The notes: a model not told the origin generated them from the sequence alone. A stretch of DNA of 64,000 bases from Malacoraja senta (GCA_038087875.1 JAXLNO010002694.1:434001-498000); one strand, 5' to 3'; counted from the stretch's first letter, positions 1 to 64,000 are shown. Translations and numbers: made by a program.

Positions 1-59
1 TAAAAATAAAAAAATAAAAAAGACTGCCTATGTTGACAGTTTATAAACAAACGATCATC

Positions 60-3000
60 AAATTAATATAACGCCAACTTTATCAACAAAGCACTCAACG
101 AGTCCCGCAGCGACCAACGTCCTCATGGACACCGCGTGTTCCCTCTCCATGGTCACGTGGGCACGGGCCTGGAAAAGGGGCAGGCAGCCGACCCCGGTGC
201 GGCCGTCAATTACCCACTGCCTATCCCGCGAATGGCCATCTTGGACAGGCCCAGGAGCAGACCACAGGGAGATCCTCCCCCCTCCCTCCCGACCTTCCCC
301 CTTCTTTACCGGGTGCCCAAACATCAGGAGTGTGGGGCTAAAATGTAGCCAAAACCTAAGGAACAGCCCCTTCAGATAGTCGAACAGGGGCTACAACCTC
401 TCACACTGCATGTACAAGTGAAACACGGTCTCTTCCTCGCAGCAGAATGACAGGCGGCTGGCGCATCCGTTAACCGGCTCAAGTATCTGATACATGCCAC
501 AGCCATGTACAACACTCTCCACCCCAGGTCCCCAATGTAAAGGCGAGGACTGCCTTGTAGAGAGAACTCCACTGAGGACCACTCCCGCCGTCAGGTGGTA
601 ACACGGACTGCCAGGGCGTGTCTGGATGGAAGACAAGGGCGAGGAAGTGCAGCCTGTACAGTACGCGCCTCTCTGCATCATGGAACGGTATATTGGAAAG
701 GCGGCTCATGATGCAGGGGGCCGGCTCTCGGGAAGGAACCGGGCCCGTAGGTCCTATGAGCAATTCCGAAGGAGCGGGGGTAAGCTCGGCCGGAATGGCA
801 CCAAGCACATGCCTATCCTCGATACACACCATGACAAGGTGAAGACTGGCCACCCTCACAGCCACAACACCCCGCTGCCCCCCATGTGGAGCTGCGCCCT
901 GGCTGGAGGTGACCAAATGCCTGGCTTTAAGTATTTTTCGATAAAATCAAAGCAACTCCCGCCTAGCGTGTCGACTGATGCCCGCTACCGGGAGCTGTGT
1001 GCCCTCCTGGGGGTAGCGACCGTTTTGGAAAAAGTACTTCACCATCGCGTGCCATGCAGGAAGACACACGGAATACATATACCTCTGCGGGGTCCTGAGA
1101 CGGAGAGCTGCCACCTGAGTACGGACGCAAACCAGCGCCTGACCGCCCTCCTCTAACGTGAGACCCAGAACCCCTGCACAACGCCAATGATTCCTCTCTC
1201 CCCAGAAGATGTTCACCAACCTCCTCTGGATCATGGTGACAAATAAAGAGGGCGGGACCAGAGTGGCCAGCCGGTACCACAACATAGAGGCCAACAAGGC
1301 GGACTGCAGGAGTGGGGCGCCGTTGTGTATGGCTGCTGTGCCTGCAGTCCGCCCTTTCACCCTTTTTTATTTTTATTTTTATTTTTAGTCCCGTTAAAAA
1401 ACAAAATGTTAGTTGGAGGTCTTTTATGTGGTGGGTGGGGGAGGGGAAGGGGGAAACCTTATTTCCTAGTTGTTCCCTGGCCGGAGAGGTGGCTTCCCTC
1501 CGAGCTGCTTCTTCGCCCCTTCCTCGCGGCCTACCTTCGGACTGGGACGGCGTTTCCTGTCGGGACCGGCCGGGACTACAGCTTCGGCGGCGGCGCAGCG
1601 CTGGGACACCATCATGGAACGGGCGATGCCTTACCGGGTCGCCGTGCGGTAAGCTCCGGGGTGCTGTGACCGCCGACTCTAACATCTGAGGAGATGTGGG
1701 TGCGGGCGTCCAGCCGCGGGTGGCGCTGGACTTAAAACACCGCGGAGCCTGGGATCCGAGATCGCCAGAGTCGGAGCTACAACCAGGGCGGCCTGAGGAC
1801 TTCGGGTGCCGCGGTCTCCGGGGTGGAGGCGGCGCTCCAGACTTTCCAAGCCGCTGAGAAGTGTTCACCGGACGCCGGAGTTGCATCTTCCCGGCAAGAG
1901 GGCCTGAAAACTTCGGACTGGCTGCAAGGCCACAAATGGGTCCCGACCTCGGGTGGTCACAGAGGAAGAAGACTAACCTTTCTGGTGCCTTTCCCCACAG
2001 TGGACATTTTTGATTCTGTTGTGGGGGGGGGGGGGTGGGGGGGGAGGGATGCGGTGCGTTTGTGTTGAACTCTATAATGTGTTGTGTCATTTTGCTTTTT
2101 AAAAAAAATTCTATGGATGTACGGAAACTTATTATTTATTTTATGTAAAGCACTTTGATTTCAACGCGAGTTGATTTAAAACGTGCTATATAAATAAAAC
2201 ATACTTACTTACTTACTTACTTACTAACAGCTGGTTTATGACCAATGCTCTCCCCTGGTAAGCGTGCATGCCAAGGAGGCCTGATCAACGCCTTAGCCGG
2301 GCGACGACTTTTGCCTCTAGGCCCTGCCAGTTCGCCGGCCAAGCCCCCTCAGTGGGACTCAGGTAGACCCCCAGGTAGAGGAGCAGGCTGCTCCATGCAT
2401 AAGCTGTCTTCTCCTCCGGCAGGGAGTCCACCTCCCACTGACCCACCAAGAGACCAGAACACTTCCCCAGTTGATTCTGGCGGAGAATGCAGCCAATAAA
2501 ACCTACTGGCACTCACGCATCCTCCGCAGGTCAACAGGGTCAGTGAACATCAGAAGGACATCATCGGCATAGGCCGAGAGAACCACCTCCATCCGCGGCC
2601 CCGGCAACGTCAGGCCTGTCAACCGCCTCCGGAGAAGGCACAGGAATGGCTCTACACAGATGGAATAAAACTGGCCGGACATAGGATATCCCTGATGTAA
2701 CCCCCTCCTAAAGTGAATGGGGGCCAACAAAGAGCCAGTGACCTTAACAAGGCATTCCGCAGCAGCGTACAAAAGCTGGACTCGGTCCACGAATTGCGGT
2801 CCAATTCCGATCGCCTGCAGAATCCCAAGAAGGTAGTCGTGATCCACCCTGTCAAACGTCTTCTCCTGGTCAAGGGAGAGAAAGGCGACTGACTGTCCAG
2901 CCCCCTAGGTAGGATGGATCAGGTCCTGGACGAGATGGATATTGTCCTAGATGGACCGGCCCGGGTCTGTGTAGGACTGGTCTGGGTTGATCACTTGGGA

Positions 3001-4960
3001 CAGCACGGGACACAGGCAATTCGCCATTGCCCGTACAAAGACTTTGTATTATGTGCTGAGGAGAGAGACCGGGCGCCAGTTCTTCAAAAGGCGGAGATCG
3101 CCCTGCTTGGGCAGCAGGATAACGACTGCCCTGTGCCGCGAGAAGGGCATCTCCCCGGTCGCCAGGCTCTCCCCCAGGACCTTCATATAGGCACCACCAT
3201 AGGACATTCCAGAAGGCTCTAAGAAACTCCACCGTCAGTCCATCCAGTCCTGGAGACTTGCCCCCCCCCCCCTGAGCTGATGCAGGGTAGCAGTCAGCTC
3301 CTCCAGAGTTAAGGGATCATTGAGGCCCTCAGCCACCTATTTGCACACTACGGGTAAGCCCTCCCACAGGACACCCTGCGCATCCCCACTAGATGTACCC
3401 GCGGAGAACAGAGTTTTGTAGAAAGACCGAACCGATGCACCGATGCTCTCTGGATCTGTGACAGAGGAGCCATCATCCGCAAGCAACTCAACGAGCTGCC
3501 TGCGGGCACCTCGCCACTTCTCCAGGGAGAAGAAAAAGGGGGAGGCCTGGTACAGATCGTGCAACATCGAGACTCGCGACTTCACATACGCGCCCCGGGA
3601 CCTCCGAAGCTGCAAGTCCCTCAGCGCACCCTTCTACTCCTGGTACTAATGCCACTCGCAAGAATCCCCACCAGTCCGACCCAGGCGAGACTCCAAGTCG
3701 AGCAGCTCGCTCTCAAGCCGTCCGATCTCGGACACCCACCCCTCGGTCGCCCCCTCGCATAGTCTTGGCAAAACACACTGATGTAGTTCTTCCCCACGTC
3801 CCACCACTGCCTTTGGGAAAGGAAACGCCGCTGCCACTCTCTCCACTTTGCCCAAAACTGCCTGACCGAAACCCGCAATCAGCGATTCTCCAGCAGCTGG
3901 TTATTAAAATGCCTGCACACGGACCCTGCCCGTGTGAGCGCTGGGATAAAGTCCACTCGCACCAGGCAGTGGTCCGAGCATGGCACCGCCGAGACACAGG
4001 AGCCATAGGCCTTGGGAACGTATAAGCGGTCAATATGGGAACCACCCCCTTCAAACCTGTACGAGAAGGCACTGGAGTCAGAATGGAACTAGCTCAAAAG
4101 AGTCTACCAGCTCCCTTAATGTCTTCACTGCTGCCGGGTCACACTGAATGCCAGAGCGATCTCGCGCCTCGACGGTACAATTAACTCCTCCCCCAAGGAA
4201 AACACCCTCTCCACAGTCGAGGGTATTCAACAAAGTGGTCACCTCCCAGGTTAGGCGCGTCTGCATTGCGCCGAACTTGGCGGCGTCCACATTGATAAAG
4301 TGTAACGGCACACCATCCAGGCGCACGGCCAGATACAGCAACCGGCCTGGTACAATTTCGTGCACCTTGAAGATCTCCGGCTGAAAAGATGGGGCCAACA
4401 GGAAAGCCACTCTACTCGAATTGGTGTTAAGATGGCTCATGTTGACCCCCCCCCTTTCCCACTCCAGGAGCCAGGTGGGTTCATCACGAGCCACAGTGTG
4501 TGTTTCCTCCAAGAAGCTCACCGCGTACCTCCCAACCCTGAGCACGGAGAGGTGGTGAAACCTACGGAGAGACCCCCCTGCCCCCATTGATATTCAGGCT
4601 GGCTATAGTGAGCTTCATTTTGAATTTACACTAGATCTTTTACCAGCACCCGGTGATGGAGTGGAGTCGCCCCTGCCTTCTGCCCTCTCTTTAAAAAGCA
4701 CTTGGAACTGGCGCCGCTCATTTTCCGTGCGACCCGCCTCCTTTCCTTTCTTCTGATGGATGGCATAAATGGACTGCATGGGTCCCGCCAGGTCCGCCCA
4801 GCGGTCAGCTGCTAACTCCGCCTTATTCCTACTCCCGCTGGAGTCCTTCAAGAACATCCGGATTTTCCAGACTTCAACAAGTCGAGGTCTCCGGGGTGCG
4901 GGTAGGGCAGTTCGTCAACTCACTGTCGACGGAGTCCGCTTCACGCTCCTCCCACACTAC
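60..4960 (-). mobile_element. Decayed Tx1-clade (L1-like) non-LTR retrotransposon: ORF1 C-terminus plus near-full ORF2 (APE endonuclease, RT, C-terminal Cys/His domain)
   Basis: ORF2 starts at 4618 (MKLTIASLNING). Minus-strand fragments read FLEETH, PGRLLYLAVR, WRPVSLL, LDQEKTFDRVDH, GLHQGYPMSG, SAYADDVLL, LASMLWYRLATLVPP, GDLGWRVL and ETVFHLYMQC. Many stops and frameshifts. Interrupted by an insertion at 1297-2225. Confidence 0.9.
1297..2225 (+). mobile_element. About 930-bp CpG-rich non-coding retroposon with an L2-type 3' end, inserted into the Tx1 ORF2
   Basis: 4-bp TSD AACA (1293-1296 and 2226-2229); removing the insert restores Tx1 INQLLASMLW. Ends in tgtaaagcactttg...gtgctatataaataaa plus an (ACTT)n tail, resembling the L2 3' end at 61090-61180. 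Core is homologous to 52615-53160. Confidence 0.75.
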
Positions 4961-5794
4961 TCTTCTCTGATCCCATACTGAATCCGATGGCTGTAGAAAG
5001 GTAGCTGTCCCTTTACAAGAATGATTCCAGGCCTGAGTGGGTTAGCACATGACACAAGAGAGCAGACCCAGTCCGGTCAATGACACCTTCATTAAAAGGA
5101 TTAAAAGAATAAAAACCCCGTTTTACTAGTTTAAAAAAAAAGGCCATTTGTCAGTCTGAAGAAGGGTCCCACCTCAAAACGTCAACTATTTATGTTCTCC
5201 ACAGATGCTATCTGAACAGCTGGGTTACTCCAGCACTTTTATGCAAACCAACATCTGCAGTTCGTTTTTTCTGTGTAATATGAATCGTGCCTTGAATAAG
5301 CATTGTAATAGAATATGTGTCTCGCATAACCAGTGAGAAAATGATGAACTTATGTAAAGGAGAAAGGTGGCTGAAGGCAAATGTGAGTCTCGAAAACAGA
5401 GAGGCAGGCAAATGTATACTGGGGAAAGACAGGAAAAGCTGGACTAGCTCAGCAGGTCAGATAGCATCTCTGGAGAAAAGGAATAAGTGGCATTTCAGGT
5501 CGAGTCCCTTCTTCAGACTGAGGGTCCGGGGAAGAGGGAATGAGATATATAGATGGCGATGTAGTGAGACATAGAACAAATGAATGAAAGATATGCAGAA
5601 AAGTAATGCTGAAAAGGGGAAAATGCCATTGTTAGCTGTGCTGGGTGAAAACAAGTTACAGACAATGAGACTCAACAAGACGACTTTGAAGCTGGTACGA
5701 CTTGGGAGGTGGAGTGATGGAGAAAGAGGGGATGCGAGGTTTACTTGAAGTTTGAGAAATTATTATTCATATAATGACAAGGCAGGGGAATTAC

Positions 5795-6590
5795 ATAACT
5801 GATTTGTGTCGGTCATTACTGTAGTTCTGCTCAGAACCCAGACAGCAGGTAAATGCTCCAGCAAGATATTTCCCACGGCCAGCTCAGTTGCTTGTGAGAA
5901 TTTGTCGGAACCTGACATTTCCAGCCTAAAAATACATTCTCTATCCGAGATTACATGTAAGCTAAGCGATCTAGAAGTTACATTCCAAATCAACACCAAC
6001 ACAGCTGTGGCAAAGAGCGACACTGGAACTGGTAGTAATATTATGTCTCTGGCTGAGTTTTCCAGGGTCAAGAACACTGAAACTGTCGTAAACACGAAAG
6101 CTTCATTAATTCCATTTGGGGGAGGGGAGATTCGCCCAGTTGGCAGGGTTGACCTTCAGAGCCATCTGGCGACACATGTGCACAAGCTGGACCTTTTTTT
6201 AATTGTTTCAGGCAAGGTAACGACTCTACTTGGTATTGATGCCTGCCAGGACACGGGATTGATAAGCATTGCAGAAGAGGTGCACCAACTTTCCCCCACC
6301 CAAGAATCCACTGAACAAATTCTCGCTCAGTATAAGGAACTTTTTGACAATAAGCTTGGCAAGCTACCACTCAAATATTAACACACATATGTTATGCACC
6401 TCCCGGATCCTAATTCCAGTCCGGGTCTTACCTCACAGTCACCATGTGTTACTAACGTTTTTAGCCACTAGTCATTAGTCGGGATGTCGTCACGGTGGTG
6501 ACTAATTGTAGTGTAACTTTACTATATGCTAATAAACTTGTTGGACCTTTAGTTGGTGTGTTCTTTATTAGCTCTACAATTACAGAAGAT
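5795..6590 (+). mobile_element. Ty3/Gypsy LTR-retrotransposon fragment (aspartic protease region plus probable LTR remnant)
   Basis: ORF 5806-6381 has a DTG protease motif (AKSDTGTGSNIMSL) and TLLGIDACQDTGLI...ILAQYKELFD..LGKL, typical of Gypsy pol just before RT. Confidence 0.7.
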
Positions 6591-7856
6591 ACAAAATAAT
6601 CAGTCAGGAATATGAAAGGAGGGTAGTCGAGGCCAATAGTATTAACACATTAAAAATACATTAAGACGGGTGCATGGTTAGGAAAGTTGCAGAGGTATAT
6701 GGGTCAAATGCAGCCAGCTGGGACTAGTGAGAACAGGCATCTTGGTCGACATAGGCAAGTTGGGGCAAGGGGCCCGTTTCCGTGCTGAATGACTATCGCT
6801 TGACTATTCGGAGAATGAGGGAATGAAGGAAATATGTATTTATTATCAGCTGTTCGCAATATTAAGTTTATCAAGAAGAGAGGCAGCGCACTTGGATAGA
6901 CCAAAGCAGATAAATTCCAATGACCGCAGCACAACGGTATGAATATTGAGTAGGAAGGAACTGCAGATGCTGGTTTAAACTGAAGATAGACACAAAAAGC
7001 TGGAGTAACTCACCGGGACAGACAGCATCCATGGAGAGAATGTATGGGTGACGTTCCGGGTCTGGAGTCTAACTTCAAGTAACCCTGGCATTCCCTCCAT
7101 CTCCATCCCTCTCTAAGTCGCACCAGCTTGTTTTCTCCCAACAAACAGTTAACAAGGGCCTGTTTCCTTTATCATTGTTACATTTTTGCATTTATTTGAT
7201 TCATCGTACTTTGTCTCTCAACATCATCAGTTATATCTCTCGTTTCCCTTTCCCCTGACTAGTCCGAGACGGGTCTCGACGTGAAACGTCGCCCATTCCT
7301 TCTCTCCAGACATGCTGCCTGTCCCGCTGAGTTACTCCAGTTTGTTTTGGATGTCTTTCTCCTTCTTTTGTCTTCCAATCAAAGTTGGAGTGCAGCAGCA
7401 TTGTGGCAGGGAACATATCACATCTCCAAAGGCGAGGCTCCAGTCTGAGTCATGGAGCCACACAGCATGGATTTAAATGCTTCGACCCACCTTGTCCATG
7501 CCGACCAAGTTGTCATTCGGGCTGATGAAAGACCCAAAATGCTGGAGTAACTCAGCGGGACATGCAGCACCTCTGAAAACCAAGAATGTGTGACATTTCG
7601 GGTCAAGAATATCCGCTGACATGTCTAAAGAAGGATCTTGAACCGCAAAGTTTCTTTCCGGAAATGCAACCTGTACCGCTGAGATATTCCAGCGTTTTGT
7701 GGCTATGTTCGGTGTAAATTAGCATCTGCAGTTCCTTTCTACGTATTGTCATCTGGGCAAGACCCATTTGCCTGCATTTGACCCATATATCTCTAAATCC
7801 GATCCATGCAAATGTTTAAATATCCGTTCAAACTTTCAATTACCACATAGAATGCT

Positions 7857-8140
7857 GGTGGCACAGTGGCGCAAATGATAGAGCTGCTGGTGCACAGCGC
7901 CATAGAACCAGGTTCGATCCTGACCTCAGGAACAGTCAGTGTGGAGTTTGCACGTTTTCCCTGTGGCCAAATGGGTTTTCTCCGGAGGGTCTGGTTTCCT
8001 TGTACATCCCAAAGACATAAGAGTTTATAAGTTATTTGGACCTGGTGTGCATGAGTGGATGAGAAAATTGAATAACATAGAACTAGTGTGAACGGATGAT
8101 CAGTGGTCGGCGTGGATTCAGTGTGGTAAAGGTCCATAAG
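7857..8140 (+). mobile_element. tRNA-derived V-SINE/HE1-like SINE
   Basis: A-box-like TGGCACAGTGG, B-box GGTTCGATCC and a V-domain-like ggttttctccggagggtctggtttcc. Mirror copy at about 24390-24680 (-). Confidence 0.75.
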
Positions 8141-8454
8141 AATGTATTCCCAATCTCTCAATCTACCTCATCCCTGCCCTTGCATTATTTCATTTACCTG
8201 CACTTTCTTTGCAACTGGAGCACATATTCTTCATGATTGTATTCATGTGCGGAGATGGGAGGAACCCATAGGTGAGTGTCGACACCCCCCCAGCACCATC
8301 CCAGTCCCTGCTCTATCTCACCCTCCCTCCAGCCACTCCCCTCTCCTCTCCATGCATTCAAAGTCTGTGAGGCAACACGCAACACAAACAAGCCAGACAG
8401 GTGAGGCAACACGCAACACCGACAAGCCAAATAAGGTACAGAGTTCTCAGCGTC

Positions 8455-8905
8455 CGAGACCCCTCTCCTCTGCGCCTCCTTCCTCAGGGCGAAGCGCCCC
8501 CATCTCCCAGCGGTTTCCTGGACCATCACCGTGCGCCCGTTCCGGGTGGGCGACTCGCCGGAGGCCCGCAGGATCTCTCGGGGGTCTGCTGGACCTGCTT
8601 TGGCCGGCCTTCCGCCGGGCCCTGCTGTCGCCCGCCGACCCCTACCTTCTCGTGGCTATCGGGACCGCGGTCTACTGATCCGGCTGGCCCCTGACCTGGG
8701 CCGCTCTCCCCGTCGCCGCGCTGCTAGCCCTGCTCTACCTGGCCTGCCGCCAGGTCTGCGCCGAGTTCGTGAGGCAGAAGCTGGAGGCGGTCATTGAGTG
8801 GACGTAGGTGGGGAGGACGGGGATGGGGTTATGGGTGGTGGAGGAGGTGGGGAGCGGTGGACTGCGGGAGGTGGTGGCAGCGCTGGATGACGATGGATAG
8901 CCGGA
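8455..8905 (+). pseudogene. NAT8-like pseudogene psi1 (5' half only)
   Basis: Homolog of the NAT8 5'UTR exon, with the start codon and about 12 codons deleted (ggacc-atc-accgtgcgc), a frameshift, TGA at 8676-8678 and truncation at the xQPG motif. Confidence 0.88.
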
Positions 8906-9071
8906 TCAGGTGTGGGTTAGGCGTGTCGGGTAAGGTGGGGGAAGTTTCGCAATGAGGTTTGATCTATTTTTAACGCTGCATCAGAAAAGCTGCCAACATA
9001 ATCAAAAACTTGTCAAACCACCGAGGCATTCCTCCTTCTCCTTGCACCCGCCCGGTAGAAGGTAAGGAAGC

Positions 9072-9130
9072 TTGAAAGCACGCACCACCAGACTCAGGAA
9101 CAGCTTCTCCTCTGTTATCAGACTTGTGGA
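9072..9130 (+). mobile_element. Rex1/Babar LINE ORF2 C-terminal fragment
   Basis: KARTTRLRNSFSSVIRL resembles the Rex1 C-terminal motif RTTRLRNSFFPxAIRLLN. Similar fragments at about 9850-9900, 20460-20730 and 43390-43630. Confidence 0.6.
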
Positions 9131-9949
9131 CAGTACTTCCATAAGCTTGGGGACCGGTATGGCGAAGGGGTGGATGGTGGGGGAGGTGTGGGAGGAGGTG
9201 AAGGTTTGGGGTGTGGGGCGGATGGGCTGTCCTGCTGGGGTGGAGGTGGTGGGGGGTGGGGATCATCTCCACTCCCCCTCCCCCTCCGGTACCAGCTTCG
9301 AGGGGGAGCCTGTCTCCAGACTGTCCTCAAGGAGAGGGGAGCAACCGGTAGGTAAGTCTCGACACATTCACAGCATCGTCCCAGTCCCTGCTCCCTCTCA
9401 CCCTTCCTCCTGCCCATCCCTTCTCCATGCATTCAAAGCAGGGCAGGCAACAAGGGACACATGTACAAACAATCCAAACTCGCTCGACAGGCAGAGCAAC
9501 GAGAAAGGTACAGAGTTCTCGGCGTCATAGCGCTGGGGTTGCAGGTAAAGTGCACTGTCCATAATGAAATGTAGACAAAAATGCTGGAGAAACTCAGCGG
9601 GTGAGGCAGCATCTACGGAGCGATGGAATAGGCGAAGTAGTCTGAAGGAATAGGTGAATAGTCTGAAGAAGGGTCTCGACCAGAAACGTCGCATATTCCT
9701 TCGCTCAAAAGATGCTGCCACACCCGCTGAGTTTCTCCAGCATTTTTGTCTACCTTCGATTTTTCCAGCATCTGCGGTTCTTTCTAAAATAATTGTCCAT
9801 AATGAGGTAGGTCGGAGAATCGGGATTGTACCCCAGCTTATGGAAGGGCTGTTCAGAAGCCTGGTAACAGAGGGGACGAAGCTGTCCCCTGATTCGGGTG
9901 CAAGGGAATGCTGTTGCTGCAGTTTGGGTGCGGCCTCACTCAGGCAGAG

Positions 9950-10140
9950 AAGGAGGTCCGGGACAGAAAGGGTGGAGTAGGAATTGCAAGGGGAATTAAA
10001 AGGTTTAGCAACTGGGACATCCAGCAGGTCTTGGCAGACTGAGCGCAAGTATTCGGCGAAGCGGTTTCTTAGTCTGTCTTGCCGATATTTTGAAAGCCAC
10101 ATTGGGAACACCGAACGTTGTAGATGACAATTAAAATACA
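9950..10140 (-). mobile_element. Penelope-like element GIY-YIG endonuclease fragment in the presumed NAT8 5'UTR intron
   Basis: Reads VIYxxRCSQCGFQNIGKTxxRLxNRFAEYLRSVCQDLLDVPVAKPFNSP. Paralogous copies at about 11270-11520 (-), 18610-18850 (+) and 22340-22570 (+). Confidence 0.75.
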
Positions 10141-10467
10141 TTTACACAGGTTCATGGATAGGAATGGTTTGGAGCAATATGTGCAAAATGTGGGCAGGTG
10201 GGACCTGCGTAAATGGGTCATCTGGTGTAGATGGGAACGATGGGTCGAATGGCCTGTTTCTCTGCTCGCTGACTCTATGAGGTTAGCGGAGATGAATGTG
10301 AATCTCTGTCAATTGACCTTTCTCTCTCTGCAGATCCGGACCCCTCTGTATCTCCTTCTTCAGGCTGGAGCTCCTCAACCTCCACCACTGATAAGCACGA
10401 ATGAGTGGCATATAAAAAGCTGGAGAAAGTCAGCGGGTGAGGCAGCATCTATGGAGCGAAGGAATGG

Positions 10468-10500
10468 GTGACGTTTCGGGTCGAGACCCTTCTTCAGACT
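10468..10500 (-). ncRNA. Minimal (short stem III) type I hammerhead ribozyme core within a Penelope-derived repeat
   Basis: Reverse complement AGU-CUGAAGA-A-GGGU(CUCG)ACCC-GAAA-C-GUC-ACCC contains the CUGANGA and GAAA boxes, a stem II hairpin, palindromic ACGU stem III and a GUC cleavage triplet. Confidence 0.6.
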
Positions 10501-10639
10501 GAATGGGTGACGTTTCGGGTCTAGACCTTTCATCAGGTCAATACTATCCGCTGACATGTCTGAAGAAGGGTCTCGACCCGCAACGTTTCTTTCCAGAAAT
10601 GCAAACTGACCCGCTGGTTGCTGTGTAAGGTTCATGACC

Positions 10640-10922
10640 CTGAACCGAGCTGCTGCCAGCTCCTCCACCTCTCGGTTCACCGGCGGTTCCGGGGTCTGGG
10701 CCGCAGACTGACCCACCGTGTGCTGTGGTTCGCCCGGGACAGCGGGACGGCAGAGAGTCGGTCCTGGACACCACCACCGCCCAGCATCCCACCATCCGGC
10801 TCTATTGTGTCCAGGGCTTCCAGGTGGCCAGGGACAAGGTGTCATTGCGCGGACAGGCCCTGCTCTCCTGCGTCGATTGCGAGATGAGGCTGGGTTCTGT
10901 GGAAGCCGGGTATTCCCACTGA
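10640..10922 (+). pseudogene. NAT8-like pseudogene psi2 (3' half of CDS; 3' flank continues to about 11100)
   Basis: EPSCCQLLHLSVHRRFRGLGRRLTHRVLWFARDSG, then a frameshift, then ESVLDTTTAQHPTIRLYCVQGFQV...CEMRL. The upstream acceptor (cag 10331-10333) is retained, but the N-terminal half is replaced by repeat fragments. Confidence 0.88.
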
Positions 10923-11782
10923 AGTGTACCCGGGACACGGGGAGTGCTGACATATCGATAAAGGAAACTTTCCAACGAGTTATAGTCCCTGATCTCATTG
11001 ATGTGGGGAGCGATGGCGATGCAGGTGAGGTGGGGAGTGCGGGAAGGGGAGCCGAGTGGAAACGGTTAGCAAGCATGAAGTGGAGATTGAACCAATGGCG
11101 GGGAGGGACTGGGCTGCATCTACAACTCTTTATGATATCCTGGGGTCTTCGGCAGAGCTGTTCCCAAAACAAGCTGTGATGCATCGCGTCCGGAAGCTTC
11201 CTCTGGTGCATCTGCAGACGTTTATACGAGTCATTAGTTACAGAAAATGGGGGGGAGATGCTGTTCGTGAATGTGAATATGAGTTGCTGTTCCTGCAGTT
11301 TGTGTGCGGCCACACTCAGAGAGAAGAGGGAGGCTCGGGACAGAGAGGTTGGAGTAGGAATTGGAAGGGTAATTAAAAGGTTTAGCGACTGGGAGATCCA
11401 GCAGGTCTTGGCAGGCTGGGCGCAAATATTCGGCGAAGCGGTTTCCTAGTCTATCTTGGCCGATATATTGAAAACCACATTGGGAACACCAAATGCAGTA
11501 GATGACAAATAAAATACATTTGGACAGGTTGATGGATTGGAAAAGTTTGGAGCAATATGGGCAAAAATGTGGGCAGGTGAGACCTGCGTAAATGGGACAT
11601 CTGGTGTGCATGGGTTGGGCCGAAGGGCATGTTTCTCTGCTCTCTGGCTCTATGAGGTTAGAGGAGATGAATGTGAATCTCTGTCTCAATTGACCTTTCT
11701 CTCTGTGCAGATCCGGACCCCTCTCCTCTGCATCTCCTTCTTCAGGCCGAAGCTTCTCCATCTCTCAGCGGCTCCCTGGACC

Positions 11783-12502
11783 ATGGTGGCCGCCCTCAAG
11801 GCCGGAGATGGTCCCCGCTTCACCGTGCGCCCGTTCATGGCCGGCGACTCGCCGGAGGCCCGCAGGATCTTCTCGGAGGGTCTGCTGGACCAGCCTTGGC
11901 CGGGCTTCCGCGGGGCCCTGCTGTCGTCCGCCGCTCCATGCCTCCTCCTGGCTGCCGGGGCCGCCGTCTACGTAGCCAGCTGGTCGCTGGCCTGGGCCGC
12001 TCTGCCCGTCGCCGCGCTGCTAGCCCTGCTCTACCTGGCCTGCCGCATGGTCTATACCAACTACCTGAGGGAAATGCTGGAGGCGGACATGGCGGACATC
12101 GAGGGGACGTACGTGAGGAGTCCGGGGGCGGGTTTCTGGGTGGTGGAGGAGGAGGGGGGAGGCGGTGGGCTGCGGGCGGTGGTGGCGGCACAGGCGGCCG
12201 AGGGACAGCCGGGCTGCTGCCTGCTCATCCGCCTCGCTGTCGACCGGCGATGCCAGGGCCTAGGCCTGGGCCGCAGAATGATCCGCTGGGTGCTGGAGTT
12301 CGCCCGGGACAGCGGCTATCGGGAGTGCGTCCTGGACACCACCACTGTCCAGCTTCCCGCCATCAGGCTCTACCGGACCCAGGGCTTTCGGGTGACCAGG
12401 GACATGGTGCCATTGCCCGGACAACCCCTGCTCTCCTGCGTCACCAACATCTATCTGTGCGAGATGAGGTTGTATCCTCTGGATGCTGGGAATTACCACT
12501 GA
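11783..12502 (+). CDS. NAT8/camello-family GNAT N-acetyltransferase, copy A (239 aa, single coding exon, one hydrophobic segment)
   Basis: Starts at ccATGg 11783, 72 nt after a polypyrimidine/cag acceptor (11710). Motifs DMADIEGTYVRSPGAGFWVVE, motif A RLAVDRRCQGLGLG and VLEFARDSGYRECVLDTTTVQLPAIRLYRTQGF align with vertebrate NAT8 (DMSDITKSY...[39 protein letters not shown], recalled). Orthology within the family is unresolved, so no symbol is given. Confidence 0.93.
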   Translation: MVAALKAGDGPRFTVRPFMAGDSPEARRIFSEGLLDQPWPGFRGALLSSAAPCLLLAAGAAVYVASWSLAWAALPVAALLALLYLACRMVYTNYLREMLEADMADIEGTYVRSPGAGFWVVEEEGGGGGLRAVVAAQAAEGQPGCCLLIRLAVDRRCQGLGLGRRMIRWVLEFARDSGYRECVLDTTTVQLPAIRLYRTQGFRVTRDMVPLPGQPLLSCVTNIYLCEMRLYPLDAGNYH

Positions 12503-12769
12503 AGGGGTCCCGGGACACGGTGGGTGTTGACATATCGATAAAGGAAACTTTCCAACGAGATGTAGGCTTTGAGCTCATTGGTGTGCGGAGCGATGGAGTA
12601 GATGGTTGGGGTTGGGGAGTGCGGGAAGGGGAGGAAAGTGGAGGTGTGGTCTGGGGAGTGGTGGGGTGGGAATTGCGGGAAAGGGAGGGGAGTGGAGGGG
12701 TGGTCTGTGGAGTGGAGGTCAAGGCATTTGGAGCAGATCGAGCTTGAGTGGGATTTTCAATGAAGTACC

Positions 12770-12870
12770 CCCTCAACCTTCTAAACTCCAGCGAGTAGAG
12801 ACCCAGTGCTGTCAAACGCTCATCATATGCTAACCCACTCAGGCCTGGAATCATTCTTGTAAAGGGACAT
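12770..12870 (-). mobile_element. CR1 LINE ORF2 fragment
   Basis: MIPGLSGLAYDERLTALGLYSLEFRRLRG. Part of it (12827-12910, including flank) is duplicated in inverted orientation at 4970-5050. Confidence 0.8.
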
Positions 12871-13459
12871 CTACTTTCCTACAACCATCGGATTCGGTAT
12901 GGGATCTGAGTAGATTGGCGCCTAATGGTCAGTGTGGACACAATGGGCCAACGTGCCCGTTTCTATGCTGTATGACTAGCTACATCAGGGAAGAGAAGGG
13001 TATGGAGATACAATTAACTGCAGGAGTAACTCAGATGAACAGGTAGCATCTCTGGAAGGAAGGAATGTGTGACTTTCCGGAACGAGATCCTTCTTCACAC
13101 TGAGAGCCAGGGGAGAGGGAGACATAGATATATAGATGTTTCAGGTGTGAAAACAGTTCAAAGCGGAAGTTGAACAAGGAAAATATAGAATGGTTCATTG
13201 ACGCTGAAGGGAAGGTGACAACGAGGCAAAATCGATAAAGTTGGATCAGGAGGACAGTGAAACTAGTTGGAGAACTAGGATGGGGGAGGGACGGAGAGAG
13301 GAAAAGCAAGGGTTACTTGAAGTTAGAGAAATCAATATTCATACCGCTAGGTGGCTGAGGGGCCTGTTTCCACGCTACATCTCTAAGATGTGCTGCCTAC
13401 ACTGCTCTGGCCAGCACTATCCCCGACGGGCAGAGGCTTCAGCATTCTGACGGATATTT

Positions 13460-13680
13460 ACTGCTTCTCTTCATTTCTCCCGTCTCTCTCTCTAAACCTA
13501 TCTTTCTCTCCTTCTGTCTCATCCTTTTCACTCTGTCACTCTCTTTCGCTTTCGTTCACATCCTCCCCTTCTGCCTCTCTCCACTGTCCCTGCCTCTCTC
13601 TTAGTCTATTTCTCCGTCTTTCTCTCTCTGTCGGTCTATCTCTGTCTTTCTCTGCCTTTCTCCCTCTCTTGCCCTCCCAC
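13460..13680 (+). repeat. Degenerate (TC)n pyrimidine tract
   Basis: About 220 nt of almost pure C/T in tctctc runs. Confidence 0.85.
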
Positions 13681-13748
13681 GGCGCTCACTCATTGTTGCC
13701 CCTCACCGCCCCTCCGGCGGCTCTCCTGGCTCCCTCCTTCCTGCTCGT

Positions 13749-13880
13749 CCCGCGGCCCTTCATCCTCGCCGCCACTCCCGCGGCCCTCCATCCTCGCCAC
13801 CCCTCCCGTGGCCATTCAACATCGCTGCCACTCCCGCGACCCTCCATCCTCACTGCCACTCCCGCGACCCTTCATCCCCA
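13749..13880 (+). repeat. 28-bp minisatellite, about 5 copies
   Basis: Units start at 13749, 13777, 13805, 13833 and 13861; consensus about cccgcgrcccttcatcctcgcygccact. Confidence 0.85.
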
Positions 13881-13959
13881 CGGCGATCCCTCCTCGCTCC
13901 CCCTCCCGCGGCGCTCCCTCCTGCCTGCCCCTCCTGTGGCGCTCCAACGGGAAGCTGGA

Positions 13960-16900
13960 GATGGTTAGCAGGTAGACGGTAGTACGGAGGCAGAGGTTTC
14001 TGCAACGGAGCTCACTGTACCACCGCATGCCACTGGTCGGATGAGGAGGAGGCACGGGTCCTCCGACACGGACTACGGCCCTGATGTCCAGGGACAAGCT
14101 GAAGGGGGGCCTTCACCCCCAGTTGAGGTGGAGTCCCCAGGGCACGCTTCCTCTGAGCTGGAGGATGCCTGTGTAGTACAGGGACCACCTGAGAGTTGTG
14201 ACGCACTACCCGTGGGAGCTGTTCCCCCAGAGAACGCGTCCCTTGGCTTACAGGATGACCAGGGGCAGTCTGAAGGGTAAGACTTGAGTGTGGGGGTGGG
14301 TCCCCTGCCTGTGCTCCCCGTTGAGGCTACAAGCCCAGATGAGGGGAGACTCCAGGAACATCGGCCACAGTGAGGTGATTCCCCTGGTAGTGGAGGACGG
14401 GGACTCTCTGGGTGACGATGCAAGGGCGGGTACCATGGGTGCGAAGAAGGGCAGGATCTTTTCGCATGGTGTCTTCCAGTTGGACAGGTCCGTTCACTGC
14501 CAGCCCCGGAGATTTCCTCCGACTTCATTGTCCCCAATCCGGTACAGAGGGCGGTGGGAATGTGCAGGAGACTGGCCAATTACTCGGCAGCTTGTCACAG
14601 TCAGGGGTACCGGTACTTGCCCCCGTCACTGATCCTGTGGGTGAGATGGTGACGGTGGAGGGACCAGGTGACGTGGCCGGCACGCCCATTTCACAGGGAG
14701 GGGTGAGTGAGGCAGCTGAGAGTAGGAACCTTCCAGACTCGGACATTGAGTGCGAGGACGAGGGTGATGCGGACTCCGTCGACAGTGAGTTGACGGACTG
14801 CCCTAACCGCAACCCTGTGTCCCGACTTGTTGAAGTCTGGGAAATCCGGAAGTTCTTGAAGGACCAGAGGGAGTAGGAATAAGGCCGAGTTAGCTGCTGA
14901 CCGCTGGTTGGACCTGGCGAGACCCATGCAGTCCATTTTTGCCATCCATCGGAAGAAAGGAAAGGCGGCGGGACTCTCGAAAAAATGAGCGGCCCCAGTT
15001 CCAAGTGCTTTTTGAAGAGAGGGCGGAAGGCAGATGCGGCTCCGATCCTTCACCGGGTGCTGGTAAAAGATCTAGTGTAAATTCAAAATGAAGCTCACTA
15101 TAGCCAGCCTGAATATCAATGGGGGCAGGTGGTCTCTCCGCAGGTTTCACCAGCTCTCGGTGCGCAGGGATGGGAGGTACGCGGTGAGCTTCTTGCAGGA
15201 AACACACACTGTGGCTAGTGGTGAACCCACCTGGCTCTTGGAGTGGGAGGGGGGGTCTACATGAGCCATCTTAACTCCAATTCGAGTGAAGTGGCTTTCC
15301 TGTTGTCCCCATCTTTTCAGCCGGAGATCCTCAAGGTGCAGAAAATTGTACCAGGCCGGTTGCTGTATCTGGCGGTGCGCCTGGTTGGTGTGCCATTACA
15401 CTTTATCAATGTGTACGCCCCCAAGATTGGCGCAATGCAGACGCGCCTAACCTGGGAGGTGACCACTTTGTTCAATATCCTCGACCGTGGAGAGTGTGTT
15501 TTCCTTGGGGGAGGTGTTAATTGTACCGTCGAGGCGCGAGATCGCTCTGGCATTCAGCGTGACCCGGCAGCAGTGAAGACATTAAGGGAGCCTCTTTTGA
15601 GCTATTTCCATTCTGACTCTAGTGCCTTCTCGTACAGGTTTGAGGGGGTCGTTCCCGTATTGACTGCTTGTACGTTTCCAAGGCCTATGTCTCCTGTGTC
15701 TCGGCGTCCTCCATGCGGCCGGTGCCATGCTCGGACCACTGCCTGGTGCGAGTGGACTTTATCTCAGCGCTCACACGGGCAGGGTCCGTGTGGAGGTATT
15801 TTAATAACCAGCTGCTGGAGGATCGCCGATTCCGGGATTCGTTCAGGAAGTTCTGGGCAAAGTGGAGAGAGTGGCAGGGGCGTTTCCTTTCCTAAGGCAG
15901 TGGTGGGACGTGGGGAAGAACTACAGCAGTGTGTTTTGCCAAGACTATGCGAGGGGGCGACCTAGGGGTGGGTGTCCGAGATCGGACGGCTTGAGAGAGA
16001 GCTGCTCGACTTGGAGTCTCGCGTGGGTCAGACTGGTGGGGATTCTTGCGAGTGGCAGTAGTACCAGGAGTAGAAGGGTGCGCTGAGGGACTTGCAGATT
16101 CGGCGGTCCCGGGGCGCGTATGTGCAGTCACGAGTCTAGATGTTGCACGATCTGTACCAGGCCTCTCCCTTTTTCTTCTCCCTGGAGAATTGGCGAGGAG
16201 CCCGCAGGCAGCTCGTTGAGTTGCTTGCGGATGATGGCTCCTCTGTCACAGATCCAGAGAGCATCGGTACCTCGGTTGGATCTTAATACAGGACTCTGTT
16301 CTCCGCGGGTACATCTAGTGGGGATGCGCGAGTGTCCTGTGGGATGGCTTACCCGTAGTGTGCAAAGTGGTGGCTGAGCGCCTCGATGATCCCTTAAATC
16401 TGGAGGAGCTGACTGCTACCCTGCATCAGCTCAGGTGGGGGGGGGGGGGGTGGCAAGTCTCCAGGACTGGATGCGCTGACGGTGGAGTTTCTTAGAGCCT
16501 TTTGGGATGTTCTGGGGGGTGACTATAGGAAAGTCCTGGGGGTGAGACTGGCGACCGGGGAGATGCCCTTCTCGTGGCGCAGGACAGTCGTTGTCCTGCT
16601 GCCCAAGAAAGGCGATCTCCGCCTTTTGAAGAACTGGCGTCCGGTCTCTCTCCTCAGCACAGGATACAAAGTCTTTGCACGGGCAATGGCGAATTGCCTG
16701 GGTCCCGTGCTGTCCCAAGTGCTCAACCCACACCTGTCCTACACAGTCCCGGGCCGGTCCATCCAGAACAATATCCATCTGGTCCAGGACCTGACCCATC
16801 TGTCCCAGGGGGCTGGACAGTCAGTCGCCTTTCTCTCCCTTGACCAGGAGAAGGCGTATGACAGGGTGGATCACGACTACCTTCTTGGGATTCTGCAGGC

Positions 16901-16966
16901 GTTCGGATTTGGACCGCACTTCGTGGCCCGAGTCCGGCTTTTGTACGCTGCTGCGGAATGCCTTGT
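13960..16966 (+). mobile_element. Second decayed Tx1-clade element (ORF1 part plus ORF2 endonuclease and RT N-half, 3' truncated)
   Basis: ORF1 C-terminal WEIRKFLKD motif. ORF2 ATG at 15088 (MKLTIASLNING), then FLQETH, INVYAP, WRPVSLLSTGYKVF and LDQEKAYDRVDH, breaking after ECLV. Closely similar to the 60-4960 copy. Confidence 0.9.
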
Positions 16967-17829
16967 TGACATAGAGAGCATCTTCGTATCCCTTCGTTAT
17001 CACCTCTTCCACAGCCGTCAATGGGCCATAGTGTGGTCCATATTTCTCGAGTCACCAGTGCCGGCTCTGATTTATTCTGTACCTTTTCATACCTCTGGAT
17101 TCCCTCTCCCAAGAATCACAGTCTGAGGAATCGTTTCACCCGAAACTTCATCTATTCCTTTTCTCCAGAGATACCGCCTGACCCGCTGAGTTACGCAAAA
17201 CAAAGAATTTCACTGTGACTTGTCACATGTGACAATAGATGGCTTCATTGGTTCATTCGTTCACCTCCCATGGTGTTCTGTCCACATTGTCGCTCCCGTG
17301 GCGCTCCCTCCAACTTACCCCTCCCACTGCGTTCCCTCATTGACGCCCTTCCCGCGGCTTTGCTCCTTCGACATCCTCGACAGACAGCACCCGTAGTCGA
17401 GTTCGAACCCGGGTCTCTAGCTCTGGAAGGCAGTAGCTCTACCGTTATGCCACCGTGCCGCCCCGAAAGCCATTACAGCGCCAGAGACGCCGGAGGGTAG
17501 CAATCGTACAGCCATTCGATTGCTTCTCTCCGACGTCTCTGGCGCTGTAAGGCGCGAGACAGCAACTCTACCGCTGCACAACTGTGACGCCGTTAGTTGG
17601 GCAAAGCGGTTGGGAGCACCGAATGCTGTTGATAAGTACATGGATAGGACAGGTTTAGATGGATACTAGATTAAGTGGGACCCATTGCAATATTCGACCT
17701 CTCCACCAATTCCAATATTGGTGGCCAGTGCGGGGTCTTTCTGGAGCGCTAGTATGGGTGTTGTGGACCAAAGGGACTGGTTTCCAGAGGGCTAGTGTGC
17801 ACATTGTGAGCCGAATGGATTCTTGAGCA

Positions 17830-17993
17830 GGCAGCTCAGTCACTCAAGTCTGGTGGGCTGGCAGCTCAGTCACTCAGGCCTGGTGGGCTGGCAGCTCAGG
17901 CCTGGCGGGCTGGCAGCTCAGTCACTCAGGCCTGGTGGGCTGGCAGCTCAGGCCTGGCGGGCTGGCAGCTCAGTCACTCATGCCTTGTGGGCT
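17830..17993 (+). repeat. GC-rich minisatellite with 30-bp and 22-bp unit variants
   Basis: Order 30-30-22-30-22-30 of ggcagctcag(tcactcag)gcctggygggct. Confidence 0.9.
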
Positions 17994-18399
17994 GGCTCAG
18001 AAACTGCCAGAAATTCTGCCCACAACAGGTGAGAGACTCTGTGAGAGAGAAGGGGGAGAGGGGGAAGAATTTGTTCATCTTTTCTGCAGATCACAGCAAT
18101 GAAGGAGGAAAATCTGTCCTGGACTGGATCTCACAGGGAGCCAACGAAGGGAGGGAGAAAAATACGGGGGTGAGGTTTAATACTAGCAGGGGGGATACTT
18201 ACTGATGGGCCGAAGGTACTCCTCCTGGGCTAGTACAGGCCTGATGGGTCGAAGGGACAAAAAAATCTGATTGAAATCTCAGTGAAAGGCACGTTTTCTG
18301 GACTTTTCCCAGCCTGGCGCGGGCCTTTTGGGCCAAAATCCTCCTCCTTGGTTAATACGGGCATTAGGGGCAAAAGGGACTGGTTTCTCAGCTAAGGAG

Positions 18400-19235
18400 C
18401 TACAGAGGGGTCCGGATCTGCAGAGAGAGAAAAGTCAATTGAGACAGAGATTCACATTCATCTCCGCTAATCACATCGAGTCAGCGAGCAGAGGAACAGG
18501 CCATTCGACCCATCGTTCCCATCCACACCAGATGTCCCATTTACGCAGGTCCCACCTGCCCACATTTTGCCCATATTGCTCCAAACCATTCCTATCCATG
18601 AACCTGTGTAAATATATTTTAATTGTCATCTACAACGTTCGGTGTTCCCAATGTGGCTTTCAAAACATCGGCAAGACAGACTAGGAAACCGCTTCGCCGA
18701 ATACTTGCACTCAGTCTGCCAAGACATGCTGGATCTCCCAGTTGCTAAACCTTTTAATTCCCCTTGCAATTCCTACTCCAGCCTTTCTGTCCCGAGCCTC
18801 CTTCTCTGCCTGAGTGAGGCCGCACCCAAACTGCAGCAACAGCATTCCCTTGCACCTGAATCAGGGGACAGCTTCGTCCCCTCTATTACCATGCTTCTGA
18901 ACAGCCCTTCCATAAGCTGGGGGTACAGTCCCGATTCTCCGACCTATCTCATTATGGACAATTGTTTTAGAAAGAACTGCAGGTGCTGGAAAAATCGAAG
19001 GTAGTCAAAAATGCTGGAGAAACTCAGCGGGTGCGGCAGCAGCTTTTGAGCGAGGGAATAGGCGACGTTTCTGGTCGAGACCCTTCTTCAGACTATTCAC
19101 CTATTCCTTCAGACTACTTCGCCTATTCCATCGCTCCATAGATGCTGCCTCACCCGCTGAGTTTCTCCAGCATTTTTGTCTACCTTCGATTTTTCCAGCA
19201 TCTGCAGTTCTTTCTAAAACAATTGTCCATAATGA
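18400..19235 (-). pseudogene. Orphan copy of the NAT8 upstream intron and splice acceptor, with no coding sequence
   Basis: Reverse complement matches about 9560-10345, including ttctctctctgcag/atccggacccctct. Sequence beyond it is unrelated to the NAT8 CDS. Confidence 0.7.
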
Positions 19236-21347
19236 GGTAGGTGGCTGTACCCGTGATGGGTGGACAGGAGTGAGATATGGAGGAATTAATTTTTGTTTCA
19301 CATTCGCCTCAAATGTATGAAATAAGAAACAAGAGGAAGAAATTAACCAAGTGGTACATGTGGATCATCTGTTCGAATAATTTTATTGCAATTAATTAAT
19401 ACATTCAATTAAGGTACAGACCAAATGTGTAGGTAGGAACTGCAGATGCTGGTTTAAACCGAAGATAGACACAATATGCTGGAGTAACTCGGCGGGACAG
19501 GCAGCATCTCTGGTGACGTTTCGGGTCGAGACCCGTCTGAAGATTCCTTCTCTCCAGAGATGCTGCCTGTCCCGCTGAGTTACTCCTGCATTTTGTGTTT
19601 ATCTTCAATTAAGGGACAATTTGAATTGAATGTATATACAATTGATGTGTTTGTGTGCAGTCTAAGTTTATGTGCCTGTGACGCTGCTGCAAGCAATGTT
19701 TTCAATGGATCTGCACCGCACCGTACTTGTGCAAATGGCAATAATCTCCACTCGATTTGGCTATCGCCTCTTGATTTAAATTCCCCTATCATCAGGGAAA
19801 ACGGGTGTGACCGTCCCCCTTGTTTACGACCATCCTGACTTTATAAACTTATTTCTGATCACCCCTCAACCTCATTCACTCCATGGAAAATAACCACAGC
19901 CTATCCAGCCTCTCCAGATACCAGAAGTCCTCCTGATCCGGCAACAACCTGGTGAATCTTGTCTGCATCCTGAGCAGCTTAACGACATCCTTCCCACATC
20001 AATGCTCCAAGTGCCTGTTTCATAACTTCATAAGTGATCGGAGTAGAATTAGGCCATCCGGCCCATCAATTCTACTCCACCATTCAATCGTGGCTGATCT
20101 ATCTCTCCCTCCTAACCCCATTCTCATGCCTTCTCCCCATAACCCCTGACACTGGTATGATGGTCATTAACTTCTTGTATGTTTTACTATTATATATTAT
20201 ATGTGAGTTATTGGGTTCACGGGCCTGTTTGGTTGCAGCAATGAAGAATTTCAAAAGAATAGTCAAGGAATCAAGCGTCTTTAATTGTCACTTACACTGA
20301 GACTGGAACAATTAAATTCTTACTTACAAAAGCAGAGCACATCTGAAAACACAAAGCACCTAAATAATCTATAATCTAATACAAATTATTAAGTTAATCA
20401 CCACAATACATGCAAGCAGGCACACAATTTTCTTAGTGCAACCAAAATAATTCAATAGAAGTTCCTAGTTGAGGTTGGTGCTGTGTCGGGTTCATCATCC
20501 TGAACCTGACAGTGGTGCCCTTTGGAGACAGCATCTTTTACAGATCCTTTCGATAGTGGGAAGGTCAGTACCAATGATGGACCGGCCAGTGTCTACCACT
20601 CTCTATAATCACCTCCATTCTTATGCATCAAGTTGCCAAACCAGGCCGTGATGCAACCAGTCAATATGTTCCCCACCGTACACCTGTAGAAGTAGAAGAG
20701 CATACTAGCTGACCTGCTGTATCACCTCAATCATCCAAGGAAGTGTAGTCGTGTATGGACACAAGGAACTGCAGATGCATGAATTTTGCGTGGAACACAC
20801 AATGAGCTGGAGTAATTCAGTGGGTCAGGCATCATATCTGGAGAAGATGGAAATGTGATGTTTCTGGTTGCGACACTTCTTCTCAGAGAGAAGAGGTGCC
20901 GGTGGGCTTTATTTGTGATCACATCATAGTGCCGGGCCTAGGACAGATCTTCACAGATATCCCAACCCAGGAACTTGAAGTTGTTGCCTCTCTATATCGC
21001 AGGCTGACCGGCGATCCATGTAGTCCCATGACCTCGGTTTAAGGTGTAGAAAGGAACTGCAGATGCTGATCTAAACCAGCACCTGCAGTTGCTTCCTAAA
21101 CCCGACTTTAAGGTATCCACCATGAACTGCATATGGGACCAGGCCTCACCTCGATCTGCTCCAACTGCCTTCACCTCCACTCCCCACCCCTCCACTCTAT
21201 ACACCACCCCTCCACTTCCCTCTCCTTCCCACACTCCCCACCCCCACCATCATCTCCATCGCTCCCCACACCAATGAGCTCAGAGACTATATTTCATTGG
21301 GCAGTTTCCTTTATTGACATGTCAACACCCTCTGTCACGGTACATCT

Positions 21348-22067
21348 TCACTGGTAATTCCCAGCATCCAGATGATACAACCTCATCTCGCACAGATAGA
21401 TGTTGGTGACCCACGAGAGCAGGACCCATCCGGACATGGGCTCGTCGTCCCTGGTCAGCCGAAAGCCCTGGGCCTGGTAGAGCCCGATGGCGGGAAGGAC
21501 AAAAGTGGAGGTGTCCAAGACGCACTCTCGGTAGCCGCTGTCCCGGGCGAACGCCAGCACCCGGCGGGTCAGTCTGCGGCCCAAGCCTAGGCCCCGGCAT
21601 CGCCGGTCGACAGCGAGACGGAGGAGCTGGCAGCAGCCCGGCTCTCCCTCGGCCTCCTGCGCCGCCACCACCCCCCGCAGCCCACCGCCTCCCCCTTGCT
21701 CCTCCACCACCCAGAACCCCGCCCCCTGCCTCCTCATGTACGTCCCCTCAATGTCCGCCATGTCCGCCTCCAGCGCCTCCCTGAGGTAGTTGGTATAGAC
21801 CGTGCGACAGGCCAGGTAGAGCAGGGCTAGCAGCGCGGCGACGGACAGAGCGGCCCAGCCCAGCGACCAGCTGGCTATGTAGAAGGCGGCCCCGGCAGCC
21901 AGGAGGAGGCAGGGAGCTGCGGGCGACCTCATTGCCCCGCGGGAGGCCGCCCAAGGCTGGTCCATCATACCCTCCGAAAATATCCTGCGGGCTTCCGGCG
22001 AGTCGCCGGCCCGGAACGGGCGCACGGTGAAGCGTGGACCATCGCCGGCCTTGAGGGCGGCCGCCAT
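21348..22067 (-). CDS. NAT8/camello-family GNAT N-acetyltransferase, copy B (239 aa)
   Basis: Open 720-nt frame MAAALKAGDGPRFTVRPF...LDAGNYQ*, about 81% identical to copy A (hand count). Acceptor at 22140, candidate upstream donor ag/GTAAGT at 23100 and AATAAA at 21310-21315. Confidence 0.93.
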   Translation of the reverse strand: MAAALKAGDGPRFTVRPFRAGDSPEARRIFSEGMMDQPWAASRGAMRSPAAPCLLLAAGAAFYIASWSLGWAALSVAALLALLYLACRTVYTNYLREALEADMADIEGTYMRRQGAGFWVVEEQGGGGGLRGVVAAQEAEGEPGCCQLLRLAVDRRCRGLGLGRRLTRRVLAFARDSGYRECVLDTSTFVLPAIGLYQAQGFRLTRDDEPMSGWVLLSWVTNIYLCEMRLYHLDAGNYQ

Positions 22068-23599
22068 GGTCCAGGGAGCCGCTGAGAGATGGAGAAGCTT
22101 CGGCCTGAAGAAGGAAATGCAGAGGAGAGGGGTCAGGATCTGCAGAGAGAGAAAGGTCAATTGAGACAGAGATTCACATTCATCTCCTCTAACCTCATAC
22201 AGCCAGAGAGCAGAGAAATATGCCCTTCGGCCCAACTTTCACAGTCACACCAGATGTCCCATTTACGCAGGTCCCACCTGCCCACATTTTGCACATATTG
22301 CTCCAAACCATTCCTATCCATGAACCTGTCGAAATGTATTTTAATTGTCATCTACATCGTTCGGTGTTCCCAATGTGGCTTTCAAAACATCGGCAAGACA
22401 GACGAGGGAAACCGCTTCGCCGAATACTTGTACTCGGTCTGCCAAGACCTGCTGGATCTCCCAGTTGCTAAACTTTTTAATTCCCCTTGCAATTCCTACT
22501 CCACCCTTTCTGTCCCGAGCCTCCTTCTCTGCCTGAGTGAGGCCGCACCCAAACTGCAGCAACAGCGTTCCCTTCCACCTGAATCAGGGGACAGCTTCGT
22601 CCCCTCTGTTATCAGGCTTCTGAACAGCCCTTCCATAAGCCATGGTATAGTCCCGATTCTCCGACCTACCTCATTATGGACAATTGTTTTAGAAAGAACT
22701 GCAGATGCTGGAAAAATCGAAGGTAGACAAAAGCGCTGGAAAAACTCAGTGGGTGCGGCAGCATCTTTTGAGCGAGGACTAGGCGACGTTTCTGGTCGAG
22801 ACCCTTCTTCAGACTACTTCGCCTTCCATCGCTCCATAGATGCTGCCTCACGCGCTGAGTTTCTCCAGCATTTTTGTATACTTTTCATTATGGTCAGTGC
22901 ACCTTACCTGCAACTCCAGCGCTATGACGCCGTGAACTCTGTACCTTTCTCGTTGCTCTACCTGTCGGCGCGAGTTTGGATTGTTTGTACATGTGTCCTT
23001 GTTGGCTGCCCTGCTTTGAATGCATGGAGAGGGGATGGGCAGGAGGAAGGATGAGAGGGGGCAGGGACTGGGACGATGCTGTGAATGTGTCGAGACTTAC
23101 CTACCGGTTGCTCCCCTCTCCTTGAGGACAGTCTGGAGACAGGCTCCCGCTCGAAGCTGGTACCGGAGGGGGAGGGGGAGTGGAGATGATCCCCATCCCC
23201 CACCCACCCCTCCCCCACCCCACCAGGACAGCCATGCGCCCCACACCGCGCCCACCCCCAAACCTTCACCTCCTCCCACACCTCCCCGCCATCCACCCCT
23301 TCCATATACCTGGCCCTCCCTCCCCACACCCCCCACTCCCGTCAAATCATCATAACTCCTCCTGTGATGAATAGGAACGGTTCCCAAGCTTATGGAAGGA
23401 CTGTTCAGAAGTTGATAAGAGAGGAGAGCTGTTCCTGAGTCTGGTGGTGCGTGCTTTCAAGCTTCCTTATTTCTACCGGACGGGTTCAAAGAGAAGAAGG
23501 AATGGCTCGGTGGTTTGACAAGTTTTTGATTATGTTGGCTGCTTTTCTGATGCAGCGTTAAATGTAGATCAAACCTCATTGCGAAACTTCCCTTCCCTA

Positions 23600-24075
23600 C
23601 CCGACACGCCTACCCTGATCCGGCTATCCATCGTCATCCATAGCGCTGCCATCGTCTCCGCAGCCCACCGCCCCCCACCTCTTCACCTCTTCCACCACCC
23701 AGAACCCACCCCGTCCTCCCCACCTACGTCCACTCAATGTCCGCCTCCAGCTTCTGCCTCACGAACACGGCGCAGACCTGGTGGCAGGCCAGGTAGAGCT
23801 GTGCTAGCAGCGCGGCGACGGGGAGAGCAGCCCAGGTCAGGGGCCAGCCGGATCCGTAGACCGCGGTCCCGATAGCCACGAGGAGGTAGGGATCGGCGGG
23901 CGACAGCAGGGCCCGGCGGAAGGCCGGCCAAAGCAGGTCAAGCAGACCCTCCGATAGATCCTGCGGGCCTCCAGCGAGTCGCCCACCCGGAACGGGCGCA
24001 CGGTGATGGTCCAGGAAGCCGCTGGGAGGTGGGGGCGCTTCGCCCTGAGGAAGGAGGCGCAGAGAGGGGTCTCCG
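23600..24075 (-). pseudogene. NAT8-like pseudogene psi1' (mirror of psi1)
   Basis: Same start-codon deletion as psi1. EGLLDLLWPAFRRALLSPADPYLL...RQKLEADIEWT* ends at 23724; truncated. Confidence 0.88.
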
Positions 24076-25944
24076 ACGCTGAGAACTCTGCATCTTATTT
24101 GGCTTGTCGGTGTTGCGCGTTGCCTCACCTGTCTGGCTTGTTTGTGTTGCGTGTTGCCTCACTTACTTTGAATGCATGGAGAGGAGAGGGGAGTGGCTGG
24201 AGGGAGGGTGAGATAGAGCAGGGACTGGGATGGTGCTGGGGGGGTGTCGACACTCACCTATGGGTTCCTCCCATCTCCGCACATGAATACAATCATGAAG
24301 AATATGTGCTCCAGTTGCAAAGAAAATGCAGGTAAAAGAAATAATGCAAGGGCAGGGATGAGGCAGATTGAGAGATTGGGAATACATTCTTATGGACCTT
24401 CACCACACTGAATCCACGCCAACCATTGATCCTCCGTTCACACTAGGTCTATGTTATTCAATTTTCTCATCCACCCCTACACACCAGGGCCAATTAACCT
24501 ATAAACTCTTATGTCTTTGGGATATGCGAGGAAACCAGACCCTTCGGAGAAAACCCATTTGGCCACAGTGAAACCGTGCAAACTCCACACTGACTGCTCC
24601 TGAAGTCTGGATCGAACCTGGTTCTATGGCGCTGAGCACCAGCAGCTCTATCAGTTGCGCCACTGTGCCACCAGCATTCTATGTGGTAATTGAAACTTTG
24701 AACGGATATTTAAACATTTCCATGGATCCGATTTAGAGAGATTTGGGTCAAATGCAGGCAAATGGGTCTTGCCCAGATGTCAATATGTAGAAAGGAACTT
24801 CAGATGCTAATTTACACCGAAGATAGCCACAAAACGCTGGAATATCTCAGGGGTACAGGTTGCATTTCTGGAAAGAAACGTTGCGGGTCAAGATCCTTCT
24901 TCAGACATGTCAGCGGATATTCTTGAACCGAAATGTCTCTCATTCTTGCTTTTCAGAGGTGCTGCATGTCCCGCTGAGTTACTCCAGCATTTTGGATATT
25001 TCATCAGCCCGAATGACTACTTGGTCGGCATGGACAAGGTGGGGCGAAGCATTTAAATCCATGCTGTATGGCTCCATGACTCAGACTGGAGCCTAGCCTT
25101 TGGAGATGTTACATGTTCCCTGCCACAATGCTGCTGCACTCCAACTTTGCTTGGAAGACAAAGGAAGGATAAGGACAGCCAAAATAAACTGGAGTAACTC
25201 AGCGGGACAGGCAGCGTGTCTGGAGAGAAGGGATGGGCGACGTTTCAGGTCGAGACCCGTCTCAGACTAGTCAGGGGAAAGGGAAACGAGAGATATAACT
25301 GATGAAGTTGAGAGGCAAAGTACGATGAAAGCAATAAATGCACAAATGTAACAATGATAAAGGAAGCAGGCCATTGTTACCTGTTTGTTGGGAGAAAACA
25401 AGAAGCTGGTGCGACTTGGGTGTGGGAGGGATGGAGAGGGAGGGAATGCCAGGGTTATTTGAAGTTAGACTCCAGACCCGAAACGTCACCCATACATTCT
25501 CTCCATAGATGCTGTCTGTTCCGGTGAGTTCCTCCAGCTTTTTGTGTCTATCTTCCGTTTAAACCAGCATCTGCAGTTCCTTCCTACTCAATATTCATAC
25601 CGCTGGGCTGCGGTCATTGGAATGTATCTGCTTTGGTCTAACCAAGTGCTGTGCCACGCTTCTTGATAAACTTAATAGTGCTAACAGCTGATAATAAATA
25701 CATATTTCCTTCATTCCCTCATTCTCCGAATAGTCAAGCGATAGTCATTCAGCACGGAAATAGGCCCCTTGCCCCAACTTGCCTATGTCGACCAAAATGC
25801 CTGTTCTCACTAGTCCCAGCTGCCTGCATTTGACCCATATACCTGTGCAACTTTCCTAACCATGCACCCGTCTTAATGTATTTTTAATGTGTTAATACTA
25901 TTGGCCTCAATTACCCTCCTTTCATATTACTGACAGATTATTTT

Positions 25945-26770
25945 GTAGCTTCGGTAATTGTAGAGGTAATAAAGAACACACCAACTAAAGGTCCAACAAG
26001 TTTATTAGCATAAATAAAGTTACACTACAAGTAGTCACCACCGTGACGACATCCCGACTAATGACTAGTGGCTAAAAACTTTAGTAACATATGGTGACTG
26101 TGAGGTAAGACCCGGACTGGAATTAGGATCCGGGAGGTGTATAACATGTGTGTGTTAATATTTGAGTGGTAGCTTGCCAAGCTTATTGTCAAAAAGTTCC
26201 TTATACTGAGCGAGAATTTGTTCAGTGGATTCTTGGGTGGGGGGGAGTTGGTGCACCTCTTCTGCAATGCTTATCAATCCCGTGTCCAGGCAGTCATCAA
26301 TACCAAGTAGAGTCGTTACCTTGCCTGAAACAATTTTTTAAAAGTTCAGCTTGTGCAAATGTGTCGCCAGATGGCTCTGAAGGTCAACCCTGCCAATTGG
26401 GCGAACCTCTCCTCCCCCAAATGGAATTAATGAAGCTTTCGTGTTTACGACAGTGTCAGTGTTCTTGACCCTGGAAAACTCAGCCAGAGACATAATATTA
26501 CTACGAGTTCCATTGTCGATCTTTGCCAAAGCTGTGTTGGTGTTGATTTGGAATGTAACTTCTAGATCGCTTAGCTTACATGTAATCTCGGGTAGAGAAT
26601 GTATTTTAGGCTGGAAATGTCAGGTTCCCACAAATTTTCACAAGGAACTGAGCTGGATTGGACAGGCCGTGGGAAATATCTTGCTGGAGCAGATTTACCT
26701 GCTGTCTGGGTTCTGAGCAGAACTACAGTAATGACCGACACAAATCAGTTATGTAATTCCCCTGCCTTGT
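25945..26770 (-). mobile_element. Gypsy protease-region fragment (mirror of 5795-6590)
   Basis: AKIDNGTRSNIMSLAEFSRVKNT... Confidence 0.7.
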
Positions 26771-27835
26771 CAATATATGAATATTGATTTCTCTAACTTC
26801 TATTAACCCCTCTCCATCACTCCACCTCCCAAGTCGTACCAGCTTCAAAGTCGTCTTGTTCAGTCTCATTGTCTGTAATTAGTTTTCACCCAGCACAGCT
26901 AACAATGGCCCGTTCCCCTTTTCATCATTACTTTTCTGCATATCTTTCATTCATTTTTCTATATCTCACTACATCGACATCTATTTATCTAATTCCCCCT
27001 TCTCTTGACCCTCAGTCTGAAGAAGGGACTCGACCCGAAATGCCACTTATTCCTTTTCTCCAGAGATGCTATCTGACCTGCTGAGCTATTGCAGCTTTTC
27101 TGTCTTTCCCCAGTATACATTTGCCTGCCTCTCTGTTTATGAGACTCACATTTGCCTTCAGCCACCTTTCGCCTTTACATAAGTTCATGTTTTTCTCATT
27201 GGTTACGTGAGGCACATATTCTATTACAGTGCATATTCAAGGCACGGTTCATATTACATAGAAACAATGAACTGCAGATATTGGTTTGCATAAAACTGCT
27301 GGAGCAACCCAGCTGTTCAGACAGCATCTCTGGAGAACATAAATAGTTGACGTTTTGAGGTGGGACTCTTCTTCAGACTCCTCGCAAAAGAAGTCATAAA
27401 GGGCTGGAGTAACTCAGCGGGTAAGGCAGTATCTCTGGTGGACATAAATGAGTGACATTTTGGGTTAGGACCATGCTTCAGACTAATTATGGGAGAGGGG
27501 GGCGGGAAAACAGGGAAGGAAGCTAGAAGAGTGGAGGAGCTGGATAAAGCTTGACGTCCTCTGTTTAAATTTAACTACGTCACTTTCAGACACAATATAA
27601 AACCCCATCACATTATGAGCACTCTTCCCCTAAGGCCCACTTTACAGAAAGATTATCAAGTAAACCCTTTTTATTTCAGAAACAAGGTCTAAAATTACAA
27701 TTTCCCTGGTGTTTGTCTTCCAGTTGATCCATATACATTGGCAAGTATGGGGCGACATGGTGCAGCGGTAGAGTTGCTGCCTCACAGTGCCAGAGACCCA
27801 GGTTTGATCCTGACCCTGGGTACTGTCTGTCTGGA

Positions 27836-28380
27836 TGTTTTGTTCTCCTAATTTGAGGAAGGACATCCTTGTGATTGAGGTAGTGCAGCGTAGGTTCACG
27901 AGATTGAGCCCTTGGTTGGCGGGACTGTCATATGAGGAAAGATTGAAAAGACTAGGCTTGTATTCACTGGAGTTTAGAAGGATGAGGGGGGATCTTATAG
28001 AAACATATAAAATTATAAAAGGACTGGACAAGCTAGATGCAGGAAAAATGTTCCCAATGTTGGGTGTATCCAGAACCAGGGGCCACAGTCTTATAATAAA
28101 GAGGAGGCCATTTAAGACTGAGATGAGAAAAACCGTTGTCACCCAGGGAGTAGTAAATTTGTGGAATTCCCTGCCACATAGGGCAGTGGAGGCCAAATCA
28201 CTGGATGGATTTAAGAGAGAGTTAGATAGAGCTCTAGGGGCTAGTGGAATCAAGGGATTTGGGGAGAAGGCAGGCACGGGTTATTGATTGGGGACGATCA
28301 GCCATGATCACAATGAATGGCGGACTGGCTCGAAGGGCCGAATGGCCTCCTCCTGCACCTATTTTCTATGTTTCTATGTT
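27836..28380 (+). mobile_element. 5'-truncated CR1 LINE inserted into a V-SINE (SINE head 27760-27835, tail 28382-28595)
   Basis: SPNLRKDILVIEVVQRRFTRL...LWNSLPHRAVEA..., with a (ttctatgt)n tail. The two SINE halves join logically across it. Confidence 0.88.
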
Positions 28381-28706
28381 TCTGTACATTCTCCCTGTTA
28401 CCATGTGGATTTCCTCAGGGTGCTCCGGTTTCCTCCCATATTAAGACTTACAGGTTTGTAGATTAATAGATTTCAGTAAAGTGTCTCTGGTGTGGATGAT
28501 AAAACTTCTGTATGGGAGATCGCTGGTCGACACGGACTCAGTGGCCCAAAGGGCCTGTTTCCATGATGTATCTCGAAAGTAAACTAAACTAAACTCTCCT
28601 GTTGGTTCATGAGTCAAGAGTGTTTTGTTGTCATATTTCCCAGACAGAACAATTAAATTCTTATTTGCGACAGCAGAACATGTCCCCATGTTGATCCAGA
28701 AAAAAA

Positions 28707-28906
28707 NNNNNNNNNNNNNNNNNNNNNNNNNNNNNNNNNNNNNNNNNNNNNNNNNNNNNNNNNNNNNNNNNNNNNNNNNNNNNNNNNNNNNNNNNNNNNN
28801 NNNNNNNNNNNNNNNNNNNNNNNNNNNNNNNNNNNNNNNNNNNNNNNNNNNNNNNNNNNNNNNNNNNNNNNNNNNNNNNNNNNNNNNNNNNNNNNNNNNN
28901 NNNNNN
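28707..28906. other. Assembly gap (200 N)
   Basis: Run of exactly 200 n, likely a placeholder length. Confidence 0.99.
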
Positions 28907-30110
28907 ATGTGTTGTATCTGGACTTTCAGAAGGCTTTCGACAAGGTACCACATAAGAGATTAGGATACAAACTTAAATCACACGGTATTGGGGGTTCAGT
29001 ATTGATGTGGATAGAGAACTGGCTGGCAAACAGGAAGCAAAGAGTAGGAGTAAACGGGTCCTTTTCACAATGGCAGGCAGTGACTAGTGGGGTACCACAA
29101 GGCTCAGTGCTGGGACCCCAGCTATTTACAATTTATATTAATGATCTGGACGAGGGAATTGAAAGCAACATCTCCAAGTTTGCGGATGACACTAAGCTGG
29201 GGGGCAGTGTTAGCTGTGAGGAGGATGCTAGGAGACTGCAAGGTGACTTGGATAGGCTGGGTGAGTGGGCAAATGTTTGGCAGATGCAGTATAATGTGGA
29301 TAAATGTGAGGTTATCCACTTTGGTAGCAAAAACGGGAAGGCAGACTATTATCTAAATGGTGGCCGATTAGGAAATGGGGAGATGCAGCGAGACCTGGGT
29401 GTCATGGTACACCAGTCATTGAAAGTAGGCATGCAGGTGCAGCAGGCAGTGAAGAAAGCGAATGGTATGTTGGCCTTCATAGCAAGAGGATTTGAGTATA
29501 GGAGCAGTGAGGTTCTACTGCAGTTGTACAGGGTCTTGGTGAGACCACACCTGGAGTATTGCGTACAGTTTTGGTCTCCAAATCTGAGGAAGGACATTAT
29601 AGCCATAGAGGGAGTGCAGAGAAGGTTCACCAGACTGATTCCTGGGATGTCAGGACTTTCATATGAAGAAAGACTGGATAGACTTGGCTTATACTCGCTA
29701 GAATTTAGGAGATTGAGAGGGGATCTTATAGAAACGTACAAGATTCTTATGGGGTTGGACAGGCTAGATGCAGGAAGATTGTTCCCGATGTTGGGGAAGT
29801 CCAGGACAAGGGGTCACAGCTTAAGGATAAGGGGAAAATTCTTTAAGACCGAGATGAGGAAAAACTTTTTCACACAGAGAGTGGTGAATCTCTGGAACTC
29901 TCTGCCACAGAGGGTAGTTGAGGCCAGTTCATTGGCTATATTTAAGAGGGAATTAGATGTGGCCCTTGTGGCTAAAGGGATCAGGGGGTATGGAGAGAAG
30001 GCAGGTACGGGATACTGAGTTGGATGATCAGCCATGATCGTATTGAATGGCGGTGCAGGCTCGAAGGGCCGAATGGCCTACTCCTGCACCTAATTTCTAT
30101 GTATCTATGT
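28907..30110 (+). mobile_element. CR1 LINE RT C-terminal part plus 3'UTR (open for 369 aa)
   Basis: [32 protein letters not shown] and LEYCVQFWSP. Confidence 0.95.
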
Positions 30111-30119
30111 ATCTATGTA

Positions 30120-30885
30120 AATGGTGGCCGACTAGGAAAAGGGAAGATGCAGCGAGACCTGGGTGTCATGGTACACCAGTCATTGAAAGTAGGCATGCAG
30201 GTGCAGCAGGCAGTGAAGAAAGCGAATGGTATGTTAGCTTTCATAGCAAAAGGATTTGAGTATAGGAGCAGGGAGGTTCTACTGCAGTTGTACAGGGTCT
30301 TGGTGAGACCACACCTGGAGTATTGCGTACAGTTTTGGTCTCCAAATCTGAGGAAGGACATTATTGCCATAGAGGGAGTGCAGAGAAGGTTCACCAGACT
30401 GTATCCTGGGATGTCAGGACTGTCTTATCAAGAAAGACTGGATAGACTTGGTTTATACTCTCTAGAATTTAGGAGATTGAGAGGGGATCTTATAGAAACG
30501 TACAAAATTATTAAGTGGTTGGACAGGCTAGATGCAGGAAGATTGCTCCCGATGTTGGGGAAGTCCAGGACAAGGGGTCACAGCTTAAGGATAAGGGGGA
30601 AATCCTTTAAAACCGAGATGAGAAGAATTTTTTTCACACAGAGAGTGGTGAATCTCTGGAACTCTCTGACACAGAGGGTAGTCGAGGCCAGTTCATTGGC
30701 TATATTTAAGAGGGAGTTAGATGTGGCCCTTGTGGCTAAAGGGGATCAGGGGGTATGGAGAGAAGGCAGGTACGGGATACTGAGTTGGATGATCAGCCAT
30801 GATCATATTGAATGGTGGTGCAGGCTCGAAGGGCCGAATGGCCTACTCCTGCACCTAATTTCTATGTTTCTATGTTTCTATGTTT
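30120..30885 (+). mobile_element. Second, shorter CR1 3' copy placed head-to-tail
   Basis: Near-identical to 29355-30110, with scattered substitutions. Confidence 0.92.
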
Positions 30886-31630
30886 CCCAAATGTCTCTCC
30901 TATTTGTGATAAGTGTCTCCTCCAAGAAGTGACTATAACCCATTCTTTTGCTTCCTGCACAAAGTTACAAAACTTCTGGAGGGGAATATTCGATACCTTT
31001 TCCAAAATACTTAAAACTAAATTGGACCCAGGTATAAAACTGATCATATTAGGTATGTCAGAGGCCTGTTCTAAGCTAACGATATTTCAAAGACGTTTCC
31101 TCAATTACGGCCTAATAATGGCGAAAAAATGTATACTTAAATTTTGGAAACAGACAACAGTCCCCACAGTGAAGATGTGGATTAACGATATGTCCGAGAC
31201 ACTACACTTGGAAAACATTAGGCTTGTCTTGGCGGAAAAATCAGATCAATTTCTTAAGACATGGATACCCTTTTCTGAATTTTTACAACAATAGTAAGGT
31301 GAAACACAAATTTAAATTTAAATCTGATGATACGATGGGTGAGGGGGGGGGGGGCAAGGTATATCTCCATCTTTTCTTATTCCTCTTTTTTTCTGCTGCA
31401 CTGCTTTGGTAGTTTAGGGGTCTTTTTCTCATTCTTTTCTATTTTATCCCTTCATTTTTTCCTTTCTTCTTTTCTTGTTCTCCTTTTGTTTCCTTTTTTC
31501 CTTTTTTTAAATTTAGGTTATAAGGTTAAAAATGAAGCTGTACAATAATTGTACAATTGTAGATGCCGAACGTTTTATCCTTGTACAATTGCTTCTAATA
31601 AAATAAAAAAATAAAAAAATAAAAAATAAA
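30886..31630 (+). mobile_element. L1-clade LINE 3' end (ORF2 Cys-rich C-terminus, T-rich 3'UTR, A-rich tail)
   Basis: SPICDKC...THSFASCTKLQNFWRGIF...AKKCILKFWKQTTVPTVKMW...FLKTWIPF*, then AATAAA and an (A)n/TAAAA tail at about 31597-31631. Confidence 0.85.
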
Positions 31631-32039
31631 AATGCGGGGATCGCTGGTCGCTGCAGACTCGGTGGGACGAAGGGCCTGTTTCTGCGCTGTATCTCTAAAA
31701 TAAAATAAACTAAACCATGTTGTTTTTGGTCAGTGTGGATTTGATAGGCTGAATGGCCTGTTTCTAAGCTGTACAAGTCAATGACAAAACTGGAATTCCC
31801 CTGCCCGTGACACTGTCAGTTAAAGGATCACATTGCGTCACGTGGCAAAGTACATCTTCTGGGAATGCAGTAAGTCTAGATTTTCCCTCGTCTTTGGTGG
31901 CATGGTGGCATTGCAGTAGAGCTACTGTTCTACGGGTATGGAATTTGTACATTCTCCCCGTCACCTGCGTGAGTTTTCTCCGATGTGTTTGGTTTCCCCC
32001 ACAATCCAAAGAGACAGACATACGGGTTCATAGGTTGAT

Positions 32040-33060
32040 TTTATTATTTATTTATTATTTATTTATTTATTTGTTCCGAACAAGTAAAGACATAAATAGG
32101 AATAAATAACAACAACAGAATCGAAATAGTCAAACATTGGACATTCCAGGCAATATTTGCAACGCAATGAAAAGCATAATGCAAAATTTAAATGTCCAAC
32201 ACTTTTTCTTTACAAGCTCGAAAAGGAGTGAGAAGAAGAATAACTTGTTTAATCTCACCCCTTCTCCCTAAACCCGTCTTCCATATTTAATAATTAATTA
32301 ATTAAAAATAATAATACCCCAGACAATTTTTAGAGATACATAGAGACATATATATGCATACAACTGATATACACATACAAGTAATATGTATGAAGTAACC
32401 AAAAGACATAAATAAATAATAAATAAAATAACAAATAAACATTAACACCTGTTTGTCAACCATCCCCTTCATCCCTGTACCTTGTGAAAAAAAGTTATTT
32501 GTATGTCATTTTGAACTGGTTCATGTTTAGACATAGCTTTAATTCCACATTCAAACTGTTCCACAATCCTACTCCACAGACCGAAATACAAAAAGTTTTT
32601 CTGGTCGTGCGGACTCTTTGTACCTTAAAATTAAATATTCTTCTTAAATTATAACCCCCCACTCGCACATTAAATAATTTTTGTATATTTCCAGGTAAGT
32701 TTTTATTTTTGGCCCTAAGCATTATCTGTGCTGTTTTAAATGCAACCAAATCTTCTAATTTTTAATAATTTTGACTGTAAGAATAATGGATTAGTGTGAC
32801 CCAGATACCTGACCTTGTGAATAATATGTATTGCTCTTTTTTGCAGAATAGTTAATGAATGTAGCCAACTTTTATAGTTATTGCCCCAGACTTCTGCACA
32901 GTAATTTAAATAGGGTAAGATTAGTGAACAGTAGAGAATGCGAAGTGATTTGTGATCCAGAACCTGCTTAACTTTGTGTAATACTGAAATGCTTTTTGAC
33001 AGTTTGGATTGTACATGTTTAATGTGTGATTTCCAGCTGATTCTATCATCCATTATAACC
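32040..33060 (-). mobile_element. Crack/Daphne-like (L2/CR1 group) LINE 3' fragment
   Basis: DDRISWKSHIKHVQSKLSKSISVL...LYCSLILPYLNYCAEVWGNNY...LQKRAI...HTNPLF...ISVCGVGLWNSL. AT-rich, and distinct from the resident CR1 family. Confidence 0.7.
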
Positions 33061-33819
33061 CCAAGAAATTGATTGCCTTACATAAACGTTTAAAAAATTG
33101 TCCCTAATGTGGGTAGAGTCGTGTTAATGTCGTGGGTCGGTGTGGACTCGATGGGCCGAAGGGCCTGTTTCTGCGCTGTATGTCTAAACTAAACTAAACT
33201 AAAATGCATTGTAAGCAAACAATCTAGTTATAAACACCACAACATGCAAAGGTTTGGTATGCACACATTAACAGTAGTCATACACGAAAACAGGCCCTTT
33301 GGCCCAACCCACCCATGCTGATCTCGATGCTCGGTCTATGCTAGTCCCATTGCCCCATATCCCTCTGGAGCCCCACTAACCTGTGTGAAGGCCCGGAAGG
33401 GGAGGCCAGCTAAGCTGATCCCTGATACAAGAAGGATGAATGACGGACGCAATGGGCGAGGAGCGAGGCCGGTAGGAGAGGAGAGAATGGTGTCTGGCCT
33501 ACAGCGCCCTCGAGATCAGCTGTGGGAGGCTTCTCTGGGGCACAAAGGTGGACGGGCGAGGAGAGGGACATCGGTTCGCACGTCCAAGGGAAGGTGATGG
33601 GTGGAGGCCTGCAGTAGCCTGGGACTTGCCTGGAAGGTGCTCCACTCATCACAACTAGAGCGCGGACTGGACTTTGAAAATGGTGCCTCTGGCACGCAGG
33701 CCCAGTGGACTATTTCTGTACACTTTGCTCATCATGGAAGTACGTAGGTATGGCAATAGTCTACTGGACTGTTTGGAAGAAAATAATTTCACTGTGCATT
33801 TGCACTTTGCATATGTGGC

Positions 33820-35301
33820 CATCATCATCATCATTGGCGGTCACTCGAAACGAGTATGACTGTCCTCTCCTCTCCATAGGGTCGTCTACTTGTGAGTCTG
33901 CAGATGTCTGTAGAGGCCGATCCGCGACCCACACACGGTGCAACATGGGCAGTGGAGACTGGCGGTGGTTGGTAGTCGTCGAGCCCCCTTCTCCTCTCTC
34001 CTTCTCTGCAACATGGAGTAGTTCCATTTCATGATGTGCAGCTCCTTCCTGCATGAATTTCCTCCAGGAGCGCCTGTCAGTGCAATGTGCTCCCAGTTGC
34101 TCGATGTGATGTGGAATTTCTTCAGACTGTTCTTGGTGTTGTCCTTGAAGCGTTTCTTTCACCCGCCGGGGGCTCGCCAACCTTCCTTCAATTGAGAGTA
34201 CAGAATTTGTTTAGGGAGACGTGGGTTGGACATGCGAATGACATGGCCAGTCCATCGAAGTTGGTGCTGCATTATTGTGGTGGTGATGCTGGGCATGTTG
34301 GCTTCCTCCAAACCGTTGATATTGGTGTGTTTGTCCTCCCAGCTGATCCTCAGAATTTTTCGTAAGAATCTTTGATGGTATTGTTCCAGGGCTCTCAGAT
34401 ACCTGCAGTAGGTGGTCCATGACTTGGCTCCATACAACAGGGTGGGAAGGACAATGGCTCTGTAGACCAGCAGTTTGTTTGAGCTTTTAGGTCTCGGTCT
34501 TCAAAGACTCTTTTCTTGAGTCTGGCGTAGGCTCCGCAGGTACTACTCAGGCAATGGTTGACCTCACAGTCAATGTCAGCTTTTGAGGAAAGAATGCTGC
34601 CAAGGTTGGGGAAGTGGTCAACGTTTTCATGAGTGATGACATCCACTTTTATAGTGGGCTGGGTAGACGGCTGGTTGGGTGGAGGTTGATGTAGGATCAG
34701 GACCTGGGTCTTCTTGATATTTACGGCCAGGCCCATGGCTCTGTATGCCTTGGCAAAGGTATTCAGGATGCCCTGGAGGTCATCTGCAGAATGTGCTGCA
34801 ATGGCGCAGTTGTCCGCTTACTGAAGCTCCATGATGGTGGTGTTACTGACTTTGCTCTTGGCCTTCAACCTATTAAGGTTGAAGAGCCCACCATCAGTTC
34901 TGTAGAGGATTGGGATCCTCTGTGGCAGCTTCCAATGATGTGAAGTATGGCAGCAATGAAGACGACAAACAGGGTGGGTGCGATGATGTATGCTTGTTTG
35001 ACCCCCGTTTCCACAGTGAAGGGCTCAGACTCAGAGCCGCAGTTGCGGAGCACTGTAACCGACATGCCATCATGTAGAAGCCTCAATATTCTGATGTCGT
35101 GACAACCGTACCTTGATAGTATGCTCCAAAGAGCTGCCTTTGTTAACGGCAATTTTCCTGGAGTTGGCGTACTGTGAATATCCTGTCTGCTGTACCTCTG
35201 GATGGGCAGAATCCACACTGTGATTCTGGGAGTACCTCCGCAGACAGTGGTAGAAGTAAGTTTGCAACGACACGAGCAAGGACTTTGCCTGTTGTTGATA
35301 G
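33820..35301 (-). mobile_element. Decayed RTE-clade LINE, 3' part (continues at 37681-37850)
   Basis: PESQCGF..RGTADRIFTVRQLQE, GVKQAYIIAPTLF, LRWTGHVIRMSNPRLPKQILY and a (GAT)n tail at about 33820. Confidence 0.88.
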
Positions 35302-37680
35302 CAGGGCCGGCCTTAGGAAGTGCGGGGCCCAATTGGGAACAATACTGGTGAGCCCCAGGTTCCCAGCCAAGGTCTGTAGAATCATAGAAATATAAATAAA
35401 GTCATTATAGACTTTATATAACCATATAACCATATAACCATAACAGCACGGAAACAGGCCATCTCGGCCCTTCAAGTCCGTGCCGAACATTTTTTATTTT
35501 TTAATTTATTTTTTTAAATTAAAAATAAAATACTTCCCCCTAGTCCCATCTACCTGCACTCAGACCATAACCCTCCATTCCTTTCCCGTCCATATACCCA
35601 TCCAATCTATTTTTAAAGGATAACATCGAACCTGCCTCCACCACTTCCACTGGAAGCTCATTCCACACAGCTACCACTCTCTGAGTAAAGAAGTTCCCCC
35701 TAATGTTCCCCCTAAACTTCTGTCCCTTAATTCTCAAGTCATGTCCCCTTGTTTGAATCTTCCCTACTCTCAATGGGAAAAGCTTATCCACGTCCACTCT
35801 GTCTAACCCGCTCATAATTTTAAAGACCTCTATCAAGTCCCCTCTTAACCTTCTGCGCTCCAAAGAATAAAGACCTAACTTGTTCAACCTTTCTCTGTAA
35901 CTTAGTTGCTGAAACCCAGGCAACATTCTAGTAAATCTCCTCTGTACTCTCTCTATTTTGTTGACATCCTTCCTATAATTAGGCGACCAAAATTGTACTC
36001 CATACTCCAGAATTGGCCTCACCAATGCCTTGTACAATTTTAACATTACATCCCAACTTCTATATTCAATGCTCTGATTTATAAAGGCCAGCACACCAAA
36101 AGCTTTCTTTACCACCCTATCTACATGAGATTCCACCTTCAGGGAACTATGCACAGTTATTCCTAGATCCCTCTGTTCAACTGCATTCCTCAATTCGCTA
36201 CCATTTACCGTGTACGTCCTATTTTGATTTGTCCTGCCGAGATGTAGCACCTCACATTTGTCAGCATTAAACTCCATCTGCCATCTTTCAGCCCACTCTT
36301 CCAAATGGCCTAAATCTCTCTGTAGACTTTGAAACTCTACTTCATTATCCACAACACCACCTATCTTAGTATCATCTGCATACTTACTAATCCAATTTTC
36401 CACACCTTCATCCAGATCATTGATGTACATGACAAACAACAGTGGACCCAACACAGACCCCTGAGGCACCCCACTAGTCACCGGCCTCCAACCTGACAAA
36501 CAGCCATCCACCATTACTCTCTGGCATCTCCCATTCAGCCACTGTTGAATCCATCTTGCTACTCCACCATTAATACCCAACAATTGAATCTTCTTAACCA
36601 ACCTTCTATGAGGAACCTGGTCAAAGGCCTTACTGAAGTCCATATAGACAACATCCACTGCTTTACCCTCATCAATTTCCCTAGTAACCTCTTCGAAAAA
36701 TTCAAGAAGATTAGTCAAGCATGACCTTCCAGGCACAAATCCATGTTGACTGTTCCTAATCAGACCCTGCTTATCCAGATGCTTATATATATTATCTTTA
36801 AGTATCCTTTCCATTAATTTGCCCACCACTGACGTCAAACTAACAGGTCTATAATTGCTAGGTTTACTCTTCGAACCCTTTTTAAACAACGGAACAACAT
36901 GCGCAGTACGCCAATCCTCCGGCACTATTCCCGTTTCTAATGACATTTGAAATATTTCTGTCATAGCCCCTGCTATTTCTACACTAACTTCCCTCAATGT
37001 CCTAGGGAATATCCTGTCAGGACCTGGAGACTTAACCGTTTTCATATTTTTCAAAAGTGTCCGCACCTCCTCTTCTTTGAATCTCACAATTTCCATTGCT
37101 ACTCTGCTCGTTTCCCTTACCTCACATAATTCCATATCCTTCTCCTTTGTGAATACCGAAGAAAAGAAATTGTTCAATATCTCCCCCATCTCTTTTGGCT
37201 CTGCAGATAGCTGTCCACTCTGACTCTCTAATGGACCGATTTTATTCCTTGTTATCCTTTTGCTATTAATATAGCTGTAGAAACTATGGTAGAATGGAAA
37301 GTAATCAAAATGTGCGCTTAATAAGTGCCTGCGAGTTAATGGACCAAACAGATCTAAGCTGCATGTTAATATAAAATTGCATACATGTAAGCCGACAAGT
37401 AACAAACAAAATGTGTAGATCACCTCTGCAAAGTACATAGTTACAATACCACTTGTTTTAGTGACTGTGAAATGAAAAAAAAAAAAATTAATGAACTATA
37501 TCCTGGAAAACCAATATCTTTCTTCCCCCTCCACCCCTCTACTCTCTCTCCACCCCTCTCACCCCCCTCCATCCGGGGTATCTCTACCCGAGCCGAGAGT
37601 AGATTACATTAGCACGGGGCTCCCTTAGGCACGTGGCCCAATTGGGAGCACTTGGTCCAATCGGCTTAAGGCCGGCCCTG
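35302..37680. mobile_element. Non-autonomous hAT DNA transposon (about 0.5 kb once the nested CR1 is removed)
   Basis: 14-bp TIRs CAGGGCCGGCCTTA (35302-35315) and TAAGGCCGGCCCTG (37667-37680). 8-bp TSD gttgatag (35294-35301) / gttgacag (37681-37688). Confidence 0.85.
35390..37283 (-). mobile_element. Young 5'-truncated CR1 LINE with an uninterrupted RT reading frame
   Basis: FYSYINSKR...PGPD...NYRPVSLTSVVGK...YMDFSKAFD...[10 protein letters not shown]...YADDTK, open to the stop at 35540, with an (atggtt)-type tail. Confidence 0.95.
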
Positions 37681-37850
37681 GTTGACAGGATTTAGATGCC
37701 CCTGAAGTTTCAACATTCAGCCTTCCCCCCTTCTTAAAAATGGTCACTATTAGAGCATCCCTGAGTTCCAAGGGAAGTTCTTCTTTTTCCACCACCACCA
37801 CCGAACGTTTCCTGCTCATGTGCCTGTCCAATTATAGTACAAAATTATTA
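37681..37850 (-). mobile_element. RTE LINE, upstream part of the element split by the hAT insertion
   Basis: EELPLELRDALIVTIFKKGG... joins LSTTGKVLARV across the TSD. Confidence 0.8.
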
Positions 37851-38439
37851 AATTGACAGTTGAATGTATTGAAACATCAGGGCATTATAAGATCATTATG
37901 TCATAAGTGATAGGAGTAGAATTAGGCCATTAAGTCTATTCTTCCATTCAATCATGGCTGATCTAACTCTCCCTCCTAATCCCATTCTGCTACCTTTGCC
38001 CCATAACCCCTGACACCTGTACTAATCAAAAATATATCTATCTGTCTTAAAAATATCCACTGATGGCGTCTTCAGCCTTCTGTGACACAGAATTCCACAG
38101 ATTCATCATCCTCTGACTAAAGAAATTTCTCCTCAACTTCCTGAAATAAATCCTTTAATTCTAAGGCTATGACCTCTAGTCCTAGGCTCTCCCACTAGTG
38201 GAAACATCCCCTCCACATCCACTCTATCCAAGCCTTACACTATTCTGTATATTTTAATGAGGTCACCCCTCATTCTTCTAAACGCCAGCGAGTACAGTTT
38301 CACATTTCACTCCTCTTCTCTCCTTACCTTACCTGATACACTTCTATCTCCTCAAAACCCCCCCCCCCCCCATCTGCATCCACTTACCATTTGCCCATGG
38401 ACAAAAAAAAATCTATGTTTGAATATTTTCTATGTTTTA

Positions 38440-38700
38440 GTCACAGTCTCCCTCCTCCCAAGCTGCTACCCCAGTGGAATAGTGAAATATGAGATGCAGT
38501 TCCTCCAATTTGCATTTAGCCTCACTGACAATGGAGGAGACCTTGGACAGAAAAGTCAGTGTGGAAATGGAAAGGAGAATTAAAGTGTTTAGCAACCGGG
38601 AGATCAGGTAGGTGCAGGCGAACGGAGCAAAGGTGTTCAGCAAAACATTCGCCCAGTCTACGATTGGTCTTGCCGATGTATAAGAGTCCACATGTAGTAC
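38440..38700 (-). mobile_element. Penelope-like GIY-YIG fragment
   Basis: CGLLYIGKTNRRLGECFAEHLCSV..PDLPVAKHFNSP..HTDFSVQGLLHCQ. A further + strand piece lies at about 38945-39150. Confidence 0.8.
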
Positions 38701-40819
38701 AGCACACGAACAGGCTCTTCAGCCCACAATGTCTGTGTCGAACATGAGCGCCAAGACCAATTGTACCTGCCTGTTGCAAGGACCTCTCCTTCTTGAAAAC
38801 TGCAGATGCTGGAATCATGAGCAAAACACACTGGACTGGAGGAACACAGTTGATCAGGCAGCGTTTTTGGATGGAAATAGACACAACATTTCTGGTCAGG
38901 ACCCTGAAGAGAGGCCCTGACCCAAAAAGTCGCCTGTCCATTCACTGCCATTACCAGTATGAAGGCACACATAAACTGGGGGAATGGCACCGCATATTCT
39001 GCTTGGGTAGCTTACAACTCAACAGCATGAACATTGAAGAGAGACATAAACTGCTAAAGTAAGTCACGGGGTCAGGCAGCATCTCTGGGACAAAAGGAAT
39101 ATGTGAGGTTTCAGGTCGGAACCCTTCTTCAGTATGAACATTGAATTCTCCAATTGTAGGTATTACTACTTCCTCTCCCACCCCCACCATTTTTTTTCTG
39201 TGCCCCGCATTTGTATCCCACCCCTTTCCACAAGATCCCCTTCCACCCTTATCCCTCTGGTTTCACATTTCACTCCTCTTCTCTCCTTACCTTACCTGAT
39301 ACACTTCTATCTCCTCAAAACCCCCCTCATCTGCATCCACTTACTCCGTCTGCACCTTTTTTCCACCTTTCTTCCGCCTACCCCAATTTATAATGTTGTC
39401 TATCCATTCATTCACAAATGCTGCCTGACCCACTTTGTTACCCAAGCACTTTGTGCTCTACTCAAGATTCCTGCAACTGCAGTTCATTGTGTCTCTCTGC
39501 ACATATGCTGCCTGTCCCGCTGAGGCCGTCCAACCTTTTGTTTTTGTTTTAAAAGTTGTGCCTTCCATAGCATTGGTTTCGAGGCTCAAGAGTTAGTCAT
39601 AGTCATACAGCACGGAAGCAGGTCCTTTGGCTCAACTTGCCCACGCCGACCAAGATGTCCCATCTATGCTAGTCCCACCTGCCCACGTTTGGTCCATATC
39701 CCTCTATACCCTTTCCTATCCATGCCTGTCCAAATGTATTTTAAATGTTGTTTAGTACCTGCCTCAACTACCTCCTTTGACAACAGTCTCAAAAAACCAC
39801 CACTCTCTGTGTGAACAGGTTGACCTCAGGTCCCTTTTAAATCTTTCCCCTCTCACTTTAAACCCATGTCCTCTGGTTCTTGATTCCCCTTCCCTTGTTG
39901 AAAGACTGTGCATTAACCCGATCTATTCCCTGAGTTCTCCTGGGCATTGGAAAGGAGCCAGTCGAAACAGCAAAGGTTAATCCTATGCTTGGCGAGGAAA
40001 TACTGGATTCAGGGCGTAGGTATAAGATCACGTGGCCTAGTGCCTGAATCAGTAATTCCGGGAAGCCGTCAGCATTTACAGTTCTGAATTGTGAAACTAA
40101 TAACAATTATACAAGAGGGCAGCAACTTGTTATTTTGCGCTTTCTCGGCAACTGCCACGTTTTAACACTGCACTCTGGTATTTCTCCCATTGCATTAACT
40201 GTTGTGCGGCTGGATTGTACTCATGTAGAATATGATTTCCATGGAGAGCAGCAACATTTTTCACCGCGTCTCGCTACACAGCAAGCTAATACCATCACAC
40301 GCCAGTAAAACAACGTCTGAAGAATAAGAGTCAATAGTGTTTTATTGCCATTTGTCCCAGATAGAATAATGAAATTCTTACTTGCAGCAGTACAACAGAA
40401 TATGTAAACATAGTACACTGTAAACAATATAATAACGAGAGAGAAAAGTTCAGTGTGTGTATATATTACACATACAAATACACACACATATATATCATTT
40501 ATGTATATATACTCACACCCACACGCACACATGCGTACACAAAAAAATAATCAACAACAACAAACAAACAATAATAGTGCAAACAATAATAATGTTGCCG
40601 ATTCATCCCCCCCCCCCCACCCCCCACAGGTGCTGCCTGACCCGCTGAGTTACTCCAGCACTTTGTGTTTCAATCAAGATTCCCGATTCTGCAGTTCCTT
40701 TCTCACCCAACGCCAGCAAAAGGTTGTGGTCCAAATACGCTTTTTTTTTTAAAACATTCCCTTGGACGATTTGAGCAATTGCAAATGGAATGAGGTGTAA
40801 CTGAGTTTTTAACATCGTA

Positions 40820-41200
40820 ATTACAATTGGGGGGCGGCACAGTGGTGCGGCTGAAAAAGTTGCTGCCTCACAGTGCCAGAGGCCCGGGTTCGACCCCGAC
40901 CTCGGGTGCTGAATGTCCGGCGTTTGTACCTCCTCCGTCACTTCGTGGTGATCAAAGATCATAGAAGATCATAGAATCAAAGATCATACTCTTGCTCTGG
41001 TATCTTTGGTGGTGATAGTCGTTTTTCCGGCTGCTCAGGTTTCTTCCTACATTCCAAAGACGTGCAGTATTTACTAGGTTAATTGACTTCTGTGTATTGT
41101 CTCTGGTTTGTAGGATAGAATCGTGTATGGGTGATTGCTGGCCGGTGATGAATCGGTGGGCCGGGCCTATTTCCAAGCTGTATCTCTAAACTAAACTAAT
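40820..41200 (+). mobile_element. V-SINE/HE1-like SINE
   Basis: tRNA-like head (ggcggcacagtggtgcgg...ggttcgaccc) and a CR1-like tail ending ctctaaactaaactaa. Other copies at about 45120-45410, 45920-46220, 52080-52290 (-), 53750-54035 and 55195-55455. Confidence 0.75.
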
Positions 41201-41995
41201 TCTGGATTTGAGCGCAAATCCAACCCCCTCGGAATAATTCTTTCATATTCACATGGTTTATAAAATTACAGCAATTGATGTTGGTGTCTTGAGCAAAACA
41301 CAAAATGCTGGATAAACTCAGTGTGGTTGGCAGCATCTGTGGAGAGAATAGACAAGCGACTTTATAGTGTTCACAGTTTTTTATTGTCATATGTCCCGAT
41401 ATGGAACAGTTACATTTTTAGCGGTCTGAGGAAGGGTCCCGACCAGAAACGATGTCCATTTCTATCCACAAATTCCAGCATTCGCAGTTCCTTGTACAAA
41501 TGCTGAGTTCCTCCAGTACATTGCTTTGCTTAAGATTCCAGCACCTGCAGTTCATTGTGCCTTATGACAATCCTCTTTGTCATATTTCGGCCTGCAATTC
41601 CTTCAAGTAACCCTTGCCTCTTCTCTCTCTTCATCCTCCCCCCCCCCTTTCCCAGTTATCCGACGAGTCTGACTGTCCTCTTTTCCTTCGTTTTCCTTCG
41701 CTCCATAGATGCTGCTGCACCCGCTGAGTTTCTCCAGCATTTTTGTGTACCTGTCCTCTTTTACATGTTTATCTCTGTTTGAATCGTTGTTGCCTTCTCC
41801 GAGCTAACAATGATCTATTCTACAGTTTCCGTGTTCACGCCTTACTTTTCCTTATCTCTGTATCTCCCTCTCCCCTGACTCAGTCTGAGGAAGTGTTAAA
41901 GAAGGAACTGCAGATGCTGGAAAATCGAAGGTACACAAAAATGCTGGAGAAACTCAGCGGGTGCAGCAGCATCTATGGAGCGAAGGAAATAGGCA

Positions 41996-42025
41996 ACGTT
42001 TCGGGTCGAAACCCTTCTTCAGACT
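41996..42025 (-). ncRNA. Second near-intact minimal hammerhead core in a Penelope-derived repeat
   Basis: Reverse complement AGU-CUGAAGA-A-GGGU(UUCG)ACCC-GAAA-C-GUU. Confidence 0.5.
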
Positions 42026-42315
42026 GAGGAAGGGTCTCGACCCGAAGCCTCATCCGCTTCTTCTACCCTGGGATGCTGAGTTAATCCAGCATTTTGTGTC
42101 TATCTTCGATTTAAACCAGCACCTACTCGAATACAATGGTGAGGTAGATTTGTCAGTAGATTTGTAGATAGACTGATCAGTAATCAGTCTGCAAGTTGCC
42201 CCGCCCTGTGGTGACGCAGACAACCGGGGAATATCCAAAGTATCAGAGTCCATTCGCTCGAACATTGCCCAAACAGGTCTTGCTTCAAACACGCCCCTCT
42301 GGCTTGCCGGATCGC

Positions 42316-42380
42316 AAACTCTACAGAGCTCTTTCGCCCGGAGACTGGTGACGAGCCGCTGGTGAATTTTTGCGATTGGC
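42316..42380 (+). promoter_or_regulatory. B2M promoter S-X1-X2-Y enhanceosome module
   Basis: AAACT (S-like, 42316-42320), 19 nt, GGAGACTGGTGACG (X1/X2, 42340-42353), 20 nt, GATTGGC (Y/NF-Y, 42374-42380). GC box at 42396-42401 and a second ATTGG at 42416-42420. Confidence 0.8.
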
Positions 42381-42547
42381 TTTGCTGGGGCCGATGGGCG
42401 GGACGCTTCCGTGCTATTGGTGCCGGGCAGCCGGATCGTTGCCCTCATTGAGAAGCGGAGACAGACAGTCGCAGGATATCGTTCTACCTTCGATATTCCA
42501 GCATCTGCAGTTCCTTCTTAAACATATCGGGCTGTGCTCTCCTCAAG

Positions 42548-42593
42548 ATGCGTACTCTCATCCTGCTCTCGTTGGGGCTGCTCTGCGTGGCGA
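42548..42593 (+). CDS. B2M: Beta-2-microglobulin exon 1 (signal peptide MRTLILLSLGLLCVA)
   Basis: caagATG followed by a hydrophobic leader and a phase-1 donor A/GTAAGT. A + AT from exon 2 gives an in-frame AAT (Asn). Confidence 0.88.
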
Positions 42594-42699
42594 GTAAGTA
42601 GACTTTGTTGCTTTGGCGAAGTGCAGAAATCCAGCGGGGTCCATTCGGCCCCTTGCCCCGCCGTGCTCGCCCGCTGTAAGTGAAAGTGCTTCTTTTCCA

Positions 42700-44800
42700 G
42701 GATCCCCTCCCCGCTCATCCCAATGCCCCAGGTCCCATCTCTCTCCCTGAAGCCTATTTACCGCCAGTCTGCTCTCTCGAAACGATCAATTTGTTCGAAA
42801 ACGTCTTGCCCCATCTCTCTCTGAAAGTGCTGCCCACCTAATACCTCGTGCCGGTCAAAAAAAAATCCCCACACTAACCCTTGTGTCCCATGTCCTCCCC
42901 TCAAACCCCTTGAATCCCATATCATCCCCCCTAAAAAAACTCGAGAGCTTTATATCCCACCCCCCCCCCCTCCGAAAACTTTCGAGGTCCATATCCTCCC
43001 CCCTGTAACTGTCAACTAATATACATCAAAAGACACCTCGCTAATACCCCATTCCTTCTCTCAAATGAACCTTCCCTAATGCCCGAAGATAGACACTAAA
43101 TGCTGGAGTAACTCGGCGGGACAGGCAGCATCTCTGGAGAGAAGGAATGGGTGACGTTTCCGGTCGAGACCCTTCTTCATTCGACGCCAGACGTCGCTCT
43201 GGCTTCCCCAGAGCCCCATTCCCACAAAACTAATGCTCCAAACCCTAAACACTCTGAAAGAAAGCCCTTCCCACTAAACCTAGTACCCCTTACCCTCTTT
43301 TGGAGTGCTCTCACTATTACCCCATATCCTCTCTCAAAAAGAGCCCTCCCTTATTAACCCTTGTACCCCATGCGAGTCTTTCAAAACTCGCACAAACAGA
43401 TTCAGAGACAGCTTCTACCCCATAGCCATACGTGAACTTAACAATGCAAAATAAGAAATAACACTCACATTCAACTGAATGGTTCTACCTCAGCTGCTAT
43501 TATTATTTATCTGTAATTTTCTCTTTATATGTATATATTTTTACCTTTTATTATATATTTAAAATTGCTTTTAAATTTCGTTGTACAATAGTGCAATGAC
43601 AATAAAGAGATTACTTACTTACTTACTTATATCCTTTCTCAGAAAAAGCCTTCACTAATACCCCACTCCCTTTCCCAAAAGAGCCCTCCTTGTTAATCCT
43701 AATTCCCTATATCCCCTCTCAAAAAGAGCCATCTCTAATGCCCCATGCTCTCTCCCCATTAACCCAGATACTGCATACCTTTGACTCAAAAGAACCCCCT
43801 CCAAAGTTCTGTATCCTCTATCTCAAAAAGAGCCCTCCCCTTTTACCCGAATACTCCATAGCTTGTCGCACCAAAATAACTATCCTCATTAACCCTAACT
43901 TTTTATGGCCCTTCTATTGGAATGAGACCCCTCCCTGGCCCTTTTAACCCTGATGTCCCGTGTGTGTGTGCTCTCTTTTGCTTGGGAAGAAGTCCCCTAA
44001 ATTGTCCCATGTACTGCGTGAAGTCACGTCCACTCTTAGAATGAGCCCTTCCTCCGGCCTCTTGCTCCCATGTCTCTTCTCCCCTCCCCCATTTTGAAAC
44101 ATTGCTGAAAAACCTTTCCCATTACCCCGAATTCTCTCCTCAAAGAGCTACCCATAAACCCCAACACTGTGTGCCTCCTCCCTCATTCTCTCTTTCTTCA
44201 ATGGACCCCCACTCCTCACGGGATTGGATACCATTCCCGAGGCTGGAGGGATATTTGGAGAAAATGTGAACGGGACTGAATTTGGATGATCGCCTTTGAT
44301 CGTGTTGTGAAAGAACATGTTCAAAGGGCTGAATGGCCTCTTGCTCCTATTTATTGTGTTCATTTAATTACCTCAGTGATCCTCCGCCCCCTCTTTCTCT
44401 GCAAGTACCTCCTCCCCATTACCTTCATATGCTATGTCCTCTCTTGGGAAAGAACCCTTCCCCCAACCCCTTGAACTCTGATGCCTGATGTACACCCATT
44501 TCACTTTCAGAAAGAACCCTCCCACTCTCTAATACCTCTCCGCCCCTTCTCTCTGCAAGAGGCACCCGTTAAAACTCCGAGCTCCTTCTTTTCCAAAGAA
44601 CCACTCTTGTTTTAGTCTCTCTCCTCTCTCTGTAAGTACTCCCCATACCCCCTACGCCCCCTTCCCTTGGAACAAGACCCCAACCCTATTGTCCACAATG
44701 CCCCTGCGCCCTCCCTCTCTTTTTGCAAAGAGAGTTCCTCCATTTCCCTCTCTCTGAAAGAGCAACACCCCATTAGTTCCACGTCTGTTCTTTAAAAGAA
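42700..44800 (+). repeat. C/T-rich degenerate tandem repeat in B2M intron 1
   Basis: Recurrent motif ctctcaaaa(a)gagccctccc (about 43330, 43670, 43715, 43820, 44130) in a strongly G-poor sense strand. Confidence 0.6.
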
Positions 44801-46599
44801 GGAGCCTTCAATTAACACTCCTTGCATACGCTTCTCTCCATGTCGGCCCCCGTGAAGAGTATACATTCGTGAAATGTAGTTGAGTTGGATTTTTAGATCT
44901 GTGCGTTTAGGAACCGACTGGGTAAACTGATTGTTTTAGATCCAAAACACTAAAAGTTTTGGAATCACTCAGCGGGTCAGGCAGCATTTGTGGAGGGAAC
45001 GATTGGGCGCCATTTTGTGTCGAGTTTCTTCAGTCTGAACAGTCCTTGTGTCTCTGCTTTAGATCCACCACAGGAAACTAGAAAGGGTTAATTAACAACC
45101 GTGTCGTTAAGAATCTCAGAGGAGCATACGGTGGCACAGCGGTAGAGTTGTTGCCTCACAGTGAAACCCGGTTTCGAACCCAACTACGGATGCTGTCTGA
45201 CCTGTGTGGGTTTTCTCAGAGATCTTTGGTTTCCTCCCACACTCCAAAGACATACAGGCTTGTAGCTTAATTGGCTTGGTAAATGTAACAAAAAAAATTG
45301 TTCCTGGGGCGTGTAAGATAGACGTTAATGTGCGGGGATCGCTGGTTGGCGCGGATCCAGTGGGCCGAAGGGCCTGTTTCTGCATTATATCTCTAAACTA
45401 AACTAAATCACATGATAGAGCCCTGTTAGATTTTAGTGTCGTTCAAACTGAAACCAGGGTTTTCAATGGAAATAAACTAAGAGGCAAATTTGCTGGGGTT
45501 AATTGGGAAAATCTATTAAACTAAGCATATTAACATGTTTAAAGCAATAAAATATCACATGCAACACATTTAAGACGCAAGGACCTAACAGCAAATGTAA
45601 TCCAAACAAGGACTACAGGAGCAATAGTATTACATTTAAAAGCTGACAAAAAGTTGTCAGAAAAAAAAACGTTAAGCTTGAGGATTGCAAATTCAAGTGA
45701 AGAGAATAAAAATATCAATGAAGAAAGCTGATTGAGGTTTCAAGTGGTAGGGTATTTGTCCATTTGTGGGGCTTTATGAGTTGCTCTATAATCAGATTTT
45801 ATCGTCCCTCACTGGGAAAGGTGCTGGCGAGCTACCATAGTGTTGGCCGTACTTTGGGGTGTTGTACCATGAGAAGTTTGTGCTGGTTGGTCAGGAGTGT
45901 GGAGGTACAAGAGAGTGGAGGGTGGCACAGCGGTAGAGTTGCTGTCGTACAATGCCAGAGACCCGGGTTCGATCCTGACTATGGGTTCTGTTTGCAAAGT
46001 TTTTTTACATTCACCCTGTAACCGTGTGCATTATATCCGGGAGCTCCGGTTCCCTCCCACACTCCAAAGACGCACAGGTTTATAGGTTTATTGGCTTATG
46101 TAAATTGTCCCTAGTGTGCCGGATCGAACTAGTGTCCAGTCGATTGCTGGTGAGCATGGACTCAGTGAACCGAAGGGCCTGTTTCCATGCTGTAACTCTA
46201 CACAAAACTAAACTAAGATGAAGTGTCTCAACCAGAAGCATTGACGGTCCACTTCCCTTCCACTAATCCCCTCTACCTGCACTTGATCCATATCCCTCCA
46301 TTCCCTGCATATCAATGTGCCTATCTGAAAGCCTCTTAAACATTACTACTGTACCTGCCTCCACCACCACCTCTGGCAGAGTGTTGCAGATACCCATCAC
46401 TCTCTGTGTAAAAAAAAAACTTGCCTTGCACATGTTCTTTAAAATGTGCCCGTCTCACCTTTAAAGCTTTGCCCTCTAGTCTTTGACTTTTCCCACACTG
46501 GGGAAGAGCAGTAGTGAGTACGTTTTTGACGGGATTCTCCATCAGTGCAGGAGACAGATTCAAATACGTCCTCATTGTGGTTCTCCTGTGCATCCGCAG

Positions 46600-46878
46600 A
46601 TCCAAGTCCGCCACTGGTCGTCGTGTACACCTTCAAACCCTTGGAGCCAGGTGAGATGAACACTCTCCTCTGCCATGCTAAAGAATTCAACCCACCCAAC
46701 ATCGAGCTGGAACTGTATGAGGGTGACAAACCTTTGCCTGGGGCAAACCAAACTGATCTCAGCTTTGAGGCAAACTGGAAATTCAAATTGACCAAGTTCA
46801 TCGAATTAACTCCCAGGGAAAATGTGGAGTATTCCTGCCGCGTGGTGCACATGGGTAAAACCAGTATTTACAAACTGG
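46600..46878 (+). CDS. B2M: Beta-2-microglobulin exon 2 (C1-set Ig domain)
   Basis: cag/ acceptor at 46599, /GTGAGT donor at 46879, 279 nt, phase 1-1. PPLVVVYT..NTLLCHAKEFNPPNIELEL...DLSFEANWKFKLTK..YSCRVVH carries both cysteines and the DLSF..W motif. Confidence 0.97.
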
Positions 46879-48219
46879 GTGAGTAAAGCATCCATTGGTC
46901 ACGAATCTTATACAGTAAAGCTTTAATCCTGCATGCTTGGCACTTTGGTAGCGCTGGACTGGGAGATATTAGAAGTTATTCCTGACTAAATCACCAAAAA
47001 CATTTAATTCACTCTTTGATTTGGACGTTACATGGTATGATATACTTTCCAGTGAAGCCAGTAAGTTCAATGACATAGATTTGAGGTGAGAACGGCAAGA
47101 TTCAAACAAACCTTTTCACTGAGAGGGTGGTAGGTATATTGAATGATTGCCAGTTGAACCAGGTACTATAACAGCATTTTAAAGACACTTGGACGTGTAC
47201 ATGGATAGGAAAAGTTTAGAGGCACATGGGCCAAGCATGGGCAAATAGTTTAGATAGGACATCTTGGACGAGTCGGGCTGAAGAACCCATTTCCCTGCTG
47301 TGTGACTCTGAGACCCAGGGGCCTGGTGAATACCAGGGAAGTCCGGGAATCAAGAACACTGCATGGGAATGCATCTAATTTCCCTTGACGGATGCTGAAC
47401 CATTCAATAGCAGATTATTGGTGTTTTGCTGCACATGAACACACACAGCTTCGCGCACTCTTTACCCCATTGTAGTACAGGCCCTTCAGCCCTAAACACA
47501 AGTTCCTCAGCAACTGAATCGTCCTACCACAACCAGAGAGCAGTACTAAACTACTATATACCTCATTCATGACTCTTGGATTATCCTCGACCGGACTTTG
47601 CTGCATCCCTTATCATGCATCAATACACTGTAAGTGGCTCGATTGTAATCATGTTTTGTCTTTCTGCTTACTGGTTAGCACGCAACAAAAGCTTTTCAGT
47701 GTACCTCGGTACACATGACAATAAACTAAACTGAAACTCTCCAACTGAACACCTGATATCAATGCTTAGTTAAATTCTACCTTTGAACATTACCAAGCAT
47801 CCATTATTATATAAATCACCTGAATGTCTGGGTGAGATTCCTGCCTGATCCTCATTTCCAGGTTATCAATTTTCTGTGGATGAATTTCCAAACACTTGAA
47901 AAAGCTAAATGTGGGTCTGTCTTTTGGTATAACATCATACTCATGCCATTTTCAGTCCTGCACTAAACATGACTCTATGGTTCTGAACCCAGATTGAATC
48001 ACAGTTAGGATGGAGGTTCAGATAAAGAAAACAAAATAAGGAAGCTAATGAAGGTAAGTTGGTTTGGACAAAGGTATTTACAGACACAAAAACCTGGATT
48101 AACTCAGCGGGTCAGGTAGCATCTCCGGAGAAGAAGGAACAGGTGATATTACGGGTTGAGACCCTTCTTCAGACTTGGTCACAGACTAATGATGTTTTTG
48201 TTCTCTCTTTCACTTACAG

Positions 48220-48230
48220 AATCCATCTAG
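48220..48230 (+). CDS. B2M: Beta-2-microglobulin exon 3, coding part (E-S-I-stop); exon spans 48220-48245
   Basis: Polypyrimidine tract plus cag/ at 48219; G+AA TCC ATC TAG; donor cag/GTAAG at 48246. Same mini-exon layout as mammalian B2M. Total protein 111 aa. Confidence 0.85.
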
Positions 48231-48334
48231 CCTGCTGCACCACAGGTAAGCAAACTGACATGTCATATGGCTACTGATTAGAATATTCTAACCTCACATT
48301 CAGACTTCTCACTCTTATTTCTTTGTTTTTGCAG

Positions 48335-48895
48335 CCATGAACATCGACATGATTACTGAATGATTAACCGCGAAGTTGATCATCTTTAAATTCAAATTTA
48401 ATTTTTAATCGATTGGCAGTATCAGGATAAAGGCATAACTACCTGCAAGATCGGCTTCAGAACCTTAGATCCATGTAATTGAAGCTACTGGCCCCTTGCT
48501 TTTTCCTTCGTGGTGTGATCAATAATATAGCTTTTAACCGCTCGCTTATTAGAAATGTAGTTCCCCTCCCAACTGCTGCGGAGAATTGGCCTACAAGATG
48601 GAACCAGTCATTTTCCTCTCTCCTGCATCCCATCCCACTCCAACCTCCCCCTCCCTCCCACTTCACAACCCTGCTTTGAAATTTGGATAGCATTTGGCAC
48701 ATCCTACTCCTTGTTCTGTTTACTCAATCTCCACAAAGGAGGGATCGCTGTACTCCCATCTACACCGGCATGCACTGACCTTGCAGTCAGATGCCCAGAT
48801 GCGATGCTTATTTTCGAGGCAGCAGCTCTACCAGCTGTGCCATGCATATTCTCATTATTTTTGTACCTGTAATAATCATACTTTTGTTAAATAAA
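48335..48895 (+). other. B2M: B2M exon 4 (non-coding 3'UTR) to the first candidate poly(A) signal
   Basis: tttgtttttgcag/ acceptor at 48334; AATAAA at 48890-48895, with an alternative at 49333-49338. Confidence 0.65.
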
Positions 48896-49881
48896 AAGTG
48901 GAGCTGTTAAATGATCACAGCAATCAACCTCCATCAGTGAACGCCACAAGTACATCCCCAGAAGGACATTGAGCTGAGAACTGTATGTCCGAAGTCACCA
49001 TGGTCCACTCCCATGGTGCATCTGAAAATACAGTTATCAGTTACTCCAACACTTTGTGCCTTTTGTCAACTAGTATCTAAAATTCCTGGTTTCTATCTTA
49101 TTTTGTAATGCTTCTGGCCAGTCCTCCCTCTGCACCCTTTCCCACAGTTACATTCCTCCCTGGCTATTTGCATGGTTAAGTTCATTTTCAGCTGTTGATT
49201 TAAATAATAATTTTTAACAGGCACAATCATGAGTGCCTTCATTTTTTGCTGATTTTTGAAATAGAATTGTTGGATTTTAGGGGGATACTTTTTATCAATA
49301 ATTTACTTGCAGTGTGTAAGGCATACATGCCTAATAAAGGATGATTAATCTTTTCCGCTTGCATTTTTCATTTGTGAAATTTGGGTACAAGGAACCAGTG
49401 TTGACATCAGTATTGACAATACAACAACTTCCAATTATATGGTGCCTTCAACTTGTCGAGCAGGTACATAGAACAGTAAAGCACAGGTGTAGGAAGGAAC
49501 CCTAGCGTTCCCTCTCCATCCCTCCCGCTTCCCAGTTCTCTGACCAGTCTTTCTGTCTCCGACTGTATTTTATCTCTTTGCTTTGTTGTTACCTTCCCCA
49601 GCTAACAATGATCTATTCTACATTTTCCTTGATCTGCATTCCCTTTATCCTAATTGTATACCTTTCACTTCCTTTATCTATGAATCTCCCTATCACCTGG
49701 AGTATTGTGTGCAGTTTTGGTCCCCTAATTTGAGGAAGGACATTCTTGCTATTGAGGAAGTGCAGCGTAGGCTGACAAGGTTAATTCCCGGGATGGCGGG
49801 ACTGTCATATGCTGAGAGAATGTAGCAGCTGGGCTTGTACACTCTGGAGTTTAGAAGGATGAGGTGATCTCATTGAAACAT

Positions 49882-51294
49882 AGAAAATAGGTGCAGGAGG
49901 AGGCCATTTGGCCCTTCGAGCCAGCACTGCCATTCATTGTGATCATGGCTGATCGTTCCCTATCAATAACCCGTGCCTGCCTTCTCCCCATATCCCTTGA
50001 CTCCACTAGCCCCTAGAGCTCTATCTAACTCTCTCTTAAATCTATCCAGTGATTTGGCCTCCACTGCCCTCTGTGGCAGGGAATTCCATAAATTCACAAC
50101 TCTCTGGGTGAAAACGTTTTTTTCTCACCTCAGTCTTAAATGACCTCCCCTTTATTCTAAGACTGTGGCCCCTGGTTCTGGACTCGCCCAACATTGGGAA
50201 AATTTTTCCTGCATCTAGCTTGTCCAGTCCTTTTATAATTGTATATGTTTTTATAAGATCCCCCTAATCCTTCTAAACTCCAGTGAATACAAGCCTAGTC
50301 TTTTCAATCTTTCCTCATATGACAGTCCCGCCATCCCAGGGATCAATCTCGTGAACCTACGCAGCACTGCCTCAATCACAAGGATGTCCTTCCTCAAATT
50401 AGGAGACCAAAACTGTACACAATACTCCAGATGTGGTCTCACCAGAGCCCTATATAACTGCAGAAGAACCTCTTTACTCCTATACTGAAATCCTCTTGTT
50501 ATGAAGGCCAACATTCCATTAGATTTCTTCACTGCCTGCTATACCTGAACGCCAACTTTCAGTGACCGGTGTACAAGGACACCCAGGTCTCGCTGTACCT
50601 CCCCCTTACCTAACCTAACCCCATTGAGATAATCTGCCCCCTTGTTTTTGCCGCCAAAGTGGATAACCTCACATTTATCTATATTATACTGCATCTGCCC
50701 ATTCACTCAACCTGTCCAGGTCACCCTGCAACCTCCTAACATCCTATTCACAGTTCACATTGCCACCCAGCTTTGTGTCGTCTGCAAACTTGCTAGTGTT
50801 GCTCCTAATTCCCTCTTCCAAATCATTAATATATATGGTAAACAGTTGCGGCCCCAACACCGAGCCTTGCGGTCCCAACACCGAGCCTCGCCTCTGCCTG
50901 CCATTCTGAAAAGAACCCATTCATTCCTACTCTTTGCTTCCGGTCTGCCAACCAATTTTCTATCCGTCAACACCCTACCCCCAATACCATGTGCTCTAAT
51001 TTTAGTCGCCAGTCTCCCATGCGGGACCTTATCAAAGGCTTTCTGAAAGTCTAGATACACTACATCCACTGGCACCCCTTCATCCATTTTACTTGTCACA
51101 TCCTCAAAAAATTCCAGAAGATTAGTGAAGCACGATTTTCATTTCATAAATCCATGTTGACTTGGACTAATCCTTTTACCGCTATCCAAATGCCCCATTA
51201 TTACCTCTTTAATAATTGACTCCAGCATCTTTTCCACCACCGAAGTCAGGCTAACTGGTCTGTAATTCCCCGTTTTCTCTCTCTCGCTCCTTTC
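49882..51294 (-). mobile_element. CR1 LINE nested in an older + strand CR1 fragment (49690-51500)
   Basis: VYLDFQKAFDKVPHGRL and LEYCVQFWSPNLRKD. 9-bp flanking duplication ttgaaacat (49873-49881 and 51295-51303). Empty site at about 57493-57501. Confidence 0.9.
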
Positions 51295-52489
51295 TTGAAA
51301 CATATAAGATTGTTAAGAGCTTGGACACACTAGAGGCAGGAAACATGTTCCCGATATTGGGGGAGTCCAGAACCGGGGCCACAGTTTAAGAATAAGGAGT
51401 AAGCCATTTAGAGGAAACACTTTTTCTCACAGAGAATGGTGAGTCTGTGGAATTCTCTGCCTCAGAGGGCAGTGGAGGCAGGTTCTCTGGATGCTTTCAA
51501 GAGAGAGCTAGATAGGGCTCTTAAAAATAGCCCGAAAAGTCACCCATTCCTTCTCTAGAGATGCTGCCTGTCCCGCTGAGTTACTCCAGCATTTTGTGTC
51601 TTATCAACAGTAAAGCACAGAAACAGGCCCACAGTGTCTGTGCTGAATACGATGCCAAGACCAACTTTATCTGCCTGCACATAACCCACATCCCTCACTT
51701 CCCTGCATATTGCTCAATGCCAAAGTCAATCTGGAGTGAGTTTGAAATTTTAGCAACAGGAGGCAAGATTACACAGGTGAGAGGTTCTGAGGAAAGGGAG
51801 ATCTGAGATTTCCTTACGCAAGAGAAGGTGGTCAACCACCCATCTTGGGTTTGATCCAGATCTTGTTACTTACATGGAGTTTGCACGATTTTCTTGTGAC
51901 CACATGGTTCTTGATGGTTGGCCTGAATGTGATGGACCAAAGGGCCTGCTTCCATGCTGCATAACTCCATAAGTGATCTGCCTGAGGCTGACAGGGGACT
52001 AACTCAGAGCCCTACAGCATTGACACAGACCCTTTAGCCTTATGGTGCTGACCTTAAAGGATCCATCCACATGAACCTCATCATTTATTCTTCCCATACT
52101 GTCATCAGCTCCCCCAAGATTCTCCCATTCACCCACACACAATTTGCAGAAGCCAATTCACCCATTAACCTCACGTCTTTGGGATGTGGTAGGAAATAGG
52201 AGACCCTGCACAAAATCCACGCAGTCACAAGGGGAATGTGTGAACTCCACATAGACAGCACCTGAGGTTGGGATTGATCCTGGGTCACTAGAGATTACCA
52301 CTTGAACCAGATTACTGCAGCTGGTTTAGTTTAGAGAGAGCGCAGAAACAGGCCCTTCGGTGGAACCTGAGATGCGCCACATGGCAGCAGAAGGCTCCTG
52401 AGATGTGCTGCTGAGCCAAACGTTCCTGCCGATGGGCCGCCGAGAGTGGAGGCCAGCCATGATTAAGTGTGGAGAGCCTAGGGTTTGGA

Positions 52490-53450
52490 GGAGGAGCCAT
52501 CTTGTGGAACGGCTGCTAACCTGCAGCCGTCCGTTTAAATTACTTTGTGAATGGTTTTAGTGAGTCTCCAATTTGCTTCGTAGGAGACATTCTACTTTTT
52601 AATGTCTAGTGAAGGGGGCAACGTAATTTCTAGGTCCCTACCTGGTCGGTGAGGCAGCTTTTCTCCAGGCTGCCCCGTTGACCCGTCCTCGTGGCCTACC
52701 AGCGGGCCTGGAGCGCCGTTTCCTGGTGGGAACAGCCCTGCACCTCGGTTTGGTGACGGCACAGCGCTGGAGCGTTGCCGCGGAGCGTAGCGGGCGATGC
52801 CTTGCCTGGATCGCCGCGCTGGATCGTCGCGTCGGAGCTCCGGTAGGCTGTGACCACCGAGGTCAACACCTCCGGGCTGCGGGACTGCGGAGAGGATCGG
52901 GCGGCGCCGAACCTAACATCGGGAGCCTTGGAGCTCCAAACTGGCGCGGCCTTGTCGGCTGCGGCCTCCGGTGAGGTATGCGGCCGTTCCAGGTGGCCCA
53001 GCCGCTGTGAGGACTCTCCCGACGCCGGGGCAACATCACCCGGTGAAAATGGCCAGGAACATCGGGCCTCCGTAGAGGCAATAGCGGAGGCCTCATTAGG
53101 CCTGACTTTGGGTGAACTGGGGTTGGGGACTGGACATTGTGCCTTCCCCCAAAGTGGTAATCATTGTGAGGGGATGATTTTTGTGTGTTGTGTCTTTGTT
53201 AGTCTGTGTTCAAGATGGCGGTCGGAGGGGAGAGTGGACGCTGGCGCGGTTTAGCTGCCGCTGCTCTCGCCTCAAATTGTGTTTCTGATTTTCTTTTTTG
53301 TGCCTTTGGAATGAATTCTGTCCTTAATTTGTGTATTGTGATGTTGATGTCCCTACTTTATTTTTTTATTCTGCTTATATGTTTTGTAATCTGCTTATCT
53401 GCAAGGCATCCTTGAGAGTCTTTGAAAGGCGCCCATAAGTGTAATGATAA
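52490..53450 (+). mobile_element. Second, diverged copy of the CpG-rich non-coding retroposon family
   Basis: Head (gccatcttgtggaacggctgc..cctgcag) and core (tttctagg..cctggtcggtgagg..cctcgtggcctacc..cgtttcctg..cagcgctgg) align with 1310-1990. Ends in an L2-like gcaaggcatccttgag..gaaaggcgcccataa. Confidence 0.6.
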
Positions 53451-56400
53451 ATATTAAAAAATAAAAATAGGGTGTAAGGAAAGCGGCTGAGAACTAAACG
53501 GACCCGGCTGGGGGGCGCCAAAAACTAATGGAGGAATCAACAAGGGTATGCTGATTATGAAGGGGGGCCTGTTGAGGGGCCGCTTACGGCCATGTGCAGT
53601 GGCAGGCCTTATCCGCCGTTGCGAGTAACTTGTAACTTTGTCGCCACAGGAAATGTGACTGCACTGCCTGGGTAATGTCAGCTGTATAATTTTACCGGGT
53701 TGCATGCAAAGCAAAGAATTTCACTGTACCTAACTACATGTGATAATAAAGTACGGTGGTGCAGCGGTAGAGCTGCTACCTTACAGCGCCTGAGACCCTG
53801 GTGAAATCTTGACTACGGGTGCTGTCTGTATAGAGTTTGTACGTTCTCCCCGTGACCTGCGTGGGTTTTCTCTGGGAGCTCTGGTTTCCTCCCACACTCC
53901 AAAGACGCACAGGTCTGTAGGTTAATTGGCTTGGCATCATTGTAAATTGTCCCCCTGTGTGTGTGTAGGATAGTGTTGGTGTACGGCCAAAGGGCCAGTT
54001 TCCGTGCTGTATCTCTAAAGTAAACTAAACTAATCATCCATGAGTGATTTTTATGCATGGGAATAAGGTGCATTCCCAACTGCCTGCTCAGAAATTAGGG
54101 AAAATAGACTTTTTTTCTCCAGTGTGAAAGTGTCTGTTGTCACAGGAGTTCTGGCTTTACCATTTGAGCCACTGTACTGCAGCTAGATTAATTTAATTTA
54201 GAGATACACCACGGAAACAGGCCCTTCGGTGGAACCTGAGATGTGCCGCGGTGCCAAACGTCCCTGCCGATGGGACGCCGAGAGTGAGGAGGCCCGCCGC
54301 GATTAACCGCAGAGAGCTTAGGTAGATCTTCTCCGTAGTTTATGCAGAAAGCAAGGAGGGCCGCTGAGAACTAAAGGGACCTGGCTGGGTGGGGGCTGCC
54401 AGGAACAAAGGGGGACCCTGCAGAGGAGGCGCCAAGAATTAAGGGGGAACTCAGGGAGGTGCAGAGAATAAAGGGGAGACTGGGCCAGGGTATGCCGATA
54501 ATTGAAACCAGGCCGCCTACGACCACGTGCAGCGGCAGGGCTGGTCCGCTGCTGCGAGTAGAAGATAAATCTGTTCGATTAACATTTTGTAACTTGGTCG
54601 CCGCCAGAAATGTGGCGACTCTGTACTGCCTGGGAGATGTCTGCTGGATGATTTTACAAGGTTGCATGCAAAACAAAGAATAGTTCAATAGTCCTTTATT
54701 GTCATGTGTACCATGAGGTACAGTGAAATATGATTTTACCATACAGTCATATAAAAAGCAACATGATGCTAAATTACATAAAATTGAAACATAAACAGCC
54801 ACCACAGCAGCGTGTGAGAATCCCTCGGCACACAGCAAAGGCGGAAACCCACAGCCATCAGTCCAGTGTCCGGGCCACACACACACTCTTCACCGTGATG
54901 TGACCAGAGTTGCACCGACCGCTGTCACTCTCTGCAGTCCCTGTCCGCCCAAACAGTCAGAAAGCCGTCCACACTCGCACCAGTCTACAGGACGCTCCCG
55001 CGGCGCGACGTCCCCATAAACAACGAGACCACTGCGCTCACGGCAATCCCTCAGAGTCCCCACCAGCGCAGGCAACATCCATCTTGCTTTTGGTGACCTC
55101 GCACTCCAAATACCTTTTACCTCCTGCCTCCTTTACCAGGGTAACTTTTACATCCTTCCTCCTTTACGCTGTATCTAGGTACATGTGACAATAAAGTACG
55201 GTGGCGCAGCGCCAGAGACCCGGGTTCCATCTGTACAGAGTTTGTAGGTTCTCCCCGTGACGTGTGGGTTTTCACCGGGAGATCCGGTTTCCTCCCACAT
55301 CCCAAAGACGCACAGGTTTGTAGGTTAATTGGCTTGGTATCATTGTAAATTGTCCTGTGTGTGTGTAGGATAGTGCTAGTGTACAGGGCGAATGCTGGTC
55401 GTCGTGAACTCGCTGGGCCGAAGGGCCTGTTTCTGCATTGTATCTCTAAACTAATCTCCCATGAGTGATTTTTGTGCATGGGAATAAGATATATTGCTAA
55501 GTGCCTACTTAGAAATTAGGGAAAACAAGACTATTTTTCCCCAGTGTGAAAATGTCTGTTGTCACTGGAGTTTTGGCTTTACCATTTGAGCCACTGTACT
55601 GCAGCTGGTTTAGTTTAGTTAGTGATACAGCACAGCATCTCTGGTTCCTTCGGTGGAACCTGAGATGCGCCACGTGGCAGCAGAAGGCTCCTGAGATGTG
55701 CCGCGGAGCCAAACGTCCCTGCCGATGGGCCCCCGAGAGTGAGGAGGCCCACCCTTAATAATCTTATATGTTTCAATAAGATCCCCTGTCATCCTTCTAA
55801 ATTCCAATGTATACAAGCCCAGCCGCTCCATTCTATAAACATATGACAGACCCGCCATCCCGGGAATTAACCATGTGAACCTAGGCTGCACTCCCTCGAT
55901 AGCAAGAATGTCCATCCTCAAATTTGGAGACCAAAACTGCACACAATATTCCAGGTGTGGTGTCTCCAGGGCCCTGTACTGCAGCACGACGTCTTTGCTC
56001 CAATACTCAACTCCACTTGTTATGAAGGCCAACATGCCATTCGCTTTCTTCACTGCCTGCTGTACCTGCAACCAAAGTAGTTTGTGGTTTAAAGGTTATT
56101 TGGAGTTCATAGCACTCAATAGCCGACTGGTTGTTGGGAAGCAGCTATTACTGAACCTGGATGTTACAGATTTTAGATTTCTATACCTTCTTGATGGCAG
56201 GAGGAAAAATGAAAGCTGGGCCAAGGTGGTATAGGTCCTTGATGATGCTGGCTGCCTTTTCGAGGCAGTGGTTGCTATAGATCACTTCAATGGTGGGGTG
56301 GTCAATACCTGTAGTAGATATTTAGCTTAAAATCTGTCATTACAGTACCCATGATGGACTGGGCACTATCATTTTTTTTTCTTTGTTCATGGACATACTG

Positions 56401-58610
56401 GATAAATAAAAAGTGGAGCTGTTAAATTATCACAGCAATCAACCTCCATCAGTGAACCCCACAAGTACATCCCCAGAAGGACATTGAGCTGAGAATTGTC
56501 TGTCCAAAGCCACCTCTTCCTCCCATGGTGCATCTGAAAATACAGTTATCAGTTCTCCAACACTTTGTGCCTTTTGTCAACTAGTATCTAAAATTCCTTG
56601 TTTCTATCTTATTTTGCAATGCTTCTGGCCAGTCCTCCCTCTGCACCCTTTCCCACAGTTACATTCCTCCCTGGCTATTTGCATGGTTAAGTTCATTTTC
56701 AGCTGTTGATTTAAATAATAATTTTTAACAGGCACAATCATGAGTGCCTTCATTTTTTGCTGATTTTTGAAATAGAATTGTTGGATTTTAGGGGGATACT
56801 TTTTTTATCAATAATTGACTTGCAGTGTGTAAGGCATACATGCCTAATAAAGGGTGATTAATCTTTTCCGCTTGCATTTTTCATTTGTGAAATTTAGGTA
56901 CAAGGAACCAGTGTTGACATCAGTATTGACAATATAACAACTTCCAGTTATATGGTGCCTTCAACTTGTCGAGCAGGTACATAGAACAGTAAAGCACAGG
57001 TGTAGGAAGGAACCCTAGCGTTCCCTGTCCATCCCCCCCCCCTCCCAGTTCTCTGCCCAGTCTTTCTGTCCGCGACTGTATTTTATGTTTGCTTTGTTGT
57101 TACCTTCCCCAGCTAACAATGATCTATTCTACATTTTCCTTGATCTGCATTCCGTTTATCCTAATTTTATACCTTTCACTTCCTTTATCTATGAATCTCC
57201 CTATCACCTGACATCCCGCCATCCCGGGAATTAACCTTGTAAACCTACGCTGCACTCCCTCAATAGCAAGAATGTCCTTCCTCAAATTTGGGGACCAAAA
57301 CTGCACACAATACACCTGGAGTATTGTGTGCAGTTTTGGTCCCCTAATTTGAGGAAGGACATTCTTGCTATTGAGGTAGTGCAGCATAGGTTTACAAGGT
57401 TAATTCCAGGGATGCCGGGACTGTCATATGCTGAGGGAATGGAGCAGCTGGGCTTGTACACTCTGGAGTTTAGAAGGATGAGAGGGCATCTCATTGAAAC
57501 ATGATTGTTAAGAGCTTGGACACACTTGAAGCAGGAAACATGTTCCCGATGTTGGGGGAGTCCAGAACCAGGGGCCACAGTTTAAGAATAAGGAGTAAGC
57601 CATTTAGAACGGAGACGAGGAAACACTTTTTCCTCACAGAGAGTGGTGAGTCTGTGGAATTCTCTGCCTCAGAGGGCAGTGGAGGCAGGTTCTCTCGATG
57701 CTGGGTGGGGGCTGCCGGGAACAAAGGGGGACCCTGCAGGGGGGCGCCAAGAATTAAGGGGGAACTCAGGGAGGTGCAGAGAATAAAGGGGAGACTGGGC
57801 CAGGGTATGCCGATAATGAAACTAGGCCGCCTACAACCACGTGCAGCGGCAGGCCTGGTCCGCTGCTGTGAGTAGAAGATAAATCTGTTCGATTAACATT
57901 TTGTAACTTGGTCGCTGCCAGAAATGTGGCGACTCTGTACTGCCTGGGAGATGTCTGCTGGATGATTTTATAGGGTTGCATGCAAAACAAAGAATAGTTC
58001 AATAGTCCTTTATTGTCACCTGTACCATGAGGTACAGTGAAAATTGATTTTACCATACAGTCATATAAAAAGCAACAAGATGCAAAATTACATAAAAATT
58101 AAACATAAACAGCCACCACAGCGGCGTGTGAGAATCTATAGGCGCACAGCAAAAGCGGAAACCCACAGCCATCAGTCCAATGTCCGGATCACACACATGC
58201 TCTTCACCGTGATGTGATCAGAGTTGCACCGACCGCTGTCACTCTCTCTGCAGTCCCTGTCCGCCCAAACAGTCAGAAAGCCGTCCACACTCGCACCAGA
58301 CTCCAGGACGCTCCCGCGGCGCGACGTCCCCACAAACACCGAGACCACTGCGCTCACGGCAATCCCTCAGAGTCCCCACCAGCGCAGGCAACATCCATCT
58401 TGCTTTTGGTGACCTCGCACTCCTCATTGTGATGGAAGGCAAATACCTTTTACCTTCTGCCTGCTTTACCAGGGTAACTTTTACCTCCTTCCTCCTTTAC
58501 ACTGTATCTAAGTACACGTGACAATAAAGTACAGTGGCGAGCTCCGGTTTCCTCCCACATCCCAAAGATGCACAGGTGTGTATGTTGTAATTGGCTTGGT
58601 AAATTGTCCT

Positions 58611-61180
58611 TTTTAGCACCATCACCGCCATCATTTGTCCTGCCCCCAGCACCAGCTTAACTGGGTCCCCTGCGAGGAATTTACTACATTTTTCACCAGC
58701 AAGGTAAAGAACATAAGAACGAATATATCCCCTCCCACCCGTGACCTGGCACCTGGCTGTCTCATTGGTCTGTTCTTCAAAATTAGATTGTTTCCAACCC
58801 GTTACTCTACCCTCCCTTGTAAAACTGTTCACCACCATGAAACCTACTACCTGCCCGCTCGACACTGTCCCCTCTGCCCTCCTAAAGAACATAATTACAA
58901 TAGCCGGTCCCAGCATCCTCGCCATCTTCAACAGTTCTCAGGCCACTGGCACTGTACCTACCTGCTTCAAGCATGCGGTGGTCCAGCCACTCCTGGAAAA
59001 ACCTAACCTCGAGCCCACCTTGCCAAGCAACTACAGACCCATTTCTAAACTGCCTTTCCTCTCAAAAGCCCTTGAAAAGGTAATTTTAAGTCAACTTTTG
59101 CCTTACCTTCACCAAAATACTATCGGAAACTTTCCAATCAAGTTTCAGGGCTCAGCACAGAGTCTGCCTTGTTGAAGGTACATAATGATCTACTGCTCAC
59201 CATTGACTCCGGCGACTGTGCAATCCTGCTCCTTCTCGACCTCAGCGCAGCATTTGATACTGTCGACCACACCATCCTAATTGACCGTCTCCGGAACGGG
59301 GTTGGTATTGATGGCACTGCCCTGAGATGGTTCATCTCCTACCTCAAAGGTAGGAGTTTCTCTACTAACATAGGCAACTCTTTCTCCTCCCCAGCTAGTG
59401 TCTGCTGTGGGGTTCCACAAGGTTCCATCCTTGGCCCCATTCTCTTCTCCCTGTATATGCTCCCCTTAGGCCAAGTCAGTGAAAGGCACAGCATTTCCTT
59501 CCATGCTACGCAGACGATACACAACTCTATCTCCCCCTGAAGCCCAAAAACCAATCAAATCTGCTTAACCTTACCCGCTGCCTCGAGGATATAAAGTGTT
59601 GGATGGCCCAGAACTTCCTCCAACTAAACGAGAGTAAGTCTGAGGTCATCCTTCTCAGCCCCTCGGACTCAATCAAAATGATAGCAGGCAGCCTTGGAAG
59701 CCTTACCACACTACTCATGTAGATAGGGTGGTAAAGAAAGCTTTTGGTGTGCTGGCCTTTATAAATCAGAGCATTGAATATAGAAGTTGGGATGTAATGT
59801 TAAAATTGTACAAGGCATTGGTGAGGCCAATTCTGGAGTATGGAGTACAATTTTGGTCGCCTAATTATAGGAAGGATGTCAACAAAATAGAGAGGGTACA
59901 GAGGAGATTTACTAGAATGTTGACTGGGTTTCAGCAACTAAGTTACAGAGAAAGGTTGAACAAGTTAGGTCTATTCTTTGGAGCGCAGAAGGTTAAGAGG
60001 GGACTTGATAGAGGTCTTTAAAATTATGAGCGGGTTAGACAGAGTGGACGTGGATAAGCTTTTCCCATTGAGAGTAGGGAAGATTCAAACAAGGGGACAT
60101 GACTTGAGAATTAAGGGACAGAAGTTTAGGGGGAACATTAGGGGGAACTTCTTTACTCAGAGAGTGGTAGTTGTGTGGAATGAGCTTCCAGTGGAAGTGG
60201 TGGAGGCAGGTTCGATGTTATCCTTTAAAAATAGATTGGATGGGTATATGGACGGGAAAGGAATGGAGGGTTATGGTCTGAGTGCAGGTAGATGGGACTA
60301 GGGGGAAGTATTTATTTTTAATTTAAAAAAATAAAATTAAAAAAAAAGATTTTAAATGTTCGGCACGGACTTGAAGGGCCGAGATGGCCTGTTTCCGTGC
60401 TGTTATGGTTATATGGTTACTCAAACCTCACGTCAAAAACCTTGACGTGATATTTGACTCAGCACTGAAATTTGACAAAAAAGTCAATGCCGTGGTAAAA
60501 GCTAGCTTCTTTCAGCTTCGGACGATAGCTAAAATAAAACAATTACTCCAGTTTGATGACCTCGAAAAGATCATCCACACATTTATCTCCTCCCGCCTAG
60601 ATCACTGCAACTCCCTTTACACTGGCATCAGCCAATCTTCCCTGTCCCGCCTGCAACTGGTCCAAAACGCCACAGCGAGACTCCTGACGGGCACCTGAAA
60701 AAGGGACCACATCACCCCGATCCTGGCCTCTCTCCACTGGCTCCCTGTGCGGTTCCGAATAAATTTCAAGATCCTCCTTTATGTCTACAAAGCCCTCAAT
60801 GGGCTTGCCCCCACCTACATTAAAAGTCTGCTCACCCACCACTCCACCTCCAGGCCCCTCAGATCGGCCGACTTGGGGTTGCTGAATATCCCGCGGTCTA
60901 GGCATAAGCTCAGGGGCGACCGCGCCTTTGCGGTTGCAGCTCCTAGACTGTGGAACAGCATCCCTCTTCCCATCAGAACTGCCCCCTCCATCAACTCCTT
61001 TAAGTCGAGACTAAAAACTCATCTGTACTCCCAAGCCTTTCTTGACGTCCTCTGAGCGAGGGCTATATGTATATATGTATGTAGTTTGTTTGTTATAGTA
61101 TCCTTATACCAATGTAAAGCACTTTGGCCAACGAGTTGTTTTTTAAATGTGCTATATAAATAAATGTGACTTGACTTGAC
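58611..61180 (+). mobile_element. L2-clade LINE (5'-truncated, decayed ORF2), inserted into a SINE of unit 2
   Basis: TCPLDTVP..., [59 protein letters not shown], and a (GACTT)n tail. Empty site at about 55350. Confidence 0.92.
59717..60417 (+). mobile_element. Young CR1 3' fragment nested in the L2
   Basis: Nearly identical to the reverse complement of about 35415-36125. TSD tactc at 59712-59716 and 60418-60422. Confidence 0.92.
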
Positions 61181-62899
61181 TGTGTGCGTGTAGGATAGTG
61201 CTAGTGTACAGGGCGAATGCTGGTCGTCGTGGACTCGCTGGGCCGAAGGGCCTGTTTCCGCGCTGTATCTCTAAACTAAACTAATCTCCCATGAGTGATT
61301 TTTGTGCATGGGAATAAGATATATTGCTAAGTGCCTACTTAGAAATTAGGGAAAACAAGACTATTTTCCCCAGTGTGAAAATGTCTGTTGTCACTGGAGT
61401 TTTGGCTTTACCATTTGAGCCACTGTACTGCAGCTGGTTTAGTTTAGTTAGTGATACAGCACAGCATCTCTGGTTCCTTCGATGGAACCTGAGATGCGCC
61501 ACGTGGCAGCAGAAGGCTCCTGAGATGTGCCGCAGAGCCAAACGTCCCTGCCGATGTGCCCCCGAGAGTGAGGAGGCCCACCCTTAATAATCTTATATGT
61601 TTCAATAAGATGCCCTCTCATCCTTCTAAATTCCAGTGTATACAAGCCCAGCCGCTCCATTCTATCAACATATGACAAGCCGGCCATCCCGGGAATTAAC
61701 CTTGTGAACCTACGCTGCACTCCCTCATTAGTAAGAATATCTTTCCTGAAATTTGGAGACCAAAACTGCACACAATATTCCAGGTATAGTCTCACTAGGG
61801 CCCTGTACAACTGCAGCAGGACCTCTTTGCTCCTATACTCAACTCCTCTTGTTATGAAGGTCAACATGCCATTCGCTTTCTTCACTGCCTTCTGTACCTG
61901 CAACCAAGGCAGGTTGTAGTTTAAAGGTTATTTGGAGTTCATAGCACACAATAGCCGACTGGTTGTTGGGAAGTAGCTATTCCTGAACCTGGATGTTACA
62001 GTTTTTAGATTTCTATACCTTCTTGATGGCAGGAGGAAAAATGAAAGCCAGGCCAAGGTGGTATAGGTCCTTGATGATGCTGGCTGCCTTTTCGAGGCAG
62101 TGATTCCTATAGATCACTTCAATGGTGGGATGGTCAGTACCTGTAGTAGACATTTAGCTTAAAATCTGTCATTACAGTACCCATGATGGACCAGGTACTA
62201 TCATTTTTTCTTCTTTGTTCATGGACATACTGGGAAACGCAGGATCATGTGCAGGCAGAGGAGATAAGTTTATCTTGGCATCATATTCGATGTGGACATT
62301 GCGGGTCTAAGGGCCTGTTCCTGTGCTGTACTCTTCTATGTAAATGTCAGCAATGACCGAGGTAGCCACACCCCATGGAAGAGGATTAAACGAGACTGCC
62401 AGAGAAAATGGAAAATTGTTTAATTGACAAGATACGTTTGCAAAAGGGGAAATGTTGTCAAAGCTAAGAAGGGCATCGACCCGAAACGTAACCCATTCCT
62501 TCCATGCAGAGATGCTGCCTGTTCCGCTGAGTAACTCCAGCATTTTGTGTTTATCCAAGCTATAAAATGTAGGTTCTGCACAGATTCAACTTAGGCTGAA
62601 AGATATTTAAATATTTTGTAGCTTACAAATGCTGGGTGTTCAAGTCAAGTCAAGTTTTATTCGTCACTTGCACATAAAGTCGAAGTTAAATGAATTTGCT
62701 GAGTTCCTAGATGATGATCAACACATCATAAGCAACCGTTGGAGTGGGGTTCATTTTCAGACCTCTCACATGACACATTTGTTTCAGCCTCCATGGCAAC
62801 AAAAAGGTTGCAATGAACATTCACATCACTTCTGTCCTGTTCCTTCCTTATTTGAGGGTCTGGTGAAGGCGCATCATCATCAGTGCATGCCTCACACTC

Positions 62900-63360
62900 A
62901 CATAGAAACATAGAAAACAGATGCAGGAGTAGGCCATTAGGCCCTTCGAGCCAACACCCCCATTCAATATGATCATGGCTGATCATCCAAAATCAGTACC
63001 CCTGATTCCTGCTTTTTCCCCATATCCCTTGATTCCGTTAGCCCTATGAGTTAAATCTAACTCTCTCTTGAAAACATCCAGTGAATTGGCCTCCACTGCC
63101 TTCTGTGGCAGAGAATTCCACAGATTCACAACTCTCTGGGAGAAAAAGTTTTTCCTCATCTCAGGCCTCAGTCCCCTTATTCTTAAACTGTGACCCCTGG
63201 TTCTGGACTTCACCAACATCGGGAATTTTTTTCCTGCATTTAGCCTGTCCAATCCCTTAAGAATTTAATATGTTTCTATAAGATCCCCTCTCATCCGTTT
63301 GAATACCAGTGAATACGAGCCCAGTCGACCCATTCTTTCATCATAAGCCCAGTCAACCCA
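62900..63360 (-). mobile_element. CR1 3' fragment
   Basis: DRLNAGKKFPML.KSRTRGHSLRIR...LWNSLPQKAVEA, followed by the CR1 3'UTR. Confidence 0.85.
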
Positions 63361-64000
63361 TTCTTTCATCATCACCGATTGGATTACATGAATGAGCAGT
63401 CAGTCCCAATATGGTCAGCCTGGATAAGATGGACTGAAGGGCCTATTTCCATGCTGTACCTATGACTCTTGTGGATCTCCATTGGTTCTTTTGCCAATCT
63501 AAGTCCAGTCTCCATTTTCTTGGAGACACAAGACCTTCTAACCTCTCACCTCTGTTCATGGGTTCTGTTATTACCTAACTTTCTTATTAGATTCCAGTAT
63601 GGGAGCCTTTGTGTTCCTGGTCATCACCTTTCAGCAACCGTCTCCAACTTCACCTTGCTCCATCTGCCTTTTTTTTCTCCTGTCTACCTCCATCCATCAT
63701 CTACCTGCCTCTCAATGCCATCCCTCCCCATCCCCTACCTGTCTCCACATGTCATAGAGAGATGCAGCAGGGAAACAGGCCATTCAGCCCATCAGGTCTG
63801 TGCCGACCAGCAACCATCATCTACACTATTCCTTCATTAATCCCATTTTTATTCTCTTCACGTTCCTATCAACTCCCCCCCACATTCTACCACAAGGGGT
63901 GATCATTACAAGGGATGTAATGCTATGGCGCTATATGCTACTGGTAAGGCCGCATTTGGAATATTGTGAGCAATTTTGGGCACCATATCGGAGGATGGAT

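Follow-up and report, generated by a model that had tools for sequence, protein, structure and literature searches.

A skate NAT8/camello-like acetyltransferase gene cluster in Malacoraja senta, rearranged by a younger inverted duplication

The 64-kb stretch of Malacoraja senta DNA that we analysed (GCA_038087875.1, JAXLNO010002694.1:434001-498000; referred to below as the window) carries a real but ordinary cluster of NAT8/camello-like genes, in which two intact genes, A and B, and three dead fragments have been rearranged by a younger inverted duplication. The history that probably explains the region best as a whole is that of a skate cluster with old A/B paralogues, a later inverted duplication and the loss of one further gene copy, X, which is still found in Amblyraja radiata.

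Self-BLAST and a repeat search of the window gave three inverted homologies (5153-9156 with 27379-23378, 9150-10382 with 23316-22086, and 11286-12670 with 22566-21183). The arms of about 7.5 and 6.2 kb and the spacer of about 8.5 kb measured by self-BLAST agree well with the 7.6, 6.2 and 8.4 kb of a preliminary description of this DNA, and all the copies listed there (psi1, psi2, A, an orphan unit at 18.4-19.2 kb, B and psi1') were recovered by tblastn with protein A and self-BLAST, with A and B intact and converging (Table 1). No further family copy was found by tblastn with protein A elsewhere in the 64-kb window. The ORFs listed for 37.5-43.5 kb in search of a neighbouring B2M gene included nothing recognisable. 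The arms comprise two age layers, because the gap-free identity between 5153-10382 and 27379-22086 is 94.16% (5170 aligned columns) while that between the A and B gene units is 88.55% (Fisher p = 8e-12). The large inverted duplication on which the cluster had been proposed to be built is thus present, but it covers the flank, psi1 and the upstream unit only, and not A and B; the candidate explanation of A and B as its direct products was rejected in view of the identity strata and the tree.

The identity of the young arms is even along their length (92.5-96.2% per 400 bp), and in the 46 kb of the A. radiata locus the flank part of the arms occurs only once. Assembly errors arise easily in duplicated, repeat-rich DNA, many members of the family in A. 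radiata and Leucoraja erinacea lie on small unplaced scaffolds, and a 200-N gap (28707-28906, the sole N run of the window) is situated 1.3 kb beyond arm 2. The chance that one of the arms is an assembly artefact, a haplotig or a mis-joined contig in inverted orientation, nevertheless appears very slight: the arms differ by 5.8% and 33 indels, far beyond allelic divergence, and in content (B and its downstream region only in arm 2, psi2 and A only in arm 1), and both of them together with the spacer belong to a single gap-free stretch.

Table 1. Features of the cluster and its surroundings, in positions of the window
Feature	Position	Strand	Evidence or remark
LINE copy L1	2746-4952	-	200 bp outside arm 1
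Arm 1 of the young inverted duplication (flank F, psi1, U1)	5153-10382	+	94.16% identity to 27379-22086
psi1, pseudogene fragment, aa 13-151	8525-8927	+	tblastn, 3 stops and frameshift
U1, upstream unit, putative non-coding/first exon	9150-10382	+	donor GTTGCAG/GTAAAG at 9544/9545; unused acceptor 10326-10344
psi2, pseudogene fragment, aa 137-239	10627-11060	+	tblastn 10627-10919, frameshift and indels; DNA homology to 11060
U2, partial upstream unit of A	11285-11782	+	acceptor CTGTGCAG/ATCC; exon 2 would begin at 11711
Gene A coding exon, intact, NAT8-like GNAT acetyltransferase, 239 aa and stop	11783-12502	+	ORF, PF00583 E = 1.2e-14
dA, downstream region of A	12503-14770	+	orthologous to region downstream of A. 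radiata P0001
LINE copy L2, in spacer; endonuclease-like ORF and reverse transcriptase	14756-16967	+	homology to L1; RVT_1
Orphan upstream unit, 3' part of intron and acceptor, no coding exon behind	18394-19242	-	self-BLAST; acceptor motif 18407-18425 (-)
dB, downstream region of B	19242-21347	-	collinear with region downstream of A. radiata ORF X
Gene B coding exon, intact, NAT8-like GNAT acetyltransferase, 239 aa and stop	21348-22067	-	ORF, PF00583 E = 3.6e-14
Arm 2 of the young inverted duplication (U3, psi1', flank F)	22086-27379	-	self-BLAST, identity profile
U3, upstream unit of B	22086-23316	-	donor GTTGCAG/GTAAGG 22914-22902 (-); acceptor 22129-22147
psi1', arm 2 duplicate of psi1	23620-24007	-	tblastn 24007-23736, aa 13-103, frameshift

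The gene unit of the cluster consists of a repeat-rich upstream unit U, a single coding exon of 239 codons and a short 3' flank. In both A and B an uninterrupted 720-nt ORF represents the whole coding sequence in one exon, with an acceptor motif 72 nt upstream of the ATG, and the two proteins are 80.8% identical (tblastn). The U sequence would hold a short first exon with its donor and the greater part of the intron. U1 aligns with exon 1 and the donor of the A. radiata gene model P0001, the donor motifs are conserved in U1 and U3 in line with this model, and the acceptor of U2 is the one that P0001 uses. If the use of exon 1 is taken from this automated model, A and B may be regarded as two-exon genes, and psi2 probably lies inside the intron of gene A.

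The DNA homology of psi1' to the B coding sequence spans 23620-24006, and both psi1 (arad 3554-3881 and L002 6743-6964) and psi2 (arad 10376-10904 and L002 8847-9280) have orthologues in A. radiata. The fragments of psi1 and psi2 nearly abut in the protein, and an origin from a single gene broken in two by an insertion was considered; this idea was rejected because two A. radiata loci each carry them as separate pieces in an unchanged order, and at one of these loci a complete X stands between the two. The orphan upstream unit is 95.5% identical to 9568-10357 (inverted) and 90% identical to 22126-22884, and tblastn with protein A detected no coding sequence to the left of it. The 3' part of U1 is nearer to the orphan unit (94.7%) than to U3 (91.0%); 53 sites join U1 with the orphan unit, 25 join U1 with U3 and 15 join U3 with the orphan unit.

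The cluster of A. radiata (CM021395.1, about 20.27-20.31 Mb, and scaffold JAAGWR010000062.1) belongs to the same subfamily (78-85% amino acid identity) and shares psi1, U, psi2 and the gene units with the window; genes on two strands converge there too. Its order is flank-psi1-U-X-downstream region-U'-psi2-P0001 on one strand, followed by four minus-strand copies of other subclades, whose orthologues are absent from the 64 kb of the window. The window differs from A. radiata in carrying flank-psi1-U a second time, inverted, and in lacking X in the plus-strand copy. Gene A is 85% identical to P0001 at the amino acid level and pairs with it in the DNA tree (88/93), and window 11591-13009 and 13008-14770 align with P0001 and its downstream region (12617-13009 and 13008-14770 matching arad 14800-15190 and 16064-17885). 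Gene B is collinear with X, an intact ORF at arad 5494-6210 that has not been called as a gene: window 19242-20107 and 20103-24324 match arad 9514-8277 and 7465-3232, the latter as one 4.3-kb alignment. These relations suggest that A and B are older paralogues, which would predate the split from the Amblyraja lineage. Because a clade of A and B remains acceptable in the AU test (p = 0.135) and the grouping of B with X, its nearest sequence in the DNA tree, has weak support (62/51), this conclusion rests mainly on the identity strata and the collinearity.

Judged by sequence and structural model, A and B are NAT8/camello-type GNAT acetyltransferases, and this early assignment is borne out by Pfam, the closest relatives, the fold matches and the tree. 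Both proteins exceed the cut-offs of PF00583 and PF13508 and carry the acetyl-CoA motif R-R-C-Q/R-G-L-G-L-G, and in a 40-sequence family alignment G161 is invariant and R158 near-invariant. The closest relatives (70-85% identity) are skate proteins named NAT8-like or CML1 by NCBI, and the remoter matches, in sharks, lungfish, coelacanth, birds and a monotreme, are named NAT8, NAT8B, CML or NAT8F3; some skate and lungfish members are called 'N-acetylaspartate synthetase-like' by NCBI. The AF2 model (pLDDT 92) has a hydrophobic helical hairpin at aa 44-92, with helices 50-66 and 69-100 modelled at pLDDT >90 and Kyte-Doolittle windows >1.6 at aa 44-92 in A and aa 64-92 in B. The Foldseek ranks 1-15 in Swiss-Prot are all NAT8, NAT8B, NAT8F or camello proteins matched over the full length (E about 1e-20, TM 0.84-0.93), with NAT14 and bacterial GNATs far below. 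A sequence search of the PDB yielded generic GNATs only and no solved structure of a NAT8/camello family member.

Mammalian NAT8 and NAT8B match the skate protein in fold over the full length (TM 0.84-0.90; 222-227 vs 239 aa) and share its N-terminal strand, hydrophobic helical hairpin and GNAT core, but they are only 27-31% identical to the skate proteins, and in the protein tree the tetrapod NAT8/CML proteins form a clade of their own. NAT8 and NAT8B are known as cysteinyl-S-conjugate N-acetyltransferase and as the ER lysine acetyltransferases ATase2 and ATase1, and ATase1 and ATase2 have been described as type II membrane proteins of the GNAT superfamily. By homology, the skate proteins may be membrane-anchored GNATs of the secretory pathway that N-acetylate small-molecule amines (e.g., cysteine S-conjugates) or lysines. 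NAT8L, the N-acetylaspartate synthetase, has the same core fold and the highest identity among the Swiss-Prot fold matches to the skate protein (35-36%), but it possesses an N-terminal extension of about 70 aa, its TM by hit is only 0.65-0.67, and its clade (100/99) excludes the elasmobranch one (95/94). The order of the deep nodes joining the elasmobranch, tetrapod NAT8/CML, lungfish/coelacanth and cyclostome groups is not settled by the tree.

Both A and B appear to be held open by selection, with weak constraint at the amino acid level. The pairwise omega is 0.51-0.85 overall, and the 46 differences between A and B are spread at 0.19-0.24 per residue outside the N-terminus; in the linear sequence there is no signal of positive selection (omega <1) or of clustering of these differences. 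About 7.3 frameshifting indels would be expected under neutrality, where the probability of none is 0.0007 and that of no stop codon is 0.09; for the A-B pair the joint probability is about 7e-5, and unbroken frames in both genes would be very unlikely under such conditions. The high omega values (0.72 for A-B, whose CI takes in 1, and 0.85 for B-X) and the status of X, which as the counterpart of B is not called as a gene in A. radiata and whose upstream donor reads AT, not GT, could be taken to mean that either or both genes have been inactivated recently or have no function, their ORFs still being open by chance. We hold this to be very unlikely in view of that joint probability, the retention of the acetyl-CoA motif R-x-x-G-x-G and of the near-invariant family residues, the intact donor and acceptor motifs of A and B, and the numerous stops and frameshifts of the real pseudogenes in the same arms.

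The cluster is the local version of a Rajiformes NAT8/camello multigene cluster. All skate copies fall into one clade (100/98), sister to a protein of the electric ray Narcine, and several genes per locus are present in A. radiata and Rhinoraja longicauda, with a single gene, counting called genes, within +/-10 kb in the horn shark (Heterodontus). The expansion postulated in the preliminary description as an elasmobranch one is therefore lineage-specific, as stated there, but confined to the skates within the batoids. Multi-copy clusters exist in A. radiata, L. erinacea and R. longicauda, where NCBI auto-annotation names the genes NAT8-like, CML1 or NAT8F1-like. The preliminary description did not recognise the cluster as one already described, and since the versions of related skates have been auto-annotated it is unpublished rather than unseen; our literature search found no paper mentioning NAT8 together with elasmobranchs or cartilaginous fish. 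Birth-and-death evolution, also proposed there, is evident in the intact genes beside pseudogenes and in the content that differs among species, including truncated copies of 159 and 203 aa in A. radiata, gene fragments adjoining P0004 in R. longicauda and two out-of-frame gene models in L. erinacea. Small unplaced scaffolds hold many of the A. radiata and L. erinacea family members. In the DNA tree the gene units are not grouped by species, as the cross-species pairs P0008 with Rlon_P0006 (100/99) and m24859 with Rlon_P0004 (100/100) illustrate, whereas the flank-psi1-U arms are: those of the window group together against both A. radiata copies (99/98), the alternatives being rejected with p-AU of 0.013 and 0.0009.

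In the history that we consider probable, A and B would be tandem paralogues already separate before the species split from the Amblyraja lineage, and psi1 and psi2 would have been dead by the time of that split. Later the flank-psi1-U block would have come to be present twice, inverted, at about 94% identity. The duplicated block probably also took in X, the region downstream of it and the U that follows, for a total of about 9 kb (18394-27379 in the inverted copy), and the inverted duplication would have set B and A in convergent orientation. X was most likely lost from the plus-strand copy via recombination between the two flanking U units, an event that would leave a hybrid U1 abutting psi2; such a hybrid is supported by the site counts (53 vs 25 vs 15). 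Position 5153, the edge of arm 1, is taken as the duplication junction because the homology to A. radiata scaffold L002 stops there, and the outer flank of arm 2 is still homologous to A. radiata past 27379 (L002 3372-4497 matches window 28376-27263).

A. radiata itself, however, holds two copies of flank-psi1-U, one on the chromosome and one on L002, and their distance of 11% is at least as large as that between the species (9-10.6%). On L002, U is followed directly by psi2 and then a gene, the same layout as in arm 1, so that the duplication and the loss of X could be older and the arms of the window homogenised later; the distances are also mosaic, the A. radiata copies being mutually closest in psi2 and not in psi1-U. 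The duplication would then predate the Amblyraja split, with two copies passed on to both species, and the 94% identity of the arms would reflect arm-length gene conversion (concerted evolution) between inverted repeats lying close to each other. We regard this as unlikely while giving it some weight, since the arm identity is even over 5.2 kb with no patchy tracts, the clean junction at 5153 is absent from L002 and the arm 2 flank continues, and neither arm is measurably nearer to either A. radiata copy.

The LINE copies L1 and L2 are inverted with respect to each other and 92.8% identical without gaps, near the 94% of the arms; the L2 ORF contains the RVT_1 match at 16482-17126, and LINEs of these and related families are plentiful across the window. 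L1 lies at the outer edge of arm 1 and L2 at the end of the orthologous downstream region of A, and if the interval 4953-14755 between them is flipped, all the gene copies come to share a strand, which is the arrangement of R. longicauda. A direct tandem segmental duplication followed by inversion of this interval through recombination between the LINEs (2746-4952 and 14756-16967) seems nevertheless rather improbable to us, given the abundance of related LINE families in the window and the convergent NAT8-like genes already present without these LINEs in the region of the A. radiata locus examined. The LINE pair and the arms taken together as one simple inverted copy were rejected, as the order of the pieces is wrong. 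With little confidence, the convergence of A and B might instead be ascribed to a recent micro-inversion of about 13 kb by staggered breaks, with inverted 9-kb block duplications at both breakpoints, the skate burst of NAT8-like genes under weak constraint (omega 0.5-0.85) then being an adaptive diversification in substrates, within an acetylation system peculiar to skates that serves xenobiotics (mercapturate-type) or the secretory pathway.

Lineage-specific expansions are the norm for the NAT8/CML family. The rodent Nat8 family (Nat8, Nat8b, Nat8f1-f7 / Cml1-5) and Xenopus camello have the fold and architecture of the skate proteins, the rodent family is likewise a lineage-specific multi-copy expansion, and hagfish and bichir each have several near-identical copies; the monophyly of the skate copies, which excludes all of these, indicates that the expansions are independent and that skates have their own, separate from the rodent one. 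Nothing is overturned by our results, and annotation pipelines already catch the skate genes. As to annotation, our results call for two-exon NAT8-like gene models for A and B, psi2 being placed in the intron of A, and A. radiata has an uncalled intact paralogue (X). The region offers a well-resolved example of the turnover of a small enzyme family in a slowly evolving vertebrate lineage, in which tandem units and shared old pseudogenes are combined with a younger inverted duplication and a probable gene loss by recombination, and it may serve as an entry point to the substrates of the skate enzymes.

The NAT8-like cluster of the window is real, and it had been recognised correctly and described carefully in the preliminary description. 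Self-comparison of the window confirmed the anatomy of inverted copies, with three pairs of inverted homology (5153–9156 and 27379–23378; 9150–10382 and 23316–22086; 11286–12670 and 22566–21183). Every copy listed earlier was recovered by tblastn with the protein of ORF A, and the same search found neither further family copies across the 64-kb window nor coding sequence behind the orphan upstream unit. The sole assembly gap lies at 28707–28906, which leaves the two arms and the spacer between them uninterrupted.

Copies of the NAT8-like gene, orphan unit and splice-acceptor motifs in the window
Feature	Position	Strand	Description	Basis
psi1	8525–8927		pseudogene fragment, aa 13–151, frameshift and 3 stops	tblastn with protein A
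Acceptor motif	10326–10344		unused, before psi2	
psi2	10627–10919		pseudogene fragment, aa 137–239, indels and frameshift	tblastn with protein A
Acceptor motif	11703–11721		gene A	
Gene A	11783–12499	+	intact	tblastn with protein A
Orphan unit	18394–19242		copy of the gene-upstream region; acceptor motif 18407–18425, minus strand	
Gene B	22067–21351	−	intact, 80.8% identity to A	tblastn with protein A
Acceptor motif	22129–22147		gene B	
psi1'	24007–23736		pseudogene fragment, frameshifted	tblastn with protein A

The products of genes A and B are both 239 aa long and contain a GNAT domain (PF00583, E ~1e-14). Their closest database proteins (70–85% identity) belong to three skates, Amblyraja radiata, Leucoraja erinacea and Rhinoraja longicauda, which marks the window as DNA of a further skate, and are named by NCBI N-acetyltransferase 8-like, CML1, 8F1-like or N-acetylaspartate synthetase-like; remoter relatives called NAT8, NAT8B, CML or NAT8F3 occur in sharks, lungfish, coelacanth, birds, a monotreme and cyclostomes. 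The AlphaFold model (input alignment of 40 sequences, pLDDT 92) predicts an N-terminal strand, a long hydrophobic helical hairpin at aa 50–100 and the GNAT core; Kyte-Doolittle hydropathy exceeds 1.6 across aa 44–92. Compared with Swiss-Prot models, the fold matched NAT8, NAT8B, NAT8F or camello proteins at all of ranks 1–15, over the full length (TM 0.84–0.93). NAT8L came next, with a higher identity (35–36%) but with its N-terminal extension unmatched. A PDB sequence search found no solved structure for any family member. In a tree of 30 proteins NAT8L formed its own clade (support 100/99), tetrapod NAT8/CML a separate one (96/93) and the elasmobranch proteins a third (95/94), the deep nodes between the clades being without resolution. 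The GNAT domain, the best matches in skates, the fold matches and a tree clade apart from NAT8L justify the original NAT8/camello assignment, at the family level and short of one-to-one orthology with tetrapod NAT8.

The model of the A. radiata gene P0001 has a short exon 1 in an upstream unit, U', spliced to an acceptor 72 nt 5' of the ATG. The donor GTTGCAG/GTAARG is conserved in the window, both in U1, the upstream unit of arm 1 (9544/9545), and in U3, the one before B (22908/22907, minus strand), and the acceptor motif is present at four sites in total. From these motifs, A is predicted to have exon 1 to 9544 and exon 2 from 11711, with psi2 inside a 2.2-kb intron, and B to have exon 1 to 22908 and exon 2 from 22139.

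The two inverted arms had been described as units of 7.6 and 6.2 kb. The inverted duplication itself stands, but these arms are composite. Segments 5153–10382 and 27379–22086 share 94.16% gap-free identity over 5170 columns, uniform from end to end (92.5–96.2% per 400 bp), whereas the A/B gene units (11286–12670 and 22566–21183) share 88.55% overall, with 89.5% upstream, 89.0% in the coding sequence and 83.0% downstream. Because this difference is highly significant (Fisher p = 8e-12), the arms as first drawn combine two layers of different age: a young duplication, which covers the flank, psi1 and the upstream unit, and an older pair of paralogues. The inverted duplication is younger than the A/B gene pair and distinct from it.

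The corresponding A. radiata locus was built as 46 kb from three overlapping loci with identical overlaps. It carries, on one strand, the order flank–psi1–U–X–dB–U'–psi2–transposon–P0001–dA, where U is an upstream unit, X an intact ORF and dA and dB the regions downstream of A and B; beyond dA follow four minus-strand copies belonging to other subclades. P0001 and its downstream region are collinear with window 11591–14770 (A and dA), and flank–psi1–U–X–dB is collinear, in inverted orientation, with 19242–27379; within the latter, window 20103–24324 and positions 7465–3232 of the assembled locus form a single 4.3-kb alignment. When the gene units were placed in a DNA tree, A grouped with P0001 (support 88/93) and B fell outside this pair, nearest X; an A+B clade was not formally rejected (p-AU 0.135). 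Orthologues of psi1 and of psi2 occur at each of the two A. radiata loci, the chromosomal one and a second on an unplaced scaffold, so that both fragments were already dead in the common ancestor.

X, the counterpart of B in the window, is an intact 239-aa NAT8-like ORF (L001:5494–6210, CM021395.1 about 20,274,505–20,275,221) absent from the called genes; the exon-1 donor upstream of it reads AT in place of GT (L001, about 4620), which may explain the missing gene model. The second locus, L002 (JAAGWR010000062.1, 44,593–65,312, on a 266-kb scaffold), holds another flank–psi1–U–psi2–U–gene copy, the gene being P0002. At 84–90% identity to the chromosomal locus it is too divergent for a haplotig, which suggests that the chromosome assembly of A. 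radiata shows less than the full cluster.

Over the psi1–U segment the two window arms form a group that excludes both A. radiata copies (99/98); p-AU values of 0.013 and 0.0009 reject other groupings. Homology of arm 2 with the A. radiata scaffold runs beyond 27379, to 28376, while that of arm 1 ends exactly at 5153; hence the junction of the duplication lies at 5153, and it is arm 2 that keeps the ancestral outer surroundings. Over its 3' part, U1 is 94.7% identical to the orphan unit versus 91.0% to U3, with site counts of 53 for U1 and orphan, 25 for U1 and U3 and 15 for U3 and orphan. As the simplest reading we infer a duplication followed by a loss: a block of ~9 kb, flank–psi1–U–X–dB–U', would have been copied in inverted orientation, and X and dB would then have been lost from the plus-strand copy through recombination between its two upstream units, placing a hybrid U1 beside psi2. 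Two findings weaken this history. An older block duplication with later homogenisation of the window arms is also possible, because A. radiata too has a second block copy, on L002, which is 11% from the chromosomal one and already has U directly before psi2. Tandem duplication and subsequent inversion via LINE copies offers an alternative route, since an inverted LINE pair, 2746–4952 (−) and 14756–16967 (+), 92.8% identical, borders arm 1 and the end of dA and may have been involved in the rearrangement.

Both members of the LINE pair contain an endonuclease-like ORF and an RVT_1 reverse transcriptase and have a common 5' boundary; the RVT_1 ORF of the plus-strand copy runs on to 17126. Other retroelement copies are densely arrayed at 27837–31000, 35415–37438 and 49000–63400, with RVT_1 ORFs at 28909–30018 and 35540–37438, and the right half of the window holds recent direct and inverted retroelement duplicates of 95–99% identity (for example, 49044–49573/56555–57086 and 35494–36129/59714–60347). 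A short interspersed repeat of about 70–250 bp, present in all skate loci and often in inverted pairs, is scattered through the window in dozens of copies (9568–9812, 18998–19242, 10400–10477 and 41693–42002 are examples); one such pair forms a near-palindrome within the upstream unit. In a plain listing of the ORFs between 37.5 and 43.5 kb, no B2M reading frame could be recognised.

Pairwise dN/dS is 0.72 for A–B, with 1 inside the bootstrap interval, 0.68 for A–P0001, 0.85 for B–X and 0.5–0.6 for several other pairs. In the non-coding arms, 28 indels of frameshifting length stand against 302 substitutions. On this ratio one would expect ~7.3 frameshifts alongside the 79 differences that separate A from B, and the probability of none is 0.0007. 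Under random substitutions alone the A/B frame stays open in 9% of cases. On these figures selection holds both A and B open, with weak constraint at most residues. Outside the N-terminus the 46 amino-acid differences are evenly spread, and both proteins retain an intact acetyl-CoA motif; the linear sequence gives no sign of positive selection or of clustered differences.

The proposal of an elasmobranch-wide expansion was not borne out; the expansion is confined to skates. All skate sequences fall into one clade (100/98), whose sister is a single electric-ray (Narcine) sequence, the skates are multi-copy, and a horn shark shows a single gene within ±10 kb. The A. radiata count stands at 8 copies or more, six of them in 46 kb of chromosome CM021395.1 (X, P0001 and four on the minus strand, two of these truncated) and at least 2 more on the 266-kb scaffold; R. 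longicauda has at least 4 intact genes plus fragments on a single chromosome, and L. erinacea at least 2 intact copies and 2 out-of-frame models on small scaffolds. These two models, P0013 and P0015, annotated as "uncharacterized protein", begin with a NAT8-like N-terminus and continue in a shifted frame, and their out-of-frame peptide also appears among the window ORFs (21322–21600); judged by sequence, they resemble frameshifted pseudogenes that have received protein annotations. The skate expansion is already present in automatic annotation, and a literature search found no paper that brings up NAT8 in connection with elasmobranchs or cartilaginous fish. Birth-and-death expansion of the NAT8/camello family is upheld as a skate-specific process with counterparts in related skates, and lineage-specific expansion of this kind is normal for the family.
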